Virus record (IMG/VR): IMGVR_UViG_3300033757_000347
DNA from: a virus
Lineage: Duplodnaviria > Caudoviricetes
Length of the DNA stretch: 64,000 nt
Direction: 5' to 3' (one strand)
In this document: positions 1-64,000 of the stretch, piece after piece
Numbering within the stretch: the stretch's first letter is position 1
How the letters are laid out: the number at the start of each line of letters is the position of its first letter
Program-made: the position numbers and the translations under genes
Notes under the pieces: model-generated
Seen by the model: the letters and a program-made list of their open reading frames with translations, nothing else
Database searches by the model: none
Told to the model about the DNA's origin: nothing

Positions 1-222
1 AACCGAGTGGTTGAATCGTTGGAAGAGATGGTGGCAACGATGGATGCTCCGACCAAGACACCAACGAAGACTCCGACCAAGACTCCGACCAAACCCATGA
101 CTCCTAGCAAGCCGAGCCCAATTCCGACCAAGCGTCCATTCAAGACGCCAGAACCGGCAAAAGCTTCGGAAGAAGACGTTCTAAAAAGATTGAGAAGTAT
201 ACTAGATGGAACCAGTATTTAA
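1..222 (+). CDS. Hypothetical protein, 3' part (runs in from the window edge), with PTKT repeats
   Basis: Frame open from base 1; APTKTPTKTPTKTPTKP low-complexity linker. Confidence 0.6.
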   Translation, partial: NRVVESLEEMVATMDAPTKTPTKTPTKTPTKPMTPSKPSPIPTKRPFKTPEPAKASEEDVLKRLRSILDGTSI

Positions 223-1630
223 GAATTTCGTTCAGTTCGTAAACGAAGCGGACATTAAGGACAACCCAGCGATAAGCCCGGAGTACTTTGCTTCGCTGAA
301 CAAGCGAGCAGAAGCAGCAGTCCGTAGGATCGAGCAGAGACACGGACCTGAGATGGCAAGAATGATGCAGTTCGTCATGGAAGTTCAATCCATGCAGAGA
401 GGAAAGGAACGTGCTCTGGAAGCTCTAGCGGAGGATGTCATACTCGATGAGTTCGGTTCCATTCTGGGAGATACAAAGCTTGACATCAAGTTCTCAGATC
501 CGATAGAACTGAGTGCAATGATGAAGAATCCTAACCAGGAAGAGGAAGAAGAAGTGCAGATGCAGAGAATAGAGGACGAAGACACTCGAACTGCTATTCA
601 CAAGCGTAAGATTCTAAATATGATAACTCAAGGAGAAGCATTAAACGCCAAGAAACTTTTCACCGGTGAAGTAGCGGTCGATGGTCTCAACAAGATATTC
701 GGAGAGCAAGCTGCAAGAAAGTTCATCGATCTTCTGGTGAAGATCACTGACATTGCTACTGCAATGGACTGGAGAATACCTGAAGACGTTGCTGCAGAGA
801 TGTGGGAACAAGGGTCAGGATTCAGCGGAGTTTCAAAGGTAGAGTGGAAACCTTCTAAGAAAGACATCGAAGGCGGAATGGGAGACGATGATGAATCGGA
901 AGAAGGAGAGGAAGGGTCTGAAGAAGCAACCATCGTTGCTAGAGGCCTTGACTTTTCCATGCTCGTTCACGAAGCGATAAAGGGAATCTACAGCTTGATA
1001 AACCAAGGAGGGTTAGCTCACCTTGACGACGAGACGATAAAGAAAGTCATGATGAATGCTGATACGATGCAGGACGAGATTCAGGATCTTAAGCGTGGGA
1101 AGCTTACTGCTGCTGATCTTAGGGATTTTCTAAACACTTTCCCTGAAGTCGGAAACATTCCGAACGGAAGGCAGTACGTTTGGGGAAAGATGATAGACGC
1201 TAACGTCGTTCCGGATAAGGATTTTCTGGAACTAATGAAGCTGATATTTACCAGCGCTCCAATCTACAAATCTAGAGAAGAAGCTGGAATAGAGTACACC
1301 GAGCAGGATAGAGCTGGAGCAGAGGAATCTTTTTCAAAAGCAAAGGCAAAGATTCAGGCTCTGATAGATATGATAAAGCAGGAACTTTCAGATTGGGAAG
1401 AATCGCAGCGACCTCGGTCAGTTTACGACGATGACGATGACGAGGAAACTGTCCTCCCAGGAGAAGAAACCGAAACTCCTTGGTTGAACGAGCCAGCAGA
1501 AGAAAAGCCTATGAGCAAGAGAGAAATTCAGGATCTCATAGACAGAGCTCTAGACCGCAGAGATTTTGCCGAAGTCGCTAGGTTGTCACAACTTCAAGTG
1601 AACGAAGCAGCAAAAAATGACGAACCGTAA
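206..1630 (+). CDS. Acidic hypothetical protein, possibly an internal virion protein
   Basis: 474-aa ORF; N-terminus FKNFVQFVNE; C-terminal UVR-like LIDRALDRRDFAEVARL. Confidence 0.7.
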   Translation: MEPVFKNFVQFVNEADIKDNPAISPEYFASLNKRAEAAVRRIEQRHGPEMARMMQFVMEVQSMQRGKERALEALAEDVILDEFGSILGDTKLDIKFSDPIELSAMMKNPNQEEEEEVQMQRIEDEDTRTAIHKRKILNMITQGEALNAKKLFTGEVAVDGLNKIFGEQAARKFIDLLVKITDIATAMDWRIPEDVAAEMWEQGSGFSGVSKVEWKPSKKDIEGGMGDDDESEEGEEGSEEATIVARGLDFSMLVHEAIKGIYSLINQGGLAHLDDETIKKVMMNADTMQDEIQDLKRGKLTAADLRDFLNTFPEVGNIPNGRQYVWGKMIDANVVPDKDFLELMKLIFTSAPIYKSREEAGIEYTEQDRAGAEESFSKAKAKIQALIDMIKQELSDWEESQRPRSVYDDDDDEETVLPGEETETPWLNEPAEEKPMSKREIQDLIDRALDRRDFAEVARLSQLQVNEAAKNDEP

Positions 1631-1631
1631 C

Positions 1632-2317
1632 ATGCGCAAGATTTTTAATTTCGATCAATTTGTCAACGAAGAGTTAAGCCAAGAAGAAAAAGACCGAATT
1701 CGTCGGGAGGCTGAAGATTTCGGAGAACTTTACAGGGCTGGAGTCATAGAACCCAAGCAGTACGATAAGTTTAGGAGAAAACTTTACCGAAGCATGGGCG
1801 GTGGGATGGACCCAATAACCGACCCAACGTTAGGCGAAGTCATTGCTCCGGAACTTTTTCAAGCTATGCAGACTCCAGAATTTCAAGCTTTGGCTGAAGA
1901 TGGTTGGACAGTATCGTCAACTCCCTTGCAAATTTTAACGGAACGGTTGCTATCACCACTAACTCAGCGAACAGAAACGGTCCAAACGGCTGGCCTACTT
2001 CCATAGCTATTACCAAAAACGGTTACGTTAGAAGAATATGGTCCGGAAGAGGGTACGTCGGTCAAGCAAGATCTCGTGAAGAACAAGGCGGGCAACCACA
2101 AGTGATGATATCCGGTCTTCCTGGAACAGGAACAGAACGTTACCAGAACGCGTTTCGTTGGATACGCGGAAACATCGATCCAACTAGTCCAAACTTAAAC
2201 TCTCTGCCGAAGATCAAGAGGAACGATGGCGGAACCGGAATTAAAAGGTACGGCGTAACGTACGCGGAACAAGAACGGCTAAGAAGAGAGCAGGAAAGGC
2301 AGAGAAGAGGTCACTAA
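1632..2317 (+). CDS. Hypothetical protein interrupted by an apparent frameshift near 1933-1936
   Basis: ORFs 1617-2006 and 1904-2317 join as ...TPLQI/FNGTVAIT across a T-run; start MRKIFNFDQFVNE. Confidence 0.5.
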
Positions 2318-2397
2318 TTCCAATCACTTTCATTTTTTGGTAAGTTAGCATCCTACGACTAGGAAATGAAATGTTATTCACTTAAATTCAAACAGAA

Positions 2398-2562
2398 ATG
2401 AAACTTAAAAGTATCATTCCGATCGCTTTGATCGGAGCAGTCTTGGTTTTTGCATTCATGCTCGTGACGGGGTTCATAAGCTTCAGCAACCAATTCGTTC
2501 CTGACGAGAACAACCCGCTCAAGACTAAGGAGGATTACTTTGACAGTTACCGTCCTTGGTAA
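2398..2562 (+). CDS. Small membrane protein
   Basis: 54-aa ORF MKLKSIIPIALIGAVLVFAFML..., below the ORF-track cutoff. Confidence 0.45.
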   Translation: MKLKSIIPIALIGAVLVFAFMLVTGFISFSNQFVPDENNPLKTKEDYFDSYRPW

Positions 2563-2618
2563 GAATGCAAAACCATTATTCTGATTGTGATACAATATAA
2601 TTACACACAATTCTTGCT

Positions 2619-2876
2619 ATGAAAAAATTAAGATTTGAACACCTGTTTTTCGCCGTTCTCCTTTTTGGTTTGATAGGCTTTGTGATAACTTCTTGCACAA
2701 ATATGGTCAACCAAAACGGCCAGGAGTTCGAAGTTTCTATACAACTCGATCCAAACCACGTGATAGAAGTAGAAGGCTGCGAGTATTTCGTAGTCGATTC
2801 GTATGGGGCTCTAACGTACGTTCACAAAGGAAACTGTAAGAACCCTATACACTGCTACAACCAAGTTGAAAAATAA
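2619..2876 (+). CDS. Lipoprotein (paralog of 6593-6865)
   Basis: Signal peptide with TSC lipobox; shared EGCEY...HKGNCK motif. Confidence 0.65.
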   Translation: MKKLRFEHLFFAVLLFGLIGFVITSCTNMVNQNGQEFEVSIQLDPNHVIEVEGCEYFVVDSYGALTYVHKGNCKNPIHCYNQVEK

Positions 2877-2884
2877 GTTCGTAA

Positions 2885-4720
2885 ATGACGAAACAGAACA
2901 AAGAAATTAGCGAAAAGTACCAGCTATTGGACGAGATAGAGCACGTGCTCAAACGTCCGGGAATGTACATCGGCTCGACCAAACCGCACACTGCCCAGGA
3001 ATGGATCCTTAAGGACGGAATGTACGAGAAGGAAGAACTGACTTACAACCCAGGTTTCCTAAAACTTTTTGATGAGATCATTTCCAACTCAGTAGACGAG
3101 TACAAGAGGACAGGAAAGGTAACCACAATCAAAGTCATGGTGGTTAGCGACACTATCTCCGTCTTCGACAACGGTGGAATACCCGTCATTCAGCACACCG
3201 ATCACAAGCAGTGGATCCCTGAGATGATATTCTCGAACCTTCGTGCTGGCTCTAACTTCGACGATGACGAGAGCAGAATCGTTGCAGGAACTAACGGTAT
3301 CGGAGCAACTGCTGTAAACATCTTCTCAACTAAGTTCATGGTGAACACGGCGGACGGAAAGAACCAGTTCGTTCAGGTTTACACCGACAACATGTCAAAG
3401 AAGACCCAACCGAAAGTGTCAGGTTCTTCTCGCAGTTTCACAGAGATCACTTACACTCCGGATCTTAAGAGGTTCGGCATGGACAGCATAGACGATGCTC
3501 ACATCAAGATGATGAGAAAGCGAGTCATTGACATCGCTGCTTGCAATCCCGGTTTGCGCTTGGAGTTCAACACCGAAAAATTCAGGTTCAAAACCTTCAA
3601 GGAATACGTTGACACTTACGTGAAGGACTGCGTGTGGGAAAAATCAAAGGACTGGGAAATAGCGATAGGAGTTTCCAAGGACGGGTTTCAATCCGTTTCC
3701 TTCGTGAATTCCATAGCAACCAAGGAGGGGGGAACTCACGAGAACTTCATCCTTTACCAAGCGGTCGAAGCCATCAGAGCAATGATCAAGAAGAAGCACA
3801 AAGTTGAAGTTAAACCTGCAGAGATCAGAGCACACATGTTTCTGTTCATGAACTGCACCATCGTCAACCCAGCTTTCGATTCTCAGACCAAGACCAGGTT
3901 GATTACTGAACCTAAGGATTTTGGAACTACTCACAAAGTTTCGGATAAGTTCAACAAAGCCCTGTTCGAGTCAGAGGTTGTCCAATCGCTTCTTGATTGG
4001 ATCGAACAGAAGAAAGCAGCGGAGGAAAGAACCGAACTCAGAAAGCTCAACAAGACTCTTGGAACGGCAAAGATACTCAAGCTCATAGATGCTAAGGGAC
4101 GTGACCGTAACAAGTGCGTTCTCGGAATATTCGAAGGAAACTCTGCAGTTTCAGCCGTTCGAAAGTTCAGAGACCCTCAAATTTTTGGTGGGTTTCCTCT
4201 TAAGGGAAAGTTCATAAACGTGAGCGAGATGACTAACGCTGAGGTCATCAAGAACGACGAAGCTGTTCAGCTAATGGGAGCGTTAGGAATAAAGTTCGGA
4301 GAGTACCCAAGCAGCTTGAGGTACGGGAAGATCTACTTGTACACCGATGCAGATCCGGACGGCGATCACATTGCTGCTTCGCTGTTGAATTTTTTCGACA
4401 AGTATTGGCCGGATCTCATCAATCACGGAAGAATATTTCGAGTCATGACTCCGCTCGTTGTTGCAAAGAAGGGAAAGGAAACTCTGCTGTTCTACACTGA
4501 TGCTGAATTTTCCGCTTGGGAAAAGAAGCACGCTAAGGGTTGGGACATTGAGTACAAGAAAGGTTTAGCAGCTTTGGAGGACGAGGAATACAAGGAAATC
4601 ATTCACAAACCCGTTCTTCTGAAGCTCAGCAACGATGACAATTACAAGCAGAGCTTGCAGGACTGGTTCGGACCCGACCCATCTGTGAGAAAGGAAAAAT
4701 TGCTGGCAAAGTCAGTATAA
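2885..4720 (+). CDS. Type IIA DNA topoisomerase, ATPase/TOPRIM subunit (T4 gp39+60-like)
   Basis: EHVLKRPGMYIGS, EIISNSVDE, GTNGIG, EGNSA, PLKGK, TDADPDGDHI, YKKGLA. Confidence 0.95.
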   Translation: MTKQNKEISEKYQLLDEIEHVLKRPGMYIGSTKPHTAQEWILKDGMYEKEELTYNPGFLKLFDEIISNSVDEYKRTGKVTTIKVMVVSDTISVFDNGGIPVIQHTDHKQWIPEMIFSNLRAGSNFDDDESRIVAGTNGIGATAVNIFSTKFMVNTADGKNQFVQVYTDNMSKKTQPKVSGSSRSFTEITYTPDLKRFGMDSIDDAHIKMMRKRVIDIAACNPGLRLEFNTEKFRFKTFKEYVDTYVKDCVWEKSKDWEIAIGVSKDGFQSVSFVNSIATKEGGTHENFILYQAVEAIRAMIKKKHKVEVKPAEIRAHMFLFMNCTIVNPAFDSQTKTRLITEPKDFGTTHKVSDKFNKALFESEVVQSLLDWIEQKKAAEERTELRKLNKTLGTAKILKLIDAKGRDRNKCVLGIFEGNSAVSAVRKFRDPQIFGGFPLKGKFINVSEMTNAEVIKNDEAVQLMGALGIKFGEYPSSLRYGKIYLYTDADPDGDHIAASLLNFFDKYWPDLINHGRIFRVMTPLVVAKKGKETLLFYTDAEFSAWEKKHAKGWDIEYKKGLAALEDEEYKEIIHKPVLLKLSNDDNYKQSLQDWFGPDPSVRKEKLLAKSV

Positions 4721-4744
4721 TATCAGAAACTTAACAAAAATAGG

Positions 4745-5494
4745 ATGTCTACTAATATCTTATCACTAACTGAAAAATTAGAGTTTTTGGACTTAGCAAT
4801 AACTTTTCGAAACTCTTTGCAATTCAAGTATTCAGCAGATGAAAAACACGACTATGCTCTACTGGATTGGTTTGCTGAATTCGGTCATTTTCGAGTGTAT
4901 CGTCGGTACGATGTTAAATGCTACGAACTCTATCTGTCAACAGAAAACGGCTTGACCATTCGGTTGGGCACAATATCGGACCCCCCAATGACTGAGTACT
5001 GCGAACAAACTACTGCTGAAATTAACGATGTGGGCAGAGTTAATGGGTTGAAACGAAAATTCGAATACATGAAATACGCTTGGACAAAGGTCAAAGACAG
5101 AAATATTCGGTACTGTACAAGCAACTTATTGCGAACTCCTGACGAAGTGCAAATTTTGTTCCAAGGAAACGCGAATTATCGATTTTCGAATTCACCGGAA
5201 ACGGAGAAATCAGTAATCAAACACACAAAGGAAGTTTTGAATTTACTTTTTTCTCTCGAACAAATGGAAATTAAAAAACTAAAGCCCAAAAAAGAGATAA
5301 ACGTAGGCGATTCGTTCAGGACCAACGGCCTGAGCCTTCAGCCGGGAGGGTCAATAGTTAGAGTAGTTTACTCTGACGGGCCTGACAGAATTTACGATAA
5401 GGTGAAGAGTGTTGAACGGTACACGGCTAGCTTGAAGAAAAGGGCTAACGTTGCCGAGATCCACGTGAACGGCTCATTGTACTGGAAGAAATGA
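4745..5494 (+). CDS. Hypothetical protein
   Basis: 249-aa ORF. Confidence 0.6.
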   Translation: MSTNILSLTEKLEFLDLAITFRNSLQFKYSADEKHDYALLDWFAEFGHFRVYRRYDVKCYELYLSTENGLTIRLGTISDPPMTEYCEQTTAEINDVGRVNGLKRKFEYMKYAWTKVKDRNIRYCTSNLLRTPDEVQILFQGNANYRFSNSPETEKSVIKHTKEVLNLLFSLEQMEIKKLKPKKEINVGDSFRTNGLSLQPGGSIVRVVYSDGPDRIYDKVKSVERYTASLKKRANVAEIHVNGSLYWKK

Positions 5495-5655
5495 AATGGA
5501 AACAAATAGACGACTTCCTAGGAAAGGTCGCTAAGTGGATCGTTTGGCTGATAGTAGCGGCGGCGATTGGGTACTTTATTTACAACTACGTCCTTCCTTA
5601 CTGGGAAGGCAAGTATAAGTTCTTCATAGAGTACAACGAAAAGACAAAGAAATGA
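5491..5655 (+). CDS. Small membrane protein
   Basis: ATGA-coupled at both ends; hydrophobic stretch WIVWLIVAAAIGYFIY. Confidence 0.55.
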   Translation: MKWKQIDDFLGKVAKWIVWLIVAAAIGYFIYNYVLPYWEGKYKFFIEYNEKTKK

Positions 5656-5984
5656 AAACTCTAAAATCTGTTCCGTGGTTAACTATCCTACTGTTCGTGG
5701 GATTGGTCATCCTCACTTCTAGCTGCGCTAACACGTGCGGTCAGATGGACTACTACACAAACACCTTCATAGAACCGAAGACGTACGGTTTCTTCGGCGG
5801 GTTCTTTCACGGAATATTCATGCCGTTCAGCTTCGTTGGCAGCTTGATCAGCCCATGCATTGAGATGTACGCGTCTAACCACGTTAAGGGTTGGTACGAT
5901 TTTGGTTACCTTTGCGGAGTGATCCTTTCCATCGGAGGAGGTATAAGACTATCAGCAGTAGCAAAAAAAGAACTCTATGGCTAG
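5652..5984 (+). CDS. Membrane lipoprotein
   Basis: TSSC lipobox; GFFGGFFHG...WYDFGY motif. Confidence 0.65.
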   Translation: MKTLKSVPWLTILLFVGLVILTSSCANTCGQMDYYTNTFIEPKTYGFFGGFFHGIFMPFSFVGSLISPCIEMYASNHVKGWYDFGYLCGVILSIGGGIRLSAVAKKELYG

Positions 5985-6306
5985 CATAAGCATCAACGGT
6001 AAAGTGTACGTTGGAAACAGCATACACATCTCTAATAACAGAGTGGTGATCGACGGTATCGATCAAACTCCTGATTCTAAAAACATTAACATCGTTGTTG
6101 AAGGAAACGTTGCAACTCTGGAAGCAGACGTTTGCGACACGGTAACGGTAAACGAGCACGTCGGCTCAATCTCAACACAGACCGGAGATGTTGAAGTTTC
6201 AGGTAACGTTTCTGGCGACATAAAAACTCAGACCGGAGACGTGAAGTGTGAAGCTGTCGGCGGAAACGTGAAAACCCAAACGGGCGACATAAAATATCGA
6301 AAGTAA
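5977..6306 (+). CDS. Beta-repeat protein (DUF4097/adhesin-like repeats)
   Basis: Repeated (S/K)TQTGD(V/I) units. Confidence 0.6.
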   Translation: MASISINGKVYVGNSIHISNNRVVIDGIDQTPDSKNINIVVEGNVATLEADVCDTVTVNEHVGSISTQTGDVEVSGNVSGDIKTQTGDVKCEAVGGNVKTQTGDIKYRK

Positions 6307-6588
6307 ATGGCTAATTACACCAAACCTCACGATGACAATCACGAAGATTCTCCGCAGGATTGGTTAAACTCTGCTCTAACTTTTGCTAGAGCACTTGGCC
6401 TGATATTAAAAGAAACGGAGGGCGTGATAGTGGACGTCTCTGGAGACATGCAGTTCGAAGGAAACCCTCAAAAATTGATAGTCTTCAAGAAAGACAACAT
6501 GATCCGAATAATTGCAGCAGACGAACAAGCCGACAATGTTCCGGAAGGAACTCTCATTTGGATGCACGAATCATTTTCAAAAAATTAA
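6307..6588 (+). CDS. Hypothetical protein
   Basis: 93-aa ORF abutting the previous gene. Confidence 0.6.
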   Translation: MANYTKPHDDNHEDSPQDWLNSALTFARALGLILKETEGVIVDVSGDMQFEGNPQKLIVFKKDNMIRIIAADEQADNVPEGTLIWMHESFSKN

Positions 6589-6592
6589 AAGC

Positions 6593-6865
6593 ATGAAAAA
6601 AATCGCATTCTTTATCCTAGCTATTTTTACGATAGTATCTGTTAGCTGTTGCGCTCCTCCAAAAACGGTTGACCCAGAAAAAACCGTCTCCGATAAAACA
6701 ACGGTTCGCGAGTACAAAGTCGGAAACTTCGGTATGTACGAAGTCGTTGAAATAGAAGGTTGTGAGTACGTTGTGTACGACGGCTTTGAAGCTGGCGGCA
6801 TAACTCACAAAGGAAACTGCAAGTACTGCGAGCAGAAACGAAAAGAGCAGCTGAGGTACCAGTAA
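6593..6865 (+). CDS. Lipoprotein (paralog of 2619-2876)
   Basis: MKKIAFFILAIFTIVSVSC; EGCEY...HKGNCK. Confidence 0.65.
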   Translation: MKKIAFFILAIFTIVSVSCCAPPKTVDPEKTVSDKTTVREYKVGNFGMYEVVEIEGCEYVVYDGFEAGGITHKGNCKYCEQKRKEQLRYQ

Positions 6866-6880
6866 AATAATCAAACCAAA

Positions 6881-7114
6881 ATGGTAGATTTTGTAATTCA
6901 ATTCCTTGCAACAACCCTGCTATTAGTGGGATTGTGGATAATGGGAAACAAAAAATTGATCGGTGTGCTGATGGTAGTCGTTGCAGAGGTATTTACGACA
7001 ATGGTAGGTATCATGTACGGAACTTGGAGCATCATCGTGATCGGAGTTTGCTTAACTGTCGTTCAAGGAAGAAACTTCATCAAGTGGAGAAAAGAAAAAA
7101 CGCCCTGGTGGTAA
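6881..7114 (+). CDS. Small membrane protein (PnuC-like/TM)
   Basis: Three hydrophobic segments. Confidence 0.5.
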   Translation: MVDFVIQFLATTLLLVGLWIMGNKKLIGVLMVVVAEVFTTMVGIMYGTWSIIVIGVCLTVVQGRNFIKWRKEKTPWW

Positions 7115-7123
7115 GATAATAAT

Positions 7124-8521
7124 ATGCAGCAACAGATAATTAACAAGACCGTTTCTCAATACTTAGACGAGGATTACGCTCTGTACGGAATGTACACTCT
7201 GGAGAACAGAGCTATTCCGTCGGTCATAGACGGTTTCAAGCCAACTCAGCGCAAGATCATATACGTCGCCGACCGAGTTTGGAGGTCCGGTAACGAGAAG
7301 CCGCTCAAGATATTCCAGCTAGGAGGAAAGATTGCATCGGAAGCTCACTATCACCACGGTGACGGTAGCTTGAACGTTGCTATCGTTGGAATGGCCCAAT
7401 CGTTCAAGAACTCGTTACCTCTTCTCGAAGAGATCGGTCAGTTCGGTTCGCTGAGGTCTCCTGAAGCCGGTGCGCCAAGGTACATCTCAACCAAAACTAC
7501 TAAGAACTTCCGGCTTCTTTACAAGGATTTCGAGCTCCTCGAAAATCAGATCGACGAGGGAGACGAGATAGAACCAAAGTACTTCCTTCCGATCATACCG
7601 ACAGTCCTTCTCAACGGTAGTTCTGGGATCGCTGTCGGGTTTGCCACCAACATACTGAATAGGAATCCAATCGACCTTATCGATGCGTGCCTGAGAGTGT
7701 TGGATGGGAAACCTGTTGGAAAGCTTTTACCGTGGTGGAGAGATTACAGCGGAAGAGTTGAACAAGTCGACAGCACCAACCAGTACATCATGCACGGTTC
7801 GTACAGAGTGCTGAACACAACGACTGTGGAAGTAACTGAGCTGCCTCCGTCGATAACGTTTGCTAAGTACGAAGCTCACCTGAACTCTCTTCTCGAGCGA
7901 GGCATCATCTACAATTACGAGGACAATTCTTCGAGCGGGATAAATTACGTCATAAAATTCTCTAGAGCTACTCTAGCTAAGCTAATGTCGAAAGGTCGGT
8001 TGGAAAGCACGCTGAAGATGCTGGAAACCGAGACCGAAAATTTGACCTGCTTGAACGAGCACGGAAAACTCATAGAGTTCAGCACAGTGCCGGAAGTCGT
8101 AGAGTACTTCACAAAGTTTCGTCTCTCGTTCTACGACAAGAGGAAAGCTTACTTGATCGATAAGTACAACCGAGAACTAAAAGTTCTTAGCAACCGTGCA
8201 AGGTTCGTAAAGAGCATAATAGAAAAGAAACTGACCATTAACAACGTTCCAAAAGCTCAGATCGTTCTTTACTTGGAAACGGCTAACTTTGATGAGATCG
8301 ACGGATCCTATTCCTACTTGCTGAACATGCCGATCCACTCTCTTACTAAGGAAACCTACGAACAGTTGCTAAAGGAAGTTGAGGACAAAAAAGTTGAGAT
8401 AGCTGAGATCTCCAAACGTCAGCCTATCGACATGTACAGGGAAGACCTTCTGAAGCTGAAGCAGACGCTAAGGTCGGAAGAAAATTCAACTGACCATACC
8501 CGAAAAAGAAAGGTAAAATAG
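7124..8521 (+). CDS. Type IIA DNA topoisomerase, breakage-reunion subunit (T4 gp52-like)
   Basis: RAIPSVIDGFKPTQRK, YHHGD, GAPRYI (catalytic Tyr), LLNGSSGIAVG. Confidence 0.95.
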   Translation: MQQQIINKTVSQYLDEDYALYGMYTLENRAIPSVIDGFKPTQRKIIYVADRVWRSGNEKPLKIFQLGGKIASEAHYHHGDGSLNVAIVGMAQSFKNSLPLLEEIGQFGSLRSPEAGAPRYISTKTTKNFRLLYKDFELLENQIDEGDEIEPKYFLPIIPTVLLNGSSGIAVGFATNILNRNPIDLIDACLRVLDGKPVGKLLPWWRDYSGRVEQVDSTNQYIMHGSYRVLNTTTVEVTELPPSITFAKYEAHLNSLLERGIIYNYEDNSSSGINYVIKFSRATLAKLMSKGRLESTLKMLETETENLTCLNEHGKLIEFSTVPEVVEYFTKFRLSFYDKRKAYLIDKYNRELKVLSNRARFVKSIIEKKLTINNVPKAQIVLYLETANFDEIDGSYSYLLNMPIHSLTKETYEQLLKEVEDKKVEIAEISKRQPIDMYREDLLKLKQTLRSEENSTDHTRKRKVK

Positions 8522-8525
8522 CAAC

Positions 8526-8714
8526 ATGCACACACTAGGTTACGCTTGCATCAACACAGCTCTATCAGCTAACGGACTGTCAGTCAACCGCGGAATGATT
8601 CGCCGGACTTTCGACAGCAAGGGTTTACCTTGGTGCGGTGAGCTAGCCGAAAAAAATTTGATCGACCTTCTTTCTGTCCTTACTTGGAACTACAACAATG
8701 GCATCCGATCCTGA
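8526..8714 (+). pseudogene. Truncated UV-damage endonuclease (UvsE/UVDE N-terminus only)
   Basis: LGYACIN...NLIDLLSVLTWNYNNGIR, then stop at 62 aa; the family is about 300 aa. Confidence 0.7.
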
Positions 8715-8809
8715 ACCAGCTTACTTGGAAATAAGCAACACTTACACTTTCTGGGTGGTAGCAACGGACATGAACAAAAAAGTGTTAGTTCCAAAATAAT
8801 CAGACAAAT

Positions 8810-9745
8810 ATGTACAAGATTTTTTCGGTAGACGGATCCTCACTAGCTGAGGGAATATGCGAGGAGCTTGGGTGCGAGCTCGGAAAGTTTAAGATCGACA
8901 AATTTTCCGACGGAGAGTTGAGCCCGCAATTTTTAGAGTCCGTCCGAGAAAAGAAAGTTTTCCTGGTTTCCAGCACAGTCACAGCAGAAAAGATAGTAGC
9001 AATGCTGCTCAGCATTGATGCTGCAAAAAGAGCTTCAGCTTCGGAAATAATCATGGTCATACCGTATTTCGGGTATTCACGGCAGGACAGAAAAGAGGGC
9101 GCTAGGGGTGCCATCGGAGCAAAGCTTATGGCTGATTTATTTCAAGCAGCGGGTGCAAACCGACTCATCTGCATCGATCTTCACTCTGAGCAGATACAAG
9201 GTTTCTTCAACATTCCAGTGAACCTTATACCTGGAAGCTTTGCGTTCAGCAAGTTCAGCAAAAAATTACCAGACGACGAGTACTGCGTCTGTTCACCCGA
9301 TGCAGGTGGGGTAAAGAGAGCTATGCGGTTTTACCAGAGGTTTCTTCGTCGCTTTCCTAGCGCAACGTTTGCAATGATGTCGAAGATCAGAACTCGTCCC
9401 AACGAGATCGAAAGAATGGACCTGATAGGAGAAGTAGAAGGAAAGCACGTTCTGCTGTTAGACGATATGGTGGACACGGGAGGGACTCTGATAAAAGCAG
9501 CCGAGCTCCTCAAGGCTGGAGGAGCTCGCAAAGTAACTGCTCTAATTTCTCACGGAGTTCTGTCAGGTAATGGTCACGAAAAGATAGCAAAGTCAGAGCA
9601 TTTGGACCAGCTCGTCATAACCGATTCAGTTCAACAGCCGGCAAATCCAAAGATAGAAGTGGTTAGCTGCGTTCACTCGTTGGCAGCAGCAATAGAAGCT
9701 GTGATCAACAAGATTTCCATGGACGAGCGGTTAGACCGCCTTTAG
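8810..9745 (+). CDS. prs: Ribose-phosphate pyrophosphokinase
   Basis: FSDGE, PYFGYSRQDRK, DLHSEQIQGFF, SPDAGG, LLDDMVDTGGT. Confidence 0.95.
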   Translation: MYKIFSVDGSSLAEGICEELGCELGKFKIDKFSDGELSPQFLESVREKKVFLVSSTVTAEKIVAMLLSIDAAKRASASEIIMVIPYFGYSRQDRKEGARGAIGAKLMADLFQAAGANRLICIDLHSEQIQGFFNIPVNLIPGSFAFSKFSKKLPDDEYCVCSPDAGGVKRAMRFYQRFLRRFPSATFAMMSKIRTRPNEIERMDLIGEVEGKHVLLLDDMVDTGGTLIKAAELLKAGGARKVTALISHGVLSGNGHEKIAKSEHLDQLVITDSVQQPANPKIEVVSCVHSLAAAIEAVINKISMDERLDRL

Positions 9746-10396
9746 CATAGCGATCAATTTTGGCTGAGGAGATAGGTCGTTCTTGTCCTTGCGAACAGAC
9801 GTGTGCGCGTAAAATCCAGGTTCTCCTCTGAGAGCTCGAACGTTAACGTCCCAGATGTCGTCAGAGTACTTGTAATCCCTTCCGTAACGCTGTTCCCAGA
9901 ATTTCATTAGTTCGTACAAACTTTCGATCTGAGCATCTGTGTAAGCGTGGTAGTACTTGTACCCACGGTAAGGAACGTCAAGTTCGCATACTTCGTCAAA
10001 CGGAACAACTCGGTTGACGTAATTCCTAAACTTTCCGTCCGTCCCCTTCGTCAGTTGACCCCAGTTACAAATTTCGACAGCGATACTGTTCTTGTCCAAG
10101 GATTTGTACGGCAGCCCGTAAAAATCGAAGATCTCTTCCTTTAAACCAAGGTGGTAAGCCCAGTACTTTGACGAGAAACCCTGAACGATCTCCCCGTCCT
10201 TCCAATTTCCGGTACTTCCAGGTTTTCCTCCTATTGCTATGCAAGTAGCTATTCTTTCAGGCGTGCTTGCCCACCACTCAAACGTCGCGAACGGATTTGG
10301 GTTTCCAGCGGTGTGGTGAAGGTACAGCTGAGTCTTGGTCGTTTCCTGTTTAATGTACTGATTGTCGGGAAACGGGTATTGCGTGATCGGTTTCAT
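9731..10396 (-). CDS. N-acetylmuramoyl-L-alanine amidase (Amidase_2 type; endolysin candidate)
   Basis: LHHTAG, AYHLG, SIAVEICN, YTDAQIESL, HTSVRKDKND..P. Confidence 0.85.
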   Translation of the reverse strand: MKPITQYPFPDNQYIKQETTKTQLYLHHTAGNPNPFATFEWWASTPERIATCIAIGGKPGSTGNWKDGEIVQGFSSKYWAYHLGLKEEIFDFYGLPYKSLDKNSIAVEICNWGQLTKGTDGKFRNYVNRVVPFDEVCELDVPYRGYKYYHAYTDAQIESLYELMKFWEQRYGRDYKYSDDIWDVNVRALRGEPGFYAHTSVRKDKNDLSPQPKLIAMLKAV

Positions 10397-10706
10397 ATTT
10401 TTCTCATTTTTTGTTATTTATTTCAAACCAAATGTAGTCTTGGCAGTATAAATAACCTTGAAATCTACTCAAAATTCTTTCAGATGATCATACTAATTAA
10501 ATCAACCGATCGAGCACACTTACCTAAGCTCGGGTTAGATCATCTGATAATCACAGAAATACGTTGCCTCACTTAATTCAGAAAGCGGGAGACCAAAGTC
10601 AAAATTCACCTCTGAAACACGGTCAAACACTTAGCTGAGAGCAACAGCTATCTAAACTGAGACGGATTTCGAAACTGATTGATACTTAAAAAAATAATTC
10701 AAAAAT

Positions 10707-11423
10707 ATGGAATTGTCAAACCAGATACTCAGCGACATCACAGTATACATGAAGTACGCCAGGTATTCGAACGAGCACAAGAGGAGAGAAACTTGGGAAG
10801 AGCTCGTAACCAGAAACATGGAAATGCACATACGGAAGTACCCAGACCTAGAAGAAGAAATTCGAAAAAATTACCAGCTTGTGTACGATCGAAAGGTTCT
10901 GCCTTCGATGAGGTCGTTGCAGTTCGGTGGAAAACCGATCGAAATATCTCCAAACAGAATTTACAACTGCGCGTACTTGCCGATAGACGATTGGCGAGCG
11001 TTTAGCGAAATAATGTTTCTCCTGTTGGGAGGATGCTTTTCTGAAGATACCGAAATAATAACAGCAGCTGGAAAAAAGCAAATCAAAGATGTAACCGTCA
11101 ACGATAAGGTGTTAACTTTTGATACTGATACTAAAACGTACCAGTACGTAACTCCATTTTGTGTACTTCAAACTCCTTCAGAAAACAAGGATAAATTTGA
11201 ATTAACATTTAGTGATGGCTCAATTGTTAAATGCACAGAAGATCATAAATTCTTAACGAAAAATAGAGGATGGGTAGAAGCTAAGAATTTAGACGAAGAC
11301 GACGAAATTGAAGAGTTTATCGGCCAAGAGGCTAATTTTTTAGAATTTTCTGCAGCTGAAATAGAGAGTGAATACAAACATGTTTTTCAAGCATTATCTA
11401 ATTTGCATCAGCTACTTGGATAA
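10707..11423 (+). CDS. nrdJ: Class II (B12-dependent) ribonucleotide reductase, fragment 1, plus N-half of split intein 1
   Basis: KYAR..RRETWEE, VLPSMRSLQFGG, YNCAY; after LLLGG an intein block A CFSEDT (11034) and block B CTEDHKF. Confidence 0.9.
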   Translation: MELSNQILSDITVYMKYARYSNEHKRRETWEELVTRNMEMHIRKYPDLEEEIRKNYQLVYDRKVLPSMRSLQFGGKPIEISPNRIYNCAYLPIDDWRAFSEIMFLLLGGCFSEDTEIITAAGKKQIKDVTVNDKVLTFDTDTKTYQYVTPFCVLQTPSENKDKFELTFSDGSIVKCTEDHKFLTKNRGWVEAKNLDEDDEIEEFIGQEANFLEFSAAEIESEYKHVFQALSNLHQLLG

Positions 11424-11447
11424 ATAAAAATAAATAATCCAAGAAGA

Positions 11448-12599
11448 ATGAATCGAAACCCAAGATCAAATCAATATTATTTAGATCGCGGTTATGTATT
11501 TAGCGAAGCGGTTAAATTAGCCGAAACGTTTGATGGAACTAATAAAGTAGATGACCACATTCAGAGAATAGTAGGATATGATCGTTGGAAACAAGTTAGA
11601 TACACAAATTGCTCACTAAAAAAGGAAAATCAAATTAAAAAATATGGTCTTTCTGAGTATGAAAAAAGGAAAGCCTCTTTTGCTAAGGCATTAGACCATA
11701 CTAGAGAAAACAGTATCAATACTTGGGTAAATCGTGGATATTCTATACACGAAGCCAAAGCAATTGTTTCTAAAATACAAAGAACTCGGTCTAAGCGATG
11801 TGTTGAATATTGGACAATAAAAGGGTATACCATTAATGAAGCAGTTTTGATGGTAAGCGAAAGTCAATCCATAACTAGTAAAAAGAGCTTCTTGACTCGA
11901 TACGGTGATGAGGTAGGCTCCATTAAATACGTCAATTACATTAAAAAACTTAAAGAAGTTTCACAATTTGGAATCAGCTATTGGCTAAATAAACATGACG
12001 GCAACTCGGATAAAGCAATCGAATCTTTATTTCAATATCAAAGCAAAAATGGATTCAGTCAACGGGGTTCCAAAAAATATTGGCTGAGTTTAGGATATGA
12101 TGATGAATCTGCTGAACAAGCAAGTTTACATTTTTCAAGGAAACGGTCATCCTGGTGTTATGAGTATTGGTTAGATAAGGGCTTTTTGTACAACGAAGCA
12201 ATTGACATAGTCAAGAATATTCAATCAAAAAATGCTAGACTTCGAAAATTTCTTAATTTTTCTAAACTGGAAAAAGAAGTAATATCCGAATTACGAGAAA
12301 TGCATCCAACTTTAACATTTTTAGAAAATGAAATTGTAATTGATAACGGGGCTAGAATATTTCCAGATATTGTAATTAAAGAGTTAAATACCGTTATTGA
12401 AGTGTATGGAGATTTTTGGCATGCAAATCCAAGACAATACAAAACTGACCAATACATGCACTCGGGAATGCTAGCAAAAGAGATATGGGAAAAAGATAAA
12501 GTTCGACTTGACCTCTTAAAAAAATCGTACGATAATATCATCGTACTTTGGGAAAGTGACATTAAAAAAAATGGAATAGCTAGTGTTAAAATTAATTAA
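11448..12599 (+). mobile_element. Free-standing endonuclease (Vsr/DUF559-like PD-(D/E)xK) between the split-intein halves
   Basis: FPDIVI, IEVYGDFWH, VLWESD; AT-rich; repeated YW..KGY units; ATAAATA upstream. Confidence 0.75.
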
Positions 12600-13611
12600 A
12601 AAAGTAAGAATTGAAGAAAAAGTAAGATATTGGGATATGTCTATTCCCAAAACTCATAATTATGTTTTGGGTAATGGTGCAGTTGTTCATAATACGGGAG
12701 TAGGATTTAGCGTTCAAAAGCACCACGTTGAAAACTTGCCAGAAATCACAAAGCCTAATCACAACCGGCGTAGAAGGTTTCTGATAGGCGATAGCATCGA
12801 GGGTTGGGCAGATTCTATAAAAGTTCTGATGAAGTCTTACTTCTTCGGTGGGTCGGCTATCGATTTTGATTTCAGAGACATTCGGCCTAAGGGCGCTAGG
12901 CTGGTAACTTCCGGTGGAAAAGCTCCAGGACCTCAACCTCTAAAAGAGTGCTTGGTAAAGATCGAAGGTTTACTATCTCAGAAAGAGAATGGCGACAAGC
13001 TGAAACCTATCGAAGTTCACGATATCGTCTGCTACATAGCTGACGCTGTTCTAGCCGGAGGAATTCGCAGAGCTGCTCTTATCAGCTTGTTCAGCGCGGA
13101 CGACGACGAGATGATTTCTGCCAAGACCGGCTCGTGGTGGGAACTTAACCCACAGAGAGGTAGAGCTAACAATTCTGCGGTTCTTCTTCGCAACATAATA
13201 ACCAGAGAATTTTTCATGGACATGTGGGCAAAGATAGAAGCGTCGGGTTCGGGAGAACCTGGAATATATTTTAGCAACGACAAAGATTGGGGGACTAACC
13301 CATGCTGCTTGAGCGGAGATACTCTCATTCAAACCAAGAACGGAGAGATACCGATCAGAGAATTAGTAAATCTTCATAAAAAAACCGGATCCTGCCCAAA
13401 GGTCTGGACGTATGATGAAAAAACCGCAACTCGAGAGCTCATGTCTATAGAAGCTGCTGATTTAACCAGACAAAACGCCGAACTCATAAAGCTCGAGTTG
13501 GAAAATGGATCGATCATAAAATTGACTCCAGATCACCAAGTGTACACCAAAAACAGAGGTTACGTTGAGGCTGCTAAACTTACGGAGGACGATGAACTAT
13601 TAATGTGGTAG
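12583..13611 (+). CDS. nrdJ: nrdJ fragment 2: C-half of intein 1, RNR core, N-half of intein 2
   Basis: ...HNYVLGNGAVVHN|TGVGFS (12694); GGIRRAALI; WGTNPC|CLSGDT (13306)...TPDHQVYT. Confidence 0.92.
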   Translation: MLKLIKKVRIEEKVRYWDMSIPKTHNYVLGNGAVVHNTGVGFSVQKHHVENLPEITKPNHNRRRRFLIGDSIEGWADSIKVLMKSYFFGGSAIDFDFRDIRPKGARLVTSGGKAPGPQPLKECLVKIEGLLSQKENGDKLKPIEVHDIVCYIADAVLAGGIRRAALISLFSADDDEMISAKTGSWWELNPQRGRANNSAVLLRNIITREFFMDMWAKIEASGSGEPGIYFSNDKDWGTNPCCLSGDTLIQTKNGEIPIRELVNLHKKTGSCPKVWTYDEKTATRELMSIEAADLTRQNAELIKLELENGSIIKLTPDHQVYTKNRGYVEAAKLTEDDELLMW

Positions 13612-13646
13612 ACCCGTATAAATAAAATAAACACACGGGTTCAATC

Positions 13647-14480
13647 ATGAAAATGTCCAACGTAACGGAGATTTTGTCTCTTTCAAAAAAGGAATTGCGA
13701 TCAAAGATAGAAAGAGATGGGTTTATGAATGAATATTTAGACTTCAGAAAAACTCAAGTATCTAAGTTTTCTGTAGTTTATAAAGAGTTCATGATAAAAA
13801 AATACGTTACTGTTGAACAGATACAGTGGCTAACTAAAAAGTACAATGATGGTCATGGTCTTAAATCAATCGCCAGCGAATTACAATCGTCATATACTTT
13901 AATTAGACAACTTTTTAAGTATCTGAACATCCCAATCAGACACGGATATAACGTCGTGACTGGCGAGTTACGCACTAAAAGAGCTAACAAGTGTCAGATG
14001 GAAATGAATACTAAAACTGGATGGTTTTCAGACACAGTGAGACAAAATATAGCAATAAAAAATAAAACCAATCGCGGGGTTCAGGGATGGTATTTCAATC
14101 GGTCTATGGATAAGTGGGTATGGTTGCGAAGTACGTATGAGTACATATACGCCAAATGGTTGGACCGAACTCATCAAGTATGGGATACAGAAGTAAAAAA
14201 ATACACGTTATCAAATGGAAAAGAGTATAGACCTGACTTCTTTATTTACGAAAACGGTGAAATATCGAAGATACTTGAAGTAAAAGGATTCTTTGATCCT
14301 CTCGCGTATAAAGCAGAATTATTGAATTCTGATATAAACGTATCTGTGATTTTGCTGAACTTTACAAATTCATCAATATCAACGTACTGCGAATCTGGAT
14401 CGAATTACATATCCGAATTGAAAGAATGGAAAAAAATACGAAAGATAAATGAAAATAAAAAGAATAACTGTGGAAGTTAA
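13647..14480 (+). mobile_element. Free-standing endonuclease (TnsA-N-like PD-(D/E)xK) between the split-intein halves
   Basis: LRSTYE, YRPDF, LEVKG; AT-rich; TATAAATA upstream. Confidence 0.75.
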
Positions 14481-15531
14481 CGAGGATGTTTATGATATTC
14501 AAGTTGAAAAAAATCATAACTTCTTTGCTAACAATATATTAGTGCATAATTGCGAAATTTCCCTAAGACCTTTTCAGTTCTGCAACCTTTGCGAGGTCAA
14601 TGCTTCTGACGTTGAATCGCAGGAAGACTTGAACTCTCGCGTAAAAGCAGCGGCCTTCATCGGAACTCTTCAAGCTGGGTACACCGAGTTTCATTACCTT
14701 AGAACAAACTGGCAGAGAACCACGGAAAAGGAAGCTCTCATCGGAGTTGGTATGACCGGCATCGGGTCGGGCGCTGCTCAAAAATTTGATCTAGCTGAAG
14801 CTGCTAACGAGGTAAAGGCAGAAAACGAGAGAGTAGCTAAGATGATTGGTATAAATTCCGCGGCAAGGTGCACTACCATAAAACCCAGCGGAACTTCGAG
14901 CCTCGTTCTTGGAACTTCGTCCGGCATACACGCTTGGCACAACCCTTACTACATTCGCAGGATAAGAGTTGGCAAGAATGAATCGATCTACACTCACCTG
15001 TCAATCTATCACCCAGAACTCCTCGAAGATGATTTCTTTAGGCCTCACGATACGGCTATCATATCCGTTCCGCAGAAAGCGCCGGAAGGTTCGGTCTTTA
15101 GAACCGAAACAGCTATAGAGTTGCTGGAAAGAATCAAGCGGTTCTACAGCGATTGGATAAAACCTGGACACAGGTCTGGGCAGAACACTCACAACATATC
15201 TGCAACCGTTTCGATCGACAAGAATCGTCGCTACGTTTACAAGTGGAAGCACAAGCTCGAACTGACGGACGATCCAAACGGAGTGGACGAGTGGCAAGCA
15301 GTTGGAAACTGGATGTGGGAAAACCGCAAGTTTTACAACGGAATAGCAGTCCTGCCTTACGATGGAGGGACTTACGTCCAGCCTCCTTTCGAGGATTGCA
15401 CTGAGGAAAAGTATCACGAAATGATGGATCACCTGTCTAAAGTTGACCTCACAAAAGTGGTAGAAATGGAAGACTTGACCGACCTCAAAGGCGAACTCGC
15501 CTGTGTAGGTAATTCTTGTACAGTAGTTTAG
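14449..15531 (+). CDS. nrdJ: nrdJ fragment 3: C-half of intein 2 plus RNR C-terminus
   Basis: VYDIQVEKNHNFFANNILVHN|CEISLRPFQFCNL; TTIKPSGT; C-terminal ACVGNSC. Confidence 0.92.
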   Translation: MKIKRITVEVNEDVYDIQVEKNHNFFANNILVHNCEISLRPFQFCNLCEVNASDVESQEDLNSRVKAAAFIGTLQAGYTEFHYLRTNWQRTTEKEALIGVGMTGIGSGAAQKFDLAEAANEVKAENERVAKMIGINSAARCTTIKPSGTSSLVLGTSSGIHAWHNPYYIRRIRVGKNESIYTHLSIYHPELLEDDFFRPHDTAIISVPQKAPEGSVFRTETAIELLERIKRFYSDWIKPGHRSGQNTHNISATVSIDKNRRYVYKWKHKLELTDDPNGVDEWQAVGNWMWENRKFYNGIAVLPYDGGTYVQPPFEDCTEEKYHEMMDHLSKVDLTKVVEMEDLTDLKGELACVGNSCTVV

Positions 15532-15584
15532 TTATTACTTATTTTCGCAAGCGTTGCCGTGATAAATACAATAAAATCACGGCA

Positions 15585-16334
15585 ATGTTTGTTTATAGAG
15601 TTACGAATTTGATAAATGGTAAAATTTATGTAGGCAAAAGTAAAAATAACGATCCAAAGTATTTTGGGTCAGGCCCATTAATTAAAAACGCGATTCTAAA
15701 ATACGGACTAGAAAATTTTCGCAAAGATATTCTTTGTGAGTGCAATACTCTATCTGACTTAAATGAACGAGAAGTTTTTTGGATAGAAAAATTAAATACA
15801 ACAAATAGAGCAGTTGGTTACAATTTGACTAAGGGAGGAGACGGTGGAGATACTTTTTCCAGTAGATCGATTATTTCTCAAAATATCACAAGAGAAAAAT
15901 TAAAAGAAAAAAACACTAACCTGACTGAATTAACTAAAGAAAAACACCGTCAAAATACAAAAAAATTATGGAAAAATTCTGATTTTAGAGAAAAAGTTCT
16001 TTCCAAGAAAAAAGAAGTAGAGAGTACGACCGAATATAAAGAAAAATTTTCTAAGAGAATGAAAGAAGTTTTTTCAACTGAAGAAAATCGACGCAAGCGA
16101 AGCGTAAATTCAAAAGGACCTAATAATTCGAGATGGCTTGGATACGCAGATTTATATGATAGGGATTCAAACTTAATTAAAAGATTTGAAAGTTTGAAAC
16201 ATCTTTTTTCAGAATACAAAATATCCTATCAAACCCGTATGAATTTAAAGAGTCACAATTCTGCTATTATTGAAAATTCACAAAAACGAAAATATCCATA
16301 CGCTGGTTATACTATTAAAATCACTAAATTCTAA
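15585..16334 (+). mobile_element. GIY-YIG homing endonuclease
   Basis: VYRVTNLINGKIYVG, YFGSG, GYNLTKGGDGG. Confidence 0.85.
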
Positions 16335-16381
16335 AACCAGAATGCTTTTCTGTGTATAAATTACCAAAATAACAAAGACAA

Positions 16382-16558
16382 ATGAAGAAGATTCTTTACC
16401 TGTTTGGCATCGTTTTAGTTCTTACTTTGGCAAGCTGCTCGTTCTTCGGATCGAAGGAAGCTCCAGAGAGTGCTGACACTACTGCAGTTCAGGTTGACAG
16501 CGTTGCTGTTGATAGCGCTGCTAATGCCGACACAACGAAGATCATGGTAACTCCGTAA
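16382..16558 (+). CDS. Small Bacteroidetes-type lipoprotein
   Basis: MKKILYLFGIVLVLTLASC followed by DTTAVQVDSVAVDS. Confidence 0.7.
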   Translation: MKKILYLFGIVLVLTLASCSFFGSKEAPESADTTAVQVDSVAVDSAANADTTKIMVTP

Positions 16559-16579
16559 GGTTTTACGTGAACAATGATG

Positions 16580-16615
16580 AAAAAAGGGGACCAAATGGCC
16601 CCTTTTTTCGTTTTT
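16580..16615 (+). terminator. Intrinsic terminator
   Basis: AAAAAAGGGG..CCCCTTTTTT hairpin plus T-tract. Confidence 0.7.
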
Positions 16616-16670
16616 ACCATAAACTTCTAGAGCTCTCGTAGTAATAGAAACTCAAATAAAAATTGCCTAT

Positions 16671-17411
16671 ATGATCGAAAAGGATTTTGAGTGGGGCCAA
16701 GCGAACGCTTGGTTCAAAGACACGATCGGCCAAGAGATATTCCAGAACCGAATTTACGAAAAACTGTACCCAGTGGAAGACGGAGACATAGTCGTTGACG
16801 TCGGTGCTAGCATAGGTCCATTCATGTACTCGTTGATGGGTAAAAAAGTAAAGCACATGTACTGCATTGAGCCAAGTCCCCAGGAATTCGAGACGCTTCA
16901 GATCAATGCTAAGAACATGAACTTTCCAGTAACCTGCTTGAACAAGGGAATCGGAGCAACTACCGGAACCGCCGAGATGGAGCTTTGGGGAACGTACAAG
17001 GACCAAGGACCTCAGCAGTTCGAGGTCGGAGAAGCTCCGTCAATATCGTTCAAAGATTTTTTGAAGAAGAACAAGATCGATCACATCGATTTTCTCAAAA
17101 CTGACTGCGAAGGAGGAGAGTACGACATCTTCAACATCGAAAACTTTTCCTGGATTCATGCTAACGTTAGAAAGATCGTTGGCGAGTGGCACCTTCAGAC
17201 TCCAAAGATGGTCCAGCAGTTCGTCAAGTTCAAGGACCTGTACTTGAGAACTTTTGATAAGTTTGAGGTCCATTCGGTCGATGGGTTCAACGTGACTCAG
17301 CACCTTCACGGAGATTGGTTCATCAGCTATTTCAAACAGGTCATAATTCACATAGACAATTCAGACAAAGTAACATTTGCACATGGCACCACAGGCACAA
17401 CATCAAATTAG
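16671..17411 (+). CDS. FkbM-family methyltransferase
   Basis: VVDVGASIG, IEPSP, IDFLKTDCEGGE. Confidence 0.85.
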   Translation: MIEKDFEWGQANAWFKDTIGQEIFQNRIYEKLYPVEDGDIVVDVGASIGPFMYSLMGKKVKHMYCIEPSPQEFETLQINAKNMNFPVTCLNKGIGATTGTAEMELWGTYKDQGPQQFEVGEAPSISFKDFLKKNKIDHIDFLKTDCEGGEYDIFNIENFSWIHANVRKIVGEWHLQTPKMVQQFVKFKDLYLRTFDKFEVHSVDGFNVTQHLHGDWFISYFKQVIIHIDNSDKVTFAHGTTGTTSN

Positions 17412-17649
17412 GATAGGCTTGGAAAATTCCACAGCTATCGTTTGCGACTCTTGCAAAAACGACACATTCGTCGAAGTTAATTACTTGCGTCGCGTTTCAA
17501 AATTACTAACCGGAGCTCCGCAGGACATGGTGATGAACGTTCCGGCTTTCGCTTGCTCAAAGTGCGGTCACGTCAACGAGCAGTTCAGGATGCCAGAAGA
17601 AAAGAAACAGGAAGAAAAACCTGCTAGCCCGATAATAAGTCTACCTTGA
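17383..17649 (+). CDS. Zn-ribbon hypothetical protein
   Basis: CDSC...CSKC. Confidence 0.65.
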   Translation: MAPQAQHQIRIGLENSTAIVCDSCKNDTFVEVNYLRRVSKLLTGAPQDMVMNVPAFACSKCGHVNEQFRMPEEKKQEEKPASPIISLP

Positions 17650-17690
17650 TAAGATTCACGGTTATCTCTGATAAATAAAAATAAACGGAG

Positions 17691-18371
17691 ATGATTATTT
17701 ACAAAACAACAAATCTTATTAATGGAAAATTTTACGTAGGTTTAGACACTAAAAATGATCCAAGTTATTTAGGGTCAGGTCTTCTTTTGAAAAAAGCAAT
17801 ACGGAGATATGGGCAAGAACAGTTTAGAAAGGAAATTTTAGAAGAATGCAAGACGGTAGAAGAATTAAGAGACCGCGAAATTTTTTGGATAAACAAGTTA
17901 TCTGCTCAAAACCCAAATGTTGGATATAATGTAGCAGATGGAGGGTTGGGCGGAGATACTTTTACAAATAACCCAAATAAAAGTCAAATTCGTAAAAAAC
18001 TAAGGAAAAATCACAGTGCTGAAACTAAAGAAAAAATTTCAAAAAACAATTGGAATTCAAAAACTAAAGGAGAAGGGCACTTTAAAACAGGAACAAAATG
18101 GACACCTGAACAAAGAGAAAAAATGATTAGGTTTTTTGAAGAGACAGGCGGCCCATTTAAAGGAAAAACTCATTCACTTGAATCAAAAGAAATCAATCGA
18201 AAAGCTCACTTAGGAACAGTAATGTCTAACGAAAGCAAACAAAAAATAGGATTTGCAAATAGAGGAACGATTCATAAAATCATAGAATGTCCATACTGCG
18301 GTAAAGCCGGCGGAAAACCGGCTATGGAACGTTGGCACTTTAAAAATTGTAAAAAATACAAAGATGAGTAA
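17691..18371 (+). mobile_element. GIY-YIG homing endonuclease with NUMOD3 repeats
   Basis: IYKTTNLINGKFYVG, YLGSG, HSAETKEKIS. Confidence 0.85.
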
Positions 18372-19068
18372 AATTCGCATAACTGTGATTAGCGATACTC
18401 ACACGAAGCACAAAGTTCTGAACACCATCCTCCCAGGTGGTGATCTGCTTATTCATGCAGGAGATCTTAGTTCAAGAGGGTACTCGCACGAAGTGCAAAA
18501 CTTTTGCAAGTGGTTCGATTCGATCAACAACTACGATCACAAGATCTTCATTGCTGGTAATCACGACTTTCTTTTTGAAAACCACCCAGACGAGGCAGCT
18601 CAAATAGTTAACTCTTACAAGTGGATCACCTACCTTCAGGATTCGTTCGTGTCAATCGGAGAAGATCCTGACGCTCTTGTCAAAGTGTACGGAAGTCCGT
18701 GGCAACCTGAATTTTACAATTGGGCTTTTAACCTTCCTAGAAAAGGAGAAGAACTAGCTAAGGTTTGGAACGACGTGCCAGACGATGTTGACATACTGAT
18801 CACTCACGGACCGTCGCACGGAACCTTAGACCAAGTAAAGGGCTGGTCAGATCAACTGGGTTGCGAACTCTTAGCAGCTAGGTTAGCTGTCATAAAACCA
18901 AAGATCCACGTGTGCGGTCACATTCACAGTGGGTACGGTTACGTGTTCGACGGATCGACTCATTACTTTAATGCATCGGTCCTAAACGAAAGGTACGAGT
19001 ACGAGTACGCACCAAAGACTTTCGATTGGGATCCGAAAACGAACGCTATAACTTTTGTAGAAAAATAA
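18364..19068 (+). CDS. Metallophosphoesterase (calcineurin-like)
   Basis: SDTH, HAGD, GNHD, THGP, GHIH. Confidence 0.9.
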   Translation: MSKIRITVISDTHTKHKVLNTILPGGDLLIHAGDLSSRGYSHEVQNFCKWFDSINNYDHKIFIAGNHDFLFENHPDEAAQIVNSYKWITYLQDSFVSIGEDPDALVKVYGSPWQPEFYNWAFNLPRKGEELAKVWNDVPDDVDILITHGPSHGTLDQVKGWSDQLGCELLAARLAVIKPKIHVCGHIHSGYGYVFDGSTHYFNASVLNERYEYEYAPKTFDWDPKTNAITFVEK

Positions 19069-19077
19069 ACAATCGCA

Positions 19078-19920
19078 ATGCTAAACGTAAAGTACGATAG
19101 GCTTAAAAACGAAACGATCGTTGAGCTGCAAAGGTTTACGATGTTTAAACCGGAAGAACTTCCGTTAATCGCAGAATTCAGAAAATCGATAGACGGAGTT
19201 CTATCTTGGATGTCGCCTGTTCCTGAAGGAACTTGGGCATCGTGGAAGGGCGGAGAAACCCTGTACGATGTATTCATCAACACTGCTCAGGGAAAAAGAG
19301 TCATGCACTGGAAGTTCGACGTTAGAGAACACGGAGACCAGCTGGAAAAAACTTTCTACCATTTCATCAAGAACCTTCCTTACCGATCTAAAGGCTTGGT
19401 ACTAGGTTCACACGATGGAACCTTCGGCCACTGGGTATTTCCGGTGTTCAACGACGAAGCAGACGTAGTCATAGTGGACGGAAGCGAGAAACAGTTCGAA
19501 GCGGTAAAGAAAAATTACGCCCACCTGTCAAACGCGAAATTCGTCAACGAGATTGTCACGACGGACGGAGCTGACGTTGATTGGCTGCAGGGCGGCGAGG
19601 GTTTCACAGACACAGTAAGAAAGGACGTTATCGCTCACTTCATTGAGGATGACAAGATAAAGCACACGCAGAGATCCTCAATCGCTATCAACGATCTCAT
19701 CGAGCAGAACGGCGGGTACTTTGATTGGATTCACTTTGACGTGGAAGGGTTGGATGCAGACCTCATACTTTCCCTGAAGTACGAACCTCTCCTGATGATC
19801 TTTGAAACTATGCACATTCCGTCCACTCAGTACTCTGAACTATTGGATTGGATGCAGGAACACAATTACAAATTATTCAACGATGGCTCTAACGCGATCG
19901 CGATAAAAAAAATAAACTGA
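19078..19920 (+). CDS. FkbM-like methyltransferase
   Basis: LGSHDG, IHFDVEGLD. Confidence 0.6.
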   Translation: MLNVKYDRLKNETIVELQRFTMFKPEELPLIAEFRKSIDGVLSWMSPVPEGTWASWKGGETLYDVFINTAQGKRVMHWKFDVREHGDQLEKTFYHFIKNLPYRSKGLVLGSHDGTFGHWVFPVFNDEADVVIVDGSEKQFEAVKKNYAHLSNAKFVNEIVTTDGADVDWLQGGEGFTDTVRKDVIAHFIEDDKIKHTQRSSIAINDLIEQNGGYFDWIHFDVEGLDADLILSLKYEPLLMIFETMHIPSTQYSELLDWMQEHNYKLFNDGSNAIAIKKIN

Positions 19921-19922
19921 CA

Positions 19923-20579
19923 ATGGCAGTTGGAGTTTACAAAGTAACCGAAGAATTTGAAAAAGCGTTAGCTGATTACACAGGCGCACCGTACGCGGTG
20001 ACGGTTGACAATATGTCCAACGCTCTGTTCTTAGCTCTCTATTACGAAAAAGTAAAGGGAATGGAAATAACTATTCCTGCCAGAACTTACCCATCGGTTC
20101 CGTGCGAGATCATTCACGCTGGAGCTATGGTGAAGTTCGAACCTGTCGAAGGTACCAAACTGAAGGGAATGTACCAGCTGAAACCTACTAACGTTTGGGA
20201 TTCAGCGCTTCGATTTACAGCAGACATGTACGTTCCAGGACAGCACATCTGCATCTCGTTCACTGGACCGTACAAACACTTTAAACTGTCAAAAGGTGGA
20301 GCCATCCTAACCGATAGTTTAGAAGCGTATCACTGGTTCAAGCGAGCTAGGTTTTCCGGTAGAAGAGAAACATCGTACCACGATGATTACTTTGACATGC
20401 TTGGCTGGAACTTTTACATGATGCCGGAATTAGCAGCCAGAGGTCTTCTTCTCATACAGCAATTCTACAACATGGACGGGTCGAAGAAGAGTAATCCTGA
20501 CTTGGAGCTTCCGTACCCCGATCTTTCTAAGTTCGAAGTGTACACCAATGCTAACAGAGATCAGCATGAAAGAACCTAA
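19923..20579 (+). CDS. DegT/DnrJ/EryC1/StrS-family sugar aminotransferase (short form)
   Basis: FEKALADYTGAPYAV, DSA, SFTGPYKH, GGAILT, GWNFYM. Confidence 0.8.
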   Translation: MAVGVYKVTEEFEKALADYTGAPYAVTVDNMSNALFLALYYEKVKGMEITIPARTYPSVPCEIIHAGAMVKFEPVEGTKLKGMYQLKPTNVWDSALRFTADMYVPGQHICISFTGPYKHFKLSKGGAILTDSLEAYHWFKRARFSGRRETSYHDDYFDMLGWNFYMMPELAARGLLLIQQFYNMDGSKKSNPDLELPYPDLSKFEVYTNANRDQHERT

Positions 20580-21183
20580 AAAAATAGCTTTATTCGGGTA
20601 TGGTGGTCATGCCAGAGAAGTTGCTGCCCAGATAGGACAGCCTGTAACTTTTTTTGTCGACCAAAAGTACGCTAGAGGTAATATACTGTCGATCGATGAT
20701 TTCGATCCATCCGAGTACGTGATGATGATATGCGTGGCTGAACCGATCGATAGAGAATCTATCGAAGCTAGGCTACCTAAGGAAACCACCTACTTTACTT
20801 TCGTGCACCGTACCGCTCTGATCATGGACCCTGACCTGGTTAGCATAGGTCCCGGCTCGTTTGTTGGAGCTTACTCGATAATAACTACGAACGTTCAGAT
20901 AGGAAAGCACGCTATCTTAAATCGAGCAGTGCACATCGGTCACGATACGAGAATAGGGGACTTTTTCAGCGCAATGCCTGGATCTATAGTGTCTGGCACG
21001 TGCAACCTCGGAGATCGGGTGTACTTGGGAACAAATTCGTCAGTACGGGAAAAGTCCAAAATCGACAGTGACGTTACTCTCGGAATGAATTCGTGCTTGG
21101 TCGAAAAAGAATACGTTACTCCAGGAATATACGTTGGGGTTCCTGCAAAAATATTAAAGTTGAAGAATGATAGAACTGCCTAA
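20566..21183 (+). CDS. PglD/NeuD-family sugar acetyltransferase
   Basis: GYGGHAREV, hexapeptide repeats, IGHD, GVPAK. Confidence 0.85.
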   Translation: MKEPKKIALFGYGGHAREVAAQIGQPVTFFVDQKYARGNILSIDDFDPSEYVMMICVAEPIDRESIEARLPKETTYFTFVHRTALIMDPDLVSIGPGSFVGAYSIITTNVQIGKHAILNRAVHIGHDTRIGDFFSAMPGSIVSGTCNLGDRVYLGTNSSVREKSKIDSDVTLGMNSCLVEKEYVTPGIYVGVPAKILKLKNDRTA

Positions 21184-22126
21184 CGATCCAGGTAAGATAA
21201 ACTTTATAGTAGCCGTTCACGTTAACTTTGCAAACGTTCTAACCGGCGGAGTCGTTGCTATGCACCGGCTAGCTTACATGCTCGCAGAAAGAGGTCACAA
21301 CGTTTTCATGTTCACTCACCCAGAGTACCCCCATCCTAACATAAAGGTCATAAATTCGTGGAAGACTTCTACTCACGGGTTCGTTGAATTTTACGCTTGG
21401 GACCAGTTCAGCTTTCTTTACAAGAACACTGTCGTGATCTACCCGCAGATCGCTAGGGGAAACCCAGTTGGGGCTGCTCATGTTGTTAGGTGGCTCCTTT
21501 ACGACACTGAGAAGCTTCTCGAAGATGCGTACGGCGAAAACGATGTTTACGCAAACTTCGGAAACTTCAAGTCATACAGAAATGTTGAACACCTTCCTCT
21601 TACCACGTTCAACTATTACATGGACAAGCTTTACATCACCAACACAGGAAAGAGAAAGGGTTTTTGTCACATGTACCACAAGCACACCCCGCCAGGAGGA
21701 GAAAACTTGATAAACCAACTGTCGTCGATGGACCTTACCGGTTGGAAGACTCTTGGAAATTACGATTACTTGAGAGAGCACTTCAACCAATACGAATACA
21801 TGCTCACGTACGATCAGAAAAGTTTTTACACAGTTGCTGCTGGCCTGTGCGGGTGTAAGTCGATCATACTGAACCCTGGCCAATCTTACGAATTTGCTCC
21901 AAACGCTAACTCTGACTCCGAAGACTACAAGAAAATTCTCACCCCGGAAGAATACAGAGAAAGGAACCCAATCCAAAGGTACGGCGTTGCTTATGGGTTT
22001 GATGACATACATTGGGCAAACACAACGATAGGTCAGGTAACCGATCACATAAAGGAACTCGAAAGAAGGGACACCGAAACGGTTGATAACTTTGTGAAGT
22101 ATTGGGAAAATAAAATATTCGCATAA
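21167..22126 (+). CDS. Putative glycosyltransferase
   Basis: GGVVAMHRLA, VIYPQ, VRWLL, AGLCGC; located in the sugar cluster. Confidence 0.6.
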   Translation: MIELPNDPGKINFIVAVHVNFANVLTGGVVAMHRLAYMLAERGHNVFMFTHPEYPHPNIKVINSWKTSTHGFVEFYAWDQFSFLYKNTVVIYPQIARGNPVGAAHVVRWLLYDTEKLLEDAYGENDVYANFGNFKSYRNVEHLPLTTFNYYMDKLYITNTGKRKGFCHMYHKHTPPGGENLINQLSSMDLTGWKTLGNYDYLREHFNQYEYMLTYDQKSFYTVAAGLCGCKSIILNPGQSYEFAPNANSDSEDYKKILTPEEYRERNPIQRYGVAYGFDDIHWANTTIGQVTDHIKELERRDTETVDNFVKYWENKIFA

Positions 22127-22962
22127 TGGAGAACTTACACTTACTGCAGACCGGCCGAGGAACGTACTTCGACCGCAACATCAACATACTATCTTGGACA
22201 GACGATTCAAAGGTCATAGTCGGTCGATACTGTTCAATCGCTAGAGATTGCACTTTCCTGCTAAACGCAAATCACCGGCCTGACTGGGTTACCACTTCAA
22301 CTACTCTGTTAGGACCAGTGAGTCCGGAATTAGATGAGTATCTCAATCACACCCTAGGCCACAATTCTTCAAGAGGCGACATCATCATAGGGAACGACGT
22401 TTGGATAGGAACCAAATCTATCATCATGTCTGGAGTTAAGATAGGAGACGGCGCTGTGATAGCTGCAGGATCCGTTGTTTCAAAAGACGTAAAACCGTAC
22501 ACAGTGGTCGGCGGAAATCCAGCTCAGCTACTGTACACTAGATTCTCTTCAGAAGTGGTTGAAAAACTGATGCAGATAAAATGGTGGGACTGGTCAGACC
22601 GCCGAATAAAGGAACTGTCAAAGTTCATGTGGAGCGATGACATAATGGCTTTTATTGCTAGGGCAATGTACGACATGCAAGAAGTAAAGAAAGTCGAGAT
22701 ACTTTCTGTCGAAGACAACCGGAGAGTTTACTTTCAGAACGTGACTTCGAAACCGCTTAACTGCGAGGTTCGTTTTCAAAATCACGACAGCTCGCTAATT
22801 TACGCAGAACCCATGGTTCTTATTCCTGACATCGTTTATTTTTCGGAACAGTTTGATTCGTCAGAAGACCGCCGGTTTATGGTTTTAGACTTAGAAACCA
22901 GCGAAATTTTGAACGAAACCGAGGTTCAAAAGAAAGTAAAAGACGAAACACCTCTGTCCTAG
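22126..22962 (+). CDS. CatB/Vat-like hexapeptide O-acetyltransferase
   Basis: IGNDVWIG, GAVIAAGSVVSKDV, GGNPA, KWWDW. Confidence 0.85.
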   Translation: MENLHLLQTGRGTYFDRNINILSWTDDSKVIVGRYCSIARDCTFLLNANHRPDWVTTSTTLLGPVSPELDEYLNHTLGHNSSRGDIIIGNDVWIGTKSIIMSGVKIGDGAVIAAGSVVSKDVKPYTVVGGNPAQLLYTRFSSEVVEKLMQIKWWDWSDRRIKELSKFMWSDDIMAFIARAMYDMQEVKKVEILSVEDNRRVYFQNVTSKPLNCEVRFQNHDSSLIYAEPMVLIPDIVYFSEQFDSSEDRRFMVLDLETSEILNETEVQKKVKDETPLS

Positions 22963-22965
22963 AAG

Positions 22966-23151
22966 ATGGCAAAGTTGAAAATCAACAAGAAAGCACTCTA
23001 CAAGAAAACTCTTGAGCAAGCACTGGCTGACGAGAATTACGAGAGTGCAGCTGCTATAAGGGATCTACTACCAACTATTCCAGACGACGAGATAATAGAG
23101 GTAGACGACGAAGAAACACCTGAAAAAACAGACGAAGAAGAATGTGTCTAA
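22966..23151 (+). CDS. Small UVR-domain-like protein
   Basis: LEQALADENYESAAAIRD. Confidence 0.55.
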   Translation: MAKLKINKKALYKKTLEQALADENYESAAAIRDLLPTIPDDEIIEVDDEETPEKTDEEECV

Positions 23152-23858
23152 TTAAGAACCAAACACCGTACATTGGAAAGATCTTTCTGACCTTTGAAAA
23201 GTACCCGGAGCACAGCGGAAGAACTGTGCTGAACAAAATTCACATTAACCTTGGCTTCACTAAGTTAGTGAGTCGAATGAAGCCTAACATGACACCGAAC
23301 GGTAGAGGTTGGGACGTTGATCCTAAAAAGATCTTCGCGATCAATTCTCGAACCGGTTTGACAGTAAGAGATTACAGAGTTGATGACAAATTGCCAGAGT
23401 CAGAAGGCACTATCTACAATGCGTGCTTGAACCCGGATGGGATCCTAGTTGGGGACATCGAAGACGGATGGGACTATTTCAAAAACGGCTTGGTCTCTGT
23501 GCCTGGAACTCACCCAAGAGTAGCATGGTGCGAAGATACGTTCTCTTGGATCGGTTTTTCTCACAGAGCTGCTCAGAGTTTCACGATAGGAGACAAGCTA
23601 TTTGAGCCGGACTGGACCCCAACCGACGATGAGTTGAACGAGTACCAGAAGTACTACGTGAAGTACTTGAACGAGTTCGAAGAAGAGTACTCAGAATGGG
23701 AGAATAGCGATTCTCCGCACAAAGTACCTGAATCGGAAATGACGCTGAACGCATGGGCAGCTCAGTTCATCCCGTTTACTCTTCACGGAAGAGTTACAAT
23801 CGAAACGAAGGAACAGGCTCTAGAAGCAGCAACAAACTTTGCAACGTACGTAAGCTAA
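23142..23858 (+). CDS. Hypothetical protein
   Basis: 238-aa ORF. Confidence 0.65.
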   Translation: MCLIKNQTPYIGKIFLTFEKYPEHSGRTVLNKIHINLGFTKLVSRMKPNMTPNGRGWDVDPKKIFAINSRTGLTVRDYRVDDKLPESEGTIYNACLNPDGILVGDIEDGWDYFKNGLVSVPGTHPRVAWCEDTFSWIGFSHRAAQSFTIGDKLFEPDWTPTDDELNEYQKYYVKYLNEFEEEYSEWENSDSPHKVPESEMTLNAWAAQFIPFTLHGRVTIETKEQALEAATNFATYVS

Positions 23859-24115
23859 TGGGAGAAAAGAAAGGATCGGAACTAAAAGCTCTTCACGAAA
23901 AGCAAGAGTTTATCAGGACAGCTGAGGAATTCGCTGAGAAATTATTAATTGATCCTTACCAACCTGGAATAGTTCACCCTAACATAGGCGGAGATGACAT
24001 TCAGGAGATAGTAGACGACGTTCTATTCATAAGAGGATTTTCAGAAGTAACAGTAAAAATAATCAAGGGCACGGACGGATTGACAGTTTCAGCCGAAGTC
24101 CTTAACCGTAAGTAA
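23858..24115 (+). CDS. Hypothetical protein
   Basis: TAATG-coupled start MGEKK. Confidence 0.55.
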   Translation: MGEKKGSELKALHEKQEFIRTAEEFAEKLLIDPYQPGIVHPNIGGDDIQEIVDDVLFIRGFSEVTVKIIKGTDGLTVSAEVLNRK

Positions 24116-24116
24116 C

Positions 24117-24362
24117 ATGAAAAACATTTACAAGAGTGAAATATTCGGAGAGATGATGAGTCTGTCCGACGAAGACTTGGCTAGCATCGATTGCAAGTCT
24201 ATGGTCATAATGCAGGAAGTAAAAAGAGGCAGAGCTATCCAGGAACCGCGTCTGATTATGACCAGCACGGACGGAAAGCAAACGATAGTAGACGGTGTGA
24301 TCGTCAGACGGACCACGCTAGCTCAGATACGATCAAAAGTCGAAGAACAGCTGGTAAAATAA
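24117..24362 (+). CDS. Hypothetical protein
   Basis: 81-aa ORF. Confidence 0.5.
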   Translation: MKNIYKSEIFGEMMSLSDEDLASIDCKSMVIMQEVKRGRAIQEPRLIMTSTDGKQTIVDGVIVRRTTLAQIRSKVEEQLVK

Positions 24363-24372
24363 CGAAAAGAAA

Positions 24373-25227
24373 ATGAGAAAATTGTCCAAACAATTCAGGA
24401 TTAGGTTAAAAAAGTTCTGGTGGGACATGGTAAACTTCCCCGTATCCGTCGCATTTAGGGTACGGGGAATTTTCGGTTTTCCATCTTGGGAAAGAGGAGA
24501 AAGGATAGGTAGCGAATGGACTATCGTCGACGATGAAAATTTTGACGATACTGATAATTGGCGCATCCTAAACCAAAATGATTGGGGAAGCGCACGTCCT
24601 GACAACCTGTGCGTGTACGTTCCGACCAACGTTATCTGCGAAAACAGCATCGTCAGTCTGCAAACTATAAAGGAAACAGCAACCGGCAAAGGTTGGGAAG
24701 GAGAGGAAATCACAAGGGACTACACGTCTGGTTGGATAGAAACCAAGTATCGTTTACCTATGGAAGGAGTGTCAATGTTCAGGTCAAAATTTCGGTGTCA
24801 AAGAGACCTAGGTTCTTGGAAAGCTTACTGGTTGTTTAAGAACTACGGCAAACGGTACCAAGAAATAGACGGGTTTGAGATCTTTGCTCATTCCGAAAAG
24901 AACCTTAGCCAGTGGTCTTCTACTGTTCACTGGGGCCCATCCGGTGACAATAGAACGATGTACGGCCACCACGTAAAGCTAAATACTTCCGACTGGATAA
25001 TCATGGACATCATCGTTGACCAGAACAGAAAGAGAGTGAAGGTAAAGATCAACGGCGTGCTCGCGTACGTTACTGGAATTGGAGTTCCTGAAGCTTGCGA
25101 TGAAATGATCGCGATCTTTTCCGACAGCGCTTCCTTGCACGGAGGAAAGGTAACGATCGAACAGGTGGAAGCAAATCTGCCATACTTGATGCAGATCGAT
25201 TATTTTAGGTCGTACATAAAGGCTTGA
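24373..25227 (+). CDS. Glycoside hydrolase family 16-like protein
   Basis: YTSGWIET, WKAYWL, catalytic EIDGFE, MQIDYFRSY. Confidence 0.75.
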   Translation: MRKLSKQFRIRLKKFWWDMVNFPVSVAFRVRGIFGFPSWERGERIGSEWTIVDDENFDDTDNWRILNQNDWGSARPDNLCVYVPTNVICENSIVSLQTIKETATGKGWEGEEITRDYTSGWIETKYRLPMEGVSMFRSKFRCQRDLGSWKAYWLFKNYGKRYQEIDGFEIFAHSEKNLSQWSSTVHWGPSGDNRTMYGHHVKLNTSDWIIMDIIVDQNRKRVKVKINGVLAYVTGIGVPEACDEMIAIFSDSASLHGGKVTIEQVEANLPYLMQIDYFRSYIKA

Positions 25228-25259
25228 TAATTGGTACAATAATCCAAACACTTAATACC

Positions 25260-25547
25260 ATGGCAAAATTCAGAAAAGCTAAAGAAGCCGTCGAAAGCAG
25301 GTCGGACAAGATTAAGAAAGCCTTGACCGGCTTTTTAATGGAAGATTGTGGCATCGACGGTGATGTTATGACCAATCCATGCGGAGAGGTGGTCGTCAGA
25401 ACCGATGATTACATCAGCCCAACAGATTTGCAAAATATGCAGGAAAAAGCTAAGGAGCTTAACTGCTTCCTAGCAATTCGACCGTCAGTCGACGAAGATT
25501 ACGATTCGGTCGGAAAGGTCGACTTCATCTTCGATCCGCAGTACTAA
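25260..25547 (+). CDS. Hypothetical protein
   Basis: ORF MAKFRK... Confidence 0.55.
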   Translation: MAKFRKAKEAVESRSDKIKKALTGFLMEDCGIDGDVMTNPCGEVVVRTDDYISPTDLQNMQEKAKELNCFLAIRPSVDEDYDSVGKVDFIFDPQY

Positions 25548-25548
25548 A

Positions 25549-25761
25549 ATGGCAAAACAGAAAAAAGTAAAGGTCAGGCTTCTGGTTCCAGTCGATCTGG
25601 AAATAGAGCCTGACTATTGCTTGGAAGCATACGGTCAAACTGTAGAACAAGTAATACATGGAGTTCGAAGAGACTTAGCCGGTAAAACGTTTAGCACTAT
25701 GTCCGGTGGGTACTACCATGCCAAGAAAAAGTGCCGAATCAAAGATATTATCGTACAATAA
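25549..25761 (+). CDS. Hypothetical protein
   Basis: 70-aa ORF. Confidence 0.5.
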   Translation: MAKQKKVKVRLLVPVDLEIEPDYCLEAYGQTVEQVIHGVRRDLAGKTFSTMSGGYYHAKKKCRIKDIIVQ

Positions 25762-25783
25762 GCAATAATCAAAGTTGACAAAC

Positions 25784-27200
25784 ATGAACAACAATGCAAA
25801 GTTGAAATCTCTGACCCACAAGCTGGTTGAGCTGAAAAACAGCACCGATCACATGAAGGGTTTTCTGTTCCGGGACAACGGCGGTGACTACTTCATCAAA
25901 CCGATCGAAGTGTACAAAGGAACCGCTAAGGAAGCCGGAAAATTCTACCTACGCGAGGAACACGTGGAGTTTACGAACTTCTGCGAGAGTCCCAAGCTCA
26001 TGAAAGTGAGCATGAAGTCGTGGCACTACCGACTCATGAAGTACGTTCTTCGCAGCAATGTGCCTACCCCGCAGACGATGCAGAACGGTTGCCCGTATTT
26101 CTGGCTGCTTGTCTTCTCCATCCTGGTGGTTCCGTTCCTCTTCATCCTGCGTGGTTTTGGAACGTTCCTTCTGGGCTTCCCGTACCTTTTCTGGAAAGTT
26201 CTCGAGATGTTCGCTAACATAACGCTGCGAATCATGCCGGAAGAAAAAGCATACGACATCGACTATTACGGCAATCACTGGAACGGAAATTACAACGTTC
26301 CTGTCCTGGCAAAAGCACACTTTAAGCACACGCAGAACCGATTTTTACCGACCTTCATCAAGATAAGGTACGGAATCGATGAAGCTAAGGATCCTGAAGC
26401 TTACGCTAAGAAAGTAGAAGAGCTAAAGCGTATCAAGGAAGAGTGGGAAGAAAAAAGAAGGATCGAAAGCGCTGAGAAATCAGAGCAGAAGCGAATCGAA
26501 CGCGAACGTCAGGATCGCTTGTACTGGGAACGTGAGAGCAAGCGCAGAGCTCGTCAGGAACGCAATCGTTTGTTCTGGAAACCGTTCAACGATACCATGA
26601 ACAAGATCGGCACTAGCATCTCGAGCGCTATGACCTTTTGACTACAAAAAGAGTCCAATCATCAAACGCACCAAGCAGTTCATTGACTTGCTGGTTTCCA
26701 TGATCGTCCTGGCTCTAACAGTCTTCCTGGTAATGGGAGTTACTTACGTCATCATTGCAGCAGCGGACGGCGTAGCATACCTCTTCACCAACTTTGGAAT
26801 GTACATCTTGGGAGCGGTTCTAGCGCTTGCAGCTCTAGCAATCTTAGTAGCTATCGGGTACGTTATTTTCAACTGGATCCAGCACGTCATTGGCAAGTAC
26901 CAGATGGGAAAGAAAGTTTGGTACGTTCAGGGCTTCCTGTACGTTATCGGTTACCCGGTTAAGTACCTCATCCTTGGAATATTCTACCTGCTGTACTACA
27001 TACTGTTCGTTCCGCTTAAGTTCATCTTCTACACGTTCCTCTGGAAAATTATCTTGGTCAACCTTGGGATATTCCTTTGGGGCCTGTGCAGAGCAATTGG
27101 CGGCATCTTCGTAGGTAGTCTCGGAATCTTCGGAGAGTACTTCGGAGCAAGCAAGAAGGACTACTGCCCAGGTATCGAATGGACAGATACTGAAGACTAG
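25784..27200 (+). CDS. Membrane protein split by a +1 frameshift at 26636-26641
   Basis: ...AMTF then DYKKSPIIKRTKQFIDLLVSM in the +1 frame; both halves share a CP motif (NGCPYFW, DYCPGIEW). Confidence 0.6.
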
Positions 27201-27210
27201 AAAAAAATAA

Positions 27211-27243
27211 AAGTGCCCGGTTTCAAAAATCGGGCACTTTTTG
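27211..27243 (+). terminator. Intrinsic terminator
   Basis: AAGTGCCCG..CGGGCACTTTTT. Confidence 0.75.
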
Positions 27244-27283
27244 CGTGAAAAGGGTATATTAGCCGTAACAAACTTAAAACATT

Positions 27284-28000
27284 ATGTGGACAATAGCAAT
27301 TGCACTCTTTATCGGCCTTATCGTTGGAGGCTGCTTGTACGGAAAAAATTTCTGGGAAAAGCGAATCAACGTTCTTGGCATCTCAGCTGCACTCATGCTG
27401 GCGAGCTTATTAACTACTTCCTTTGTCTTCCGGCCTTCCTTGAAATTCACCGATAAGGTTATGGAGAGGAATTACGTAAAACCAATGTGGATAAGCGAGA
27501 AAGCCAAGGATTCAACTGGCTTCGTCATGGCTAAAGATTCTTCTTGGAGAATATCTGATCTCGAAGCTGAACAGTTAACAGCCAGAGGGATAATCACTGA
27601 CAGTGTCAAGACGGACACTGGCATCTTCATCAAAAAATCCTACAAGAAAGAAATTCTCATTCACTACATTCTCTTCTGGAACTCGGCTTACGACACCGCG
27701 ATCGGTTACGTTCAAGTGAAGGACAACAAGCTGGACGTGGACTATTGGACAGTTTCGTCAAACCTTAAGATCGTGCCCATTCCGGAAGGAGATACCGTTA
27801 GCAAGCCTCGGTTCGAGTCAATCGGCATAAAGTACGCTGACAATTTTAAGTGGGTGATAAGCGAATCCATTCCAGCTTGGGGAGACTACATGTGCCTCTA
27901 CCTTCCGCAAAAAGAATACGATGCTCTACCTGAAAACGTCAAAAGAACCTGCGCTTTCAAGGGAAGAGAAAGTTACCTTAAACAATTAGCAAGCAAGTAA
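27284..28000 (+). CDS. Membrane-anchored hypothetical protein
   Basis: Two N-terminal TM segments. Confidence 0.6.
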   Translation: MWTIAIALFIGLIVGGCLYGKNFWEKRINVLGISAALMLASLLTTSFVFRPSLKFTDKVMERNYVKPMWISEKAKDSTGFVMAKDSSWRISDLEAEQLTARGIITDSVKTDTGIFIKKSYKKEILIHYILFWNSAYDTAIGYVQVKDNKLDVDYWTVSSNLKIVPIPEGDTVSKPRFESIGIKYADNFKWVISESIPAWGDYMCLYLPQKEYDALPENVKRTCAFKGRESYLKQLASK

Positions 28001-28012
28001 GGAGGGCCAATC

Positions 28013-28345
28013 ATGAAAACGACAGTCATCAAAATTTTTCTACTGGCGATCATAGCTGTTCTCGCTTCGTCCATCGTGTCTACCAGCTGCTGTAGCGCAC
28101 CTTCAAAAACTCCAGAATTTAAGTACACCATCGAAGTAAAGTACCTCGACAACACAGTTGAAACGCTAGAAGTAGTATCTGAATTCGAACCTAGGTTGAC
28201 TAGCGGAGATGACGGGTCAGCGCCTTACGTTTACGTATCAAATAGCACTCAACCGTACAGATACATCACCGTTGCTACTTACGTGAAAACGGTAAAAGTC
28301 CTTAAGAAAACGGAAATTTCACAAACTTCAGTAAACTATAACTAA
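28013..28345 (+). CDS. Lipoprotein
   Basis: Signal peptide with STSC. Confidence 0.6.
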   Translation: MKTTVIKIFLLAIIAVLASSIVSTSCCSAPSKTPEFKYTIEVKYLDNTVETLEVVSEFEPRLTSGDDGSAPYVYVSNSTQPYRYITVATYVKTVKVLKKTEISQTSVNYN

Positions 28346-28346
28346 C

Positions 28347-28682
28347 ATGACTTACGTTGAAGTACTCTGGAAAAAGGAAGGCATCCACTGGAAACGGATG
28401 AAGACTATGATGACGAAGGAATTCAAAGGATCTACCAAGATCGCCGGTTTCTTCGTAGCTCTGATCCTCACGGTAGTTCACTACGCTTACGCTGGGATGC
28501 ACACGCTCTACGAAACAGCGTTATTCATCTTCAATCGGAAAGCCTTCAGAGCGAACCTCATGAAGCTTGAAATAAGCGTGACTCCTACTCGCGAGTTTAA
28601 AGTTGATGGAAAGAACGTTGACGAAGAAGTTCAAAAAGACCGCGAAAAATACCCAATTCTTAATCGAACTCTCGTTCAATAA
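28347..28682 (+). CDS. Membrane hypothetical protein
   Basis: 111-aa ORF. Confidence 0.55.
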   Translation: MTYVEVLWKKEGIHWKRMKTMMTKEFKGSTKIAGFFVALILTVVHYAYAGMHTLYETALFIFNRKAFRANLMKLEISVTPTREFKVDGKNVDEEVQKDREKYPILNRTLVQ

Positions 28683-28715
28683 GAAATAAAATAGAAACGC
28701 GCTCGCCCGCGGGAG

Positions 28716-28746
28716 ATGGACCGATAACCTCGGTCCATTTTTGTTT
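28716..28746 (+). terminator. Intrinsic terminator
   Basis: ATGGACCGA-TAACC-TCGGTCCAT plus T-tract. Confidence 0.7.
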
Positions 28747-28951
28747 GCCCAGATTTTTTCCTTTCGAGAAAAAGTTGTAATTTAGCTTCATCAATTATTT
28801 CAATAGAAATCAATCACTTGGAAAAAAGTTTGCAAAAAAGTTCCAAAAAAGTTGGCCAAACGTTGAAAAAAGTTGTAGAATAGTTTCACATCGACGAAAA
28901 CTTTTAAGAAGGTCGTGATAAATAAAACCGAACACTAACACAAAACAACAA

Positions 28952-29080
28952 ATGAAAAACCTACAGTTACATAAGGCGTATCGCAGTTCCCAACCAATAT
29001 CCCTCGAAGGCTTTATTGGAACATGGAATCCATCATGCGATGACGTAAGAATGGGCTCGGGTTTGCATAGGTTGAAGTGA
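28952..29080 (+). CDS. Putative attenuator leader peptide (42 aa, contains all 20 amino acids)
   Basis: MKNLQLHKAYRSSQPISLEGFIGTWNPSCDDVRMGSGLHRLK*; A-rich start context; GATAAATA at 28917. Confidence 0.8.
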   Translation: MKNLQLHKAYRSSQPISLEGFIGTWNPSCDDVRMGSGLHRLK

Positions 29081-29147
29081 AGGTAATTATCACAAAGAAA
29101 CTTGGAAAACCCGGGCCTTCAAAAAGAAAGTCCGGGTTTTTTGTTTT
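29053..29147 (+). promoter_or_regulatory. Antiterminator/terminator switch upstream of the tRNA array
   Basis: 29053-29064 GGGCTCGGGTTT pairs with 29107-29118 AAACCCGGGCCT. The alternative is the 29106-29120/29126-29140 hairpin followed by a T-tract. Confidence 0.8.
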
Positions 29148-29167
29148 AACAGTTCTTTAACATAAAC

Positions 29168-29283
29168 GCGCTCGTGACTGAGCGGATAAGCACCAGCCGA
29201 AATTGGTACACTGAACGGGCTTACAACCTTAACGTTCAGAAATTAAGCTGGAATCTACGGAGGTTCGAATCCTTCCGAGCGCA
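29168..29283 (+). ncRNA. tRNA-like RNA with an about 50-nt insertion in the anticodon loop
   Basis: Acceptor GCGCTCG/CGAGCGC, stem CCAGC/GCTGG, T arm GGAGG-TTCGAAT-CCTTC. Confidence 0.6.
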
Positions 29284-29385
29284 CAGTAAAGGTTCTTTGA
29301 CATCTTGGAAAATATTGGCACAAAGCTAGGCGGTCTACCGCCCGCCTAGCACAAGCACGGGGCCGTGACGGTGACCCGTGCAAAT

Positions 29386-29458
29386 GCGGAAGTAGCTCAA
29401 TTGGTAGAGCATTAGCCTTCCAAGCTAAGGGTTGCGGGTTCAAGCCCCGTTTTCCGCT
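29386..29458 (+). tRNA. tRNA-Gly(TCC)
   Basis: Cloverleaf; loop CT-TCC-AA. Confidence 0.9.
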
Positions 29459-29471
29459 CTCGAATTAAATT

Positions 29472-29555
29472 GTTCCAGTGGCCTGAGCGGCGAAAGGTCC
29501 GGGCTGTTAACCCGACGAGGCAACTCCACCGTAGGTTCGAGTCCTACCTGGAACG
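29472..29555 (+). tRNA. tRNA-Asn(GTT) with long variable arm
   Basis: Loop CT-GTT-AA; G73. Confidence 0.8.
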
Positions 29556-29610
29556 CACAGCTTCTCGCTTTTTCATTTGAGCTAAGATAAATAAAGATAA
29601 AAAGCATAAA

Positions 29611-30246
29611 ATGTTAAAGTGTAAAGTATGCGGAAAAGAATTTCAAACCACCCAATCTCTCGGCGGCCACGTAAGTTCGCATTTTCGTACGAAGACAGAA
29701 AAAATAACGTCAATAAAACAATGTAAATATTGCAATGGAATATTTGAAAATGGTTGGAAACTTGGAGCGCATATCATTAATTGTAAAGCTAATCCAAACA
29801 TAAAGCAAATCATCAAAAAACGAAGTCTTACTATGAAGGGGATAAAACCTTCAATTGAGACCAAGATAAAAATTAGCAATTCTTTGAAGTTAGCACATAA
29901 AGAAAATAGAGCATGGAATATAGGAAAGAGCCGTTGGAATAATGATCCTAGTTATCCAGAAACATTTTTCATGAAAGTTATTAAAAATGAATTCTTAGAC
30001 AAATCGTATGTTAGAGAATACTCGATTGGAAAATACTCTATTGATTTCGCATGGCCTCATAAGAAAATAGCCATCGAAATAGACGGACAACAACATCAGC
30101 GATTCAAAGAATACGTAGAACGCGATGCTAAAAAAGATGAATACTTAAAAAATCATGGATGGTTAGTATTACGACTAAATTGGGTAGACGTTTACAATGA
30201 TCCAAAACGATACATAAATGAAGCTAACTCTTTTGTTGGCTCATAA
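29611..30246 (+). mobile_element. DUF559/Vsr-like endonuclease with C2H2 finger
   Basis: IDFAW, IEIDGQQH, DAKKDEYL..HGWLVLR. Confidence 0.8.
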
Positions 30247-30254
30247 AAAATAAC

Positions 30255-30378
30255 GGGGGAAAACAAACAGACTGCTCTGTCGATTTTCTTCAGAAATGAT
30301 AGCAATGATTAGAGTTGCATCGGTAAACTTCAAACTTGAAACTTTGAAATGTTGGTTCGAATCCAGCTTCCCCCACCA
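30255..30378 (+). ncRNA. Y-like/tRNA chimera A (shared module replaces the D arm; acceptor stem and CCA intact)
   Basis: GGGGGAA/TTCCCCC-A-CCA; GCTCTGTCGATTTTCT..TAGCAATGATTAGAGTTGCATCG. Confidence 0.7.
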
Positions 30379-30412
30379 ATAACGTTCGTACCACGGTAAA
30401 AGGTACACACTC

Positions 30413-30532
30413 GGGGAAGAAATTCAAAACGCTCTGTCGAATTTCTTCTGAAAGGATAGCAAAGATTAGAGTTGCATCGGAAACAATCAAACTGTCAATT
30501 TGATCACGTGAGTTCGAATCTCACCTTCCCCG
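30413..30532 (+). ncRNA. Y-like/tRNA chimera B (Asp GTC anticodon arm; module replaces the D arm)
   Basis: GGGGAAG/CTTCCCC-G; ATCAAA-CTGTCAA-TTTGAT; T arm. Confidence 0.7.
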
Positions 30533-30573
30533 CATCTTCCGCACCCTCCAGGAAATCAAAAATAGAGGGAAAT

Positions 30574-30655
30574 GGGATGTTATTCCGTAGATGGTAGCGG
30601 GGCAGACTGTAAATCTGTTGTGAAAGCTCGGGTGGTTCGACTCCATCACATCCCA
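30574..30655 (+). tRNA. tRNA-Tyr(GTA)
   Basis: Loop CT-GTA-AA; long variable arm. Confidence 0.85.
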
Positions 30656-30708
30656 CGTAGTTTACAGAGGTTTTGGTAAACAGACCGCATATAAATAAAA
30701 ATAAAGCA

Positions 30709-31176
30709 ATGCGGCTAAACCAAGAAATCGTAGACAAAATCAATGAAAATGCCAAGAACGTTAGCTCTGTTTTGGAACTTTCAGAAGTAACTGGAATCAG
30801 TAGAGTAACCCTAACCAAATATTGCAATTTGTTAGGAATACAAATTGAAGTCAAGTTACGAAAAATGAAAAGAACCGGAGGAGTAGCATTCAAATTGCTA
30901 GACATTCTCGAAGGAAAACATCCAGAATATCCGACATCGAAATTAAAAAGACGATTGATACTGGAAGGTTACAAAGAGGATCGATGCGAAGAATGTGGAA
31001 CTCCAGCAGAATGGAACGGTCGACCTTTATCATTACAAGTCGATCACATTGACGGAAATAACCGAAATCACAGACTTCAAAATCTGAGAATTTTGTGTCC
31101 AAACTGTCATTCACAAACGCATACGTTCGGAGCAAAAAACATTGTAAATAAGAAATCAAGCATAGTAAGGTCATAG
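30709..31176 (+). mobile_element. HNH homing endonuclease
   Basis: CEECG, LQVDHIDGNNRNHRLQNLRILCPNCH. Confidence 0.9.
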
Positions 31177-31292
31177 AGTTACTTCGATCACGAGTTCGAA
31201 TCTCGTACTGCGAAAGCGGTTAGGCAAGCGGTTAAGCCGTCAATCTGTAAAATTGACAACAACAAATACCTCTATCCAATGTTCTTGTTTGA
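31156..31292 (+). ncRNA. Y-like RNA C enclosing a circularly permuted tRNA-Tyr-like domain
   Basis: Module 5' strand, T arm, acceptor closed by GAAA, D arm, GTCAAT-CTGTAAA-ATTGAC, module 3' strand. Confidence 0.75.
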
Positions 31293-31299
31293 AACTTAT

Positions 31300-31368
31300 G
31301 GGCCGAATGCGACGGTTGGTGCGCGCCCCGTCCCACTGGTTATTGAGGGTTCGAATCCCTCTCGGTCC
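31300..31368 (+). pseudogene. Degenerate tRNA-like element
   Basis: GGGCCGA/TCGGTCC and a T arm are present; anticodon arm poorly paired. Confidence 0.45.
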
Positions 31369-31537
31369 TCGGATTTCCAGAAAAATACTCTTCGTATTCC
31401 CACATTTCGTAATCGCGACAAGACTTACAACGACGTAGTGGGAGATCGTTGAACACCAACGGTCTGGTATCTAATCTGACGAAATTGCCTTTCTCGTCAA
31501 TGATGCAGTCGCAGTGGTCGCAGTGGTACAAGTTCAT
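31340..31537 (-). CDS. Small Zn-finger protein antisense to the tRNA array
   Basis: CDHC..CKSC; GATAAATA just upstream on the minus strand. Confidence 0.5.
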   Translation of the reverse strand: MNLYHCDHCDCIIDEKGNFVRLDTRPLVFNDLPLRRCKSCRDYEMWEYEEYFSGNPRTERDSNPQ

Positions 31538-31624
31538 AGCAGTATTTATCGAAAATACTTCACTTCAATTATTTAACATCACCACTTTAGAGTGCAATGC
31601 TCAGATAAATAAAAATAAAGTGAA

Positions 31625-32017
31625 ATGAGAATAGTTGAAGATTTTGTAAGAGAAACGCCAAGGGATATTCGTAAGCAAATGTTAAAGCTTGATGAACCTT
31701 GCCACGAAAGAGGATTAAAGTATTCGACTCAGTTAATCGCACTAGTTGCTTATCATTACGATACGACGATGCCAGTAAATGGAAACACTCTAGTCGTTTG
31801 CCACGGTTGTCATAATTCAAAGTGCAGTAATCCAAATCACATGTATTGGGGTACAAAAGCTGACAATCAACTCGATGAATACGAAAACGGAGCAATATCA
31901 ATTTACGAACGAATGCTTAATAAGTACGGCAAAGAAAAAACGTCAAGCATGATGAAAAAGAATTCATCTAAAGGCGGTAAATCGCCAAGAAAAAATAAAG
32001 TGTTAATGGCCTCGTAG
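31625..32017 (+). mobile_element. HNH (His-Me finger) endonuclease
   Basis: VCHGCHNSKCSNPNHMYWGTKADN. Confidence 0.8.
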
Positions 32018-32092
32018 CTCAGTCAGGTTGCGCAAGCTTAGAGCTTCCGCCTTTTAAGCGGAAAGTCGTTGGTTCGAATCCAACCGGGGTCA
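32008..32092 (+). tRNA. tRNA-Lys(TTT) with enlarged D loop
   Basis: Loop CT-TTT-AA; extra hairpin in the D loop. Confidence 0.8.
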
Positions 32093-32137
32093 CAGATTGG
32101 AAAGGTTCGAGTCCCTCCGGGCCTACCAAAGAAATTT

Positions 32138-32214
32138 GGTCTCGTAGTAGAGTTGGTCACAATGTCTGCCTGTCACGCAGAAGGTCGCGGGTTCGAATCC
32201 CGTCGAGACCGCCA
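32138..32214 (+). tRNA. tRNA-Asp(GTC)
   Basis: Cloverleaf; GCCA end. Confidence 0.9.
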
Positions 32215-32220
32215 AAAAAT

Positions 32221-32299
32221 GGTATCGTAGTTCAGCCTGGTCTAGAATGCCTGCCTGTCACGCAGAGGGTCGAGGGTTCAAATCCCTTCGGTACCGCCA
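32221..32299 (+). tRNA. tRNA-Asp(GTC)
   Basis: Cloverleaf; GCCA end. Confidence 0.9.
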
Positions 32300-32304
32300 G
32301 TATT

Positions 32305-32413
32305 GATTTGTAGTGAGAAACAGAGTTTCATCGTTGGTTATCACAGGTTCGAATCCTGTACCAAGCTTCCATAATGCTTAGTATCAAGTCACTCTTTTCG
32401 GCTTTCTCAAATC
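32305..32413 (+). ncRNA. Y-like RNA D
   Basis: GATTTG-TAGTGA-GAAA(C)AGAGT..ACTCT-TTTC-GGCTTTCT-CAAATC enclosing a T arm and a hairpin. Confidence 0.7.
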
Positions 32414-32473
32414 TTTAATCAAAACAAAAGGGTGTAAGTTCGAATATAAATAAAATAAACAATAAACGAACTT

Positions 32474-33193
32474 ATGAAAATCTGTGAAAACTGTCAATGT
32501 GAACATAATGGAAGTTACGGTTCCGGACGATTTTGTTCAGAAAAATGTTCTAGATCCTTCGTTACTAAAGCAAAGCGTAAGGAAATAAACGAAAAAATTA
32601 GTAAAAAATTAAGTAATCTAGGACACGCACCAATAATTAAATTATGCAGCGTTTGTAACAATCAATTTACGGTAAACTGGGCAAAGAGAACTCAACAATA
32701 TTGTTCAAAAAAATGTTCAGGTAAAATAAATGGTATACTTGGAGGTAATGCTATTAAATCAAATACTTCAGCAATGGGAGGATTTAGACCAAATGGAGGA
32801 AGGCCTAAAACTTTTACATACGTTAATTGGTTAAATGAAAAAATGTCTTTAAACAAAGATGAAATTCTAGTTGCTAAAGTATTAGATCATTTAAAAATCA
32901 AGTGGAATAGAAATTTAGTTGGGTTCGATTATGTAGACATTGATGGTAAAATTAGAAAATACTATCCAGATTTTTATATTTCGGATTTTAATACTTACGT
33001 TGAGTATAAGGGTTGGTTAAATGAAAAAATATTACATAAGATGAATGATGCGATAAACAAAAATTCATTGAAACTAGTCATTATTTACTCAAATGATAAG
33101 AGATATAATAAATTGGGGTTAAGCTTACGAGAATTAGAAATCAACCCAGAATTATTAATACAAAAATGCGTCTATGGTGAAATGGTATCATAA
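32474..33193 (+). mobile_element. PD-(D/E)xK homing endonuclease with Zn fingers
   Basis: FCSEKC, YYPDF, YVEYKG; AT-rich. Confidence 0.8.
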
Positions 33194-33241
33194 TGGTCTC
33201 CAAAACCACAGTTCTCTGTTCGAATCGGAGTAGGCGTGCCA
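33168..33241 (+). tRNA. tRNA-Trp(CCA)
   Basis: Loop CT-CCA-AA; GCCA end. Confidence 0.85.
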
Positions 33242-33251
33242 CATTATTAAT

Positions 33252-33324
33252 GCCTCTTTAGCTCAGACGGTAGAGCGACTGTTTCGTACTCAGTAGGTCG
33301 TCGGTTCGATTCCGGCATGAGGCT
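33252..33324 (+). tRNA. tRNA-Thr(CGT)
   Basis: Loop TT-CGT-AC. Confidence 0.85.
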
Positions 33325-33330
33325 CTCAAC

Positions 33331-33406
33331 GCCTTTGTAGCTCAGCTGATAGAGCCACTGATTTGTACTCAGAAGGTCGGGGGTTTGAATCCCTCCAAAG
33401 GCTCCA
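33331..33406 (+). tRNA. tRNA-Thr(TGT)
   Basis: Loop TT-TGT-AC; CCA end. Confidence 0.85.
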
Positions 33407-33412
33407 CAAAAT

Positions 33413-33619
33413 CACCTCTTAGCTCAGCGGTTAGAGCGTCCGGTTGAGGGCCGGAACTTGAGGACTTCGGTAAGGTACTCGTTTACTTTTGCGCAGAGGT
33501 AACCGATGAAGTAGCCGGGAGAGTCAAGGTAGACGAACCTGAAAATCAAGATGAGGGTACCCGAATCAAGACCATACGGTGTAGTCGAGAAGTCAGAGGT
33601 TCAAATCCTCTAGGGGTGT
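33413..33619 (+). ncRNA. tRNA-like RNA (GAG anticodon) with an about 135-nt insertion in the variable region
   Basis: CACCTCT/AGGGGTG, D arm, TCCGG-TTGAGGG-CCGGA, T arm AGAGG-TTCAAAT-CCTCT. Confidence 0.65.
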
Positions 33620-33744
33620 CGATGAGCCGGCAGGCCACCGGATCGTAGTTCCTCGCTTTCCCTGATCGTAAGGTCAAACGACGAGCCGCACCGTAAGGCG
33701 GACGGGTTGGCAACTCCCGCTGACATTGAACAAAGTTGCATAAC

Positions 33745-33821
33745 GGGCATATAGCTCAGTTGGTTAGAGCATCTGACTGATATTCAGAAGGCCGTAGGTT
33801 CGACTCCTACTTTGCCCACCA
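33745..33821 (+). tRNA. tRNA-Ile(GAT)
   Basis: Cloverleaf; ACCA end. Confidence 0.9.
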
Positions 33822-33828
33822 ATAAATT

Positions 33829-33904
33829 CGAGTAGTAGCGCAGCTGGTAGCGTACAACGTTCGGGACGTTGGGGTCGGAGGTTCGAACCCTCTCTACTCG
33901 ACCA
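33829..33904 (+). tRNA. tRNA-Pro(CGG)
   Basis: Loop TT-CGG-GA. Confidence 0.9.
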
Positions 33905-33916
33905 ATATTAAACTAA

Positions 33917-33990
33917 CGAGTAGTGGCGCAGCTGGCTAGCGTTCTTGATTTGGGATCAAGGGGTCGGAGGTTCGAATCCTCTCTACTCGA
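33917..33990 (+). tRNA. tRNA-Pro(TGG)
   Basis: Loop TT-TGG-GA. Confidence 0.9.
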
Positions 33991-33992
33991 CT

Positions 33993-34103
33993 AAGTAGTA
34001 GTAATGGATAGAGTTACTTCGTCGCCTAACGGTAAGGCAATTGTCTCTTAAACAATCGATGCGGTTCAAATCCGCCTGTTTACTCTCCCGACTTTCTCTA
34101 CTT
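33993..34103 (+). ncRNA. Y-like RNA E (module replaces the acceptor stem; Lys CTT anticodon)
   Basis: D arm, ATTGT-CTCTTAA-ACAAT, T arm, enclosed by AGAGTTACTTCG..ACTCT-CCCGACTTTCT. Confidence 0.75.
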
Positions 34104-34148
34104 TATTTTAACCGCAGTCTTAGATAAATAGAACTAAACTACGGTCAA

Positions 34149-34739
34149 ATGTATCATATCATCTATAAGATTACGAACCTAAAGAATAATAAGATTTATG
34201 TTGGGTATCATGGAACAGAAAATCTTTCAGATTCCTACATGGGTTCAGGGAAAGCAATAAAACTTGCAATACGAAAAACCGGAATAGAAAATTTTGCTAA
34301 AGAAATTTTATACGTTTATCCAACTAAGGAAGAAGCCATTGCTAAAGAGATTGAAATAGTAAATGAAGCTTTTATCGCTAGGAAAGATACCTATAATATC
34401 AAGTTGGGCGGTACTGGAGGTTGGGAACATACGTGGAACGATCCAAAAAGAATCGAAGGAATTAAGAAATCGTTTGAAACAGGTAGAAATAAAGGTTGGC
34501 CGCTATCAGCAGAGGCCAGACAAAAACTCGGAAAATCTTCATTCAAAGGAAAACATCATTCGTTTGAAACTAAAAAGAAAATAAGTGATTCTAAAAAAAT
34601 GAATGAAGTTGACTCATTAAAAAGATTGAAAGAATACCAAAGTATTGATAAATCTTGGGGTTGGATAACTAAATTAGCAAAAAGTTGGGGGATAACGAAT
34701 ACCCAAGTTAAAAGATACATTAAATCAATGGGGATTTAG
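34149..34739 (+). mobile_element. GIY-YIG (Seg-like) homing endonuclease
   Basis: IYKITNLKNNKIYVG, YMGSG, YNIKLGG. Confidence 0.85.
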
Positions 34740-34806
34740 CTCAGATGGCCAGAGCGCCTGCCCTGCAAGCAGGATGTCACGAGTTCGACTCTCGTAATCT
34801 CCACCA
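34730..34806 (+). tRNA. tRNA-Ala(TGC)
   Basis: G3:U70; ACCA end. Confidence 0.85.
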
Positions 34807-34814
34807 CACTAAAT

Positions 34815-34884
34815 GGGCGCGATCCCGAAGGCAGGGCGCTTCACTTGCAATGAAGATGATTGGGTTCAATTCCCACGTGGTCCA
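34815..34884 (+). tRNA. tRNA-Ala(TGC), atypical
   Basis: CTTCA-CTTGCAA-TGAAG; imperfect acceptor stem and D arm. Confidence 0.55.
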
Positions 34885-34888
34885 CTAC

Positions 34889-34974
34889 AAGAAGTAGCAA
34901 GGAACAGAGATACTTCGAAATCAAACGGTGAATTTGAAACTTCCAAAAGATGCTCTTTCCAACATTCTCTTCTT
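34889..34974 (+). ncRNA. Y-like RNA F (module plus one anticodon-like hairpin)
   Basis: GGAA(C)AGAG/CTCTTTCC bulged helix; TCAAA-CGGTGAA-TTTGA. Confidence 0.65.
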
Positions 34975-34980
34975 CGTTTT

Positions 34981-35056
34981 GCTCCCGTAGCTCAGGGGTT
35001 AGAGCAGGAAGCTTATACCTTCAAGGTCGGTGGTTCAATTCCATCCGGGAGTACCA
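34981..35056 (+). tRNA. tRNA-Ile(TAT)
   Basis: Loop CT-TAT-AC; ACCA end. Confidence 0.8.
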
Positions 35057-35059
35057 CAT

Positions 35060-35134
35060 GCTCCGTTCGTCTAGTCGGCCAAGGACGTCAGGTTTTCATC
35101 CTGGAGATCAGGGGTTCGAATCCCCTACGGAGTA
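35060..35134 (+). tRNA. tRNA-Glu(TTC)
   Basis: Loop TT-TTC-AT. Confidence 0.85.
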
Positions 35135-35147
35135 CGCAAAGCCAAAT

Positions 35148-35221
35148 GGTCCTGTAGACGAACAGGTTAAGTCGTTGCCCTTTCAAGGCAAAGGTTGCGG
35201 GTTCGAGCCCCGTCGGGACTA
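35148..35221 (+). tRNA. tRNA-Glu(TTC)
   Basis: Loop CT-TTC-AA. Confidence 0.85.
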
Positions 35222-35230
35222 CTCAAAATT

Positions 35231-35304
35231 GATCGTATAGCTCAGTTGGTTAGAGCGCTTCCGTGACATGGAAGAGGCCGTAGGTTCGAATCCCACTATG
35301 ATCA
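35231..35304 (+). tRNA. tRNA-Val(GAC)
   Basis: Cloverleaf. Confidence 0.85.
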
Positions 35305-35309
35305 CACAA

Positions 35310-35387
35310 GCTCTCTTAACTCAGTTGGTTCAGAGTGTCACTCTTACAAAGTGAAAGTCGTAAGTTCGAATCTTACAGAGAGCACCA
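35310..35387 (+). tRNA. tRNA-Val(TAC)
   Basis: Cloverleaf; ACCA end. Confidence 0.9.
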
Positions 35388-35393
35388 ATAATT

Positions 35394-35469
35394 GGAAGCG
35401 TAGCTCAGTCGGTAGAGCGCAAGCCTGAAGAGCTTGGCGTCGGCGGTTCGATTCCGTCCGTTTCCACCA
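35394..35469 (+). tRNA. tRNA-Phe(GAA)
   Basis: Cloverleaf; ACCA end. Confidence 0.9.
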
Positions 35470-35472
35470 CAT

Positions 35473-35544
35473 TGCGGGGTAGAGCAGAGGTAGCTCGTGA
35501 GACTCATAATCTCAAGGTCGTGGGTTCGACCCCCACTCCCGCTA
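35473..35544 (+). tRNA. tRNA-Met(CAT), initiator-like
   Basis: Unpaired 1:72; fMet-type D arm. Confidence 0.8.
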
Positions 35545-35607
35545 CTAAACGCAGTCGGATGGTAACTCCAAAGAACGGTTCGCCGTGTTGCCGGAGGGCT
35601 GCTCCAT

Positions 35608-35679
35608 GCCGAGGTAGTTCAGAGGCAGAACAGTTGAATCATAATCAACAAGTCGGGATTTCAAAATTCCCCCTCGGTA
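35608..35679 (+). tRNA. tRNA-Met/Ile2(CAT)
   Basis: GTTGA-ATCATAA-TCAAC. Confidence 0.75.
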
Positions 35680-35688
35680 CTAAGATTT

Positions 35689-35779
35689 GGAGAGGTGTCC
35701 GAGCGGCCGAAGGAGCATATCTGGAAAGTATGTGATCGCCAAAAGCGGTTCATGGGTTCGAATCCCATTCTCTCCGCCA
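35689..35779 (+). tRNA. tRNA-Ser(GGA)
   Basis: Long variable arm; GCCA end. Confidence 0.9.
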
Positions 35780-35785
35780 AAACAT

Positions 35786-35868
35786 GCTCTCATGGCGGAA
35801 TAGGTAGACGCGAGGGTCTTAAAAACCCTTGTCCGTAGGGCGTGTCGGTTCGATTCCGACTGGGAGTA
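35786..35868 (+). tRNA. tRNA-Leu(TAA)
   Basis: Leu-type D arm; long variable arm. Confidence 0.9.
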
Positions 35869-35876
35869 CTAAATTT

Positions 35877-35958
35877 GCCCGTATGGCGGAACTGGTAGAC
35901 GCGCTGCACTCAAAACGCAGTTTCGAAAGGAGTGTCGGTTCGACTCCGACTATGGGTA
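35877..35958 (+). tRNA. tRNA-Leu(CAA)
   Basis: Leu-type D arm; long variable arm. Confidence 0.9.
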
Positions 35959-36023
35959 CAAAACAGTAGAGTGGTAACTTTTATTATCGCTATTCATATA
36001 AATAAAAGAAAACACTCTACCTA

Positions 36024-36626
36024 ATGTTACCAAAGGATAAAGAATGTCCATTTTGTCATAAATTTTATTCTACTGCAGGAATAGGTACACATATTTGGAG
36101 AAACCACGGAGAAGGCAAACAACACGATCCAAATATTAATTACAAAAATGGACGTATTGTGTGGAATAAAAACTTAACCAAAGAAACTAACGAAAGTGTT
36201 AAAAGCATGGCTGAAAAACAAAAAGCTTTGGTTAGACCTAAAAAATCTGAAGAAACTCGTAAAAAAATATCGATTGCTGCAAAAGCTAGAGGATTTGGAG
36301 GGTATCGGCCTCACCCAAATAGAGGCGAACGATACAAAGGAATTTGGTTTGATTCCAAATGGGAAGTTAAAGTTGCTAAATCTTTAGACGAAAATCAAAT
36401 AAGATGGGAAAGACCGAAAATCGGATTTGTTTGGTCTGACGCCGGAAATAAGTACTATCCTGATTTTTATCTTATAGATTACGACGTATATTTGGATCCT
36501 AAAAATTCGTATTTGATGATTAAGGACGCTGAAAAAATACACGAATCTCAAAAACGAAACAATATTAAAGTTCTAGTATTAACTGAACACTTCCTTAATT
36601 GGGAAAAAATAAAATTGCTCTTGTAG
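36024..36626 (+). mobile_element. PD-(D/E)xK homing endonuclease
   Basis: FDSKWE, YYPDF, YLDPKN; NUMOD-like SEETRKKIS. Confidence 0.8.
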
Positions 36627-36687
36627 TTAAATGGCATAACGCATCCTTGGTAAGGATGAATTTCGAGTTCGATTCTCGATTTGAGCT
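36617..36687 (+). tRNA. tRNA-Thr(GGT)
   Basis: CATCC-TTGGTAA-GGATG. Confidence 0.8.
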
Positions 36688-36690
36688 CAC

Positions 36691-36886
36691 AGTTAATCGA
36701 AAGTACTTAACGCGGGAAACTGAGGAAATTGGTGCCACCTTTGCTGGTTGTCGGAGCTTAACAGCGTTCGTACGACATTGGTGCAAGTCAAACAGGCTTA
36801 GAGGGTCAGCAACTCTACGATAGCCGGGTTGATGCTAAGATAAATGTTAGGTGAGAAACAGAAGTCCAATTACGAAACGATTAACT
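36691..36886 (+). ncRNA. rnpB: Minimal RNase P RNA-like ribozyme (about 196 nt)
   Basis: P1 AGTTAATCG/CGATTAACT; P2 ACTTAAC/GTTAGGT; GAGGAAATTGG and AAACAGAAGTCCAATTA (P4); GGTGCAAG; AGATAAATG. Confidence 0.75.
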
Positions 36887-36890
36887 TTTT

Positions 36891-36962
36891 GCAGGAATAG
36901 CTCAGAGGTAGAGCATCTCGTTGCCAACGAGAGGGTCGTGAGTCCGATTCTCATTTCCTGCT
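36891..36962 (+). tRNA. tRNA-Gly(GCC)
   Basis: Loop TT-GCC-AA; U73. Confidence 0.85.
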
Positions 36963-37016
36963 CAGATCAAGGTTAAGTGCAAAGGTTCACATATAAATAA
37001 AATAAAGTGATTTTGC

Positions 37017-37622
37017 ATGAAAACCAAAAGAGAATTGATAAACGAAAAAATAAGTAAATCATTAAAAGGTAGAGGAAATCCTAAATCTATAAAGATTTGC
37101 GAACACTGTCAAACTAAATTTGAAGTAGAATGGCGAAAACGAAACCAAAGATTCTGCAGTCGATCGTGTAGAGCAAAATCCATAAAGTTTTCAACCGAAT
37201 CAATTCAGAAAATGTCTATTAGTAAGAGCGGAGAAAACAATCCAATGTTTGGGGTTTCACCGAAAAATACTAAGAAAATTGAAGTTTATTCAGAAAAACA
37301 TTTAGGTAATAAGCAGTTCTTAGTAAGATCCACTTATGAAAAAGAATACGTTGATACTCTTACTTCTAATCCTAAAGTCGTATCTTTTGAATATGAACCT
37401 CGTAAATTCAAGTGCAAGTATTTCATAAATGGAAAATACCGAACGTATCAACCAGATTTCTTGGTAAATGAAATAGACCGGGAATACGTTATTGAAATAA
37501 AAGCAAGTTGGCAAATAGAAAGTGAAGAAACACAGCTTAAAGCTAACGCATTTAGATCAACTCATCTAATCAATTATGAAATAATTACTGACACATGCAG
37601 AAAGAGTGTATACGGAAACTGA
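37017..37622 (+). mobile_element. TnsA-N-like homing endonuclease
   Basis: VRSTYE, FEYEP, YQPDF, IEIKA. Confidence 0.8.
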
Positions 37623-37689
37623 TCAACCGTGTGGCATACCGACCTTGCCAGGTCGGGGAGCGAGGCTAACGATCTCGCAATCTGCTCCA
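37597..37689 (+). ncRNA. Degenerate tRNA-Gly-like RNA ending TCCA
   Basis: GCAGA/TCTGC-TCCA; CCGACC-TTGCCA-GGTCGG; non-canonical D and T arms. Confidence 0.45.
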
Positions 37690-37750
37690 ACTAAAGAGGA
37701 ACAACTTGTGCAGGTGCCTCAGGGGACTGCAGCCCCACTGCACTCTACAC

Positions 37751-37824
37751 TGTCCTATGGCGTAACTGGCTATCGCGCATGACTCTGGATCATGAGATTC
37801 TAGGTTCGAACCCTAGTAGGACAA
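37751..37824 (+). tRNA. tRNA-Gln(CTG)
   Basis: Loop CT-CTG-GA. Confidence 0.85.
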
Positions 37825-37845
37825 CATACAAATTTGCTAGTACAC

Positions 37846-37920
37846 TGCCCTCTAGCGTAATGGTATCGTGTCTGACTTTGGATCAGGAGATTGGGAGTTC
37901 GAGTCTCCCGGGGGCAACCA
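37846..37920 (+). tRNA. tRNA-Gln(TTG)
   Basis: Loop CT-TTG-GA; ACCA end. Confidence 0.85.
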
Positions 37921-38121
37921 AACTTAACAATTAAAACAGCAAACACACTAGAAAAAAGAACTTACGTTGATGAGATCAACGAAGTTACGATAGAATTTTA
38001 CAGTGATGCCAAACAGTCTACTATAAATTCGCTATCTTTTAACGGCGAGTGGTACACAGTACGAAAAATATTGGTAGATTGGGGTTATCAAGTAGTAGAA
38101 AAACCTACTGTCAACTGATTC

Positions 38122-38208
38122 GGAAGAGTACTCAAGCGGTTTACGAGACCTGTCTTGAAAACAGGCGATCATGAAAGTGGTCCGGGGGTTCGAATCCCTC
38201 CTCTTCCG
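38122..38208 (+). tRNA. tRNA-Ser(TGA)
   Basis: Long variable arm; G73. Confidence 0.9.
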
Positions 38209-38215
38209 CGTAAAT

Positions 38216-38302
38216 GGAAAGGTGCTAGAGAGGTCGATTAGGCTTGTCTCGAAAACAAGTGATCGGGTGACCGGTCCCAGGGTTCGAATCCCTGCCTTTC
38301 CG
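38216..38302 (+). tRNA. tRNA-Ser(CGA)
   Basis: Long variable arm; G73. Confidence 0.9.
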
Positions 38303-38591
38303 CACTAAAGATAAAGTTAGCAGGACCGCAGATCCTGTTAAAATCCTGGATCCGAGCCGCGTTCGACAACCGCTGCGGGTTATCGATCGAACAACGGTGA
38401 AAGGGGTTTCGAGTTGCATGGGACGCTGCCCTTTAATGTTCAATGGGATTTAGAATGAAACCAAGTACTGAAGTCTAACGACGGAGGGACGGTGCGCTGA
38501 TTCAAAAATCTCTCGAGACATTTTAACCGTTTGGAATAACGGAGCCCAGATGGGAGAGAGTACGAGGCTCTCCTCGAAACCGAATCAAAAT

Positions 38592-38675
38592 GCCCAAGTG
38601 GCGGAACTGGTAGACGCGCTAGGTTGAGGGCCTAGTGTCCGGTAGGACGTAGGGGTTCGAGTCCCCTCTTAGGTA
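38592..38675 (+). tRNA. tRNA-Leu(GAG)
   Basis: Loop TT-GAG-GG. Confidence 0.9.
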
Positions 38676-38676
38676 C

Positions 38677-38831
38677 AAAAGTAATAGCGATTGGAAACAG
38701 TTACTTCGCTTTAGGAGCCGGTACACTGGAGGTTCGAGTCCTTCCCTGGAGACCAAACAACAGATCCTCTTCAGGTGGCGGAATTGGTAGACGCGCCGTA
38801 AACGTTACTGTCCAAAACATTCTTTACTTTT
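38677..38831 (+). ncRNA. Y-like RNA G enclosing a permuted tRNA-Leu (3' half, linker, 5' half)
   Basis: TTTAGGA..T arm..CCTGGAGA-CCA linker TCTTCAGG-TGGCGGAATTGGTAGACGC inside the module. Confidence 0.75.
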
Positions 38832-38835
38832 ACTT

Positions 38836-38919
38836 GCTCGTATGGCGGAATTGGTAGACGCGCTGCGTTCAGGGCGCAGTGTTCTTAAGAGCGTGTCGGT
38901 TCGAGTCCGACTATGAGTA
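38836..38919 (+). tRNA. tRNA-Leu(CAG)
   Basis: Loop TT-CAG-GG. Confidence 0.9.
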
Positions 38920-38944
38920 CTGAGTATAAGAAAATAAAAAGCCA

Positions 38945-39319
38945 ATGGACGATTTTTACCGACTGACTAAGGATCACGAAAAAATAATGAGAGAGTGTAA
39001 AGATCTCGCTCTGGACGTGTTCATCGAAAGAAAGGATGAACACTACCGCAGAGTTCCGGATCCAACTTCTTTCGACGATCTGTTGAAAATCTTCGCCGAG
39101 TCAACGATGCACTGGGTTTTTATCAAACGAAAACAGAATCCAGTCGGACCTTACGTGAAGCAAGAAAATGGCGAATACAAAAAGTACGAGACATACTACG
39201 AAGTTGGCGGATGTACAATGTTGCATAAGGATGGATTCGATTACTTCCTATTCATTTACATGACCGAAGAAATTGGAGACGAATTCGTAAAAAAGTACAA
39301 GTTGAAACTTTTGAAATAA
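38945..39319 (+). CDS. Hypothetical protein inside the tRNA array
   Basis: 124-aa ORF with genome-typical codon usage. Confidence 0.65.
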   Translation: MDDFYRLTKDHEKIMRECKDLALDVFIERKDEHYRRVPDPTSFDDLLKIFAESTMHWVFIKRKQNPVGPYVKQENGEYKKYETYYEVGGCTMLHKDGFDYFLFIYMTEEIGDEFVKKYKLKLLK

Positions 39320-39325
39320 AAACAT

Positions 39326-39407
39326 GCCCAGGTGGCGAAATAGGTAGACGCCCCAGATTTAGGATCTGGTGTCGCAAGGCGTGCAGGTTCGATTCCTGTC
39401 CTGGGTA
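39326..39407 (+). tRNA. tRNA-Leu(TAG)
   Basis: Loop TT-TAG-GA. Confidence 0.9.
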
Positions 39408-39412
39408 CATAT

Positions 39413-39480
39413 AGACGTAGCAAACAGAAAGGGTTACTTCGTATCGGAAAATGAAAACACTCTATGCGATTTTCTCGTCT
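39413..39480 (+). ncRNA. Y-like RNA H (module only)
   Basis: AGACG-TAGCAA..AGGGTTACTTCG..ACTCT-ATGCGATTTTCT-CGTCT. Confidence 0.7.
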
Positions 39481-39488
39481 TTTTACAT

Positions 39489-39562
39489 GGTGTTTATAGT
39501 GTTAATGGTCAGCACGAAAGTTTGTGGCACTTTTAGTACCAGTTCGAATCTGGTTAGACACC
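39489..39562 (+). tRNA. tRNA-His(GTG)
   Basis: G-1/C73; loop TT-GTG-GC. Confidence 0.85.
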
Positions 39563-39687
39563 CATTTTTAAAAACGAGTCATGCCGCAATAGCTCAACGG
39601 TTAGAGCGCTTACTGAAAAATGCGGTTTGAAACATTCTTTGTTTTTTACTTTTTGATTATGGGGACAGTATAAATAAATAAAAAACT

Positions 39688-40338
39688 ATGCTGTGTTCAT
39701 ATTGCCAAATCAATGAAGCTAATTTCACATTAAAAAACGGAAAGGCTTGCTGTTCGCCAACTTATCAATCATGCCCAGGTATTAAGGCAAAAATTGGTAT
39801 CAAAATAAGTGCTAAGCTTACCGAACAATATAAAAATGGAATTAGAGAAAGTCATTTTAAAAAATTAAATGATGGATCGGTATGGCGCGGTAGATCACAT
39901 AAACAAGAAACCAAGGATTTATTATCTAACCTCAGTATTGGTCGTAAAATGCCCAAATCTTTTAGCGATAATAGAAGCACGGAAATGAAAAGTCGTTACT
40001 TGAATGGTTGGGAATCCAAGGCCGGAAGAACTAAAAAAATTGATTACGTTAGTTCAATCGCTGGATCTGTTAAATTAGATGGTTCCTGGGAATTAGCAGT
40101 AGCAAAATTTTTTGATCTAACTAATACTAATTGGGTTAGAAACAAAAAACGATTTGATTACACTGATTCATTAGGAAAAACAAGAACGTATTGTCCCGAT
40201 TTTTATTTACCAGATTCGTGTACGTACATTGAAGTTAAAGGTTACACTACTGAGTTGGATAGAATTAAATGGAATCAATTTAATGAAAATTTAGAAGTAT
40301 GGGATAAACCAGTTTTGAAGAACAAAGGAATATTATAA
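39688..40338 (+). mobile_element. PD-(D/E)xK homing endonuclease
   Basis: DGSWE, YCPDF, YIEVKG. Confidence 0.8.
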
Positions 40339-40427
40339 GGTAGAGTGACCGAGAGGTTTAAGGTAGCAGTTTGCTAAACTGTCGGTCGGTGAAAACTGGC
40401 CCGGAGGTTCGAATCCTCTCTCTGCCG
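40339..40427 (+). tRNA. tRNA-Ser(GCT)
   Basis: Long variable arm; G73. Confidence 0.9.
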
Positions 40428-40502
40428 CTCAGATTAAAGCTGATAGTTATTGTGGCCCTTCGATTTGAATCGCACAGGCATCACGCTATCACACGACAGA
40501 AC

Positions 40503-40577
40503 GGCCCTGTAGGTCAACGGATAGACCGGAAGTTTCCTAAACTTTAAATCTGGGTTCGATTCCCGGTGGGGCTACCA
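40503..40577 (+). tRNA. tRNA-Arg(CCT)
   Basis: Loop TT-CCT-AA; A20. Confidence 0.85.
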
Positions 40578-40613
40578 ATTGGTAAGTTAAAACACAGCAA
40601 ATCAATGAACAAT

Positions 40614-40689
40614 GGCTCCGTAGCTCAATGGATAGAGCATTAGCCTTCTAAGCTAACGGTTGAGCGTTCGAGCCGCTCCGGAGTCACCA
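40614..40689 (+). tRNA. tRNA-Arg(TCT)
   Basis: Loop CT-TCT-AA. Confidence 0.9.
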
Positions 40690-40701
40690 AGAATAACAAT
40701 T

Positions 40702-40774
40702 GCATCCATAGCTCAGCAGGTAGAGTAGCTGACTCTTAATCAGTGGGTCGTGGGTTCGAATCCCTCTGGATGCA
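40702..40774 (+). tRNA. tRNA-Lys(CTT)
   Basis: Loop CT-CTT-AA. Confidence 0.85.
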
Positions 40775-40804
40775 CAGATCAATATTTTCCAAGCTGTCAA
40801 AAAC

Positions 40805-40876
40805 GGCCTGTTAGCTCAACGGATAGAGTACCGGTTTCCGGAACCGAGGATATGCGTTCGATTCGCGTACAGGTCA
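40805..40876 (+). tRNA. tRNA-Arg(CCG)
   Basis: Loop TT-CCG-GA. Confidence 0.85.
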
Positions 40877-40888
40877 CTAAAAATACAT

Positions 40889-40962
40889 GCCCGCGTAGCT
40901 TAATTGGATAGAGCTTTTGACTACGGATCAAAGGGTTGGGGGTTCGAGTCCCTCCGCGGGTA
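40889..40962 (+). tRNA. tRNA-Arg(ACG)
   Basis: Loop CT-ACG-GA. Confidence 0.9.
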
Positions 40963-40975
40963 CTGAGTAAAGCAC

Positions 40976-41050
40976 GGCAAGGTGCTCGAGTGGTCAAAGG
41001 GGACTGTCTGCAAAACAGTAAAGTCATGGGTTCGAATCCCATCCTTGCCT
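40976..41050 (+). tRNA. tRNA-Cys(GCA)
   Basis: Loop CT-GCA-AA; U73. Confidence 0.85.
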
Positions 41051-41131
41051 CAAGTTGGAATATTTTCGCGCGAAGAGACCAATGAGTAGTAAAAAGAGTA
41101 AAGTAAAACAACTAAAAAAACCGATACTGAA

Positions 41132-42760
41132 ATGACAAAGTTCAGAAACGCAAATCTTCGTACTAAGCTTGCCAAGACGGCGCCTAAGGCGAAGTTAGTA
41201 GCTGCTAACGCAGTTCCTACGCCTAACACTGTCAATCGTTCGGGCCACGCGGCTTATGCGATCGACAAGTGGTTGAGACTGATCACAATGCTCAACACCT
41301 TGAAGCTGGAAAACCAGTTCTACAGGTCAGAAAATGAAACCATGAGGGAACTCAAGGGCATCGTTACTGCCTGTGCAAAGGAAGATCCTTACCTAACCGC
41401 ACAGTGCATCGTGTACTCACGTTGCGTTGGTGAAGGTATGAGGTCGATCAACCACCTCGCAGCAAGCTACCTCGCTCCTTACTGCGCTGGTCTCGAATGG
41501 GCGAAGAGGTTCTACTCACTGTGGAACAAGAAGACTCAGTCTGGTGGAACCATTTTCCGTCCAGATGACATGGCCGAAATTCTCGCCTGTTTCTCGGCTA
41601 TGAACAAGACGAAGGCAACGAACTCAATGAAGAAGGGTTTCGCAGACGCAATCGAAAGGCTCGACGCATACTCGATCCTTAAGTACAAGTCCGCTTTGAT
41701 CGACGTTATCAACCTCGTTCACCCTGACCCAAAGCAGTCGAAGGCATTCGTTGAATTCAAGGGCGAAAGGGTGACCGCTATCGACGCTGTCATCAAGGGC
41801 TTGGCCGTATCTGCCGACACCTGGGAAGTTGCTAACTCTGACGCAGGTCAGGAAGTTGCAAAGGCCGTAAAGGCTGGCAAGATCACCAAGGCCGAAGGTG
41901 CAGAAATCCTCAAGGAAGCTAAGGCTGAAAACTGGGGAGCTCTGTTGACCGAAGGTAAGCTAGGTACTCTAGCAGCTCTGCGTAACATCAGGAGCATTCT
42001 GAACACGGTCTCCGATCGTGCGACGATTGACAAGCTGTGCGCGGTTCTGTCGGATCCAAACCTTATCAGGCAGGCAAAGATCATGCCTTACCAGATCGAC
42101 ATGGCCGGCGAAATTCTGCTCGCAGAATTCGGCTCGAAGATGGACGGAAGGAAGATCGCTCAGGCTCTGTTGATCGGTTACGAAGCATCCGTTCCAAACC
42201 TTGCGGAAGCATTGCCAGGAAGGAACCTCGTTATCATCGACAGGTCCGGCTCCATGACCACGAAGATGGTCGACCCTAACAGGAAGACTCAGTACTCAAC
42301 GTCATGTGCTGACAAGGCATCCTTGATCGGAGCAACAATCGCGAAGGCAACAAACGCTGACGTTATTCAGTTCGGATCGAGCGCTCACTACACTCCATGG
42401 AACGCAAACCAGGACGTATTCTCGATCGCAAGGTCGTTCAATGCTAACCTTGGTGGAACCAACCTAAGCACCGCTTGGGATCTGGCAGCACGTTCCGGAA
42501 AGGCGTACGACAGGGTGTTCATCCTCTCTGACAACGAATGCAACCGTGGAAACACGTACTCTTCGTACACGAACTACCTGAGGACTGTTGGAAACCCATA
42601 CGTCTACTCTGTAGACATGGCGTCCTACGGCACGACTCAGCTGATCGGAGACAAGGTCCGTTTCTACTACGGTTACGGCTTCTCGATGTTCGACGACATC
42701 GCCAACGTCGAATTCAATCCTACATACCACCTGGACAAGGTACGTAAGATCGTAATCTAA
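41132..42760 (+). CDS. Ro60/Rsr-like TROVE-domain RNA-binding protein with C-terminal vWA domain
   Basis: VNRSGHAAY, QFYRSE, ALRNIRSI, MIDAS DRSGSM, GGTN, ILSDNE; 542 aa. Confidence 0.85.
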   Translation: MTKFRNANLRTKLAKTAPKAKLVAANAVPTPNTVNRSGHAAYAIDKWLRLITMLNTLKLENQFYRSENETMRELKGIVTACAKEDPYLTAQCIVYSRCVGEGMRSINHLAASYLAPYCAGLEWAKRFYSLWNKKTQSGGTIFRPDDMAEILACFSAMNKTKATNSMKKGFADAIERLDAYSILKYKSALIDVINLVHPDPKQSKAFVEFKGERVTAIDAVIKGLAVSADTWEVANSDAGQEVAKAVKAGKITKAEGAEILKEAKAENWGALLTEGKLGTLAALRNIRSILNTVSDRATIDKLCAVLSDPNLIRQAKIMPYQIDMAGEILLAEFGSKMDGRKIAQALLIGYEASVPNLAEALPGRNLVIIDRSGSMTTKMVDPNRKTQYSTSCADKASLIGATIAKATNADVIQFGSSAHYTPWNANQDVFSIARSFNANLGGTNLSTAWDLAARSGKAYDRVFILSDNECNRGNTYSSYTNYLRTVGNPYVYSVDMASYGTTQLIGDKVRFYYGYGFSMFDDIANVEFNPTYHLDKVRKIVI

Positions 42761-42771
42761 CACTCACTAAC

Positions 42772-42803
42772 CGAGGCCGGTTCCAGGCCGGCCTCGTTTT
42801 TTT
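42772..42803 (+). terminator. Intrinsic terminator after the Ro60 gene
   Basis: CGAGGCCGG..CCGGCCTCG plus T-tract. Confidence 0.8.
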
Positions 42804-42808
42804 CACAT

Positions 42809-42917
42809 GGAGTAAAAGGGCCGAAACGGTCCCGAAGGACCTGCTAAAAGCCTAGGTAAGTTAGTAAGGCTTCGGAAAAGCTGAATCGGATTGCTAGTTC
42901 AATTCTGGCTACTCCTC
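42809..42917 (+). ncRNA. Atypical tRNA-like RNA downstream of Ro60
   Basis: GGAGTA/TACTCC; T arm GCTAG-TTCAATT-CTGGC; several small hairpins instead of D and anticodon arms. Confidence 0.5.
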
Positions 42918-43139
42918 TAAAAATAAATAATTCTTTGAAACCGCTGACGAGGTGGGTGTAAGATAAACAACAGGGACTGCTGTTGGCCCGAAAAGGTGAG
43001 ACGGTAGGTAGCTTAGGCGCAGAAATGCGTTACCGAATCAATCGGAGGTTTATACTAGGGGGACACAGGGAAATTAGATGAAGTACCTCCCTCGAAAAGT
43101 AGTCGACGGTTTCTTTGTTCTTTGAAGACATTAAAAATA

Positions 43140-43269
43140 TTTGGGTAGCAACGCGTAGGGATACTTCGTAGCTTAGTTGGTTTAAGCAATTGTTCGCAAC
43201 ACAATGGATCGCCGGTTCAAGTCCGGCCGAACGCCGAGAGGCGTAAAGCCCTTGCCCCATTCTCCCAAA
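43140..43269 (+). ncRNA. Y-like RNA I (module replaces the acceptor stem; GCA anticodon)
   Basis: TAGCAA..AGGGATACTTCG, D arm, ATTGT-TCGCAAC-ACAAT, T arm, CCCTTGC..TTCT. Confidence 0.75.
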
Positions 43270-43284
43270 AACTTATTAAAAACC

Positions 43285-43332
43285 ATGAAGAGAATCAACA
43301 GTTCGTAGGGTCAGATCGTTCTGACAATATGA
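43285..43332 (+). promoter_or_regulatory. Amber-terminated leader MKRINSS(TAG); readthrough would end in ATGA at the next start
   Basis: TAG 43306-08; hairpin GTCAGA/TCTGAC; TGA 43330-32 overlaps ATG 43329. Confidence 0.55.
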
Positions 43333-43529
43333 AAACACAAACTGAAAAACCGAAACAGCCTCTCAAGTATTGGCTGGTAGACATCACCCTTACGAGTGGT
43401 GAAGTTCTACACTTTTACGTGAAAGCCCTGAACATTCACGAAGCTTATCAAAAAGCTGATGGGTATGCAGAATGGACGAGTAACGAGCAGTTGTTGAATC
43501 ACCTGCGAACTTTCAAACTCATGGTTTGA
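43329..43529 (+). CDS. Hypothetical protein
   Basis: 66-aa ORF. Confidence 0.6.
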   Translation: MKTQTEKPKQPLKYWLVDITLTSGEVLHFYVKALNIHEAYQKADGYAEWTSNEQLLNHLRTFKLMV

Positions 43530-43542
43530 AATTGAATTTAAG

Positions 43543-43679
43543 AAATCCGGTAGTAAAGGAGCAGAGTTACTTCGCGAAAATCGCCCAGCTGATAGGGCAA
43601 TTGTTTTGGGGACAATAGGTCAGCGGTTTGAATCCGCCTTTTTGCAACACAGACAACTCTTCTCGACTTTCTCCGATTT
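43543..43679 (+). ncRNA. Y-like RNA J (module replaces the acceptor stem; Pro TGG anticodon)
   Basis: TAGTAA..AGAGTTACTTCG, D arm, ATTGT-TTTGGGG-ACAAT, T arm, AACTCT..CGACTTTCT. Confidence 0.75.
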
Positions 43680-43705
43680 TTTTATGCACTAAAAAACGGA
43701 ACAAC

Positions 43706-44119
43706 ATGATAAAAGCAACTAGAAATCAAATCTACAACGTTCACAACCATTACCAGGGAAAGACCAAGAAGGTCCTGTGCGCGTGTTCCGCTGGCCTGTT
43801 AAGGTCAGCCACTCTTCAGAATTTTCTTATCAGAGAGTACGGTTACAACGTCAGAAACTGCGGAACCGACGAGTCGTACGCTCTCATCCCAATATCCGAA
43901 GCTTTGGTTGAATGGGCAGACGAAATAGTTTTCGTCAATGCGCAGAACTACAACATGGTAAAGGAAGAGATCGCAAGCCTTGGAGCAACCGAAAAGTGCC
44001 ATGTTCTGAACATTCCGGACGTTTACGCATTTAACGATCCTGCTCTGGTCGAAATTTGCAAGGAACAGTACGAGAGAGTAGTCCTAAAGAAAGCTGCTGG
44101 TACTGCTGACGATAAATAA
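43706..44119 (+). CDS. Low-molecular-weight PTP-fold phosphatase
   Basis: CSAGLLRS (CX5R), LVEWADEI, LNIPD. Confidence 0.8.
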   Translation: MIKATRNQIYNVHNHYQGKTKKVLCACSAGLLRSATLQNFLIREYGYNVRNCGTDESYALIPISEALVEWADEIVFVNAQNYNMVKEEIASLGATEKCHVLNIPDVYAFNDPALVEICKEQYERVVLKKAAGTADDK

Positions 44120-44123
44120 CGGT

Positions 44124-44405
44124 ATGAAACAATTCGTACCTAATTTTTCGGAATTTTCAAGAGTTTACGAGCAAGTAGCCAACGAGGAAGAAATTCTCAA
44201 AGGCGGAACTGCCGATAACCGAACTCTTCAGGACATAGCTGACCACCACGGCGTTCCTCTGTGGAAGGTCCAAGCCGAGTACAAGAAAGGTATAATAATA
44301 GAAAAGGAACACACCAGCAACGATGCTGAAGCTGAAGAGATCGTAAAGGATCACCTTTGGGAGTTCGCAGATTACTACACACGTTTAGACAAAGCAGAGA
44401 AATGA
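44124..44405 (+). CDS. DUF5661-like protein
   Basis: GIIIEKEHT...IVKDHLWEFADYYTRL. Confidence 0.65.
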   Translation: MKQFVPNFSEFSRVYEQVANEEEILKGGTADNRTLQDIADHHGVPLWKVQAEYKKGIIIEKEHTSNDAEAEEIVKDHLWEFADYYTRLDKAEK

Positions 44406-44839
44406 AAAAAGCAGCAATGAACATCATAATCAACGAAAAAGGAGAAACTCTCTTCCTTCTTCGTGCAAAGAAACCATTCGGTTGGGGTCTCGTAGGCGGA
44501 AAGCTTGATGGAGACGAGAACGCGGTTGCCGCGTGCCTTCGCGAAACTATAGAAGAGACCGGTTTGGAGCTGGAAGCATCCCAGATGAGGTTGGTTGGAG
44601 ACGATGTATCTGCCAATGGAACTCCGCTAGTCGTGTTCGAAACGATCCTCGATCACACCCCAGAAGTAAAGATAAGCAAAGACGAACACCTCAATGCCAA
44701 GTGGATAAAGACTCACCGCAGCAAGTACGCCCAGGATTACACGGACGAAGTTCGTAGCAAGTTCTTCGCCGGACGTACTCTCGCCATTCTCGACAGAGAA
44801 AAAGAAATTTTCGTTCCAGATTTCCCTTCTCGTTACTAA
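44402..44839 (+). CDS. NUDIX hydrolase
   Basis: GGKLDGDENAVAACLRETIEETGL Nudix box. Confidence 0.9.
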   Translation: MKKAAMNIIINEKGETLFLLRAKKPFGWGLVGGKLDGDENAVAACLRETIEETGLELEASQMRLVGDDVSANGTPLVVFETILDHTPEVKISKDEHLNAKWIKTHRSKYAQDYTDEVRSKFFAGRTLAILDREKEIFVPDFPSRY

Positions 44840-44871
44840 GTTGGTAAGTTATCACTCGAAACTTACACATA

Positions 44872-46041
44872 ATGAAAGAAAACAACAAGATTTGGTCCCA
44901 GCAAGACAACACTTATTGGCTTCGTAGCTTGGGCATCAGCCACAAGCTCTTACCCAATGCAGTTTACACGTTAGAACTCGATCCTCTTGGAAACCCATTT
45001 CTGAAGGAAGTACAAAAGGAATTCTCATTCGATTACAAAATATACGGCTTAGAGACCCATCTTGTCGACCGGGTTAAGAAAACATTCTCATCAGTTGAGG
45101 GAAACCTCGGGATCCTTCTGAACGGACAAAGAGGAACAGGAAAGACGGTCACTGCGAAGCTCATGTGCAATGCTCTTAAGATGCCAGTCATCGTAATGGA
45201 CAGGTTCATTGAAGATGGACACAGGTTTCTGAACAGCATACCGCAGGACATCATCATCTTCATCGATGAGTACGAGAAGATCTTCGAAGAAAATTTTCAG
45301 CTTCTTTCCATCATGGACGGAGCTATGAACTCCGAACACAAGAGAGTGTTCATACTTACCACTAACGAACTTTACGTTAATGACAATCTGATCCAGCGCC
45401 CAGGGAGAATTCGTTACCTTAAAACGTTCAAGGATCTATCCAGAGAAGCGATCACTGAAATCGTAAACGATTGCCTCACTAACACAAAATACAGAGACGA
45501 CGTTCTAAAGTTCGTTTCCACTCTGGAAATGATAACTGTTGACGTCGTAAAGACCATCTGCCAGGAAGTAAACCTTCACAACCAACCGCCTGAAAAGTTC
45601 GCAGAATTCTTCAACGTGAAGAAAGTAAGCGGGAAGTTCGACGTTTACTTGGTGGACGATCGCGGTGCCAGGACTACCACTCTGCCTTTCGTTGCTAACG
45701 CTAAGGTCTCTCCGAACCAGGATTTCGAAGAGGACGATCACATCTACATCAACAATGACTACATCGGTAGGATCATTGACGTCCTTGACGAAAACATCAT
45801 TAAGGTTCGCATAAGCTGCGAGGAAGACGGTTTGAACCGTACTCAGAAAAAGTTCCTTGGAATCCAACAGGAAGAAGAAGCAATTCACTCATCGAACGAG
45901 ATGGAAATCGTAGCAAAGCCGTCCAGACGTAAACGCCAATCCAAAAAAGTTGAGGAAGAAGGTCGGATCCTGGAAGCAGAGTTCAACGTTGAAATCTCAA
46001 CGTCTGAAGCATACAACCGCATGTACCGTTACGTACTTTAA
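44872..46041 (+). CDS. AAA+ ATPase
   Basis: GQRGTGKT, IFIDEYEK, LTTN, RPGRIRY. Confidence 0.9.
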   Translation: MKENNKIWSQQDNTYWLRSLGISHKLLPNAVYTLELDPLGNPFLKEVQKEFSFDYKIYGLETHLVDRVKKTFSSVEGNLGILLNGQRGTGKTVTAKLMCNALKMPVIVMDRFIEDGHRFLNSIPQDIIIFIDEYEKIFEENFQLLSIMDGAMNSEHKRVFILTTNELYVNDNLIQRPGRIRYLKTFKDLSREAITEIVNDCLTNTKYRDDVLKFVSTLEMITVDVVKTICQEVNLHNQPPEKFAEFFNVKKVSGKFDVYLVDDRGARTTTLPFVANAKVSPNQDFEEDDHIYINNDYIGRIIDVLDENIIKVRISCEEDGLNRTQKKFLGIQQEEEAIHSSNEMEIVAKPSRRKRQSKKVEEEGRILEAEFNVEISTSEAYNRMYRYVL

Positions 46042-46070
46042 TCGAACGAACCACTTAAACACATAAGACA

Positions 46071-46592
46071 ATGAACTGGTATTCAATTTTTTACTGGCTG
46101 ACAGTAGCCAACAATGCGAAGGGATTTTTCTGGTTCTTCGGAGTCGTAATATCCATCATCGCTATCGTCTCGTTCATAGCGTGGATAGTTAACATGAATG
46201 AGACAGACAAGGACGCGCCCATCGCGGTCAAAGCCTCAAGAAAGTGGTTCTTCTGGTCTCTTCCTATCGCAATGCTCATGTGGGCAGGCATCATCTTTAC
46301 TCCGAGCAAGAAGGACGCAGTCCTTATCGTTGCTGGAGGAACGGCCGCTAACTTTTTAACCAGCGATTCTACCGCTAAAGCTTTGCCGCACGACATAATG
46401 GTCTTTCTTCAGACTGAGATACGTTCTCTAGCTGAGGACGCAAAGGTCGAAATATCAGAAGCCAAGACTGAATTGAAAGTCAAGAGTGCAAAGGAAAAGA
46501 TCATTGAGGAAGCAAAGAACATGACAGGGGATCAGATCCTGGAAAAGATGAAGGTCGATACAATCTTTCGAAACATCATCCTAAATAATTAA
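46071..46592 (+). CDS. Membrane protein
   Basis: TM segments. Confidence 0.65.
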   Translation: MNWYSIFYWLTVANNAKGFFWFFGVVISIIAIVSFIAWIVNMNETDKDAPIAVKASRKWFFWSLPIAMLMWAGIIFTPSKKDAVLIVAGGTAANFLTSDSTAKALPHDIMVFLQTEIRSLAEDAKVEISEAKTELKVKSAKEKIIEEAKNMTGDQILEKMKVDTIFRNIILNN

Positions 46593-46594
46593 AA

Positions 46595-46786
46595 ATGACC
46601 CTGGTAAAGACGTTAACTGGTCATACTTCGCAGGAAGTAACCGGAGGTGGAACCAAAAGTTTCGTTTCGTTCGATCGGCTGATGTACGCCATCAAAAACG
46701 AGGTGAACTTAAAGCCCAACGAGGAAATAATAGGTTTCACAGTTGACGAAAACGGCTTGCTGGTGAGTATAAAAACAAAAAGCTGA
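46595..46786 (+). CDS. Hypothetical protein
   Basis: 63-aa ORF within the operon. Confidence 0.5.
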   Translation: MTLVKTLTGHTSQEVTGGGTKSFVSFDRLMYAIKNEVNLKPNEEIIGFTVDENGLLVSIKTKS

Positions 46787-47055
46787 TGAAAAATTACAGA
46801 GAAACTGTGGTTGAGGAAATTCAGCACAGTGACCTTGACCTACAGGAACCGTTCTACACAGGCGAGGAAAGAAACGAAGTTGACACAGCCGAGGACATCT
46901 GGTCGGAAACGGTTAGCATGGACATCGACGAGGCTATAAAAACTCTGACTACTTTGAAGGAAAAGGGCTCCAACCGAGTTTACCTCTATGCTCACAGCGA
47001 TCACAACGGTTACATCTTCACCGGAGTAAAACTGGAAGAAGTAGCAGATGAATAA
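46786..47055 (+). CDS. Hypothetical protein
   Basis: Coupled ORF. Confidence 0.55.
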   Translation: MKNYRETVVEEIQHSDLDLQEPFYTGEERNEVDTAEDIWSETVSMDIDEAIKTLTTLKEKGSNRVYLYAHSDHNGYIFTGVKLEEVADE

Positions 47056-47245
47056 GAACTGTCACCCTAAGTGCTTAGCTGGCCAACACCCGTTCGTTAG
47101 GATATACACTATCGGCGCGGAAGAACACCTTAACGTTGTTCGATGGTGCCCAGAATGCGGAGCCATAGTGATCGACGTTGACAAAAACGGAATCACTAAC
47201 CACGGAGAGGTGATGAAACTCAGAATACCTACGATCTCAAAGTAA
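47048..47245 (+). CDS. Small Zn-ribbon protein
   Basis: VVRWCPECG. Confidence 0.55.
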   Translation: MNKNCHPKCLAGQHPFVRIYTIGAEEHLNVVRWCPECGAIVIDVDKNGITNHGEVMKLRIPTISK

Positions 47246-47251
47246 GAAGTC

Positions 47252-47704
47252 ATGTGGTCAAAAGAAAAAATGTACGCAAAGATTCACCGAGCGGTGGTCA
47301 CAGGAGCTAACCTCAATTACGAGGGTAGCATCACCATTGGAAAAACTCTGTTGACTGCATCAACTTTGAAGCCGTTTGACCGAGTTCAGGTCTTAAACAT
47401 AACGACCGGAAAGCGAATAGAAACGTACGTCATCGAAGGCGAGGAGTCAGAAATATGCTTGAACGGAGCAGCCGCACATTTTTTCAAAGAAGGAGATCTG
47501 GTGATCATCATCGGTTACATGAACGTTTTTTACGGTCAGTCCAGCCAGCAGTGGAAAATCGGAGAAAGAGGAGAGTGGAGGCAGAAGAACATAGAGGACG
47601 ATTCTCCGTACCCGGTGATTGTCATAGTCGACGGAACACCAAGTAACGCCATCCTCGAAAAGTACATGATCGACGAGGAAGGCCGCAAAATACCAACTCC
47701 ATGA
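47252..47704 (+). CDS. panD: Aspartate 1-decarboxylase (pyruvoyl type)
   Basis: KIHRAVVT..LNYEG|SITI, GKRIETY, ICLNGAAA. Confidence 0.9.
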   Translation: MWSKEKMYAKIHRAVVTGANLNYEGSITIGKTLLTASTLKPFDRVQVLNITTGKRIETYVIEGEESEICLNGAAAHFFKEGDLVIIIGYMNVFYGQSSQQWKIGERGEWRQKNIEDDSPYPVIVIVDGTPSNAILEKYMIDEEGRKIPTP

Positions 47705-47949
47705 AAAATACTCTGATCTTCTTTATTTTACTGATACTGCTATCTTCCTGCGGGAAGGTTAAGCGCTACGATGTTAAAGTTCAATACTTTAACGAATCGA
47801 TCGATACGATAGTGATCTTTTCCGAAAAAGACCCTATACTTACGTCAGACGGCGGAGTGATGTCGTGCAGCGATGCAGTGTTCAGTCACGATAAGGTTGA
47901 AGTAGCTGGAGTGCGAAAGATTCGCATCGTAAAAGTAAAAGAATTGTGA
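47701..47949 (+). CDS. Lipoprotein
   Basis: LSSC lipobox. Confidence 0.6.
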   Translation: MKNTLIFFILLILLSSCGKVKRYDVKVQYFNESIDTIVIFSEKDPILTSDGGVMSCSDAVFSHDKVEVAGVRKIRIVKVKEL

Positions 47950-48002
47950 TCAAAATGAACCTTTTAACACAAATTTGATATAAGTCTAAAAACAAAAACC
48001 AA

Positions 48003-48386
48003 ATGGACGAACTTGAAAACACCCAAGGAGCTCTAGCATCAGGCCAACCGGCTGAAGTGGTAGGAGCATTTCACGAGTCGCTTGTCCGCACGAATCGTCA
48101 GATCAAAGCTGACCGTGCAGCAGCCATCTCAGAAGACGTTGAGACCGTTTACCGTCGTAAGGTAGAGGATCTCGGTCTGAAGATCAAACGCATGAAGCAA
48201 TCGCAATCCGCTTCTCTCGATTTTTCGCCGGAAACCGCTGGCACGTTAAAACTGCAGTCTATCGACGCTGAGTCCTTCTCAGACGGAGACCTCAAAGCTT
48301 GCCGTGACATTCGCGATCTCGAGATCACTTACGAACTGGCAAAAGCCAGGTACCACTACCTCTTCGGCAAAACCATCAACATCTAA
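48003..48386 (+). CDS. Hypothetical coiled-coil protein
   Basis: 127-aa ORF. Confidence 0.6.
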   Translation: MDELENTQGALASGQPAEVVGAFHESLVRTNRQIKADRAAAISEDVETVYRRKVEDLGLKIKRMKQSQSASLDFSPETAGTLKLQSIDAESFSDGDLKACRDIRDLEITYELAKARYHYLFGKTINI

Positions 48387-48389
48387 GCC

Positions 48390-49286
48390 ATGGGTGGAGG
48401 AGGTTATTCAACTCACAGCAGAACGCTAAGAGCAACGGCTGACGGTTACTACACTAAGTCAGCTAACGAGATCTTCAAGCAGCGCGAGATTCACCTTGAA
48501 ATGAGTCCAAAGGGCATTATGGTGAGAGAATCGCGAGACTCTGAAGAGCACCCGGAATCCATTCCGATCATCGTTGCTCTGGACGTTACCGGGTCAATGG
48601 GACGGATCCCTCACGATTTTGTGAGAGACGGTCTTCCTACACTGGTAAGCACTCTCATCGAAGCGGGAATAAAGCACCCGCAGATCCTATTCCTTGCAAT
48701 CGGAGATCACCTTCGTGACAGAGCTCCGTTGCAGGTCGGCCAGTTCGAAAGCAGCGATGAGCTGCTTGATAAGTGGCTTACTTCAGTCTACATCGAACAG
48801 GGTGGTGGCGGAAACAACGGTGAAAGCTACACGTTAGCTCACTACTTCGCCGGTTACCACACGGTTCACGATCACTTCGAAAAACGCGGAAAGAAAGGTT
48901 TCCTGTTCACCATCGGAGACGAGCACGCACACCGCGAGGTAAGCACGCACACGATCAAAGAGATCATGGGAGGCGGAGAGCCCACGACAGGCAAAGCAAC
49001 CGACTTGATTGCAAAAGCTCAGGAAAAGTACGACGTTTATCACCTTCACGTCATGGAAGGTTCGAACGGACTCGACCCAGCGATCGCAAAGGGTTGGAAG
49101 GAACTCCTCAAGGAAAACTGCCTGGAAGTTGAAGATTATCGTAAGATTCCTCAGCTGATCGCCGAGACCGTCATATCCCGGACCAAAAATCAACCAGCTA
49201 TCTCAGGAACCGCTTCGGAGACTAGCAAGAAAGAAGAACCCAAGAAGGATGACTCCAACTGGGCAGGAGGCGGATCAATTCTCTAA
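48390..49286 (+). CDS. vWA-domain protein
   Basis: DVTGSM MIDAS, GGGNNGESY, TIGDE. Confidence 0.8.
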   Translation: MGGGGYSTHSRTLRATADGYYTKSANEIFKQREIHLEMSPKGIMVRESRDSEEHPESIPIIVALDVTGSMGRIPHDFVRDGLPTLVSTLIEAGIKHPQILFLAIGDHLRDRAPLQVGQFESSDELLDKWLTSVYIEQGGGGNNGESYTLAHYFAGYHTVHDHFEKRGKKGFLFTIGDEHAHREVSTHTIKEIMGGGEPTTGKATDLIAKAQEKYDVYHLHVMEGSNGLDPAIAKGWKELLKENCLEVEDYRKIPQLIAETVISRTKNQPAISGTASETSKKEEPKKDDSNWAGGGSIL

Positions 49287-49416
49287 TCCTTAAAACCAAA
49301 ACAACATGGGATCGATTGAACCTACAGTAACAATTCCTCAGGAACAACCTCAAACTACCCAGGCCCCTGAACAGCCAGCAACCCCGGTCGAAGTAACATC
49401 TGATACCGAGTAAGCG

Positions 49417-50556
49417 ATGAACGCAGTAGTCATAGGCCTCGGCTTCGGAGACGAGGGTAAGGGTCTAACGACCGACTTTCTGGTCAGGCAGCTGCAGAAA
49501 ACAGGTAAAGTGATAGTCGTCAGATTTTCTGGCGGCCAGCAAGCAGGACACACCGTCGTATCTAAGAATGACGGTGTGTCTCATGTTTTTTCGAACTTCG
49601 GTTCTGGAACCTTGGCTGGAGCATCCACTTACTGGTCAAAATTCTGCACAGTCGACCCAGTTGGAGTCGTTAGAGAATCAAACATACTGAGAGAAAAAGG
49701 AGCGCGACCTCTTCTGTACATAGATGAGGATTGCCCAGTGACAACCCCATACGATAAGATAGACAACCAACTCCGGGACAGAGCTAACGGAACCTGCGGA
49801 ACAGGGTTCGGTTCGACTCTGAAAAGAGAAGAGAACTGGTACTCTCTAAAAGCCGGAGACTTAAAGTTTCCGTCCATCCTCGACATGAAGTTGGAACAGA
49901 TTCGAAAGTATTACGATAAGGTAAATCCTGAAATCGGCAAGATCGCAGAAGCTCACATGTTCGATTTTTTGAATGCCTGCGCAAGCTTACGGTTCTCGTC
50001 AAACTTTGTCATTCAGAAGAGTTTTCCGTATCACAAGCACATCGTTTTCGAAGGTTCGCAGGGACTGATGCTCGACATGAACCATGGAATATTTCCGCAC
50101 GTCACTAGGTCAAAAACTGACACTACTAACGTGCCGGAAATTCTTAAGAGCGAAGATTTTGAAATTTACCTAGTGACAAGAGCTTACCAAACCCGTCACG
50201 GAAACGGGCCGATGACTAACGAGAAGATGCCGATTTCCTTAAAAAACACGGACGGCGAAACGAACCAACTGAACGAATTTCAGGGCACCTTCAGAAAGTC
50301 AATATTGGACTTAGACTTGCTGAAATACGTCATCCAGAAGGACCCTAGGCTATGCGAGGGTCACCACAACGTGAACTTAGTTGTGACTTGCTTGGACCAG
50401 CTGGAGAACTACGTTTACACGGAAGGCGGAGCGATGATCACTCTTCACTCTCCTAGTGAATTCGTGAATCACATATCAACCCGGTTGGGAATACAGTTCA
50501 ACAAAGTGTACTACAGCGAATCACCAGATTCCAAAAATATGATGCAACTACCATGA
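49417..50556 (+). CDS. purA: Adenylosuccinate synthetase-like protein (PurA family)
   Basis: GFGDEGKG, RFSGGQQAGHTV, FEGSQGLMLD, TRHGNGP. Confidence 0.8.
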   Translation: MNAVVIGLGFGDEGKGLTTDFLVRQLQKTGKVIVVRFSGGQQAGHTVVSKNDGVSHVFSNFGSGTLAGASTYWSKFCTVDPVGVVRESNILREKGARPLLYIDEDCPVTTPYDKIDNQLRDRANGTCGTGFGSTLKREENWYSLKAGDLKFPSILDMKLEQIRKYYDKVNPEIGKIAEAHMFDFLNACASLRFSSNFVIQKSFPYHKHIVFEGSQGLMLDMNHGIFPHVTRSKTDTTNVPEILKSEDFEIYLVTRAYQTRHGNGPMTNEKMPISLKNTDGETNQLNEFQGTFRKSILDLDLLKYVIQKDPRLCEGHHNVNLVVTCLDQLENYVYTEGGAMITLHSPSEFVNHISTRLGIQFNKVYYSESPDSKNMMQLP

Positions 50557-50764
50557 TCAACCTTCACGACTTCTTCGTTGTGTGCTGCATCTTAGCTGCT
50601 ATAGATTTTATTCTACCAGTTCCGCCGGTTAACGTTGGCTTTCCGTGGTGGCGCTGGTTACCTGGTTCGGAAATTGTCCTGTGGCTGATGTACTGGAAAA
50701 ACAACAAGTGAAACCTTTTTTGGGAGCCTTGTATAAATAATACAGAACGACGCTTAACAACGAT

Positions 50765-50884
50765 ATGAAATAGGTAACGAGACAACCACGCAAAACTAAA
50801 AGACCTCAGCGTTTCGCAGAGGCGACCCAAACGGGCGCTCGCGTGACGTTCTCGACCAAGTTTAGTAATAGCGCCCGTTTTTTA
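50765..50884 (+). promoter_or_regulatory. M-K-amber leader followed by a terminator-like hairpin
   Basis: ATG AAA TAG at 50765; AAACGGGCGCT (50829-39)/AGCGCCCGTTT (50870-80) plus T-tract. Confidence 0.6.
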
Positions 50885-50887
50885 TAT

Positions 50888-50960
50888 CGCGGGGTGGCAG
50901 CAGAGGTAGCTCGCAAGGCTCATAACCTTGAGGTCGGAGGTTCGAATCCTTCTCCCGCAA
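50888..50960 (+). tRNA. tRNA-fMet(CAT)
   Basis: C1:A72 mismatch; loop CT-CAT-AA. Confidence 0.9.
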
Positions 50961-51012
50961 CACTTGTAGGTATCGCATCGGGCAAGTACTGGAATCTACC
51001 TACTATTTTTTT

Positions 51013-51044
51013 ACCTCATCCTGAAAGGGGTGAGGTTTTTTATT
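51013..51044 (+). terminator. Intrinsic terminator between tRNA-fMet and the RNA ligase gene
   Basis: ACCTCATCC-TGAAA-GGGGTGAGGT plus T-tract. Confidence 0.7.
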
Positions 51045-51058
51045 GGTACAATACTCTC

Positions 51059-52096
51059 ATGGAAGCACCAGTACTACATACACGAGATGAATTTCGCGAG
51101 AAGGTTTTCGAACGCGATAATCACAGTTGCGTGATATGTGGAAAGCCAGCAAAAGACGCACATCACATAATAGAACGGAGACTGTTTTCAAACGGCGGGT
51201 ACTATTTGGAAAATGGAGCTTCTCTGTGCGAGGAACACCACATAGCAGCCGAACAGACTACTCTGTCGTGCGACGAAATCAGAGAAAAAGCAGGTATCAC
51301 TAGAATTGTTATACCGGATCAGCTATACGATGATAATGCGTATGATAAGTGGGGAAACATAATCCTTCCGACTGGAAATCGTTTGAAAGGTGAACTGTTC
51401 TACGATGAATCAGTTCAAAAGATACTCAAGCAGGGAGGAGTCTTGGACCTGTTTCAAAAGTACGTAAAGTACCCAAGAACGATGCACCTTCCGTGGAGCA
51501 ACCTGCTAAAGGACGATAGAATACTAGAAAACGACGAACATTTCATCGGTCGTGAAGTAGTATGCACACTGAAGATGGACGGCGAAAACACGACTATGTA
51601 CAACGATAAGATCCATGCTCGTTCGCTGGACTCAGCTTCTCACGAGACCAGAAACTGGGTAAAAGGTCTTTGGGCTAGAATATCGTGGATGATTGACGAT
51701 AACATGCGACTGTGCGGAGAGAACCTTTACGCGGTACATTCCTTAAAATACGACAGCTTACCATCCTATTTTATGCTATTTTCGGTGTGGGTAGACAATG
51801 TCTGCTTAAGCTGGAAGGAAACGGAAGAGTACGCTGGTATTTTGGGATTGCAAACGGTGCCCGTCATATACCAGGGAATTTACGACAGAGAAAAGATCGA
51901 GAAAGCATTTGCTAAGTACGCAGACACTAACGAAGGTTACGTGATTAGATTGGCTGACCAATTTCTCTATTCTGACTTCAGGCGAAGCATAGCAAAATAC
52001 GTTCGCCCGCAGTTCAGGCAAGCTGTCAACAATTCTCACGGACACTGGATCTCAAAAAAGATAGAAACTAACACGCTGAAAGGTGACAATTCATAG
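51059..52096 (+). CDS. HNH domain fused to an ATP-dependent RNA ligase
   Basis: VFERDNHSCVIC..DAHHI..N..LCEEHH; KYPRTMHLPWS, motif I KMDGEN, GEN, EGYVIR, AKYVR. Confidence 0.85.
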   Translation: MEAPVLHTRDEFREKVFERDNHSCVICGKPAKDAHHIIERRLFSNGGYYLENGASLCEEHHIAAEQTTLSCDEIREKAGITRIVIPDQLYDDNAYDKWGNIILPTGNRLKGELFYDESVQKILKQGGVLDLFQKYVKYPRTMHLPWSNLLKDDRILENDEHFIGREVVCTLKMDGENTTMYNDKIHARSLDSASHETRNWVKGLWARISWMIDDNMRLCGENLYAVHSLKYDSLPSYFMLFSVWVDNVCLSWKETEEYAGILGLQTVPVIYQGIYDREKIEKAFAKYADTNEGYVIRLADQFLYSDFRRSIAKYVRPQFRQAVNNSHGHWISKKIETNTLKGDNS

Positions 52097-52160
52097 AAAA
52101 AGTGGTACGTTAAACTCCACTAAGCAATTTTGCACCACAATAACAAAAAAATCAAACAAG

Positions 52161-52247
52161 ATGAAGTAGAGTATCAGAAGTCCCGTCGGCGTTTTTGAAT
52201 CGCAAGCTGTTAATTCACAAAATTCTCAACAAAAAAATTCAAAAACA
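52161..52247 (+). promoter_or_regulatory. M-K-amber leader with a helix masking the next start region
   Basis: ATG AAG TAG at 52161, in frame with ATG 52248; GTTTTTGAAT (52191-200) complements ATTCAAAAAC (52237-46). Confidence 0.6.
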
Positions 52248-52547
52248 ATGACAACAAAAGACTTAAAATCGGAAATCAAAGCCCTTTCGCAGAAGCAGAG
52301 GGAAACCAAGGAACAGAGAAAGACCGAAAAATTTACCGGAACTCGTTCGTTGACACCATGGGAAGCACAAATGCTCGCACTTCGGCAGAAAGAGCAGCTC
52401 AAGCACATGTTCATCGCGTATGCTCTGCTCAGAAACAAACCGATCGAATCAGCGATCTCTGAAAAGACCGAATGGTCGAAAAAGAAGGTCGACGAAATCA
52501 TGGCGAAGTATGCAGAAGTTGTATGTGTTAGTGAGAACGGATCTTAA
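52248..52547 (+). CDS. Basic hypothetical protein
   Basis: 99 aa; HMFIAYALLR. Confidence 0.7.
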   Translation: MTTKDLKSEIKALSQKQRETKEQRKTEKFTGTRSLTPWEAQMLALRQKEQLKHMFIAYALLRNKPIESAISEKTEWSKKKVDEIMAKYAEVVCVSENGS

Positions 52548-52806
52548 GGGATCCAGCCCGGCCGTCCAGGCCGGCCACGCAGTCGCCCAGTGGATGCTTG
52601 ATAATCCAAACCAAACTTGGAACAATCAAACGTTGATCTACTTAAACGTCGGTGACGCAGACTCGCTGCACAGGTGGGAAATCAAGCTCCAGTACCGAGA
52701 AATGGAATTCACCTAGTTCAAGGAACCGGACCTAAACGACGAAACCACCGCGATCGCTTGCCTAACCGATAACCGAAACATCTTTAGCAGCCTTCCGCTC
52801 CTGTGA
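52510..52806 (+). CDS. PTH2-like peptidyl-tRNA hydrolase with an in-frame amber codon at 52714-52716
   Basis: KLYVLVRTDL..AVQAGHAV...EFT(TAG)FKEPDLNDETTAIAC...LPLL*. Confidence 0.75.
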
Positions 52807-52834
52807 GCGGAGGGCTTCCTTTTAACAGAAAACA

Positions 52835-53260
52835 ATGGACACTTACATAGATCACAAGAACGTGGTGAAGAGACTCGTGGACGAGTACAAGTTCCACGGA
52901 GGTTTGGTGGTAGCGTACGATTTCGACAACACTGTGTACGATTATCACAAGAAGGGGGACACCTACGACATGGTAGTAGACCTTCTAAAAACCTTGGAAA
53001 AAGTTCCAGGAATAAGCTTAGTGGTTTGGACCGGAACTGCTAACGAACGTCACGATTTTGTAAGAGTCTACCTTCAAGCAAACGACATTCCGTACCACAC
53101 GATAAACGAGAACCCATCTTTCTTCAAATCTTCGAGTAGAAAGATCTTTTACAGCATTCTTCTCGATGATAGAGCTGGTTTAGCTTCAGCGTACAATGCT
53201 CTGGTTGACTTTTTGAACGAAATTGGGGTACAGTATTCTTACGAAAAACTGGGTTCGTAG
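52835..53260 (+). CDS. HAD-family phosphatase
   Basis: AYDFDNT, VWT, INEN, LLDDRA. Confidence 0.8.
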   Translation: MDTYIDHKNVVKRLVDEYKFHGGLVVAYDFDNTVYDYHKKGDTYDMVVDLLKTLEKVPGISLVVWTGTANERHDFVRVYLQANDIPYHTINENPSFFKSSSRKIFYSILLDDRAGLASAYNALVDFLNEIGVQYSYEKLGS

Positions 53261-53322
53261 TTCAGCGGTAGAACACCGGTCTCTAAAACCGTTAGTCGAG
53301 GGTTCGAATCCCTCCGTTCCCA
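53251..53322 (+). tRNA. Amber suppressor tRNA (anticodon CTA) with a Trp-like scaffold
   Basis: CCGGT-CTCTAAA-ACCGT; T arm GAGGG-TTCGAAT-CCCTC; two U:U mismatches in the acceptor stem. Confidence 0.8.
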
Positions 53323-53376
53323 CCGTGGTCATTTTGTACCTTCGCTAAGATAAATAATCAAAAGTGAAGTTACAAA

Positions 53377-54060
53377 ATGGCAAGAAAACCGTACAAATAT
53401 CATTACATTTACAAAACAACCTGTAGTGTTACCGGTCGTTATTATATAGGAATGCACTCAACTTTTAACTTGGAGGATGGGTACATAGGCAGCGGTAAGA
53501 GATTATGGAGATCTATTAATAAACATGGAAGAAATCAGCACAATACTGTGATTCTTGAATTCTTAGAAAATAGACAAGCTTTAAAAAATAGAGAAAGCCA
53601 ACTCATAACCGAAGATCTGTTAAAGGATTCTATGTGCATGAACTTAAAAGTCGGAGGAGAAGGTGGATTCGCCAATAAAGAACATCAAGTAAAATGTTCC
53701 AGTTTAGGGAATCAACGATTTCAAGAAAAATTACGAAATGATCCAGACTTTTACAAAGAGGTATGTAAAAAACGATCTGACAGCAATAAAAAAGCACATA
53801 AACTAGGTATTCATAAAAATTGGAAAACTAATAACGTATCTTGGGTAGGAAAACACCACACAGCTGAAACTAAGAAAAAAATACAAGAAGCGGTCAAAGG
53901 TAAACAAGTAGGTTCTAATAATTCGCAATTTGGAACAAAGTGGATGGTACATTTAGAAAATGGCGCTATTAAAGTTTCAGCTAATGATGTTTCTTCTTAC
54001 CTTTCCTTAGGATACGTTTTCGGTAGAAAATATAGAACACAGGATATAATGTCACACTAA
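53377..54060 (+). mobile_element. GIY-YIG (Seg-like) homing endonuclease
   Basis: YIYKTTCSVTGRYYIG, YIGSG, NLKVGGEGG. Confidence 0.85.
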
Positions 54061-54214
54061 ATTCTAAGAAATGAAATAATTCTTGGCAATCAAAAATGAT
54101 AGTCATAAAGTGTTGTTTTCTTTTAAATATTTAGCCAACGGTGAATGACATAACTATTGTAAATTTTTTGAACTCTTCAGGCTTTTTTAGTATAAGAGCG
54201 AAAAGTTTCCTTAG

Positions 54215-56083
54215 ATGCCTAAGAACAGGATAGCTCTAATCCAAGTCTGGTTCGGTAAGCTTCCCAGCTATTTTGAGTACCATCACTCAACTTGCTTGAA
54301 CCAGAGAATAGATTTCTACTTTTTCACCGATCAGGAAGTCGACAAAAAATTCGAAGCTGAGAACATCAAATTCATCAAGATCACGACCAAAGACCTTCAG
54401 CAGAAACTGTTCGATAAGACTAAAAAGCAGTTAGTCGTTCCGTCAGCCTACAAGCTAAGCGACATTAAACCAGCTTACGTTGATCTTTTTCAGGATCACG
54501 TGAAGGACTACGAGTTCGTTGGGTGGTACGACATTGATACTTTGCTCGGAGACGTGGTTTCGTGGATGGAACCTTACCTTAGCGAATTTGATGTGATCTC
54601 CTTCGGAGAGGATGGTCCAATTTACAACAGAATTTCAGGCCCTCTGACTATAACCAGAAACACTGAAAAGGTGAGAACAGTTTACCTTAGCGATCCTGTT
54701 TTTTACGAGTGCATGTCAAAACCAGAGTACGATGAATACGACGAGAGAAAGGTCACGGAAACTTACCGAAGATTGGGAATTCCTGTCAAAATTCTGTTTG
54801 ACTGTTCGAACATGGAGCCAATTAGCTACAAGATACGATTCGATGCTATCTGGACAGGTGGAAAGGTTTACGTTGGCGGAAAGGAAAAGTTAATCTATCA
54901 CTTCTTCATGAAGAAACTCACTGCGTTCGATAGAAAGGGTAACACAGTAATCGCCCGAAGGAAAGTTGAGTACTTGGATGATTTTTACTACATCACCTAC
55001 TTCACGGAGAATTACGAGCCAATGGTTAGAACCCTCATCAATTCACTTGAAAAATTTTCAAGAAGAAAGTGCATTCTCTATACGGTAAACTATTCATCGA
55101 AATTAGTGCACGAACTATCAGAACAATTCATAATTCGTCGGATAGATATAACTGGTAGGGATTTTCTAGACAGTAGAGGGCGAAGTTTCAACACAATTAC
55201 TTCTAAGCCAGTCATTCAACTTGATTCACTTAAGTCCTTTCCTGGAAAGAAATTCGTATTTCTTGATACTGACATTTACGTGACAGTTGTCATTGATTCA
55301 ATAGCAAAGTACTTCGATGACTTGGAAAATTATCCATTGACTAACTCTCACGTGCACGATGTGATTTACAGCATAGAAGAAAACGGAGATCACGTTAGTT
55401 CATTACACGCTCTTGGAGATGAGATAAGCGTGCCAATCACAGTATTTCCAAGAAGAAAAACTAACGTCATGCTATACGATGAACGATCGGCTTGGTTCTT
55501 TAAAGAGCAAATGCAAATTTACAATGACCACAAGGATTCTAAAAGAAGAGCGATCTTTAAGTTTCATGATGAAGATACTTTCAACGTCATATTATCTAAA
55601 TACAACTTTCACGGAGCTCTCCCAGTAGTTGACATTGAGGAGGTTTTCGACCTAAACTTAGAGGTGTACAATCACTATACGTACAGCGATTACCCTATAT
55701 CAGAGAGAGCAGTTGTTCCAGTTAACGATAGAGGTGTTTACGTGTTTCATGGTTACAAGAATGTTGAACTTTTTCAAAGGGTGGAAGATACGTACGGCTC
55801 AACCGTTTTGGATAAAACTGACCTCATCGTTGAGTACGATGGAAAGGACGTAGCTTTAATAAAAACGTCGTTCTTTCGTGACAAACGAATCAGACCAAAC
55901 GTGAACGTCACTCTAAAAGACGGAAATGCCGAATTGTTTAAGTGCGGATGGGAAATATTCAATTCCCAGTTTTTCTTCATCTGGGGAATTCACCTGAACA
56001 ATCACACGACTTACTTGGTCGAACTTACCGAACAAGAAACAGATCGACTTATTTTCAGAACTGAGCTGATCACAAACTACTGA
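54215..56083 (+). CDS. Two-domain putative glycosyltransferase
   Basis: WFGKLPSYF, YKLSDIKPAY, WYDIDTLLGD; second domain FLDTD, HDED. Confidence 0.65.
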   Translation: MPKNRIALIQVWFGKLPSYFEYHHSTCLNQRIDFYFFTDQEVDKKFEAENIKFIKITTKDLQQKLFDKTKKQLVVPSAYKLSDIKPAYVDLFQDHVKDYEFVGWYDIDTLLGDVVSWMEPYLSEFDVISFGEDGPIYNRISGPLTITRNTEKVRTVYLSDPVFYECMSKPEYDEYDERKVTETYRRLGIPVKILFDCSNMEPISYKIRFDAIWTGGKVYVGGKEKLIYHFFMKKLTAFDRKGNTVIARRKVEYLDDFYYITYFTENYEPMVRTLINSLEKFSRRKCILYTVNYSSKLVHELSEQFIIRRIDITGRDFLDSRGRSFNTITSKPVIQLDSLKSFPGKKFVFLDTDIYVTVVIDSIAKYFDDLENYPLTNSHVHDVIYSIEENGDHVSSLHALGDEISVPITVFPRRKTNVMLYDERSAWFFKEQMQIYNDHKDSKRRAIFKFHDEDTFNVILSKYNFHGALPVVDIEEVFDLNLEVYNHYTYSDYPISERAVVPVNDRGVYVFHGYKNVELFQRVEDTYGSTVLDKTDLIVEYDGKDVALIKTSFFRDKRIRPNVNVTLKDGNAELFKCGWEIFNSQFFFIWGIHLNNHTTYLVELTEQETDRLIFRTELITNY

Positions 56084-56107
56084 TAAATAAGAATAAAGTA
56101 GCGGATC

Positions 56108-57073
56108 ATGCCAACTTACCAAGCTAGACCTTTTGCCATCGGAGATATCGGAGCAGGTGGATTAGTCTATTACAACATGTCAATAACCGAACCTTAACTA
56201 CGATGAACTTCCTGGTGGGTTGACTTGGTACATGGGACCCAACGAGATACCTGGGTTCATCATAGCCTTGCAGAACGGAACACAGCCAACGTTCTTTAGA
56301 TCCACTGATAAGACTGATGCAAGCTACCTTTCTCTGCTTCAATCTCTCTACAAGAGCAGCACTGGGTTGGAGCCAGGAACTACCATACCGTGGTTCGACT
56401 CTTTTCTTTCAACCAACAGCATGTACACTTCTTACGAGGTCAGCGGCTCGATGAGTTTCACTGGAACAGGAACCTGTTACGGAGAAGTCGCTAGTGCAAC
56501 AGACCTTCTTCCTGGAACGAACGATTTTACGGTCGAATGGTTTCAGAAGCAGAGTTTGGGGTCTGATTTCCCTAGAATATTCAGTTTGGCGCATGGCCAT
56601 CCGGTTTTGGTGCCAGCTCAGAAAGTGGTGCTCTTTATTTCTGGTACAACGGTCAGTACATATTTAGAGGTCTTCCGACCTGGCAGGACGAGTGGGTCCA
56701 CTTGGCTATCTGCCGCTACAAAAACTACGTGAGAATATTTCACAATGGCACTCAGCTTGGAGCGGAGGCTTACATACCGGACAACATAACTGATACTGAA
56801 ACAGTTATGCACCTAGGAATAGATCCAGGATATGCTTCTACCGCTTATTTCACAGGCCTAATAAGCAATTTACATTTTTTGCCTACCATGGCTAAGTACT
56901 GGGAAAATTTTCCAACTCCAACTTCCGGCCTGAATGTGTCCTACAATTCAAACCTTCTCATGCGATCGTCCACCAACGGGTCGCTTTTGACCGACTCCAG
57001 CCCAGTCGGAAAGACCGTAACTAGTGCTGGATCAACACCTATCGCTTGGAGTTCAGATAAACCTTTCGTCTAA
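56108..57073 (+). CDS. LamG/concanavalin-like virion protein with two apparent single-base frameshifts (about 56195 and 56586)
   Basis: DFTVEWF, WVHLAICR...IFHNG, YFTGLISNL; fragments join across T-runs. Confidence 0.6.
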
Positions 57074-57170
57074 ACAGAGTATAAATAACTAGACTGATCA
57101 CCGCATTTTTTAGTAGGTTAGCCCAAACTATCGACTAATGTGCGAAGACGAAACAATTAACAGAACCATA

Positions 57171-57491
57171 ATGAAGCTGTTCCGCCAATTCAAACTGGGG
57201 AACACTCTTCACACTTGCAAGTACAGAATAGATAAGGAACTTGTAAAGCGGGCTAACCTTGGAGAACGCGCTCTCGACGAGCTCGTTCGCACAGAGATCT
57301 CTCACGTTTTAGCTGAGCAGATCGTAAATCAGCACAGATCGGAAATAAGTTCCGTCGAAGACGAGGAATTCGTCGAGTACGGAGTCCGGCTCATGGTCAT
57401 TGGTCTGAAAGACTTTAAGACTGTGGTCGAAGCGGCCATCCAAATGCTGCCGGAAGAACAAATAACAAAGATAAGAAATGGACAATCCTAA
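57171..57491 (+). CDS. Hypothetical protein
   Basis: ORF. Confidence 0.55.
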   Translation: MKLFRQFKLGNTLHTCKYRIDKELVKRANLGERALDELVRTEISHVLAEQIVNQHRSEISSVEDEEFVEYGVRLMVIGLKDFKTVVEAAIQMLPEEQITKIRNGQS

Positions 57492-57810
57492 AGTAATTTT
57501 TCAAAACGCTGAAGAGTGGATCAAGAAACTCTTCAAGGGTCTAGGAAATGCCCTAGTAATAGCAATCGTTCTAGTAGTTGGTTTTTTCATCGGTTACTAC
57601 TACTACGTTTTCACCAACAAACCGGTTCAAGAATCTCCGCTTGGTCACGTAAGAACCATGCAAGAAACGTCGGTCGCAGTTAACGAACGAAGCGAACTCA
57701 TGATCATAGATCGCTCTACTGGAAACTACACTGTGTACTGCGACTCGGTTGGTACAGCAATCTTTACGGTTTACGCCAACCAAAAATACCAGGAAGCGGT
57801 AAAGCCATGA
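57478..57810 (+). CDS. Membrane protein
   Basis: Single TM segment; coupled to the SLT gene. Confidence 0.6.
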   Translation: MDNPKVIFQNAEEWIKKLFKGLGNALVIAIVLVVGFFIGYYYYVFTNKPVQESPLGHVRTMQETSVAVNERSELMIIDRSTGNYTVYCDSVGTAIFTVYANQKYQEAVKP

Positions 57811-58313
57811 TACGCGCGAAATTAATCATATTTCTAGCGTCGCTGATGCTATTGGGCGCAGCCTGGTCTTACGAAACGACTAAAGTAACCCAGAAAAAGA
57901 TACAGACGGTCGGAACTCCTATTAGCAAGGGACCGCTAAGCATCAGAATGTACGACTACTTGGTTGAGTACTCGGAAAAGTACGAGGTACCTCTTCAGAT
58001 AGCACTGGGAATAGCTAAAGCAGAGACTGGGTACGAGGGACCGTTCCACTGGGACTACAATCCAGTTAGAGTTTCCAGCGCCGGAGCTTGCGGAGCCATG
58101 CAGATACTTCCGTCAACCGCGACTTACATATACGGCGAACGAGTAACGAAAGATCAACTGCTAAACGATCTTGAGTTGAACGTTGAAATTTCTATGAAGT
58201 ACATGGCGTACCTTTACAAAATGTTCAAGCGATGGGACATAGCTCTTGGGTACTATAACACCGGAACGCCGGTGGTCAATAACTACGCGATGCGCATCAT
58301 GAAAAACACATAA
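57807..58313 (+). CDS. Lytic transglycosylase (SLT domain)
   Basis: IAKAETG, SSAGACGAMQILPSTA, ALGYYNTG. Confidence 0.9.
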   Translation: MIRAKLIIFLASLMLLGAAWSYETTKVTQKKIQTVGTPISKGPLSIRMYDYLVEYSEKYEVPLQIALGIAKAETGYEGPFHWDYNPVRVSSAGACGAMQILPSTATYIYGERVTKDQLLNDLELNVEISMKYMAYLYKMFKRWDIALGYYNTGTPVVNNYAMRIMKNT

Positions 58314-58314
58314 C

Positions 58315-58575
58315 ATGGAAAAGAAACAAGTAATAGTAACAGTCTCAGGGGAGCCGGCTTCCGGAAAGTCCAGAATTGCTTACATCATTGCTCAACGCTT
58401 AGCTGGGTTAGGTTTAGAAGTAACGGTAGAGCCGACTGCTGACCACCCAACCACCGAAAATTTTGCTAACCAAATGAAACAGAATCTTCCTGAAGTCATC
58501 GAAGCTTTTGCTAAAACTCGATCGATTACTGTTCGTGAGGTGTGCACTCAAAAAGAACCTAAAACCAATGGCTGA
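58315..58575 (+). CDS. Small P-loop-containing protein
   Basis: GEPASGKS. Confidence 0.5.
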   Translation: MEKKQVIVTVSGEPASGKSRIAYIIAQRLAGLGLEVTVEPTADHPTTENFANQMKQNLPEVIEAFAKTRSITVREVCTQKEPKTNG

Positions 58576-58900
58576 TTTTTGTACACCGTGTTCAGCGGCA
58601 ATGTTCGGAGATCGTTTTCAGCCGGACATTAACTTAAGGGAAATCGCTGCAACTTTGGAAAATGGAACGTACGTTCCTGTCCTGTGCGAGGGTTGCGGCA
58701 TGAACGCAGTAGGAAAAGACGAAAATGGACAGGTCATCGTTCACATTCCTGAAAACGTCAGAGATGCCAGTTGCGAAATTTACCTATGGATTCCTCTAGA
58801 AGATTTCGAACGAGATCACTTAACTAAGTACTGGTACCATGCGCCGGAGCACCAAGAATTTTTAAGAGAAAGTGAAACAATTTCACCCCAAGTAGTATAA
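58568..58900 (+). CDS. Zn-binding hypothetical protein
   Basis: MADFCTPC..LCEGCG. Confidence 0.6.
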   Translation: MADFCTPCSAAMFGDRFQPDINLREIAATLENGTYVPVLCEGCGMNAVGKDENGQVIVHIPENVRDASCEIYLWIPLEDFERDHLTKYWYHAPEHQEFLRESETISPQVV

Positions 58901-58920
58901 TATCTAAAAATCACAACAAC

Positions 58921-61080
58921 ATGAATCACACAAAAATCGACCAGGGGTTTCACCTGGTTTCGCAGCAAGTTAGCGACAGGCGAGTTGTTGCAAATGTGAC
59001 AAAACCGACCAACCACGTGTTTGTGGTCGACGTGTCTGGCTCTATGAGCTGGGAATTGCCTCACATTCGCACCCAGCTTAAGAACAAACTCTCGACCTTA
59101 ATGAACCCGGGAGACACTATTTCCATCATCTGGTTCTCAGGAAGCAGCCAAGCCGGCATCCTCAAGGAAGAAGTCGAAGTGAAGTCCCTCAAGACTCTTA
59201 CCGACCTTCACGAGGCTGTTGACCGTTGGTTGAAGCCAGTCGGCCTCACAGCTTTCCTGAAACCTCTCCAGCTGGCAAAAGAAGTGGTCCAGCGCATCAA
59301 AAAGAACCGCCCAAGCAGCGTGTTCTCTCTCATCTTCCTCACTGACGGTTACAACAATGACTGCCCGTGGCCGGAAGTTATCAAATCTCTCAAGGAAATC
59401 GAACCCGATTTCTCTTCCTCCGTGTTCGTGGAATACGGCTACTATGCTGATTCAAAACGCCTTACTGAGATGGCTTCCATCATGGGTGGCGAAAAGATCA
59501 GCTGCGGCGGTTTCGACGAGTTCGAACCGATGTTTGACAAAAAGATCTCAACCGGCCTTACTGGCGGCAAGAAAGTTGTCGTCGACGTTCAGTCAGACCT
59601 TTACGACTTTGCTTTCTCAATCACTCCGTCCGGCGGTGTTGTCCTGTACAACATTGACAACGGAAAGATCATGGTGAGCGAGGACGTTGACCAGGTTTAC
59701 TACTTCTCAACTAAGGCTCTCGGTACTTCAGTCCTTCCGGACAATGCAGCGCTTTACGCAGCTGTCTACGTCCTGTCCGACAAACTTCTCAATGACGATG
59801 CTGAACGCATGTTCAACATGCTGAGCGACCCGTACCACTACCGCCTGCTCGCAAACGCCTTCGGAAAGCAGAAGCTCAATGCCTTCAAAGCTGCCGTTGC
59901 TGAGTGCGTTGCTGACGTTACGAAGAGGTTCCCTGAAGGAGTCTTCCCAATCACCAGGGTTGACGATCACGCTTACTGCGTCATGGACCTCATCAACGAT
60001 CTCGGTGAGATGGACAACAAGTTCTTCCCTGGCCACCCGGAATTCAATTACAACCGCATCGGACGCAAGCGCGTTACCGCGGTCAACGAAGCCGGCGAAC
60101 CTGAGCAGATCGACGCAAAGTTCATCCAGACCGACCCGAACCCTGGCTACGCTCTTACCAGCCTCGTCTGGAACGAAAATCGTGCCAACCTTTCCGTTCT
60201 CTGCAAGATCGAAGGAACGGTCGAGCTGCCGGACAACCAGTACGGCATCAAATCAGTTCCATCCTTCAAGTACAGGGCTTACACCCTCATCAAGGACGGT
60301 ATTCTCAACATCACCAAACTTCCGGTGAATTACACGAAGGAACTGTACGACCTGCTGCTCAGCCGCGGAATCAACGCTGAGATTCAGGAAGACTACATCA
60401 TCCTTGACCTTAGCAGCCTTCCTCTCGTGAACAGAGCGATGGTCCAGAACTGCTCAGCTAACGACCTGGCTCGCCAGGAATGGGAACTGATCAAGCTCCA
60501 GGGCCGCAAGAAAGTTTACGATTACTACAGGAAGAGCCTCTTCCCGAAGGAAAGCAAATCGTACGCTGAAACCTACGGCCAGGAAGCAGCAGAATGGCTG
60601 AAGCAGAACGGCATAACCGACTACAACGGTTTCTCGCCAAAAACAACGGCCGCTGAATCCACCGACTTCTACATGTCAGTCAACCTGTTCACCAAAGTGA
60701 AAGGCCTGTCGTCCCTGCCTAAAGTTGAGGACGTGATTGCCAACATGGCAAAGGGACCGATCACCAAACCGTCCGAATGGGTAATGGCAGTCGCTATCGA
60801 AGAGTACAACCAGCAGATCAATTCTCCGCTCTTCATGAGCATGAAACCGGAAGATCAGCAGAAAGCTCTTCAGAACTACATCATCACAAAGTCTGACGAA
60901 CTTAACAAAGCTCGCCGGGCAGCTCTACGCGAGATCGCGAAGACCAAGTTCTCCCTCATCCTTTCTAAGAAATGGTTCAAGGAGTTCAAGACCTTCGACG
61001 AGAACAAACTCACTCTCTTCCTGGACGGTCACCAGTTAGATTTCACTTTCGAAATGACCGAAAAGGCTGAGCAGATTTAA
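58921..61080 (+). CDS. Large vWA-domain protein
   Basis: VVDVSGSM, FLTDG; strongly biased codon usage. Confidence 0.8.
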   Translation: MNHTKIDQGFHLVSQQVSDRRVVANVTKPTNHVFVVDVSGSMSWELPHIRTQLKNKLSTLMNPGDTISIIWFSGSSQAGILKEEVEVKSLKTLTDLHEAVDRWLKPVGLTAFLKPLQLAKEVVQRIKKNRPSSVFSLIFLTDGYNNDCPWPEVIKSLKEIEPDFSSSVFVEYGYYADSKRLTEMASIMGGEKISCGGFDEFEPMFDKKISTGLTGGKKVVVDVQSDLYDFAFSITPSGGVVLYNIDNGKIMVSEDVDQVYYFSTKALGTSVLPDNAALYAAVYVLSDKLLNDDAERMFNMLSDPYHYRLLANAFGKQKLNAFKAAVAECVADVTKRFPEGVFPITRVDDHAYCVMDLINDLGEMDNKFFPGHPEFNYNRIGRKRVTAVNEAGEPEQIDAKFIQTDPNPGYALTSLVWNENRANLSVLCKIEGTVELPDNQYGIKSVPSFKYRAYTLIKDGILNITKLPVNYTKELYDLLLSRGINAEIQEDYIILDLSSLPLVNRAMVQNCSANDLARQEWELIKLQGRKKVYDYYRKSLFPKESKSYAETYGQEAAEWLKQNGITDYNGFSPKTTAAESTDFYMSVNLFTKVKGLSSLPKVEDVIANMAKGPITKPSEWVMAVAIEEYNQQINSPLFMSMKPEDQQKALQNYIITKSDELNKARRAALREIAKTKFSLILSKKWFKEFKTFDENKLTLFLDGHQLDFTFEMTEKAEQI

Positions 61081-61099
61081 TCATACAGCCTCCTTTCTT

Positions 61100-61137
61100 T
61101 GGACCGGGGCGGCCCTAAACGCCCCGGTCTTTTTTTG
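61100..61137 (+). terminator. Intrinsic terminator
   Basis: GACCGGGGCG..CGCCCCGGTC plus T-tract. Confidence 0.8.
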
Positions 61138-61170
61138 AACCGAGGAACGGCTGAGATCACCTTAAAAAAG

Positions 61171-61407
61171 ATGAATAAAACTATGAGTCAACGATCACAT
61201 GCATACCAGCTCACACGAGATGTGACCCAGGAAGAATGTCCATGGTTGGGTAGAGACTTCAAAAAAGGCGAGACCGTTTTTGAGTACTTGCAGTACACTT
61301 ACGGTTGCATAAGCCCAAGCGGAAAAGCTTTTACCGAGGTTTTCGACGAAACTCCATTCTTCGAACTTCCAATAGATTCTGTCGACCAGGAAGATCAATG
61401 CGGCTAA
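61171..61407 (+). CDS. Hypothetical protein
   Basis: ORF following the terminator. Confidence 0.55.
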   Translation: MNKTMSQRSHAYQLTRDVTQEECPWLGRDFKKGETVFEYLQYTYGCISPSGKAFTEVFDETPFFELPIDSVDQEDQCG

Positions 61408-61459
61408 TCCTTTCGAAACTCAATCGAATTGGTTAGTAAAAATTAGCAAAGAATTCCAA

Positions 61460-63184
61460 ATGACGGATCTGAAAAAAGAGTTCGAACAGTTCGTTCAAGC
61501 AAAGCACCCAGCACTACAGTTCAGACCTCAGCAAAAAGAGGTAATAATCGACATACTCGAAGCTTACTTTGAAGATCCAGAAGGCATCTATTTGTTGGAT
61601 GCTCCGACCGGTTCGGGAAAGTCGATCATTGCTATGCTAGCAGCAGACTTTCTCATTCACAAGGGAAAAAGAGGCTACATACTTGCATCGGATCTCGTTC
61701 TTCACCAGCAGTACGTCAACGATTTCAGGAGAATGCAGTTATGGAACTGGGGTAACGTGAAAGGTGTCGATAATTACACCTGCGCGGTGAACGGTGAAAG
61801 ATTTTCGGTTGGAGACTGCAAGAGCAAAGGAATGTCGTACCAAGCAGTCGAATCCTTACCGTGCTTCAAGCACTGCGGTTACTTGATGGCGAGAAGAAAA
61901 TCTATACGTTCTCCGTTAGCTCTTCTCACTTACCCGTACGCGCTCATTCAAAGAAATTACGTGGAAGAAAAGCAGACAACTCCGCCGTTTCCTAAGAGAG
62001 ATTTTGTGGTCTGCGACGAAGCGCACAAGATACTCGACATCGTTCAGGGTCACTTCAGCCCGTTAGTCTCGCACGACATCTACAAGAAAGTGGAAAGGCT
62101 ATCAGACGGGTTGTTTGAGATAGGCTTGAAACGACCAAAAATCGACATAAATCGACTCGAAAGATTGGTCAAAGACATTTACGCTGAAGAGGATCACGAC
62201 GTTCTTCTTACTCTGCTAAAAGAAGTCGAAAAGATACTCGAAAGTCTTGTTTCTTCGGTTGGAGACATCAGAGAAATTGCTGGTAAAGAGTTCGGCGAAG
62301 AAGATGTGCCACGAGAGTGGATAAAGGTGTTCAACCTTTACGACTGGTGCAAGGACTGTCACTGTAAGATCGAGGATTACTGCGACATCATAGACCAAGT
62401 CGGAGTAAGCAAGATGGTAAAGAACCCTGGCGAGAAAAGCATAGCTTTCAACTGCATAGACGAGTATTACTTGCTAGGAAAGCACTTTTTCAACCAGTTT
62501 GGGTTCAAGCTGCTGATGACAGCAACTGTAGGAAACCCAACCGACTTCATGAAGAACCACGGAATAAAGAACGCAAGGTACTTCAAGATGGATTCTCACT
62601 TCAAGTGGGACAACTCGCCCATCATTTACTATCCTGGAAAGAAAATGTCAGCTCGCCACTTAGACGATAACTTCGAGTGGGGAGTTAGGACGCTATCCGA
62701 AATCCTGGAAACACACCCAGAGGATTCAGGCATCATACACACTGGTTCTTATGAGCTCGGTCAAAGGTTGTGGCAGGCACTTCCAAAAGAGGTCAGGAAG
62801 CGGGTCCTTCTGTACAAAGGATCGGAGGAAAAGGACGTCATGCTCAAGAAGATGAAGAAGAAGAGGGGAACCGTTCTGATGGGACCGTCTCTTCTCGAAG
62901 GTTTGAACCTTATAGACGACCTTTCCAGGTTCCAAGTGTTCATGAAGGTGCCGTACCCTCACCTAGGAGACAAGTACGTTGCAGCAAAGTTAAAATTCTC
63001 GCAAAAATGGTACAACTGGAAGACCGAAATACTAATATTGCAGGGAATAGGCCGAAGTATTAGAAGTGAAACTGATTATGCTGTTACCTATTTTATAGAT
63101 GGATGCTTGGCTGATCTATTAAGAGATCCGAACTTATTCGCTACTTCTAATTTTAGAGATAGAATTAAAGTGGTATATAAGTAA
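61460..63184 (+). CDS. DinG/XPD-like SF2 helicase
   Basis: APTGSGKS, DEAH, MTAT, EGLNL, KVPYP, QGIGRSIRS. Confidence 0.9.
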   Translation: MTDLKKEFEQFVQAKHPALQFRPQQKEVIIDILEAYFEDPEGIYLLDAPTGSGKSIIAMLAADFLIHKGKRGYILASDLVLHQQYVNDFRRMQLWNWGNVKGVDNYTCAVNGERFSVGDCKSKGMSYQAVESLPCFKHCGYLMARRKSIRSPLALLTYPYALIQRNYVEEKQTTPPFPKRDFVVCDEAHKILDIVQGHFSPLVSHDIYKKVERLSDGLFEIGLKRPKIDINRLERLVKDIYAEEDHDVLLTLLKEVEKILESLVSSVGDIREIAGKEFGEEDVPREWIKVFNLYDWCKDCHCKIEDYCDIIDQVGVSKMVKNPGEKSIAFNCIDEYYLLGKHFFNQFGFKLLMTATVGNPTDFMKNHGIKNARYFKMDSHFKWDNSPIIYYPGKKMSARHLDDNFEWGVRTLSEILETHPEDSGIIHTGSYELGQRLWQALPKEVRKRVLLYKGSEEKDVMLKKMKKKRGTVLMGPSLLEGLNLIDDLSRFQVFMKVPYPHLGDKYVAAKLKFSQKWYNWKTEILILQGIGRSIRSETDYAVTYFIDGCLADLLRDPNLFATSNFRDRIKVVYK

Positions 63185-63222
63185 AGCAACGATGTGAGTT
63201 CTATAAATAGAAATAAACTCAC

Positions 63223-63987
63223 ATGCAAATCTATAAAATTACAAATTTAATAAATGGTAAAATTTATATTGGGAAAGATGAACATGATAGGCCTAACTAT
63301 TTTGGTTCTGGCAAAATTATAAAATTGGCAATTAACCAATATGGGTTAACTAACTTTAAAAAAGAAATACTTGAAATATGTAATAGTCGAGAGGAGTTAT
63401 GCGAACGTGAACAATTTTGGATCAAGCATGTAAATACTAAAAGTCCTATTGGATATAATATAGCGAATGGTGGAAATGGCGGAGATACGACAACACATCA
63501 TCCAAATAAAATCCAAATAATAGAAAAAAGAAAAATTTCAAACACTGGTAAAAAACGGTCGCCTAAGTTTTGTCAACTCATGAGTACTATTAGTTTAAAC
63601 ATAAATAAACAAACTAGACTCTTAAGTGGGCAAAAAGCAGCAAAAACTAAAAGTAAAAGATGGAATGATACTGGATATACACATAAAGAATTAGAGGGTA
63701 GAACCGTGTGCACTAAAAAATTAATCGAATATAATAAGAGTGACACTGGACGAAAAACTATATCTGAAAAACTAAAAAATAAATCAAAAAAGCCATTTAC
63801 TGAAGAACATAAACTAAATATTGGAAAAGCAAGTAAGGGAAGGCCTGGACCAAATCAAAAAAGAATCGTAGTGAATGGCGAAAATTTCGAAAGCTTACAT
63901 CATGCAGCTAGGTCATTGAACTTATCAGTTACTACGATAAGATACAGATTACTCAGTAAAAAATTCGAAACATGGCAATATTCCTAA
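63223..63987 (+). mobile_element. GIY-YIG homing endonuclease
   Basis: IYKITNLINGKIYIG, YFGSG, GYNIANGGNGG. Confidence 0.85.
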
Positions 63988-64000
63988 ATACTTCAAAAAC

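What the first reader, a model, noticed from the sequence alone, without database searches (positions are those of the whole stretch)
28917..29150. All-20-amino-acid leader peptide and attenuator controlling the tRNA array (candidate universal tRNA-damage sensor)
Seen: an unannotated 42-codon ORF (28952-29080) whose first 32 codons encode all 20 amino acids using 30 different codons (35 distinct in 42). Under uniform sampling about 72 residues are expected before all 20 appear. It samples isoacceptors too: Lys AAA/AAG, Gln CAA/CAG, Ile ATA/ATT, Ser AGT/TCC/TCA/TCG, Leu CTA/TTA/CTC/TTG and Arg CGC/AGA/AGG. These mirror the anticodons encoded downstream. Codons 34-38 (GGGCTCGGGTTT, 29053-64) form a 12-bp helix with the 5' arm (29107-18) of an intrinsic terminator (29106-29147) that lies just before the first tRNA. 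Known: this is the geometry of trp/his attenuation, but those leaders repeat one amino acid. Inference: a ribosome that completes the leader masks the antiterminator, so transcription stops. A stall at any codon, from starvation or a host anticodon nuclease such as PrrC, RloC or PARIS, frees it and induces the whole replacement tRNA set plus Ro60. I know of no described attenuator of this kind.
Basis: partly seen in the sequence, partly recalled or inferred. Interest (0 to 1): 0.97.

Follow-up and report, generated by a model that had tools for sequence, protein, structure and literature searches.

The report
Leader-peptide attenuator gating phage tRNA operon
A 174-kb phage from sludge and digester metagenomes places a short translated leader ORF containing all 20 amino acids, joined to a terminator/antiterminator RNA switch, in front of its 44-tRNA operon, so it probably makes tRNAs only when ribosomes decode slowly, a control I could not find described for tRNA genes.

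Summary
ORF 28952-29080 (42 codons) has all 20 amino acids by codon 32 and 30 distinct codons there. None of 3946 32-codon windows of this phage's own genes does that.

The ORF, an intrinsic terminator (29106-29149) and a 12-bp alternative pairing (29053-64 with 29107-18) recur in five lineages of uncultured phages. Each sits between a sigma-70-like promoter and tRNA-Gly/Asn/Tyr.

Comparative support:
- The reading frame is kept, and all indels are multiples of three.
- Third-position changes predominate in the ORF core.
- The antiterminator keeps pairing through compensatory changes while the peptide it encodes varies.
- It always lies four codons before the stop.

Two boxA-like elements follow the terminator. 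No further + strand terminator was found until after Ro60, so this looks like one operon.

All 20 amino acids are kept in four of five lineages, with Ala, Glu, Val and Phe relocated. One lineage lacks Val.

I read it as a ribosome-mediated attenuator coupling tRNA-array transcription to decoding speed. The attenuator is well supported. The "universal tRNA-damage sensor" reading is plausible but unproven.

I found no paper describing this. Earlier AI notes of this scan report similar leaders ahead of tRNA arrays in other phages.

The parts
28698..28747 (+). Intrinsic terminator of the upstream genes (GC hairpins, then a T tract)
   Evidence: Read. The hairpin GGACCG..CGGTCC is replaced by GGACAGG..CCTGTCC in L004-L006, a compensatory change.
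28766..28881 (+). Promoter region: five phased AAAAAGTT repeats, an upstream TTGTAATTT -10-like box (28775-83), and a sigma-70-like promoter TTGGCC-18-TAGAAT (28852-28881)
   Evidence: Promoter scan. The repeats sit at 28770, 28824, 28836, 28847 and 28868. The -35 and TGnTAAAAT -10 are conserved in relatives.
28918..28924 (+). ATAAATA motif 27 nt before the leader ATG, the same late-promoter-like gene-start signature as many of this phage's genes
   Evidence: ATAAATA occurs 60 times on the gene strand and 8 on the other. 46 copies are followed within 60 nt by an ORF of at least 40 codons.
28952..29080 (+). Leader ORF: 42 codons, all 20 amino acids by codon 32
   Evidence: Homologues of 41-44 codons exist in L007, L010-L014, L021 and L022. 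Lengths differ only by whole codons. Core changes by codon position are 9:10:19.
28952..28968 (+). Region 1: the start codon and codons 2-6, which pair with region 2 and the invariant CAU (His39) in untranslated RNA
   Evidence: Minimum-free-energy folds. This pairing is weak in L007 and L021.
28986..29042 (+). Two conserved hairpins inside the ORF: H1 (GUUCC/CCAAUA ... UAUUGG/GGAAU, 28986-29029) and H2 (CAUC-AUGC-GAUG, 29031-42)
   Evidence: RNAalifold. H2 shows an A-U to G-C double change. The H1 apex differs between lineages but still pairs.
29053..29064 (+). Region 2: antiterminator strand (codons 34-38), ending four codons before the stop in every lineage
29068..29104 (+). Inner helices of the antiterminator: P2 (UAGGUU 29068-73 with AACUUG 29099-104) and P3 (GUGA 29077-80, which contains the stop codon, with UCAC 29090-93)
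   Evidence: Folds with the upstream RNA masked. In each lineage the inner hairpin contains the stop codon.
29106..29149 (+). Intrinsic terminator: AAAACCCGGGC (29106-16), GUCCGGGUUUU (29130-40) and a T tract. Region 3 (29107-18) is its 5' arm.
   Evidence: 97.7% of cells are paired across 8 sequences, and 2 pairs change on both sides.
29152..29163 (+). boxA-like element GTTCTTTAACAT
   Evidence: Only two matches to G[CT]TCTTT[AG]A[CA]A lie on this strand of the genome, both here. Their likeness to E. coli rrn boxA (UGCUCUUUAACAA) rests on my own knowledge.
29168..29283 (+). tRNA-like gene with a 48-nt insert in the anticodon loop; the first RNA gene after the terminator
   Evidence: Rfam tRNA, 35.6 bits. 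ARAGORN does not call it.
29292..29321 (+). Second boxA-like element GTTCTTTGACAT plus a motif (CTTGGAAAATATTGGCA) nearly invariant in all lineages
29325..29383 (+). Two hairpins directly before tRNA-Gly. Their sequences differ between lineages but pairing is kept.
   Evidence: Read.
29386..41051 (+). tRNA array (41 ARAGORN calls, from Gly-UCC to Cys-GCA), interspersed with homing-endonuclease-like ORFs
41132..42760 (+). Ro60/TROVE-vWA homologue, the last gene of the presumed operon
   Evidence: Weak Pfam TROVE and vWA_Ro60 hits. tblastn hits phage genes annotated as Ro-like RNA-binding proteins.
42772..42806 (+). Strong intrinsic terminator; the first one found on the + strand after the leader terminator
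   Evidence: Terminator scan of 29000-45000.

Best explanation
This is a ribosome-mediated (leader-peptide) transcription attenuator at the head of an rrn-like phage operon: promoter, leader, terminator, boxA, about 44 tRNAs, Ro60. The proposed steps are as follows. RNA polymerase starts at the sigma-70-like promoter, or at the ATAAATA element, and a ribosome translates the 42-codon leader. If decoding is fast, the ribosome reaches the UGA while polymerase is still making the terminator. A ribosome on the stop codon covers the 3' end of region 2 and the inner helices P2 and P3, so the terminator forms and transcription stops before boxA. If the ribosome lags at any codon up to about 28-30, region 2 (29053-64) pairs with the terminator's 5' arm (29107-18) on top of P2 and P3. 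The terminator then cannot form, and polymerase reads into boxA and the whole array. Without any ribosome, region 1 (with the AUG) pairs with region 2, and termination again results. Because the leader uses all 20 amino acids and 35 different codons (31 of the phage's 38 sense anticodons by my own codon-to-anticodon tally), slow decoding of almost any codon could open the operon. New phage tRNAs would then speed decoding and close it again. That would be a feedback loop on tRNA supply. Shown here: the sequence anatomy, its conservation, covariation and the coding signature. Inferred: translation in vivo, the timing, and the signal.
For: (1) The ORF is conserved in five lineages at 56-98% identity, always at the head of a Gly-Asn-Tyr tRNA array. 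Lengths differ only by whole codons, and core substitutions fall 9:10:19 by codon position, binomial P = 0.025. (2) The upstream context is A-rich without a Shine-Dalgarno sequence, as for this phage's other genes. It also carries the ATAAATA gene-start motif. (3) The terminator is conserved with compensatory changes. (4) The antiterminator has 88.5% of cells paired, 3 pairs changed on both sides and 2/500 shuffles as good; sliding the partner drops pairing to 62% or less. The best ORF-to-arm duplex is always at the homologous place, with P of 0.003 or less in W, L011, L012, L021 and L022. The peptide encoded there varies (MGSGL, MGLGL, VNSGR, VSLGK, TGLGF), and substitutions in the tail show no codon periodicity (11:10:13). 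That is selection on the RNA, not on the protein. (5) Region 2 ends four codons before the stop in all lineages, and the stop codon lies inside the inner hairpin. (6) With the upstream RNA masked, as by a ribosome stalled at codon 10-28, the antiterminator is the predicted fold. In W and L012 it stays the minimum-energy fold even when the terminator's 3' arm is present. With a stall at codon 32 the terminator returns. (7) Codon and amino-acid diversity are extreme (P = 0.001 and 0.00025) and are kept in relatives: 30-36 distinct codons, and 20 amino acids in 4 of 5 lineages. Six of seven lost singleton types reappear elsewhere. (8) The only two boxA-like elements on this strand follow the terminator, and the scan found no other + strand terminator until after Ro60.
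Against: There is no direct evidence of translation or of regulated read-through. The RNA-library contigs only show presence. L010 and L014 each carry an independent G-to-A change that puts an A.C mismatch in the middle of the antiterminator. L007 keeps only 6+3 bp (P = 0.15). L022 lacks Val. The last amino-acid type appears at codon 31-34, where a stalled ribosome would cover part of region 2. The peptide core (LH..Y.S..P..L..GFIGTWN.SCD) is conserved more than a coverage sensor needs, although much of it also lies in RNA hairpins H1 and H2. Region 1:2 pairing is weak in L007 and L021. Only five lineages exist, and three of them are close, so all covariation counts are small.
Confidence: 0.6

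Rival explanations
1. It is a ribosome-dependent attenuator, but the signal is not shortage of any of the 20 tRNAs. The conserved core GFIGTWN.SCD could act as a nascent arrest peptide responding to a ligand or factor. Alternatively, the leader may simply report overall translation capacity (ribosome loading, inhibitors), as antibiotic-sensing leaders do. On this view the all-20 content is a by-product of a non-repetitive sequence constrained by RNA hairpins.
For: The core is under purifying selection, with 17 synonymous and 16 non-synonymous variants, and residues present in several copies are invariant. L022 lacks Val. The redraw test gives only P = 0.04-0.16 per lineage for keeping all 20. 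The non-preferred codon usage (2% tail) also fits RNA constraints.
Against: An arrest with the conserved core in the exit tunnel would place the ribosome over region 2 and favour termination, which gives no obvious switch. Much of the core's conservation can be explained by hairpins H1 and H2. The diversity is extreme. Lost amino-acid types (Ala, Glu, Val, Phe) reappear at other positions in 6 of 7 cases. No match to a known arrest peptide was seen.
Confidence: 0.2
2. It is an ordinary small phage protein gene with its own promoter and terminator. The complementarity to the terminator arm is incidental, and the tRNA array is fed by leaky read-through or by other promoters.
For: The peptide core is conserved like that of a real protein. 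The ORF has the ATAAATA signature of this phage's other genes. A terminator after a short gene is common.
Against: The complementarity sits at the same place in all lineages and is kept by compensatory changes while the encoded residues vary. Only 18 nt separate the T tract from the first tRNA-like gene, and no promoter-like site was found there. The boxA-like elements come after the terminator. The peptide has no Pfam-like relatives except a short motif shared with repeat proteins.
Confidence: 0.12
3. It is an untranslated structured leader or small RNA ending at the terminator, and the ORF is fortuitous.
For: The leader folds better than shuffles (z = -4.1), with long-range 5'-3' pairing and the AUG paired.
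Against: The frame stays open with whole-codon indels in all eight sequences, with third-position bias in the core. The start context is like that of real genes.
Confidence: 0.05

Closest known systems
Leader-peptide attenuators of amino-acid operons (trpL, hisL, pheL, leuL, thrL; the multivalent ilvGMEDA and thr leaders)
   Same: A short translated leader ORF, an intrinsic terminator, and an antiterminator strand near the ORF's 3' end that competes for the terminator's 5' arm. An upstream strand (region 1) can sequester it. A ribosome at the stop codon blocks the antiterminator.
   Different: The regulated genes are tRNAs (and Ro60), not biosynthetic enzymes. There is no run of one regulatory codon; instead there is about one codon for each of the 20 amino acids (35 distinct codons in 42). 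The peptide core is conserved. It sits in a phage, upstream of boxA-like elements.
Leaders that sense general ribosome slowing (B. subtilis bmrB-bmrCD, ARE-ABCF leaders such as msrD and vmlR, E. coli toiL-topAI)
   Same: Stalling at more than one position in a leader ORF switches downstream transcription on. The signal is translation speed rather than one amino acid. (Own knowledge; msrD regulation in bioRxiv 10.1101/2021.11.29.470318, listed.)
   Different: Those respond to antibiotics and control resistance genes. Some use Rho. None is reported to control tRNA genes or to be built for maximal codon diversity.
rrn operon leaders with boxA (NusB/NusE antitermination)
   Same: Tandem strong promoters with upstream A tracts, then boxA-like GTTCTTTAACAT and GTTCTTTGACAT ahead of a long untranslated RNA operon (the role of boxA is described in PMC4807359 and PMC2800207).
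   Different: rrn leaders have no translated ORF and no terminator before boxA. Here the attenuator gates entry to boxA.
T-box riboswitches
   Same: They couple transcription read-through to the state of tRNAs.
   Different: T-boxes bind one uncharged tRNA directly, need no ribosome, and control synthetase or amino-acid genes. No T-box was found here.
Leader attenuators ahead of phage tRNA arrays noted earlier in this scan (AI notes, unpublished)
   Same: Promoter, mini-ORF, terminator with an in-ORF alternative partner, then a tRNA block. The leader's codons match the tRNAs that follow.
   Different: In those notes the arrays hold 7-14 tRNAs and the leaders use only those amino acids. Here one leader precedes an array that covers all 20 amino acids, and the leader itself contains all 20. 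I did not check those notes.

Membership tests
Ribosome-mediated (leader-peptide) transcription attenuator | A short translated ORF in the 5' leader | tested here: met
   Comparative evidence only. The frame is open in 8 sequences of 5 lineages, indels are whole codons, and core changes run 9:10:19 by codon position. The gene-like start context is shown. There are no ribosome data.
Ribosome-mediated (leader-peptide) transcription attenuator | An intrinsic terminator between the leader ORF and the regulated genes | tested here: met
   An 11-bp GC-rich stem plus T tract at 29106-29149, conserved with compensatory changes. It lies 18 nt before the first tRNA-like gene.
Ribosome-mediated (leader-peptide) transcription attenuator | A mutually exclusive antiterminator that uses the terminator's 5' arm and a strand at the ORF's 3' end | tested here: met
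   10-12 bp in W, the Q clade, L021 and L022, with covariation and P of 0.003 or less against shuffles. It is weaker in L007, L010 and L014.
Ribosome-mediated (leader-peptide) transcription attenuator | A ribosome at the stop codon blocks the antiterminator, and a stall upstream frees it | tested here: met
   Geometry only. Region 2 ends 12-13 nt before the stop in all lineages, and the stop lies in the inner hairpin. Masked folds give the antiterminator for stalls at codon 28 or earlier and the terminator at codon 32-33.
Ribosome-mediated (leader-peptide) transcription attenuator | Regulatory codons cognate to what the operon supplies | tested here: inconclusive
   The operon supplies tRNAs for all 20 amino acids, and the leader holds all 20 (4 of 5 lineages). 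With full coverage on both sides the match cannot be told from diversity as such.
Ribosome-mediated (leader-peptide) transcription attenuator | Anti-antiterminator (1:2) pairing or a pause hairpin | tested here: inconclusive
   AUG pairs with the invariant CAU in all lineages. The AAACC/GGUUU pairing is present in W, the Q clade and L022, but poor in L007 and L021. Hairpin H1 could be a pause hairpin; this was not tested.
Ribosome-mediated (leader-peptide) transcription attenuator | Read-through rises when charged tRNA for leader codons is scarce | not testable with these tools
   This needs reporter, Term-seq or in vitro coupled assays.
boxA (Nus factor) antitermination leader | A boxA sequence in the transcribed leader that binds NusB/NusE | tested here: inconclusive
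   Two 12-nt matches (10 of 12 to the E. coli rrn boxA as I recall it) are unique to this spot on the strand and conserved in relatives. Binding cannot be tested here, and the host is unknown.
Nascent-peptide arrest leaders (SecM, TnaC, SpeFL, Erm leaders) | A conserved peptide whose arrest site places the ribosome so that the switch is opened | tested here: not met
   The peptide core is conserved. However, a ribosome holding residues 20-30 in the tunnel would sit on region 2 (codons 34-38) and favour the terminator. No similarity to known arrest peptides was seen.
T-box riboswitch / other Rfam cis-regulators | A match to the covariance model | tested here: not met
   Only tRNA models pass in 28600-29400. 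The best other hits are far below gathering scores.

The most novel reading that the evidence does not exclude
The leader is a selected 'universal decoding test'. It keeps at least one codon for every amino acid, and for most of the phage's own anticodons, ahead of the switch. Shortage or cleavage of almost any tRNA (codon mismatch with the host, host shut-off, anticodon nucleases) then opens the whole tRNA-Ro60 operon, and the new tRNAs close it again. That would be an autoregulated tRNA supply and counter-defence circuit.
Probability: 0.35. Interest if true: 0.9.

Novelty: new variant of a known kind. Interest (0 to 1): 0.8.

Why it matters
It is not known how phages control the large tRNA sets they carry. 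A leader ORF that measures decoding speed and gates the tRNA operon would be a simple feedback loop: make tRNAs only when translation needs them. That would extend classical attenuation from amino-acid supply to tRNA supply. It would also bear directly on the current idea that phage tRNAs answer host tRNA depletion and anticodon nucleases. The element is small (about 260 nt), and its strands are defined to the base with natural compensatory variants. Reporter tests are therefore straightforward.

Tried and rejected
- **No relatives among cultured phages.** blastn of 28690-29390 and tblastn of the upstream protein and of two leader peptides against INPHARED gave only chance-level hits.
- **No further relatives in other collections.** The IMG/VR scan with the conserved 24-nt motif returned only contigs already known. 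A second protein search added nothing. The genome contigs motif scan gave no match.
- **Spurious hits.** L029 (a Thorarchaeota MAG) is an antisense frame inside an enzyme gene with no tRNAs. L020, P0002-P0005 and the other long hits are repeat proteins sharing a short motif like SLEGIIGTWNPS. I treat that as motif-level likeness, not homology.
- **Best Ro60 relative.** LR745206.1 has no tRNAs within 20 kb, so it could not be used to test for convergent leaders.
- **CTTGGAAAA as a promoter motif.** Rejected, because the other copies lie in coding sequence.
- **TTGACA at 29298 as an internal promoter.** No conserved -10 follows it, and it is better read as part of the second boxA-like element.
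- **Amino-acid relocations (A9/S17, E19/V32) as RNA base-pair covariation.** Rejected, because the neighbouring bases are not complementary (read).
- **P2 covariation.** It could not be counted, because MAFFT puts the lineages out of register there.
- **RNA-library contigs from sludge and wastewater.** They cover the leader (X6 28807-29084, X17 28964-29114). One 151-nt record spans the terminator (X16 29071-29221), and one X6 contig ends in adapter sequence at 29154. These are contigs from libraries that may contain DNA, so they show neither transcription, termination nor read-through.
- **Literature.** Searches found no paper on a leader attenuator for tRNA genes. I could not retrieve the boxA consensus text from PMC2800207 or PMC4807359, so it is quoted from memory.

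Full report
**1. What is there**

The window is part of a single 174,479-bp contig of 43.7% G+C. It carries 44 ARAGORN tRNA calls, 41 of them in one + strand array from 29386 to 41051. The array is followed by a Ro60/TROVE-vWA homologue at 41132-42760. Genes lack Shine-Dalgarno sequences and have A-rich upstream regions. The motif ATAAATA occurs 60 times on the gene strand against 8 on the other, usually 5-25 nt before an ORF. By my own knowledge it resembles the T4 late promoter TATAAATA. DNA runs holding this stretch come from anaerobic digester, sludge, wastewater and lake metagenomes. No cultured relative was found.

**2.

- ORF 28952-29080 has 42 codons. All 20 amino acids appear by codon 32, using 30 distinct codons there and 35 overall.
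- It is the only one of 1355 ORFs of at least 32 codons in the genome with this property.
- The chance per stop-free 32-codon window is about 1-4 in 10,000.
- None of 3946 windows from the phage's long genes reaches 20 amino acids in 32 codons. Distinct codons in those windows average 22.4 +/- 2.3 (P = 0.00025), or 26.7 +/- 2.7 over 42 codons (P = 0.001).
- The leader also uses less-preferred codons than 98% of such windows.
- By my own tally of its codons against the ARAGORN list, the leader samples 31 of the phage's 38 sense anticodons.
- The terminator hairpin and the 12-bp complementarity of 29053-64 to 29107-18 are as described.

**3. Surroundings**

In order along the + strand:

- A terminator for the upstream genes at 28698-28747, compensated in relatives.
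- Five phased AAAAAGTT repeats and a sigma-70-like promoter at 28852-28881, with a second similar -10 box at 28775-83.
- An ATAAATA element at 28918.
- The leader ORF, then the terminator.
- A boxA-like GTTCTTTAACAT at 29152.
- A tRNA-like gene with a 48-nt anticodon-loop insert at 29168-29283.
- A second boxA-like GTTCTTTGACAT at 29292, joined to a motif nearly invariant in all relatives.
- Two hairpins, then tRNA-Gly.

The two boxA-like sites are the only matches on that strand of the genome. The terminator scan found no further + strand terminator until 42772, just after Ro60; it takes only loops of 3-8 nt and missed the leader terminator itself. The array and Ro60 therefore look like one rrn-style operon whose entrance is the leader terminator. 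I checked only the motif's uniqueness and conservation.

**4. Relatives**

Searches with neighbouring proteins, the peptide and a profile recovered five lineages.

| Lineage | Loci | Identity to W |
|---|---|---|
| W | window, L010 group | 98% |
| L007 | P0001 | 74% |
| Q clade | L011-L014 | 80-83% |
| L021 | P0006 | 56% |
| L022 | P0008 (true start probably the internal ATG at 2820) | 60% |

In every case the order is promoter, ORF of 41-44 codons, terminator, then tRNA-Gly(UCC); Asn and Tyr follow wherever the contig reaches far enough.

**5. The ORF is probably translated**

- The frame stays open in all eight sequences, and lengths differ only by whole codons. Flanking non-coding DNA shows 1-nt and other indels.
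- In the core (alignment columns 7-33) minimal changes by codon position are 9:10:19 (binomial P = 0.025), with 17 synonymous and 16 non-synonymous variants.
- In the tail (columns 34-46) the counts are 11:10:13, with 10 synonymous and 20 non-synonymous variants.
- So the core is constrained as protein, RNA or both, while the tail is not constrained as protein.

**6. The RNA switch**

- The terminator is paired in 97.7% of cells, with two pairs changed on both sides.
- The antiterminator P1 is paired in 88.5% of cells, with three pairs changed on both sides. Only 2 of 500 shuffles do as well, and sliding the partner by one column drops pairing to 62%.
- The strongest duplex between each ORF and its own terminator arm always falls at the homologous place, ending four codons before the stop.
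- It beats dinucleotide shuffles at P = 0.001 (W), under 0.001 and 0.002 (L011, L012), 0.003 (L021) and 0.001 (L022).
- The peptide encoded there differs (MGSGL, MGLGL, VNSGR, VSLGK, TGLGF), so the conserved thing is the pairing.
- Exceptions: L010 and L014 each have an independent G-to-A change giving a central A.C mismatch (P = 0.08 and 0.06). L007 keeps 6+3 bp (P = 0.15).
- When the RNA upstream of a ribosome stalled at codon 10, 20 or 28 is masked, every lineage folds into P1 stacked on an inner hairpin that contains the stop codon, with a P2 helix between them in W, the Q clade, L007 and L022.
- In W and L012 this stays the best fold even with the terminator's 3' arm present. With a stall at codon 32-33 the terminator returns.
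- The full untranslated leader folds as a rod in which the AUG and codons 2-6 pair with region 2 and the invariant CAU, leaving the terminator free (z = -4.1).

**7. All-20 in relatives**

- W, L010 and L007 reach all 20 amino acids by codon 32, the Q clade by codon 31 and L021 by codon 34. L022 has 19 and lacks Val.
- The rare types (W, C, H, M, Y) sit in the invariant core, so much of the property is inherited.
- The informative part is the variable positions:
  - Ala is at position 9 in W and L007, 17 in Q, 10 and 19 in L021, and 20 in L022.
  - Glu is at 19 in W, at 31-34 in L007, Q and L021, and at 11 in L022.
  - Val is at 32 in W and about 19 elsewhere.
  - Phe is at 21, or at 31 in L007.
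  - Six of seven losses are made good elsewhere.
- These swaps are not RNA pair covariation, because the neighbouring bases do not pair.
- Redrawing the changed positions from the phage's codon usage keeps all 20 with P = 0.10 (L007), 0.04 (Q) and 0.16 (L021).
- Since lineages share ancestry, I take the joint support as suggestive (about 0.01), not decisive.
- Gly20 and Gly23 are always one GGA and one GGY, with the order swapped between lineages.

**8. Mechanism and odds**

I put 0.6 on a ribosome-mediated attenuator that couples operon transcription to decoding speed of a deliberately diverse leader. The sequence anatomy and its conservation are shown. Translation, timing and signal are inferred.

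The rivals are:
- An attenuator with another signal, such as an arrest peptide or general translation capacity (0.2).
- A plain small gene with its own terminator (0.12).
- An untranslated leader (0.05).

The specific claim that anticodon nucleases are what is sensed has no evidence here.

**9. What is known**

The logic is that of trpL, hisL and the multivalent ilv and thr leaders (own knowledge; modelling in PMC1183508, listed). The target, the codon design and the position before boxA differ. Full-text searches found no paper on a leader-peptide attenuator of tRNA genes, in phages or elsewhere.

Earlier AI notes of this scan describe similar promoter, mini-ORF, terminator cassettes ahead of tRNA blocks in Caulobacter, Bacteroidota-type and jumbo phages, with leader codons matching the block. 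I did not verify those. If they hold, this locus is the limiting case: one leader with all 20 amino acids before an array that serves all 20.

**10. Expression data**

Contigs from four metatranscriptome libraries cover parts of the leader, and one record spans the terminator. They cannot show transcription or termination.

Noticed in passing
window 29168-29283: A tRNA-like gene with good acceptor, D and T arms but a 48-nt structured insert in place of the anticodon loop (Rfam tRNA, 35.6 bits). ARAGORN misses it. It is conserved in L010 and, as far as that short contig reaches (acceptor and D arm only), in L007. The Q clade and L022 instead carry a mini acceptor/T-arm-like element (GAGTGAA...TTCACTC) at the same place.
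   Followed up: partly
window 29292-29321; L021 5227-5255; L022 3128-3156: The motif GTTCTTTGACATCTTGGAAAATATTGGCA is nearly invariant across all lineages, more conserved than the tRNAs. It is followed by two hairpins whose sequences differ but still pair, directly before tRNA-Gly. It may be boxA plus a boxC-like or processing element. It has no match in IMG/VR outside this family, nor in GTDB genomes.
   Followed up: partly
whole genome; e.g. window 29587, 30691, 31605, 32446, 34124, 35998, 36993, 39670: (T/G)ATAAATA lies 5-25 nt before many ORFs (60 copies against 8 by strand), including every homing-endonuclease-like ORF inside the tRNA array. It looks like a T4-type late promoter.
   Followed up: partly
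window 53251-53324: A tRNA with anticodon CUA (called tRNA-Pyl by ARAGORN), that is, an amber suppressor. It could point to TAG recoding in part of the genome or in the host.
   Followed up: no
window 28770-28875: Five AAAAAGTT repeats spaced 11-12 or 21 nt apart upstream of the promoter. Phased A tracts like these occur in UP-element or bent-DNA regions of strong stable-RNA promoters.
   Followed up: no
P0002-P0005, P0016, L020 1093-6054: Very large repeat proteins carry many copies of a motif almost identical to the leader's core (for example SLEGIIGTWNPS against SLEGFIGTWNPS). I treated this as coincidence at the motif level, but the 11 of 12 identity is odd.
   Followed up: partly
window 29611-30246 and other ORFs between tRNAs: A C2H2 zinc-finger plus DUF559/MTES_1575 endonuclease-like ORF sits inside the array. 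It is one of several homing-endonuclease-like genes interleaved with the tRNAs.
   Followed up: no
window 29154 (run X6): In one metatranscriptome library, a 277-nt contig covering 29154-29430 ends in adapter sequence at 29154, two bases into the boxA-like element and just after the terminator T tract. It may be a processed 5' end or just a fragment end.
   Followed up: no

What the first reader, a model, noticed from the sequence alone, without database searches (positions are those of the whole stretch)
28952..53322. Integrated translation-rescue locus: sensor, full tRNA set, RNase P RNA, Ro60 with tRNA-mimic RNAs, ligase, PTH2 and suppressor
Seen within 24 kb on one strand: the attenuator, about 42 array tRNAs covering all 20 amino acids, an RNase P-like RNA, Ro60 and ten module-bearing tRNA mimics. 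Also present are a CX5R phosphatase, Nudix, a second fMet tRNA, HNH-RNA ligase, PTH2, a HAD phosphatase and an amber suppressor. Known: phage tRNAs and ligase/phosphatase pairs counter tRNA-cleaving defences (T4 Pnk/Rnl1 against PrrC), and bacterial rsr-yrl operons are linked to RtcB RNA repair. Inference: a layered sense, replace, decoy and repair counter-defence system.
Basis: partly seen in the sequence, partly recalled or inferred. Interest (0 to 1): 0.88.

Follow-up and report, generated by a model that had tools for sequence, protein, structure and literature searches.

The report
Phage tRNA island with RNA helpers
A large uncultured phage packs into 24 kb a full tRNA set and several unusual devices: an apparent stalling-sensitive switch, a half-sized RNase P RNA, a Ro60 protein with ten tRNA-like partner RNAs, and a hydrolase gene that needs the phage's own suppressor tRNA. 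These parts are real but shuffle independently in related phages, so they do not form one fixed machine.

Summary
Nearly every listed part is present on the + strand.

- **tRNAs:** 44 genes, all 20 amino acids plus a CUA suppressor, interleaved with eight homing-endonuclease-like ORFs; a ninth follows the suppressor.
- **RNase P-like RNA:** 196 nt, with a catalytic core and no specificity domain.
- **Ro60 and partner RNAs:** a Ro60 homologue and ten RNAs sharing one bulged terminal stem. In 83 distinct copies from 31 loci, 65 have a perfect 6-bp partner; controls give 3-4.
- **Leader:** a 42-codon ORF with conserved terminator and antiterminator pairings.
- **Ligase:** an HNH-RNA ligase fusion.
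- **PTH2-fold gene:** its in-frame TAG is kept at the same codon in three further relatives, one with the suppressor beside it.

The "integrated layered system" reading is only partly supported. Across six Ro60 phages, only the tRNA array, Ro60 and stem-bearing RNAs travel together. The ligase, Cys-phosphatase and DUF5661 are unique to this phage. PanD and AdSS lie about 70 kb away in the closest relative. No polynucleotide kinase, RtcB or RnpA was found. Strong terminators split the region into several units.

Best reading: a mosaic tRNA-supply and maintenance island. Earlier notes of this scan describe mini RNase P RNAs and Ro60/Y-like arrays on other DNA. The all-20-amino-acid leader and the UAG-gated PTH2 are the freshest leads.

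The parts
28852..28881 (+). sigma-70-like promoter candidate (TTGGCC-18-TAGAAT) about 70 nt upstream of the leader
   Evidence: consensus match only
28952..29080 (+). 42-codon leader ORF; all 20 amino acids appear within the first 32 codons
   Evidence: Two sequence variants in 7 other contigs plus the window both keep all 20
29053..29142 (+). attenuator. Region 2 (29053-29064, leader codons 34-38) can pair with the terminator 5' arm (29106-29117). Terminator hairpin plus U-tract is 29106-29142
   Evidence: terminator -18.6 kcal/mol, antiterminator -25.7 kcal/mol. Both are kept in variant B with a compensatory change
29168..29283 (+). tRNA-like RNA with a roughly 50-nt expansion of the anticodon arm
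   Evidence: Rfam tRNA 35.6 bits; fold
29386..41051 (+). main tRNA array, 41 ARAGORN calls
29611..30246 (+). homing-endonuclease-like ORF (C2H2 zinc finger + DUF559/Vsr-like)
30255..30377 (+). Y-like RNA 1: acceptor and T arm, encoded CCA, with the shared module inserted as a GAAA-capped hairpin at tRNA positions 8-9
30413..30534 (+). Y-like RNA 2, paralogue of RNA 1 (74% identical)
30673..31176 (+). HNH homing-endonuclease ORF
31156..31292 (+). Y-like RNA 3. Payload order is T arm, GAAA-capped acceptor-like hairpin, D arm, anticodon arm (GUA): the YrlA-like permuted order
31296..31372 (+). acceptor/T-arm RNA carrying GCCGAAUG, which fits the YrlA GNCGAAN0-1G motif
   Evidence: read by eye; motif from PMC4201824
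31625..32017 (+). His-Me/HNH_3-like endonuclease ORF (weak hits)
32305..32413 (+). Y-like RNA 4 (variant module UAGUGA...UUUCAUCG) with a T arm
32474..33193 (+). endonuclease-like ORF (PHROG HNH and resolvase families)
33993..34103 (+). Y-like RNA 5. Payload is D arm, anticodon arm (CUU), T arm
34149..34739 (+). GIY-YIG + NUMOD3 homing endonuclease
34889..34974 (+). Y-like RNA 6. Payload is a single anticodon-arm-like hairpin
36024..36626 (+). endonuclease-like ORF
36691..36886 (+). RNase P RNA-like gene lacking the specificity domain, between tRNA-Thr and tRNA-Gly
37017..37622 (+). NUMOD3 + TnsA-N-like endonuclease
38677..38831 (+). Y-like RNA 7. Payload is a circularly permuted tRNA-Leu-like domain: T arm, 7-bp acceptor hairpin with ACCA, D arm
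39413..39480 (+). Y-like RNA 8: module with almost no payload
39688..40338 (+). TnsA-like endonuclease ORF (weak hit)
41132..42760 (+). Ro60 homologue (TROVE ring + vWA domain)
42772..42803 (+). strong intrinsic terminator after Ro60
42806..42925 (+). RNA with a terminal stem, CGAA-containing helices and a T arm (canonical-looking Y RNA candidate)
43140..43262 (+). Y-like RNA 9. Payload is D arm, anticodon arm (GCA), T arm
   Evidence: 29 consensus pairs, 15 with compensatory changes in 6 orthologues
43545..43678 (+). Y-like RNA 10. Payload is a near-complete tRNA-Pro(UGG)-like body; a U-run follows the 3' stem
43703..44119 (+). Cys-phosphatase-like ORF (CSAGLLRS)
   Evidence: weak
44402..44839 (+). 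Nudix hydrolase
44872..46041 (+). AAA ATPase
50888..50961 (+). tRNA(CAU) with an initiator-like acceptor (C1 opposite A72)
51059..52096 (+). HNH-RNA ligase fusion (KMDG nucleotidyl-transferase motif)
52510..52806 (+). PTH2-fold gene with an in-frame TAG at 52714-52716
52789..52816 (+). strong terminator at the end of the read-through ORF
52835..53260 (+). HAD-like ORF (DFDNT motif I)
53251..53324 (+). amber-suppressor tRNA (anticodon CUA)
   Evidence: 64.9 bits
53377..54060 (+). GIY-YIG-like/NUMOD3 homing-endonuclease ORF

Best explanation
This is the tRNA island of a large uncultured phage. The record holds 174 kb, estimated about 67% complete. Start sites almost lack Shine-Dalgarno motifs, which would fit a Bacteroidota host.

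The island is a mosaic of separately mobile modules that all serve phage-run tRNA supply and upkeep.

1. **Switch.** A promoter-proximal leader peptide with mutually exclusive terminator and antiterminator hairpins probably couples array transcription to ribosome progress. This is inferred.
2. **tRNA set.** A near-complete set of 44 tRNAs is transcribed in one direction. It has been colonised by eight homing-endonuclease-like genes, with a ninth just after the suppressor. This is shown.
3. **RNase P-like RNA.** A 196-nt RNA with the catalytic core only probably helps mature the poly-tRNA transcripts, likely with the host protein subunit. This is inferred.
4. **Ro60 and partner RNAs.** A Ro60 homologue and ten small RNAs share one bulged terminal stem and display tRNA-like payloads. 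They probably form Ro/Y-type particles. The RNAs, the stem covariation and the gene linkage are shown. Binding and purpose are inferred.
5. **Accessory genes.** A variable tail includes an HNH-RNA ligase, a Nudix hydrolase, phosphatase-like genes and a PTH2-fold hydrolase. The hydrolase can be completed only when the neighbouring amber-suppressor tRNA reads a conserved in-frame UAG. The conservation of the UAG is shown; read-through itself is inferred.

A counter-defence role is plausible for several modules. It is not demonstrated, and the modules are not one co-inherited system.
For: **tRNAs and endonucleases.**

**Attenuator.**
- The terminator and antiterminator are kept in both leader variants, with a compensatory change (C-G in one, U-A in the other).
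- Both variants contain all 20 amino acids in 31-32 codons, although Ala, Glu and Val sit at different positions.
- For an ORF of this length, P = 3.7e-4.

**RNase P-like RNA.**
- Rfam E 1e-7 over the whole model.
- The CR-I segment AAAUUGG and the CR-V segment CCAAUU can pair as a P4 helix. A covariance model cannot score this pseudoknot, so it is independent evidence.
- The J5/15-P15 blocks align with E. coli rnpB.
- P1 shows compensatory changes in L011.
- The RNA is conserved in 6 contigs.

**Ro60.**

**Shared module.**
- About 90 hits lie on the Ro60 strand and 1 on the other strand in 30 loci. These include loci whose Ro60 is only 37% identical and the GenBank record LR745206.1 at 32%.
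- Helix 1 is perfectly paired in 65 of 83 distinct copies, against 3-4 of 83 in controls, with 46 different 6-mers.
- 15 of 29 pairs are compensatory in 6 orthologues.
- A 2.6-kb cassette of Ro60 plus Y-like RNAs is 96.5% identical to G006, while its flanks are 65-80% identical.

**PTH2-like gene.**
- 83 full-length homologues have a sense codon at the TAG column. Three further relatives (65-91% identity) keep TAG at the same codon with a conserved C-terminus. One of them has tRNA(CUA) 370 nt downstream.
- The read-through model has pLDDT 94 and matches Pth2 structures at TM 0.74-0.80.
- Two core strands lie after the TAG.

**Mosaicism.**
Against:
- The RNase P-like RNA scores below Rfam's gathering threshold. 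It is absent from five more distant Ro60 phages. No RnpA gene was found in the phage.
- The module does not carry the YrlA GNCGAAN0-1G motif, and the Rfam YrlA model scores at most 27 bits in the window.
- Windows of 26-31 residues holding all 20 amino acids occur by chance about once per genome in the relatives. No independent all-20 leader heads the arrays of the other phages.
- In G006 the PTH2-like gene has Val at the TAG site and a TAA in its N-terminal region. The gene may therefore be decaying in some lineages.
- The phage uses TAG as an ordinary stop in 24 of 150 long ORFs, so a strong suppressor would be costly.
Confidence: 0.65

Rival explanations
1. The 24 kb form one integrated, layered counter-defence system against tRNA-targeting nucleases. 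The leader senses tRNA damage, the array replaces cleaved tRNAs, the Y-like RNAs act as decoys on Ro60, and the ligase and phosphatases repair cuts.
For: - All parts share one strand and concern tRNA.
- Payload anticodon loops differ between orthologues on a fixed scaffold (GCA, GAA, UUU, GAU), as expected for decoys under diversifying pressure.
- Iyer et al. 2021 (PMC7824862) list ROT/TROVE proteins beside RNA ligases among jumbo-phage RNA-repair gear.
- Homing endonucleases in phage tRNA regions can amplify anti-defence tRNA loci (PMC13096335, abstract).
Against: - Only the tRNA array, Ro60 and modules co-occur across six phages.
- The ligase, Cys-phosphatase and DUF5661 are unique to this phage.
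- Pfam RNA_ligase matches in the relatives lie 11-45 kb from Ro60 and are mostly sub-threshold.
- No kinase or RtcB was found to make nuclease-cut ends ligatable.
- Several strong terminators divide the region.
- PanD, AdSS and an AAA ATPase sit in the middle and have no link to the model.
Confidence: 0.2
2. Plain translational take-over. The array simply matches phage codon usage or sustains translation while the host genome is degraded. The RNase P-like RNA, Ro60 and Y-like RNAs only handle the extra processing and quality-control load. No host defence is involved.
For: - The set is near complete: 38 distinct anticodons and an initiator-like tRNA.
- An attenuator coupled to ribosome progress would give simple demand-based feedback.
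- Every Ro60 phage examined carries 18-44 tRNAs next to Ro60.
- Two relatives even carry a tmRNA there.
Against: - It does not explain ten different non-decoding tRNA mimics, the UAG-gated PTH2 or the HNH-RNA ligase.
- tRNA-Lys(UUU) is missing, so the set is not self-sufficient.
Confidence: 0.35
3. Debris model. The extra tRNA-like pieces are scars of homing-endonuclease traffic and tRNA duplication. The RNase P-like RNA is a captured, decaying fragment of host rnpB. The TAG in the PTH2-like gene is an inactivating mutation.
For: - Eight endonuclease-like genes sit in the array, with duplicated tRNAs (Asp, Glu, Leu-UAG, Pro-UGG) and half-tRNA-looking pieces.
- The G006 PTH2-like gene looks damaged.
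Against: - Extensive covariation in the shared stem.
- Strict strand bias and Ro60 linkage across 32-99% Ro60 identity.
- The RNase P-like RNA is conserved, with P1 covariation.
- TAG is kept at one codon over 65-100% protein identity, with a conserved downstream frame.
Confidence: 0.05

Closest known systems
Bacterial and phage Ro60 (Rsr) with YrlA/YrlB Y RNAs (Chen et al. 2014, PMC4201824; Rfam RF02553); Thermus phage phiLo Ro60 with Yrl1/Yrl2 (PMC12135203)
   Same: - A TROVE + vWA protein with small RNAs on the same strand close by.
- The RNAs combine a terminal stem with a tRNA-like domain.
- Two of the ten (31156-31292, 38677-38831) have the YrlA order: T arm, acceptor hairpin, D arm.
- One nearby RNA carries GCCGAAUG, which fits the GNCGAAN0-1G motif.
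   Different: - Ten or more RNAs instead of one to four, spread through 13 kb of tRNA array.
- The shared handle is a different bulged stem (G-U-AG-YAA ... AGAG-WUACUUCG, paired with CUCU-N-UUUCU-C).
- Payloads range from nothing to a full tRNA body, and in two cases the handle is a hairpin inserted into a tRNA.
- The Rfam YrlA model scores at most 27 bits here, against a gathering score of 69.
Bacterial type A RNase P RNA (E. coli M1/rnpB; Rfam clan CL00002) and the roughly 200-nt type T RNase P RNA of Pyrobaculum (recalled from memory; see also PMC13462272, listed)
   Same: - The CR-I GAGGAAA and CR-V ACAGAAG boxes flank a P4 pairing.
- The J5/15-P15 and AGAUAAAUG blocks align with E. coli rnpB.
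- The size and the loss of the S-domain resemble type T.
   Different: - Phage-encoded, inside a tRNA array.
- The S-domain is reduced to one hairpin, and there is no P18.
- P4 is AU-rich.
- The Rfam score of 37.7 bits is below every gathering threshold.
- Activity is untested.
T4-type tRNA cluster with Seg/HNH homing endonucleases, and Pnkp + Rnl1 repair of PrrC-cut tRNA-Lys (textbook); T6 SegB amplification of tRNA loci against Septu (PMC13096335)
   Same: - A phage tRNA cluster interleaved with homing endonucleases.
- An ATP-dependent RNA ligase is nearby.
- tRNA-Tyr at 30574-30656 is about 90% identical to the tRNA-Tyr of T4-like enterobacterial phages.
   Different: - No polynucleotide kinase or RtcB was detected in the 174 kb held.
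- The ligase belongs to the HNH-fused PF09414 family, not Rnl1.
- The ligase is not conserved in relatives.
Leader-peptide transcription attenuators (trpL, hisL, pheL and similar; textbook)
   Same: - A short ORF.
- Regions 1:2, 2:3 and 3:4 can pair alternatively.
- A terminator with a U-tract.
- Region 2 lies within the last codons of the ORF.
   Different: - There is no run of one regulatory codon. Instead all 20 amino acids appear once or a few times in 31-32 codons.
- The controlled genes are tRNAs rather than a biosynthetic operon.
- I know of no described precedent, and I ran no literature search on this point.
Phage suppressor tRNAs and in-frame stop codons (Borges et al. preprint, 10.1101/2021.08.26.457843)
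   Same: A phage-encoded CUA tRNA together with an in-frame TAG in a phage gene.
   Different: - The genome is not recoded: TAG ends 24 of 150 long ORFs, and code-11 ORFs cover 92% of it.
- That UAG sits at a site where homologues tolerate many different residues.

Membership tests
Ro60 / TROVE (PF05731 + vWA_Ro60 PF25045) | Full-length sequence homology to a solved Ro60 | tested here: met
   phmmer against PDB: 9KOP/9L5Y (phage phiLo Ro60), E 1e-9, residues 38-520 aligned to 26-476. PHROG 850, 4e-30
Ro60 / TROVE (PF05731 + vWA_Ro60 PF25045) | Pfam gathering scores for TROVE and vWA | tested here: inconclusive
   TROVE 22.0 bits against a cut-off of 23; VWA_2 26.8 against 27; vWA_Ro60 20.3 against 27.7. 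All fall just under
Ro60 / TROVE (PF05731 + vWA_Ro60 PF25045) | Binds Y RNAs | not testable with these tools
   Only genomic linkage of the module to Ro60 is shown
YrlA (Rfam RF02553) | Score at or above the gathering threshold (69 bits) | tested here: not met
   Best window hits are 27.1 and 25 bits, both on tandem tRNAs. Relatives reach 33-35 bits
YrlA (Rfam RF02553) | tRNA-like domain in the order T arm, acceptor hairpin, D arm | tested here: met
   Met for 31156-31292 and 38677-38831 by reading the sequence. The other eight RNAs have other topologies
YrlA (Rfam RF02553) | GNCGAAN0-1G motif near the 5' end | tested here: not met
   Absent from the ten module RNAs. Present only in the separate RNA at 31296-31372 (GCCGAAUG). 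Near-matches occur at 42818-42840
Bacterial/archaeal RNase P RNA (Rfam CL00002) | Gathering score | tested here: not met
   37.7 bits against 84 for RF00373, E 1e-7
Bacterial/archaeal RNase P RNA (Rfam CL00002) | Catalytic core: CR-I, CR-IV, CR-V and a P4 pairing | tested here: met
   GAGGAAAUUGG, AGAUAAAUG and ACAGAAGUCCAAUUAC are present. AAUUGG pairs with CCAAUU
Bacterial/archaeal RNase P RNA (Rfam CL00002) | Specificity domain (P7-P14, CR-II/III) | tested here: not met
   About 117 model positions are replaced by one hairpin of about 30-45 nt
Bacterial/archaeal RNase P RNA (Rfam CL00002) | Cleaves pre-tRNA 5' leaders | not testable with these tools
   Needs an in vitro assay
Leader-peptide attenuator | Short ORF followed by a terminator, with a mutually exclusive antiterminator that overlaps the ORF | tested here: met
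   ViennaRNA energies for both variants; covarying position
Leader-peptide attenuator | Cluster of regulatory codons for the sensed amino acid | tested here: not met
   There is no repeated codon run. All 20 amino acids are sampled instead
PTH2 (PF01981) | Pfam gathering score | tested here: not met
   19.0 bits against 23 with read-through. About 12 homologues carry PF01981 in the precomputed table
PTH2 (PF01981) | PTH2 fold | tested here: met
   AlphaFold2 pLDDT 94.3. Foldseek against 2ZV3, 3ERJ, 1XTY and 1Q7S: E 1e-5 to 3e-4, TM 0.74-0.80. Profile against PDB, E 1e-4
PTH2 (PF01981) | Catalytic residues and peptidyl-tRNA hydrolysis | not tested
   The family-invariant residues here are Q20, G22, H23, W37, Y44, E72, P73 and T80. 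They were not mapped onto the known active site
ATP-dependent RNA ligase (PF09414), HNH-fused subfamily | Domain score and the KxDG adenylylation motif | tested here: met
   105 bits against 27. phrog_24030, 2.9e-125, full length. KMDG is seen in the translation. The HNH part matches IscB HNH and several HNH PHROGs
T4-type healing-and-sealing pair (Pnkp + ligase) | Polynucleotide 5'-kinase partner | tested here: not met
   No AAA_33 match over the cut-off and no RtcB in the 174-kb record. The record is about 67% complete
Stop-codon-recoded phage (TAG read as sense) | TAG avoided as a stop; coding density restored only under recoding | tested here: not met
   TAG ends 24 of 150 long ORFs. Code-11 ORFs already cover 92%

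The most novel reading that the evidence does not exclude
The island carries two translational checkpoints that read tRNA function itself.

1. **Leader checkpoint.** A leader peptide deliberately samples all 20 amino acids. A stall at any codon, for instance because a host tRNA is depleted or cleaved, would free the antiterminator and switch on the phage's own tRNA array.
2. **UAG checkpoint.** A PTH2-type peptidyl-tRNA hydrolase is made only when the phage's amber-suppressor tRNA is present and intact.

Together with a phage-made RNase P ribozyme and Ro60 particles that display tRNA look-alikes, this would be a self-regulating viral system for tRNA homeostasis.
Probability: 0.25. Interest if true: 0.9.

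Novelty: new variant of a known kind. Interest (0 to 1): 0.66.

Why it matters
Phage tRNA arrays are usually read as codon-usage aids or as spare parts against tRNA-cleaving defences. This locus shows how much extra RNA machinery can gather around such an array.

- **RNase P-like RNA.** A catalytic-core-only RNase P RNA. No paper turned up in my searches that describes a phage copy.
- **Ro60 partner RNAs.** A family of RNAs built from one protein-handle-like stem and interchangeable tRNA parts.
- **Testable switches.** Two regulatory devices can be tested directly. One is an attenuator whose leader holds all 20 amino acids. The other is a hydrolase gene gated by a conserved UAG next to its suppressor tRNA.

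If the two switches work as proposed, they would be the first examples known to me of a virus sensing general tRNA sufficiency.

The negative result matters too. The parts are a shuffling toolkit rather than one system. Each should therefore be tested separately, and co-location should not be taken as evidence of co-function.

Tried and rejected
- **RNase P-like RNA in distant relatives.** My covariance model R1 found the RNA only in the closest clade. Five fuller records of more distant Ro60 phages gave nothing. Rfam at E <= 0.05 on three of their arrays gave tRNAs, tmRNA and weak YrlA hits, but no RNase P.
- **First pairing model for the module.** My first idea, a local hairpin pairing UAGYAA with UURCU, was dropped. 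C opposite A is common in it. RNAalifold and the partner search show a long-range bulged stem instead.
- **Genome-wide TAG recoding.** Rejected.
- **Bacteroidota-type promoter.** The motif TTTG-N17-21-TANNTTTG has no match in the window.
- **All-20 leaders elsewhere.** None heads the arrays of four other Ro60 phages. Their shortest all-20 windows lie inside ordinary proteins, on the wrong strand or across tRNA genes.
- **Missing partners.** RnpA, RtcB and AAA_33-type kinase searches in the phage record were empty or sub-threshold.
- **PurZ idea.** The AdSS-like gene matched PurA structures best, so I did not pursue the idea that it is PurZ.
- **Megablast against GenBank phages.** It found only short tRNA matches.

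Full report
**Source.** The window is the minus strand of bases 102941-166940 of a 174,479-bp IMG/VR virus record that CheckV rates about 67% complete. The genome uses the standard code. Code-11 open frames cover 92% of it, and TAG ends 24 of 150 long ORFs. Only 4% of long ORFs have a Shine-Dalgarno-like motif, and their leaders are A-rich. From general knowledge, that fits a Bacteroidota host. However, no Bacteroidota-type promoter motif occurs in the window, so the host remains undetermined.

**Observation.**
- ARAGORN tRNAs between 29386 and 53324. They cover all 20 amino acids with 38 distinct anticodons, including three CAU tRNAs and one CUA suppressor. Rfam agrees.
- tRNA(CAU) at 50888 has an initiator-like C1 opposite A72.
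- Eight ORFs inside the array carry homing-endonuclease domains: HNH, GIY-YIG/NUMOD3, DUF559/Vsr and TnsA-N. A ninth follows the suppressor.

**Attenuator.**
- A sigma-70-like promoter candidate at 28852-28881 precedes a 42-codon ORF at 28952-29080.
- A hairpin with a U-tract follows at 29106-29142 (-18.6 kcal/mol).
- Leader codons 34-38 (29053-29064) can instead pair with the terminator's 5' arm (-25.7 kcal/mol). The first codons can pair with that same segment. This gives the classical four-region layout.
- The leader occurs in 7 other contigs as two variants.
- Both variants keep the terminator and the antiterminator. One position changes on both sides, from C-G to U-A.
- Both hold all 20 amino acids within 31-32 codons. 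The only Ala, Glu and Val sit at different positions in the two variants.
- A random ORF of this composition does this with P = 3.7e-4.
- As calibration, windows of 26-31 residues containing all 20 occur about once per genome by chance in the relatives. No other Ro60 phage has such a leader at its array.
- I rate the attenuator likely and the 'all-20 by design' reading possible.

**RNase P-like RNA.**
- 36676-36880 matches the archaeal RNase P model end to end (37.7 bits, E 1e-7), with the specificity-domain positions deleted.
- The segment AAUUGG after GAGGAAA can pair with CCAAUU after ACAGAAG. This P4 pseudoknot is invisible to the covariance model, and both strands differ from the consensus.
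- Blocks around GCAAG-P15 align with E. coli rnpB fetched from NC_000913.3.
- Six contigs carry the RNA. P1 shows compensatory changes in L011, which also has an insertion of about 150 nt.
- More distant Ro60 phages lack it, and the phage record has no RnpA gene.
- Earlier notes of this scan describe similar mini RNase P RNAs in many other large phages. None of my three literature searches turned up a paper describing one.

**Ro60 and its RNAs.**
- The 542-residue protein aligns over nearly its whole length with the solved Ro60 of Thermus phage phiLo (E 1e-9).
- Ten RNAs share one handle. The 5' half reads N-G-U-AG-YAA, a few bases, AGAG, then WUACUUCG. The 3' half, after the payload, reads CUCU, 8-10 bases ending in UUU, then CU-C-N.
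- Helix 1 has a bulged U. Then come an asymmetric internal loop and helix 2.
- In six orthologues of RNA 9, 15 of 29 consensus pairs show compensatory changes. The anticodon loops differ: GCA, GAA, UUU, GAU.
- Over 83 distinct handles from the window and 30 related loci, 65 have a perfect 6-bp helix-1 partner downstream. Controls give 3-4. There are 46 different 6-mers.
- Handles lie almost only on the Ro60 strand, about 90 against 1. They flank Ro60 even where the protein is only 37% identical or 32% identical in GenBank record LR745206.1.
- Payloads vary widely:
  - almost nothing (RNA 8);
  - one anticodon-like hairpin (RNA 6);
  - D, anticodon and T arms (RNAs 5 and 9);
  - a nearly whole tRNA (RNA 10);
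  - permuted T arm, acceptor hairpin and D arm, as in YrlA (RNAs 3 and 7).
- In RNAs 1 and 2 the handle is re-connected as a GAAA-capped hairpin inside a tRNA.
- Two further RNAs, at 31296-31372 and 42806-42925, carry CGAA-type motifs like published Y RNAs.
- A 2.6-kb cassette of Ro60 plus its downstream RNAs is 96.5% identical to phage G006, while the flanks are 65-80% identical. Protein and RNAs therefore move together.

**Downstream genes.**
- Confirmed: Nudix, AAA ATPase, PanD and an adenylosuccinate-synthetase homologue, and an HNH-RNA ligase fusion of a known phage family (Iyer et al. 2021).
- The Cys-phosphatase and HAD assignments rest on motifs and weak or PHROG-level hits.

**PTH2-like gene.** This is the most informative of the downstream genes.
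- Read through its TAG (52714-52716), it has 83 full-length homologues with a sense codon at that column. The column is variable: E, G, V, T and others.
- Three further relatives at 91, 82 and 65% identity keep TAG at exactly that codon, with a conserved C-terminus. One of them carries tRNA(CUA) 370 nt downstream.
- The read-through model (pLDDT 94) has the Pth2 fold (TM 0.74-0.80). Two core strands lie after the TAG.
- A strong terminator follows the extended ORF.
- This points to programmed amber read-through by the neighbouring suppressor. In G006, however, the gene has Val at that site and a TAA further upstream.

**Integration test.**
- In five other Ro60 phages (two about 81-83% complete, three rated complete), Ro60 always sits beside a same-strand array of 18-44 tRNAs with handles in or next to it.
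- Only the closest relative, G006, shares the leader, the RNase P-like RNA, Nudix, AAA, the PTH2-like gene, HAD and the suppressor.
- None shares the ligase, Cys-phosphatase or DUF5661.
- G006 keeps PanD and AdSS about 70 kb away.
- Pfam RNA_ligase matches in the relatives are 11-45 kb from Ro60.
- No kinase or RtcB was found.
- Strong terminators follow Ro60 and the PTH2-like gene; a weaker one follows tRNA-Met3.

**Verdict.** The region is a mosaic island of tRNA-centred modules, not one co-inherited system. I found no published description of the RNase P-like RNA or of this particular Ro60 handle, though earlier notes of this scan record both kinds on other DNA. The leader with all 20 amino acids and the UAG-gated PTH2 are the most original and most testable leads.

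Noticed in passing
window 33413-33630: A cloverleaf tRNA-Leu(GAG)-like RNA with normal acceptor, D, anticodon and T arms and an insert of about 135 nt at the variable-arm position. Its fold is no more stable than shuffled sequence (z = 0).
   Followed up: partly
window 29168-29283: The first RNA after the attenuator is a tRNA-like molecule whose anticodon arm is extended by a hairpin of about 50 nt. It is 96% conserved in L044. In G006 a different acceptor/T-arm RNA takes its place.
   Followed up: partly
window 41055-43696, against G006 141089-143086 and 140104-140787: The Ro60 gene and the RNAs downstream of it are about 96.5% identical between two phages whose neighbouring genes are only 55-80% identical. 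This looks like a recently exchanged cassette. A second patch at 30244-31430 (Y-like RNAs 1-3 plus the HNH gene) is 90% identical.
   Followed up: partly
L031 12812-13190 and L033 12924-13264: Two more distant Ro60 phages carry a tmRNA gene between Ro60 and the tRNA array (67.8 bits, above gathering, and 29.2 bits). No tmRNA was found in this window.
   Followed up: no
L011 about 2090-2240: One relative's RNase P-like RNA has an insertion of about 150 nt just before the AGAUAAAUG box.
   Followed up: no
window 30574-30656: The tRNA-Tyr is 87-91% identical to the tRNA-Tyr region of T4-like Citrobacter, Klebsiella and Escherichia phages. Nothing else in the 25 kb matches a GenBank phage at megablast level, apart from two short pieces (1% of the query, about 80% identity) in the unannotated uncultured phage LR745206.1.
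   Followed up: no
window 47252-47704 and 49417-50556: An aspartate decarboxylase (PanD) homologue and a short (379-residue) adenylosuccinate-synthetase homologue sit between the Ro60 block and the ligase. The latter matches PurA structures best. Their role in a phage is unclear.
   Followed up: partly
window 28740-28880: Five AAAAAAGTT-type repeats lie upstream of the leader promoter candidate. They might be a regulator binding array.
   Followed up: no

What the first reader, a model, noticed from the sequence alone, without database searches (positions are those of the whole stretch)
30255..43679. Family of at least ten Y-like RNAs: one bulged-helix module grafted onto tRNA parts with different anticodons, around a Ro60 gene
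Seen: a bipartite motif, strand 1 TAG(C/T)RA-N3-6-AGAGTTACTTCG and strand 2 RCTCT-N3-4-CGAYTTTCT, closed by a variable terminal stem. It recurs at 30255, 30413, 31156, 32305, 33993, 34889, 38677, 39413, 43140 and 43543. The strands pair with covariation (AGAGT/ACTCT, ACAGT/ACTGT, AGGG/CCCT) and a 1-2 nt bulge, often C or T. The cargo varies: D+anticodon+T arms with Lys CTT, Cys GCA or Pro TGG loops (module in place of the acceptor stem), permuted tRNAs, a lone hairpin, or nothing. Known: Ro60 binds a bulged helix in Y RNAs, and bacterial YrlA RNAs carry a tRNA-like domain, usually one or two per locus and without an anticodon loop. Inference: an expanded panel of Ro60-tethered tRNA mimics that present anticodon loops as bait or inhibitors for tRNA-targeting enzymes, or that recruit repair factors.
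Basis: partly seen in the sequence, partly recalled or inferred. Interest (0 to 1): 0.93.

Follow-up and report, generated by a model that had tools for sequence, protein, structure and literature searches.

The report
Phage Ro60 partner RNAs carrying tRNA mimics
A large uncultured phage carries ten small RNA genes that share one conserved folded "handle" joined to different tRNA look-alikes, all clustered around its gene for the RNA-binding ring protein Ro60. The same handle sits beside Ro60 genes in many other phages, so these are most likely an undescribed, much expanded kind of Y RNA.

Summary
Exactly ten copies of the bipartite motif lie at the stated places, all on the + strand between 30.2 and 43.7 kb. 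No other copy with the upstream UAGYRA exists in the 174-kb phage record. The two strands form a real RNA structure: a variable closing stem, an invariant bulged helix (G-U-AG-Y-AA over UUUCU-C), an internal loop, a covarying inner helix, then the invariant UUACUUCG. On 45 relatives, 93.5% of cells pair, 9 of 13 pairs show compensatory change, and 0 of 500 shuffles reach this.

The handle is tied to Ro60:
- All 30 Ro60-ascertained viral loci carry it, with 105 hits all on the Ro60 strand.
- All 5 complete motif-bearing genomes encode Ro60.
- Ro60 genes only 30-41% identical still have it directly upstream.
- It also flanks the Ro60 gene of a GenBank gut crAss-like phage.

Cargo is tRNA-derived and grafted at different points: acceptor end, anticodon stem, variable region and D-arm position. 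Circular permutations and cargo-free forms also occur. Rfam's YrlA model matches only the T/acceptor/D core of one cargo class, never the handle.

Ro60 binding and the bait function remain untested. Verdict: a new variant of the Ro60/Y RNA kind. The scan has noted similar Ro60-linked handle arrays on other DNA.

The parts
30255..30378 (+). E1, permuted form. A tRNA-like RNA with a 7-bp acceptor stem (GGGGGAA/TTCCCCC) and encoded ACCA. The handle forms a hairpin capped by TCA-GAAA-TGA where the D arm should be. An anticodon-like arm has the loop CUUGAAAC (the phage's Ser-UGA loop plus one base), followed by a T arm.
   Evidence: Read. The same architecture, with covarying acceptor stems, recurs in 14 distinct relatives. 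The linear model R1 does not find it, as expected for a permutation.
30413..30534 (+). E2, second permuted form. Acceptor GGGGAAG/CTTCCCC, handle hairpin in the D-arm position, anticodon-like loop CUGUCAA (Asp GUC; 6 of 7 bases match the phage's own tRNA-Asp loop), T arm.
31157..31291 (+). E3. The handle encloses a permuted tRNA: T arm, acceptor-like hairpin with a GAAA loop, D arm, then an anticodon arm whose loop CUGUAAA is identical to the phage tRNA-Tyr loop. The handle emerges at the variable-region position. The stop codon of the HNH ORF 30673-31176 lies inside strand 1.
   Evidence: R1 34.3 bits, E 1.3e-4, model 1-76; sequence; ORF
32305..32413 (+). E4. Handle (variant UAGUGA, UUUCAUCG) enclosing a T arm inside a 5-bp stem, plus a small hairpin. 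No anticodon arm.
   Evidence: R1 36.3 bits, E 5e-5; fold
33993..34103 (+). E5. Handle in place of the acceptor stem. Cargo is a D arm, an anticodon arm with loop CUCUUAA (identical to the phage tRNA-Lys CUU loop) and a T arm. It starts 2 nt after tRNA-Pro.
   Evidence: R1 45.5 bits, E 7e-7; Rfam tRNA model positions 7-64 only, 40.9 bits
34889..34974 (+). E6. Handle with a single 5-bp hairpin as cargo (loop CGGUGAA). It ends 7 nt before tRNA-Ile.
   Evidence: R1 61.8 bits, E 3e-10
38679..38829 (+). E7. Handle at the anticodon-stem position of a permuted Leu-type tRNA body: extra hairpin, T arm, acceptor 3' strand with ACCA, linker, acceptor 5' strand, D arm. This is the order found in YrlA. 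It lies between two tRNA-Leu genes, 3 and 7 nt away.
   Evidence: R1 26.4 bits, E 0.005; sequence; tRNAs
39412..39481 (+). E8. Minimal 70-nt handle with no cargo, 4 nt after tRNA-Leu and 9 nt before tRNA-His.
   Evidence: R1 57.6 bits, E 2e-9
41132..42760 (+). Ro60 (TROVE + vWA) gene, 542 aa, followed by a strong terminator at 42772-42796.
   Evidence: Pfam TROVE, VWA_2 and vWA_Ro60 all fall just under their cut-offs. Sequence match to Thermus phage phiLo Ro60 (9L5Y/9KOP), E 1e-9 over residues 38-520. AlphaFold model pLDDT 76.8; its 13 best PDB matches are all Ro60, E 1e-13 to 2e-11, TM about 0.6. MIDAS motif DRSGS at 370-374. Terminator.
43140..43269 (+). E9. Handle plus D arm, anticodon arm (loop UCGCAAC, Cys GCA with C at position 33), T arm, a 4-bp acceptor-like stem (UUCG/CGAA) and an extra GAGA-loop hairpin.
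   Evidence: R1 22.4 bits, E 0.03; Rfam tRNA model positions 4-67, 45.8 bits; relatives of this class
43545..43678 (+). E10. Handle enclosing a complete cloverleaf (Pro UGG). The G of UUACUUCG is tRNA position +1. The acceptor stem has G3.U70 and A73. The elbow is degenerate: no GG in the D loop, and the T loop is UUUGAAU.
   Evidence: R1 35.5 bits, E 7e-5; ARAGORN tRNA-Pro 43574-43646; Rfam tRNA 50.1 bits, model 1-71

Best explanation
These are phage Y RNA-like partners of the phage Ro60 protein.

Each RNA consists of a conserved handle. The handle has a closing stem, a bulged helix G-U-AG-Y-AA over UUUCU-C, an internal loop, a 5-9 bp inner helix and the invariant UUACUUCG. It plays the part of the Ro60-binding stem of Y RNAs. 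A variable tRNA-derived head is attached to it.

The genes lie inside the phage's tRNA operon. The RNAs are probably cut out by the same enzymes that trim the neighbouring tRNAs.

The resulting Ro60 particles would each display a tRNA-shaped domain. Several carry an authentic anticodon loop but no usable acceptor end. I think they engage proteins that recognise tRNA. The most likely role is in the contest over tRNA integrity during infection: as competitive inhibitors or decoys of host tRNA-cleaving defence nucleases, or as adaptors that bring Ro60 and an associated exonuclease or the phage RNA ligase to damaged tRNA.

Shown here: the structure, its conservation, the linkage to Ro60 and the tRNA origin of the heads.
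Inferred: Ro60 binding (my estimate about 0.7), release by tRNA processing, and the decoy or adaptor role (about 0.25-0.3).
For: 1. The structure is real. On 45 relatives, 93.5% of cells pair against 77.8% in shuffles. Nine of 13 pairs show changes on both sides, the covariation score is 0.446 against 0.136, and 0 of 500 shuffles reach it. Partners slid by one to three columns fall to 46-59% paired. Strand 2 was located without using the inner helix, yet that helix pairs 5 of 5 in 168 of 262 elements, against 17% with swapped partners. In phage csAssE-Sib the otherwise invariant A8-U92 pair is G-C.

2. Linkage to Ro60.
- All 30 loci fetched through Ro60 alone carry R1 hits; all 105 hits are on the Ro60 strand and cluster at the gene.
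- Of 15 long contigs fetched through the RNA motif, 13 encode Ro60, including 5 of 5 complete genomes.
- Ro60 genes only 30-41% identical have the handle directly upstream on the same strand.
- Ro60 is the only protein gene conserved in 16 divergent neighbourhoods.
- The handle also lies next to the Ro60 genes of the uncultured 635-kb phage LR745206 and of csAssE-Sib. Variant handles follow the TROVE gene of Bacteroides phage PhiCrAssBcn17.

3. Kinship with Y RNAs. The YrlA model aligns the T arm, acceptor hairpin and D arm of one cargo class (35.5 bits, model positions 24-84). The layout (terminal stem, internal loop, second stem, then a YUAY-type UUAC) parallels the YrlA consensus (Chen 2014, PMC4201824). 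Cargo-free forms parallel YrlB.

4. The heads are not ordinary decoders.
- Most lack an acceptor stem or are permuted.
- All five readable anticodons in the window duplicate standard tRNA genes of the same phage.
- Members of one scaffold class carry 11 different triplets in 16 sequences, including UUA, UCA and A34 forms, while the handle stays identical.

5. Of 215 high-confidence elements, 97 lie within 10 nt of a tRNA on at least one side, with tight spacing of 3-5 nt after and 5-9 nt before.

6. Context: an RNA ligase gene lies at 50843-52096. Hughes 2020 proposed that YrlA may inhibit an anticodon nuclease.
Against: - No binding, expression or processing data exist for any member.
- The handle lacks the GNCGAA motif that marks the Ro60-binding strand of bacterial and phiLo Y RNAs. 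No Rfam Y RNA model reaches its threshold.
- All carriers also share a tRNA array, so the co-occurrence is partly shared ancestry rather than many independent events.
- Of 19 short motif-bearing fragments, 12 show no Ro60, though each is only 3-15% of a genome.
- Some heads are complete, high-scoring tRNAs (54-62 bits) that normal processing could simply release.
- Anticodon diversity could be relaxed constraint rather than selection. The triplet columns are about twice as variable as the rest but are not uniquely so.
Confidence: 0.6

Rival explanations
1. The handle is a leader-trailer clamp on precursor tRNAs. It holds real tRNAs in an unprocessed, uncharged state, for storage, timing or quality control. 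RNase P and 3' trimming later release them. Ro60 would at most chaperone the precursors.
For: Many handles enclose complete, high-scoring tRNAs (Rfam model 1-71, 54-62 bits). In E10 and its relatives the G of UUACUUCG is exactly tRNA +1. GenBank annotates two such cargos as tRNA-Tyr and tRNA-Lys. An RNase P RNA-like match lies in the same array.
Against: Fifty-one distinct members carry no tRNA-like cargo at all. Most others lack an acceptor stem, are permuted or have only a T arm. UACUUCG occupies different registers in different classes: a leader in one, acceptor positions 1-7 in another. Cargo anticodons duplicate normal tRNA genes in this phage. Nonsense and A34 triplets occur.
Confidence: 0.12
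2. The handle works without Ro60. It binds another phage or host protein, or is an RNA-only stability or processing element for small RNAs made from tRNA operons. It lies near Ro60 only because both belong to the same inherited tRNA island.
For: The known Ro60-binding motif is absent. Modules spread over 13 kb in the window, and many fetched loci hold modules but no Ro60 within about 10 kb. All carriers share tRNA arrays.
Against: Linkage persists down to 30% Ro60 identity, with the handle directly upstream on the same strand. It also holds in a crAss-like phage with only a handful of tRNAs. No other neighbouring gene is conserved. The YrlA-like core occurs in one cargo class.
Confidence: 0.15
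3. The elements are decaying tRNA duplicates and gene-conversion debris, created by the many homing endonucleases in the array and sharing a repeated flank. They have no function of their own.
For: HNH, GIY-YIG and other endonuclease genes lie between the tRNAs. Several pseudo-tRNAs lie nearby. Heads look exchanged as cassettes between otherwise identical handles.
Against: Compensatory changes occur in both helices, with invariant loop nucleotides, across Ro60 divergence from 99% to 30%. Strand orientation is strict, and spacing to tRNAs is conserved.
Confidence: 0.03

Closest known systems
YrlA, the tRNA-like bacterial and phage Y RNA (Rfam RF02553; Chen et al. 2014, PMC4201824)
   Same: It is encoded next to and co-oriented with Ro60. 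The 5' and 3' ends pair into a stem interrupted by an internal loop, followed by a second stem and a YUAY-type element. The effector domain is a permuted tRNA in the order T arm, acceptor hairpin, D arm. The YrlA model aligns this core in members L216 and L163, and E7 has the same order.
   Different: The stem has its own invariant sequences (UAGYAA, UUACUUCG, UUUCU) instead of GNCGAA. No member reaches the Rfam threshold (35 bits against 69). Most members carry other heads: complete tRNAs, acceptor-less tRNAs with true anticodon loops, variable-region or D-arm grafts, T-arm minihelices or nothing. This genome holds ten copies; Chen et al. report 355 YrlAs in 254 bacteria and 22 phages, about 1.3 per genome.
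YrlB and Thermus phage phiLo Yrl1/Yrl2: short Y RNAs without a tRNA-like domain (PMC12135203)
   Same: The minimal 64-76 nt members, such as E8, are stem, internal loop, stem RNAs beside a phage Ro60 gene. The phiLo Ro60 is the closest solved sequence relative of this protein.
   Different: Binding of phiLo Yrl RNAs depends on a CGAA motif. The family here does not conserve CGAA. No handle is visible upstream of phiLo Ro60.
Circularly permuted tRNA genes and two-piece tmRNA
   Same: E3 and E7 have the 3' half of a tRNA before the 5' half. E1 and E2 are circular permutations of handle-outside relatives that share the same GGGGGAA/TTCCCCC-ACCA acceptor.
   Different: No coding tag and no G3.U70 occur in the permuted forms. 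Rfam's permuted-tmRNA model gives no significant match. Here the permutation moves a protein-binding handle rather than restoring a decoder.
Phage tRNAs that escape tRNA-targeting defences (van den Berg et al. 2023, PMC10264068; Azam et al. 2024, PMC11555353)
   Same: Phage-encoded tRNA-shaped RNAs sit in large tRNA arrays, in a setting where the anticodon loop is the contested surface.
   Different: Those are functional replacement tRNAs. Most RNAs here cannot be charged and are coupled to Ro60. I cite these papers by title and abstract only.

Membership tests
Y RNA / YrlA (Rfam RF02553) | Encoded adjacent to, and in the orientation of, a Ro60 (TROVE) gene | tested here: met
   In the window, E9 lies 380 nt downstream of Ro60 and the other nine lie within 11 kb on the same strand. 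All 30 Ro60 loci carry hits, and all 105 hits are on the Ro60 strand. In distant loci the handle is directly upstream.
Y RNA / YrlA (Rfam RF02553) | 5' and 3' ends pair into a stem with a bulge or internal loop | tested here: met
   The closing stem plus bulged-U helix is predicted by RNAalifold. The full two-helix structure is supported by compensatory changes.
Y RNA / YrlA (Rfam RF02553) | Conserved GNCGAA(N)G motif in the 5' strand of the stem (Chen 2014) | tested here: not met
   The family consensus 5' strand is G-UAGYAA...AGAGU-UACUUCG. The YrlA model consensus is cggCgaA. CGA occurs on the 3' strand in 5 of the 10 window copies (CGG in a sixth, E4) but is not conserved in relatives.
Y RNA / YrlA (Rfam RF02553) | tRNA-like domain in the order T arm, acceptor hairpin, D arm | tested here: inconclusive
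   Met in one cargo class: L216 35.5 bits and L163 34.9 bits over model positions 24-84, and E7 by reading. Not met in the other classes.
Y RNA / YrlA (Rfam RF02553) | Score at or above the Rfam gathering threshold (69 bits) | tested here: not met
   No match on any of the ten window elements even at E up to 10. The best relative scores 35.5 bits.
Y RNA / YrlA (Rfam RF02553) | Physically bound by Ro60 | not testable with these tools
Ro60 / TROVE protein | HEAT-repeat ring plus C-terminal vWA domain with a MIDAS motif | tested here: met
   The 13 best PDB fold matches are all Ro60 (1YVR, 9KOP, 2NVO, human Ro60), E 1e-13 to 2e-11, TM about 0.6 over the full length. phmmer to phiLo Ro60 gives E 1e-9. 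DRSGS lies at 370-374. The Pfam models fall just under their cut-offs.
tRNA (RF00005) | Complete cloverleaf with a 7-bp acceptor stem and free ends | tested here: not met
   Only E10 has a full cloverleaf (model 1-71, 50.1 bits), and its ends are buried in the handle. E5 and E9 match model positions 7-64 and 4-67 only. ARAGORN misses nine of the ten.
Known self-cleaving ribozymes or riboswitches | Match to any curated Rfam model | tested here: not met
   Only tRNA-type and chance-level matches appear in 29000-44500 at E up to 10.

The most novel reading that the evidence does not exclude
The array is a natural panel of RNA decoys. Ro60 rings each hold an uncharged tRNA mimic that presents a genuine anticodon loop and soaks up or blocks the host's tRNA-cleaving immune nucleases. 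The panel evolves by swapping anticodon arms as cassettes on a constant handle. This would be a new anti-defence mechanism and the first clear job for a bacterial or phage Ro60-Y RNA particle.
Probability: 0.22. Interest if true: 0.92.

Novelty: new variant of a known kind. Interest (0 to 1): 0.8.

Why it matters
What Ro60-Y RNA particles do outside animals remains an open question. Hughes et al. [quoted passage not shown]

This family has a constant handle and interchangeable tRNA heads, some with authentic anticodon loops. That makes the nuclease-inhibitor idea directly testable.

The family is widespread. More than 100 viral stretches match an exact pattern. It occurs in huge phages from sludge and lakes, in a 635-kb GenBank phage and in human-gut crAss-like phages. 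Variant copies lie in Bacteroides phages that can be grown in the laboratory.

There is also a practical point: parts of these RNAs are currently annotated as ordinary tRNA genes, which inflates phage tRNA counts.

Tried and rejected
- Megablast of 38000-44000 against GenBank phages found no match.
- The Rfam Y_RNA and YrlA models do not hit any of the ten window elements. The low YrlA scores in the window fall on tandem true tRNAs, an artefact Chen et al. also describe.
- RNAalifold on the MAFFT alignment recovered only the outer helix. I had to supply the inner helix before counting pairs.
- My first pattern-located set contained false positives (window 5488, 26162, 29657, 29702). I filtered them by requiring the inner helix and UACUUCG.
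- The pattern scan of bacterial genomes returned mostly chance matches: only 4 of 100 loci held a real module.
- The promoter scan was not above chance. Only the terminator after Ro60 is convincing.
- The 340-nt spacer between Ro60 and E9 has no folding signal (z 0.01) and is conserved only in close relatives.
- The Thermus phage phiLo region upstream of Ro60 has no handle. An isolated UUACUUCG octamer there lies in what reads as a short ORF remnant, and I do not count it as evidence.
- A mobile element with terminal inverted repeats: rejected. The conserved blocks are not mutually complementary, and the helices covary at the RNA level.
- A ribozyme: no curated model matches.
- No protein-protein complex job was sent, because the open question is RNA-protein binding.

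Full report
SETTING

The window is the minus strand of a 174,479-bp IMG/VR virus record, estimated 67% complete. It holds 44 ARAGORN tRNA genes, all on the + strand, 42 of them between 29.4 and 43.7 kb. Homing-endonuclease genes (HNH, GIY-YIG and others) are interspersed among them. A 542-aa gene lies at 41132-42760. Its Pfam matches to TROVE, VWA_2 and vWA_Ro60 fall just under the cut-offs. Other evidence shows it is a true Ro60:
- It matches the Ro60 of Thermus phage phiLo over residues 38-520 (E 1e-9).
- An AlphaFold model built on 11 relatives has pLDDT 76.8.
- The 13 best PDB fold matches are all Ro60 (frog, human, Deinococcus Rsr, phiLo), with E 1e-13 to 2e-11 and TM about 0.6.
- The vWA domain keeps the MIDAS motif DRSGS.

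Yes. The strand-1 12-mer with up to 2 mismatches occurs 36 times in the whole record on both strands. Ten of these lie on the + strand within 13.3 kb, and only these ten are preceded by TAG[CT][AG]A. I built a covariance model, R1, from 45 short relatives. It finds eight of the ten as complete matches and nothing else in the window below E = 1. The remaining two, E1 and E2, are circular permutations: strand 2, a 3-bp stem closed by GAAA, then strand 1.

THE STRUCTURE OF THE HANDLE

From 5' to 3' the handle reads as follows.
- A closing stem of 4-6 variable base pairs.
- G, a bulged U, A-G paired to C-U, a Y.U mismatch, and A-A paired to U-U. Together these give the invariant UAGYAA over UUUCU.
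- An asymmetric internal loop.
- An inner helix of 5-9 bp.
- The nearly invariant UUACUUCG.
- The cargo.
- An A-rich run, the 3' strand of the inner helix, the loop, and UUUCU-C.

RNAalifold predicted the outer helix with the bulged U on its own. Counting pairs for the full structure on 45 distinct sequences gave these results:
- 93.5% of cells are paired, against 77.8% in shuffles.
- Nine of 13 pairs have changes on both sides.
- The covariation score is 0.446 against 0.136.
- 0 of 500 shuffles reach the observed values.
- Sliding the partner by 1-3 columns drops pairing to 46-59%.

The closing stem was used to locate strand 2, so its perfect pairing is partly built in. The inner helix was not used. 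It pairs 5 of 5 in 168 of 262 elements, against 17% when strand 2 is taken from another element, and it occurs in more than 15 Watson-Crick variants. In phage csAssE-Sib the otherwise invariant A-U pair of the bulged helix is G-C.

LINK TO RO60

1. I fetched 30 viral loci through the Ro60 protein alone (37-99% identity). Every one carries R1 matches. There are 105 hits, all on the Ro60 strand, and they cluster at the gene.
2. I fetched 103 viral stretches through an exact RNA pattern. Of the 15 long contigs among them, 13 encode Ro60, including all 5 that are complete. The two without Ro60 are 26% and 39% complete.
3. Of 19 short fragments (3-15% of a genome each), 7 still hold Ro60.
4. Where Ro60 is only 30-41% identical, a handle lies directly upstream on the same strand. 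One such case is a 3.5-Mb Lewinellaceae MAG contig.
5. Ro60 is the only protein gene conserved across 16 divergent neighbourhoods.
6. In GenBank, a handle lies about 430 nt upstream of the Ro60 gene of the uncultured 635-kb phage LR745206.
7. Three handles precede the 'Ro sixty-related protein' of the gut phage csAssE-Sib. Two of their cargos are annotated there as tRNA-Tyr and tRNA-Lys.
8. Variant handles (UAGUGUA, UUACUUCA, GUUCU) fill the unannotated gap after the TROVE gene of Bacteroides phage PhiCrAssBcn17.

These carriers are related and all have tRNA arrays, so the events are not independent. Even so, the association survives very deep Ro60 divergence.

THE CARGO

- E10 encloses a whole cloverleaf, with the G of UUACUUCG at position +1.
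- E5 and E9 have D, anticodon and T arms but no real acceptor stem. In the E9 class, UUCG pairs with CGAA or CGAG after the T arm. Members with UUCU have AGAG or AGAA there, which is a compensatory change.
- E3 is a permuted tRNA (T arm, acceptor hairpin, D arm, anticodon arm), with the handle leaving from the variable region.
- E7 has the YrlA order (T arm, acceptor, D arm), with the handle at the anticodon-stem position.
- E4 keeps a T-arm minihelix.
- E6 carries a hairpin, and E8 carries nothing.
- E1 and E2 are CCA-ended tRNA-like RNAs with the handle as a hairpin in the D-arm position.

Fourteen distinct relatives of the E1/E2 type show covarying acceptor stems. Other phages carry the same GGGGGAA/TTCCCCC-ACCA acceptor in the opposite permutation. 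All these classes recur among 215 high-confidence elements.

THE ANTICODON LOOPS

The anticodon loops in the window copy those of the phage's own tRNAs: 7 of 7 bases for Lys, Tyr and Ser, and 6 of 7 for Pro and Asp. The stems differ. Every readable anticodon duplicates a standard tRNA gene.

Within one scaffold class, 16 members carry 11 different triplets, including UUA, UCA, AUU and AUC. The mean pairwise difference is 0.62 at the triplet against 0.29 elsewhere. Members with identical handles differ throughout the tRNA body. That suggests whole heads are exchanged as cassettes.

RELEASE FROM THE OPERON

Of the 215 elements, 97 lie within 10 nt of a tRNA on at least one side. They sit typically 3-5 nt after the upstream tRNA and 5-9 nt before the next one. 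The ends of these RNAs could therefore be made by the enzymes that trim the tRNAs. This step is inferred.

COMPARISON WITH WHAT IS KNOWN

Bacterial and phage YrlA RNAs lie beside Ro60, have a stem carrying GNCGAA, and have a permuted tRNA-like domain. The Rfam YrlA model does not match any of the ten window elements. It does align the T arm, acceptor hairpin and D arm of E7-type relatives (35.5 and 34.9 bits, model positions 24-84, below the threshold of 69). It never aligns the stem.

The handle shares the layout of the YrlA stem, including a UUAC where YrlA has YUAY. It does not share the sequence. The phiLo Yrl RNAs depend on CGAA, which this family does not conserve.

I found no paper describing this handle, or Y RNAs in crAss-like phages, in five searches. 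The recent tRNA-mimic families (skipping-rope, DUF2693-FD, salivarius-1) are unrelated to Ro60. Hughes et al. 2020 had already suggested that YrlA might competitively inhibit an anticodon nuclease.

VERDICT

The family is real. It is very probably the RNA partner of phage Ro60, and it is best filed as a new, strongly expanded and modular variant of the Y RNA kind. Binding and function are inferred, not shown. Earlier notes of this scan describe similar handle-plus-tRNA-mimic arrays beside Ro60-like genes in other phages. I did not re-test those.

Noticed in passing
L030 3519-3933 and L031 8468-8884: A GOLLD RNA (RF02032, 281 and 277 bits) lies directly upstream of the handle cluster and the Ro60 gene in the two loci with 37%-identical Ro60. 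I did not look for reports of a GOLLD-Ro60 neighbourhood.
   Followed up: no
window 36676-36880: A match to archaeal-type RNase P RNA (37.7 bits, E 8e-8) lies between tRNA-Thr and tRNA-Gly. It is far below the gathering score of 84. It may be a reduced phage RNase P RNA.
   Followed up: no
E10 (window 43574-43646) and relatives in L013, L018, L022, L031, L119, L128, L130: The complete-tRNA cargos often have G3.U70 plus A73, the alanine identity set, whatever their anticodon (UGG, CAG, UAG). By my reading this holds in about 8 of 13. Its meaning is unknown.
   Followed up: partly
L008 11934, L010 9181, L121 4020, L027 11898, L017 1608, L067: Several cargo anticodon loops carry stop-reading triplets (UUA, UCA) or A34 triplets (AUU, AUC) on scaffolds that lack a usable acceptor stem.
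   Followed up: partly
L267 4630-4702 and 4775-4848 (phage csAssE-Sib, OR575929.1): Two features annotated as tRNA-Tyr and tRNA-Lys lie inside handle elements directly upstream of the Ro60 gene. They are probably Y-like RNAs, not free tRNAs.
   Followed up: partly
L269 5085-5730 (Bacteroides phage PhiCrAssBcn17, OQ221552.1): An unannotated 900-nt gap after the TROVE gene holds at least four variant handles, two of them in CCA-type tRNA-like RNAs. The phage grows on Bacteroides intestinalis, so it is a tractable system.
   Followed up: partly
window 32008-32130: A composite tRNA-like element has two T arms and a terminal ACCA. ARAGORN calls part of it tRNA-Leu(tag), and Rfam matches only model positions 7-64.
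   Followed up: no
window 29168-29283, 31300-31370, 34821-34883, 39585-39650: Further odd tRNA relatives occur in and near the array: a 116-nt tRNA match with a long insertion, two sub-threshold pseudo-tRNAs flanking E3 and E6, and an acceptor-plus-D-arm fragment closed into a hairpin.
   Followed up: no
L216 (Lewinellaceae MAG, 3.5-Mb contig) and L163 (Saprospiraceae MAG): Real handles occur in Bacteroidota MAG contigs. In L216 the order is nine tRNAs, a handle, then Ro60. This hints at Saprospirales hosts or prophages.
   Followed up: partly
L024 12812-13190 and L031 20868-21275: tmRNA genes lie in the same tRNA and Ro60 islands of related phages.
   Followed up: no
window 23142-23858, 44357-44839, 50843-52096: Neighbouring genes include a Tad6-like Thoeris inhibitor, a NUDIX hydrolase and an RNA ligase (PF09414).
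   Followed up: no
window 53251-53324: A tRNA with a CUA anticodon (called Pyl by ARAGORN) is an amber suppressor candidate. Other reports of this scan already cover it.
   Followed up: no
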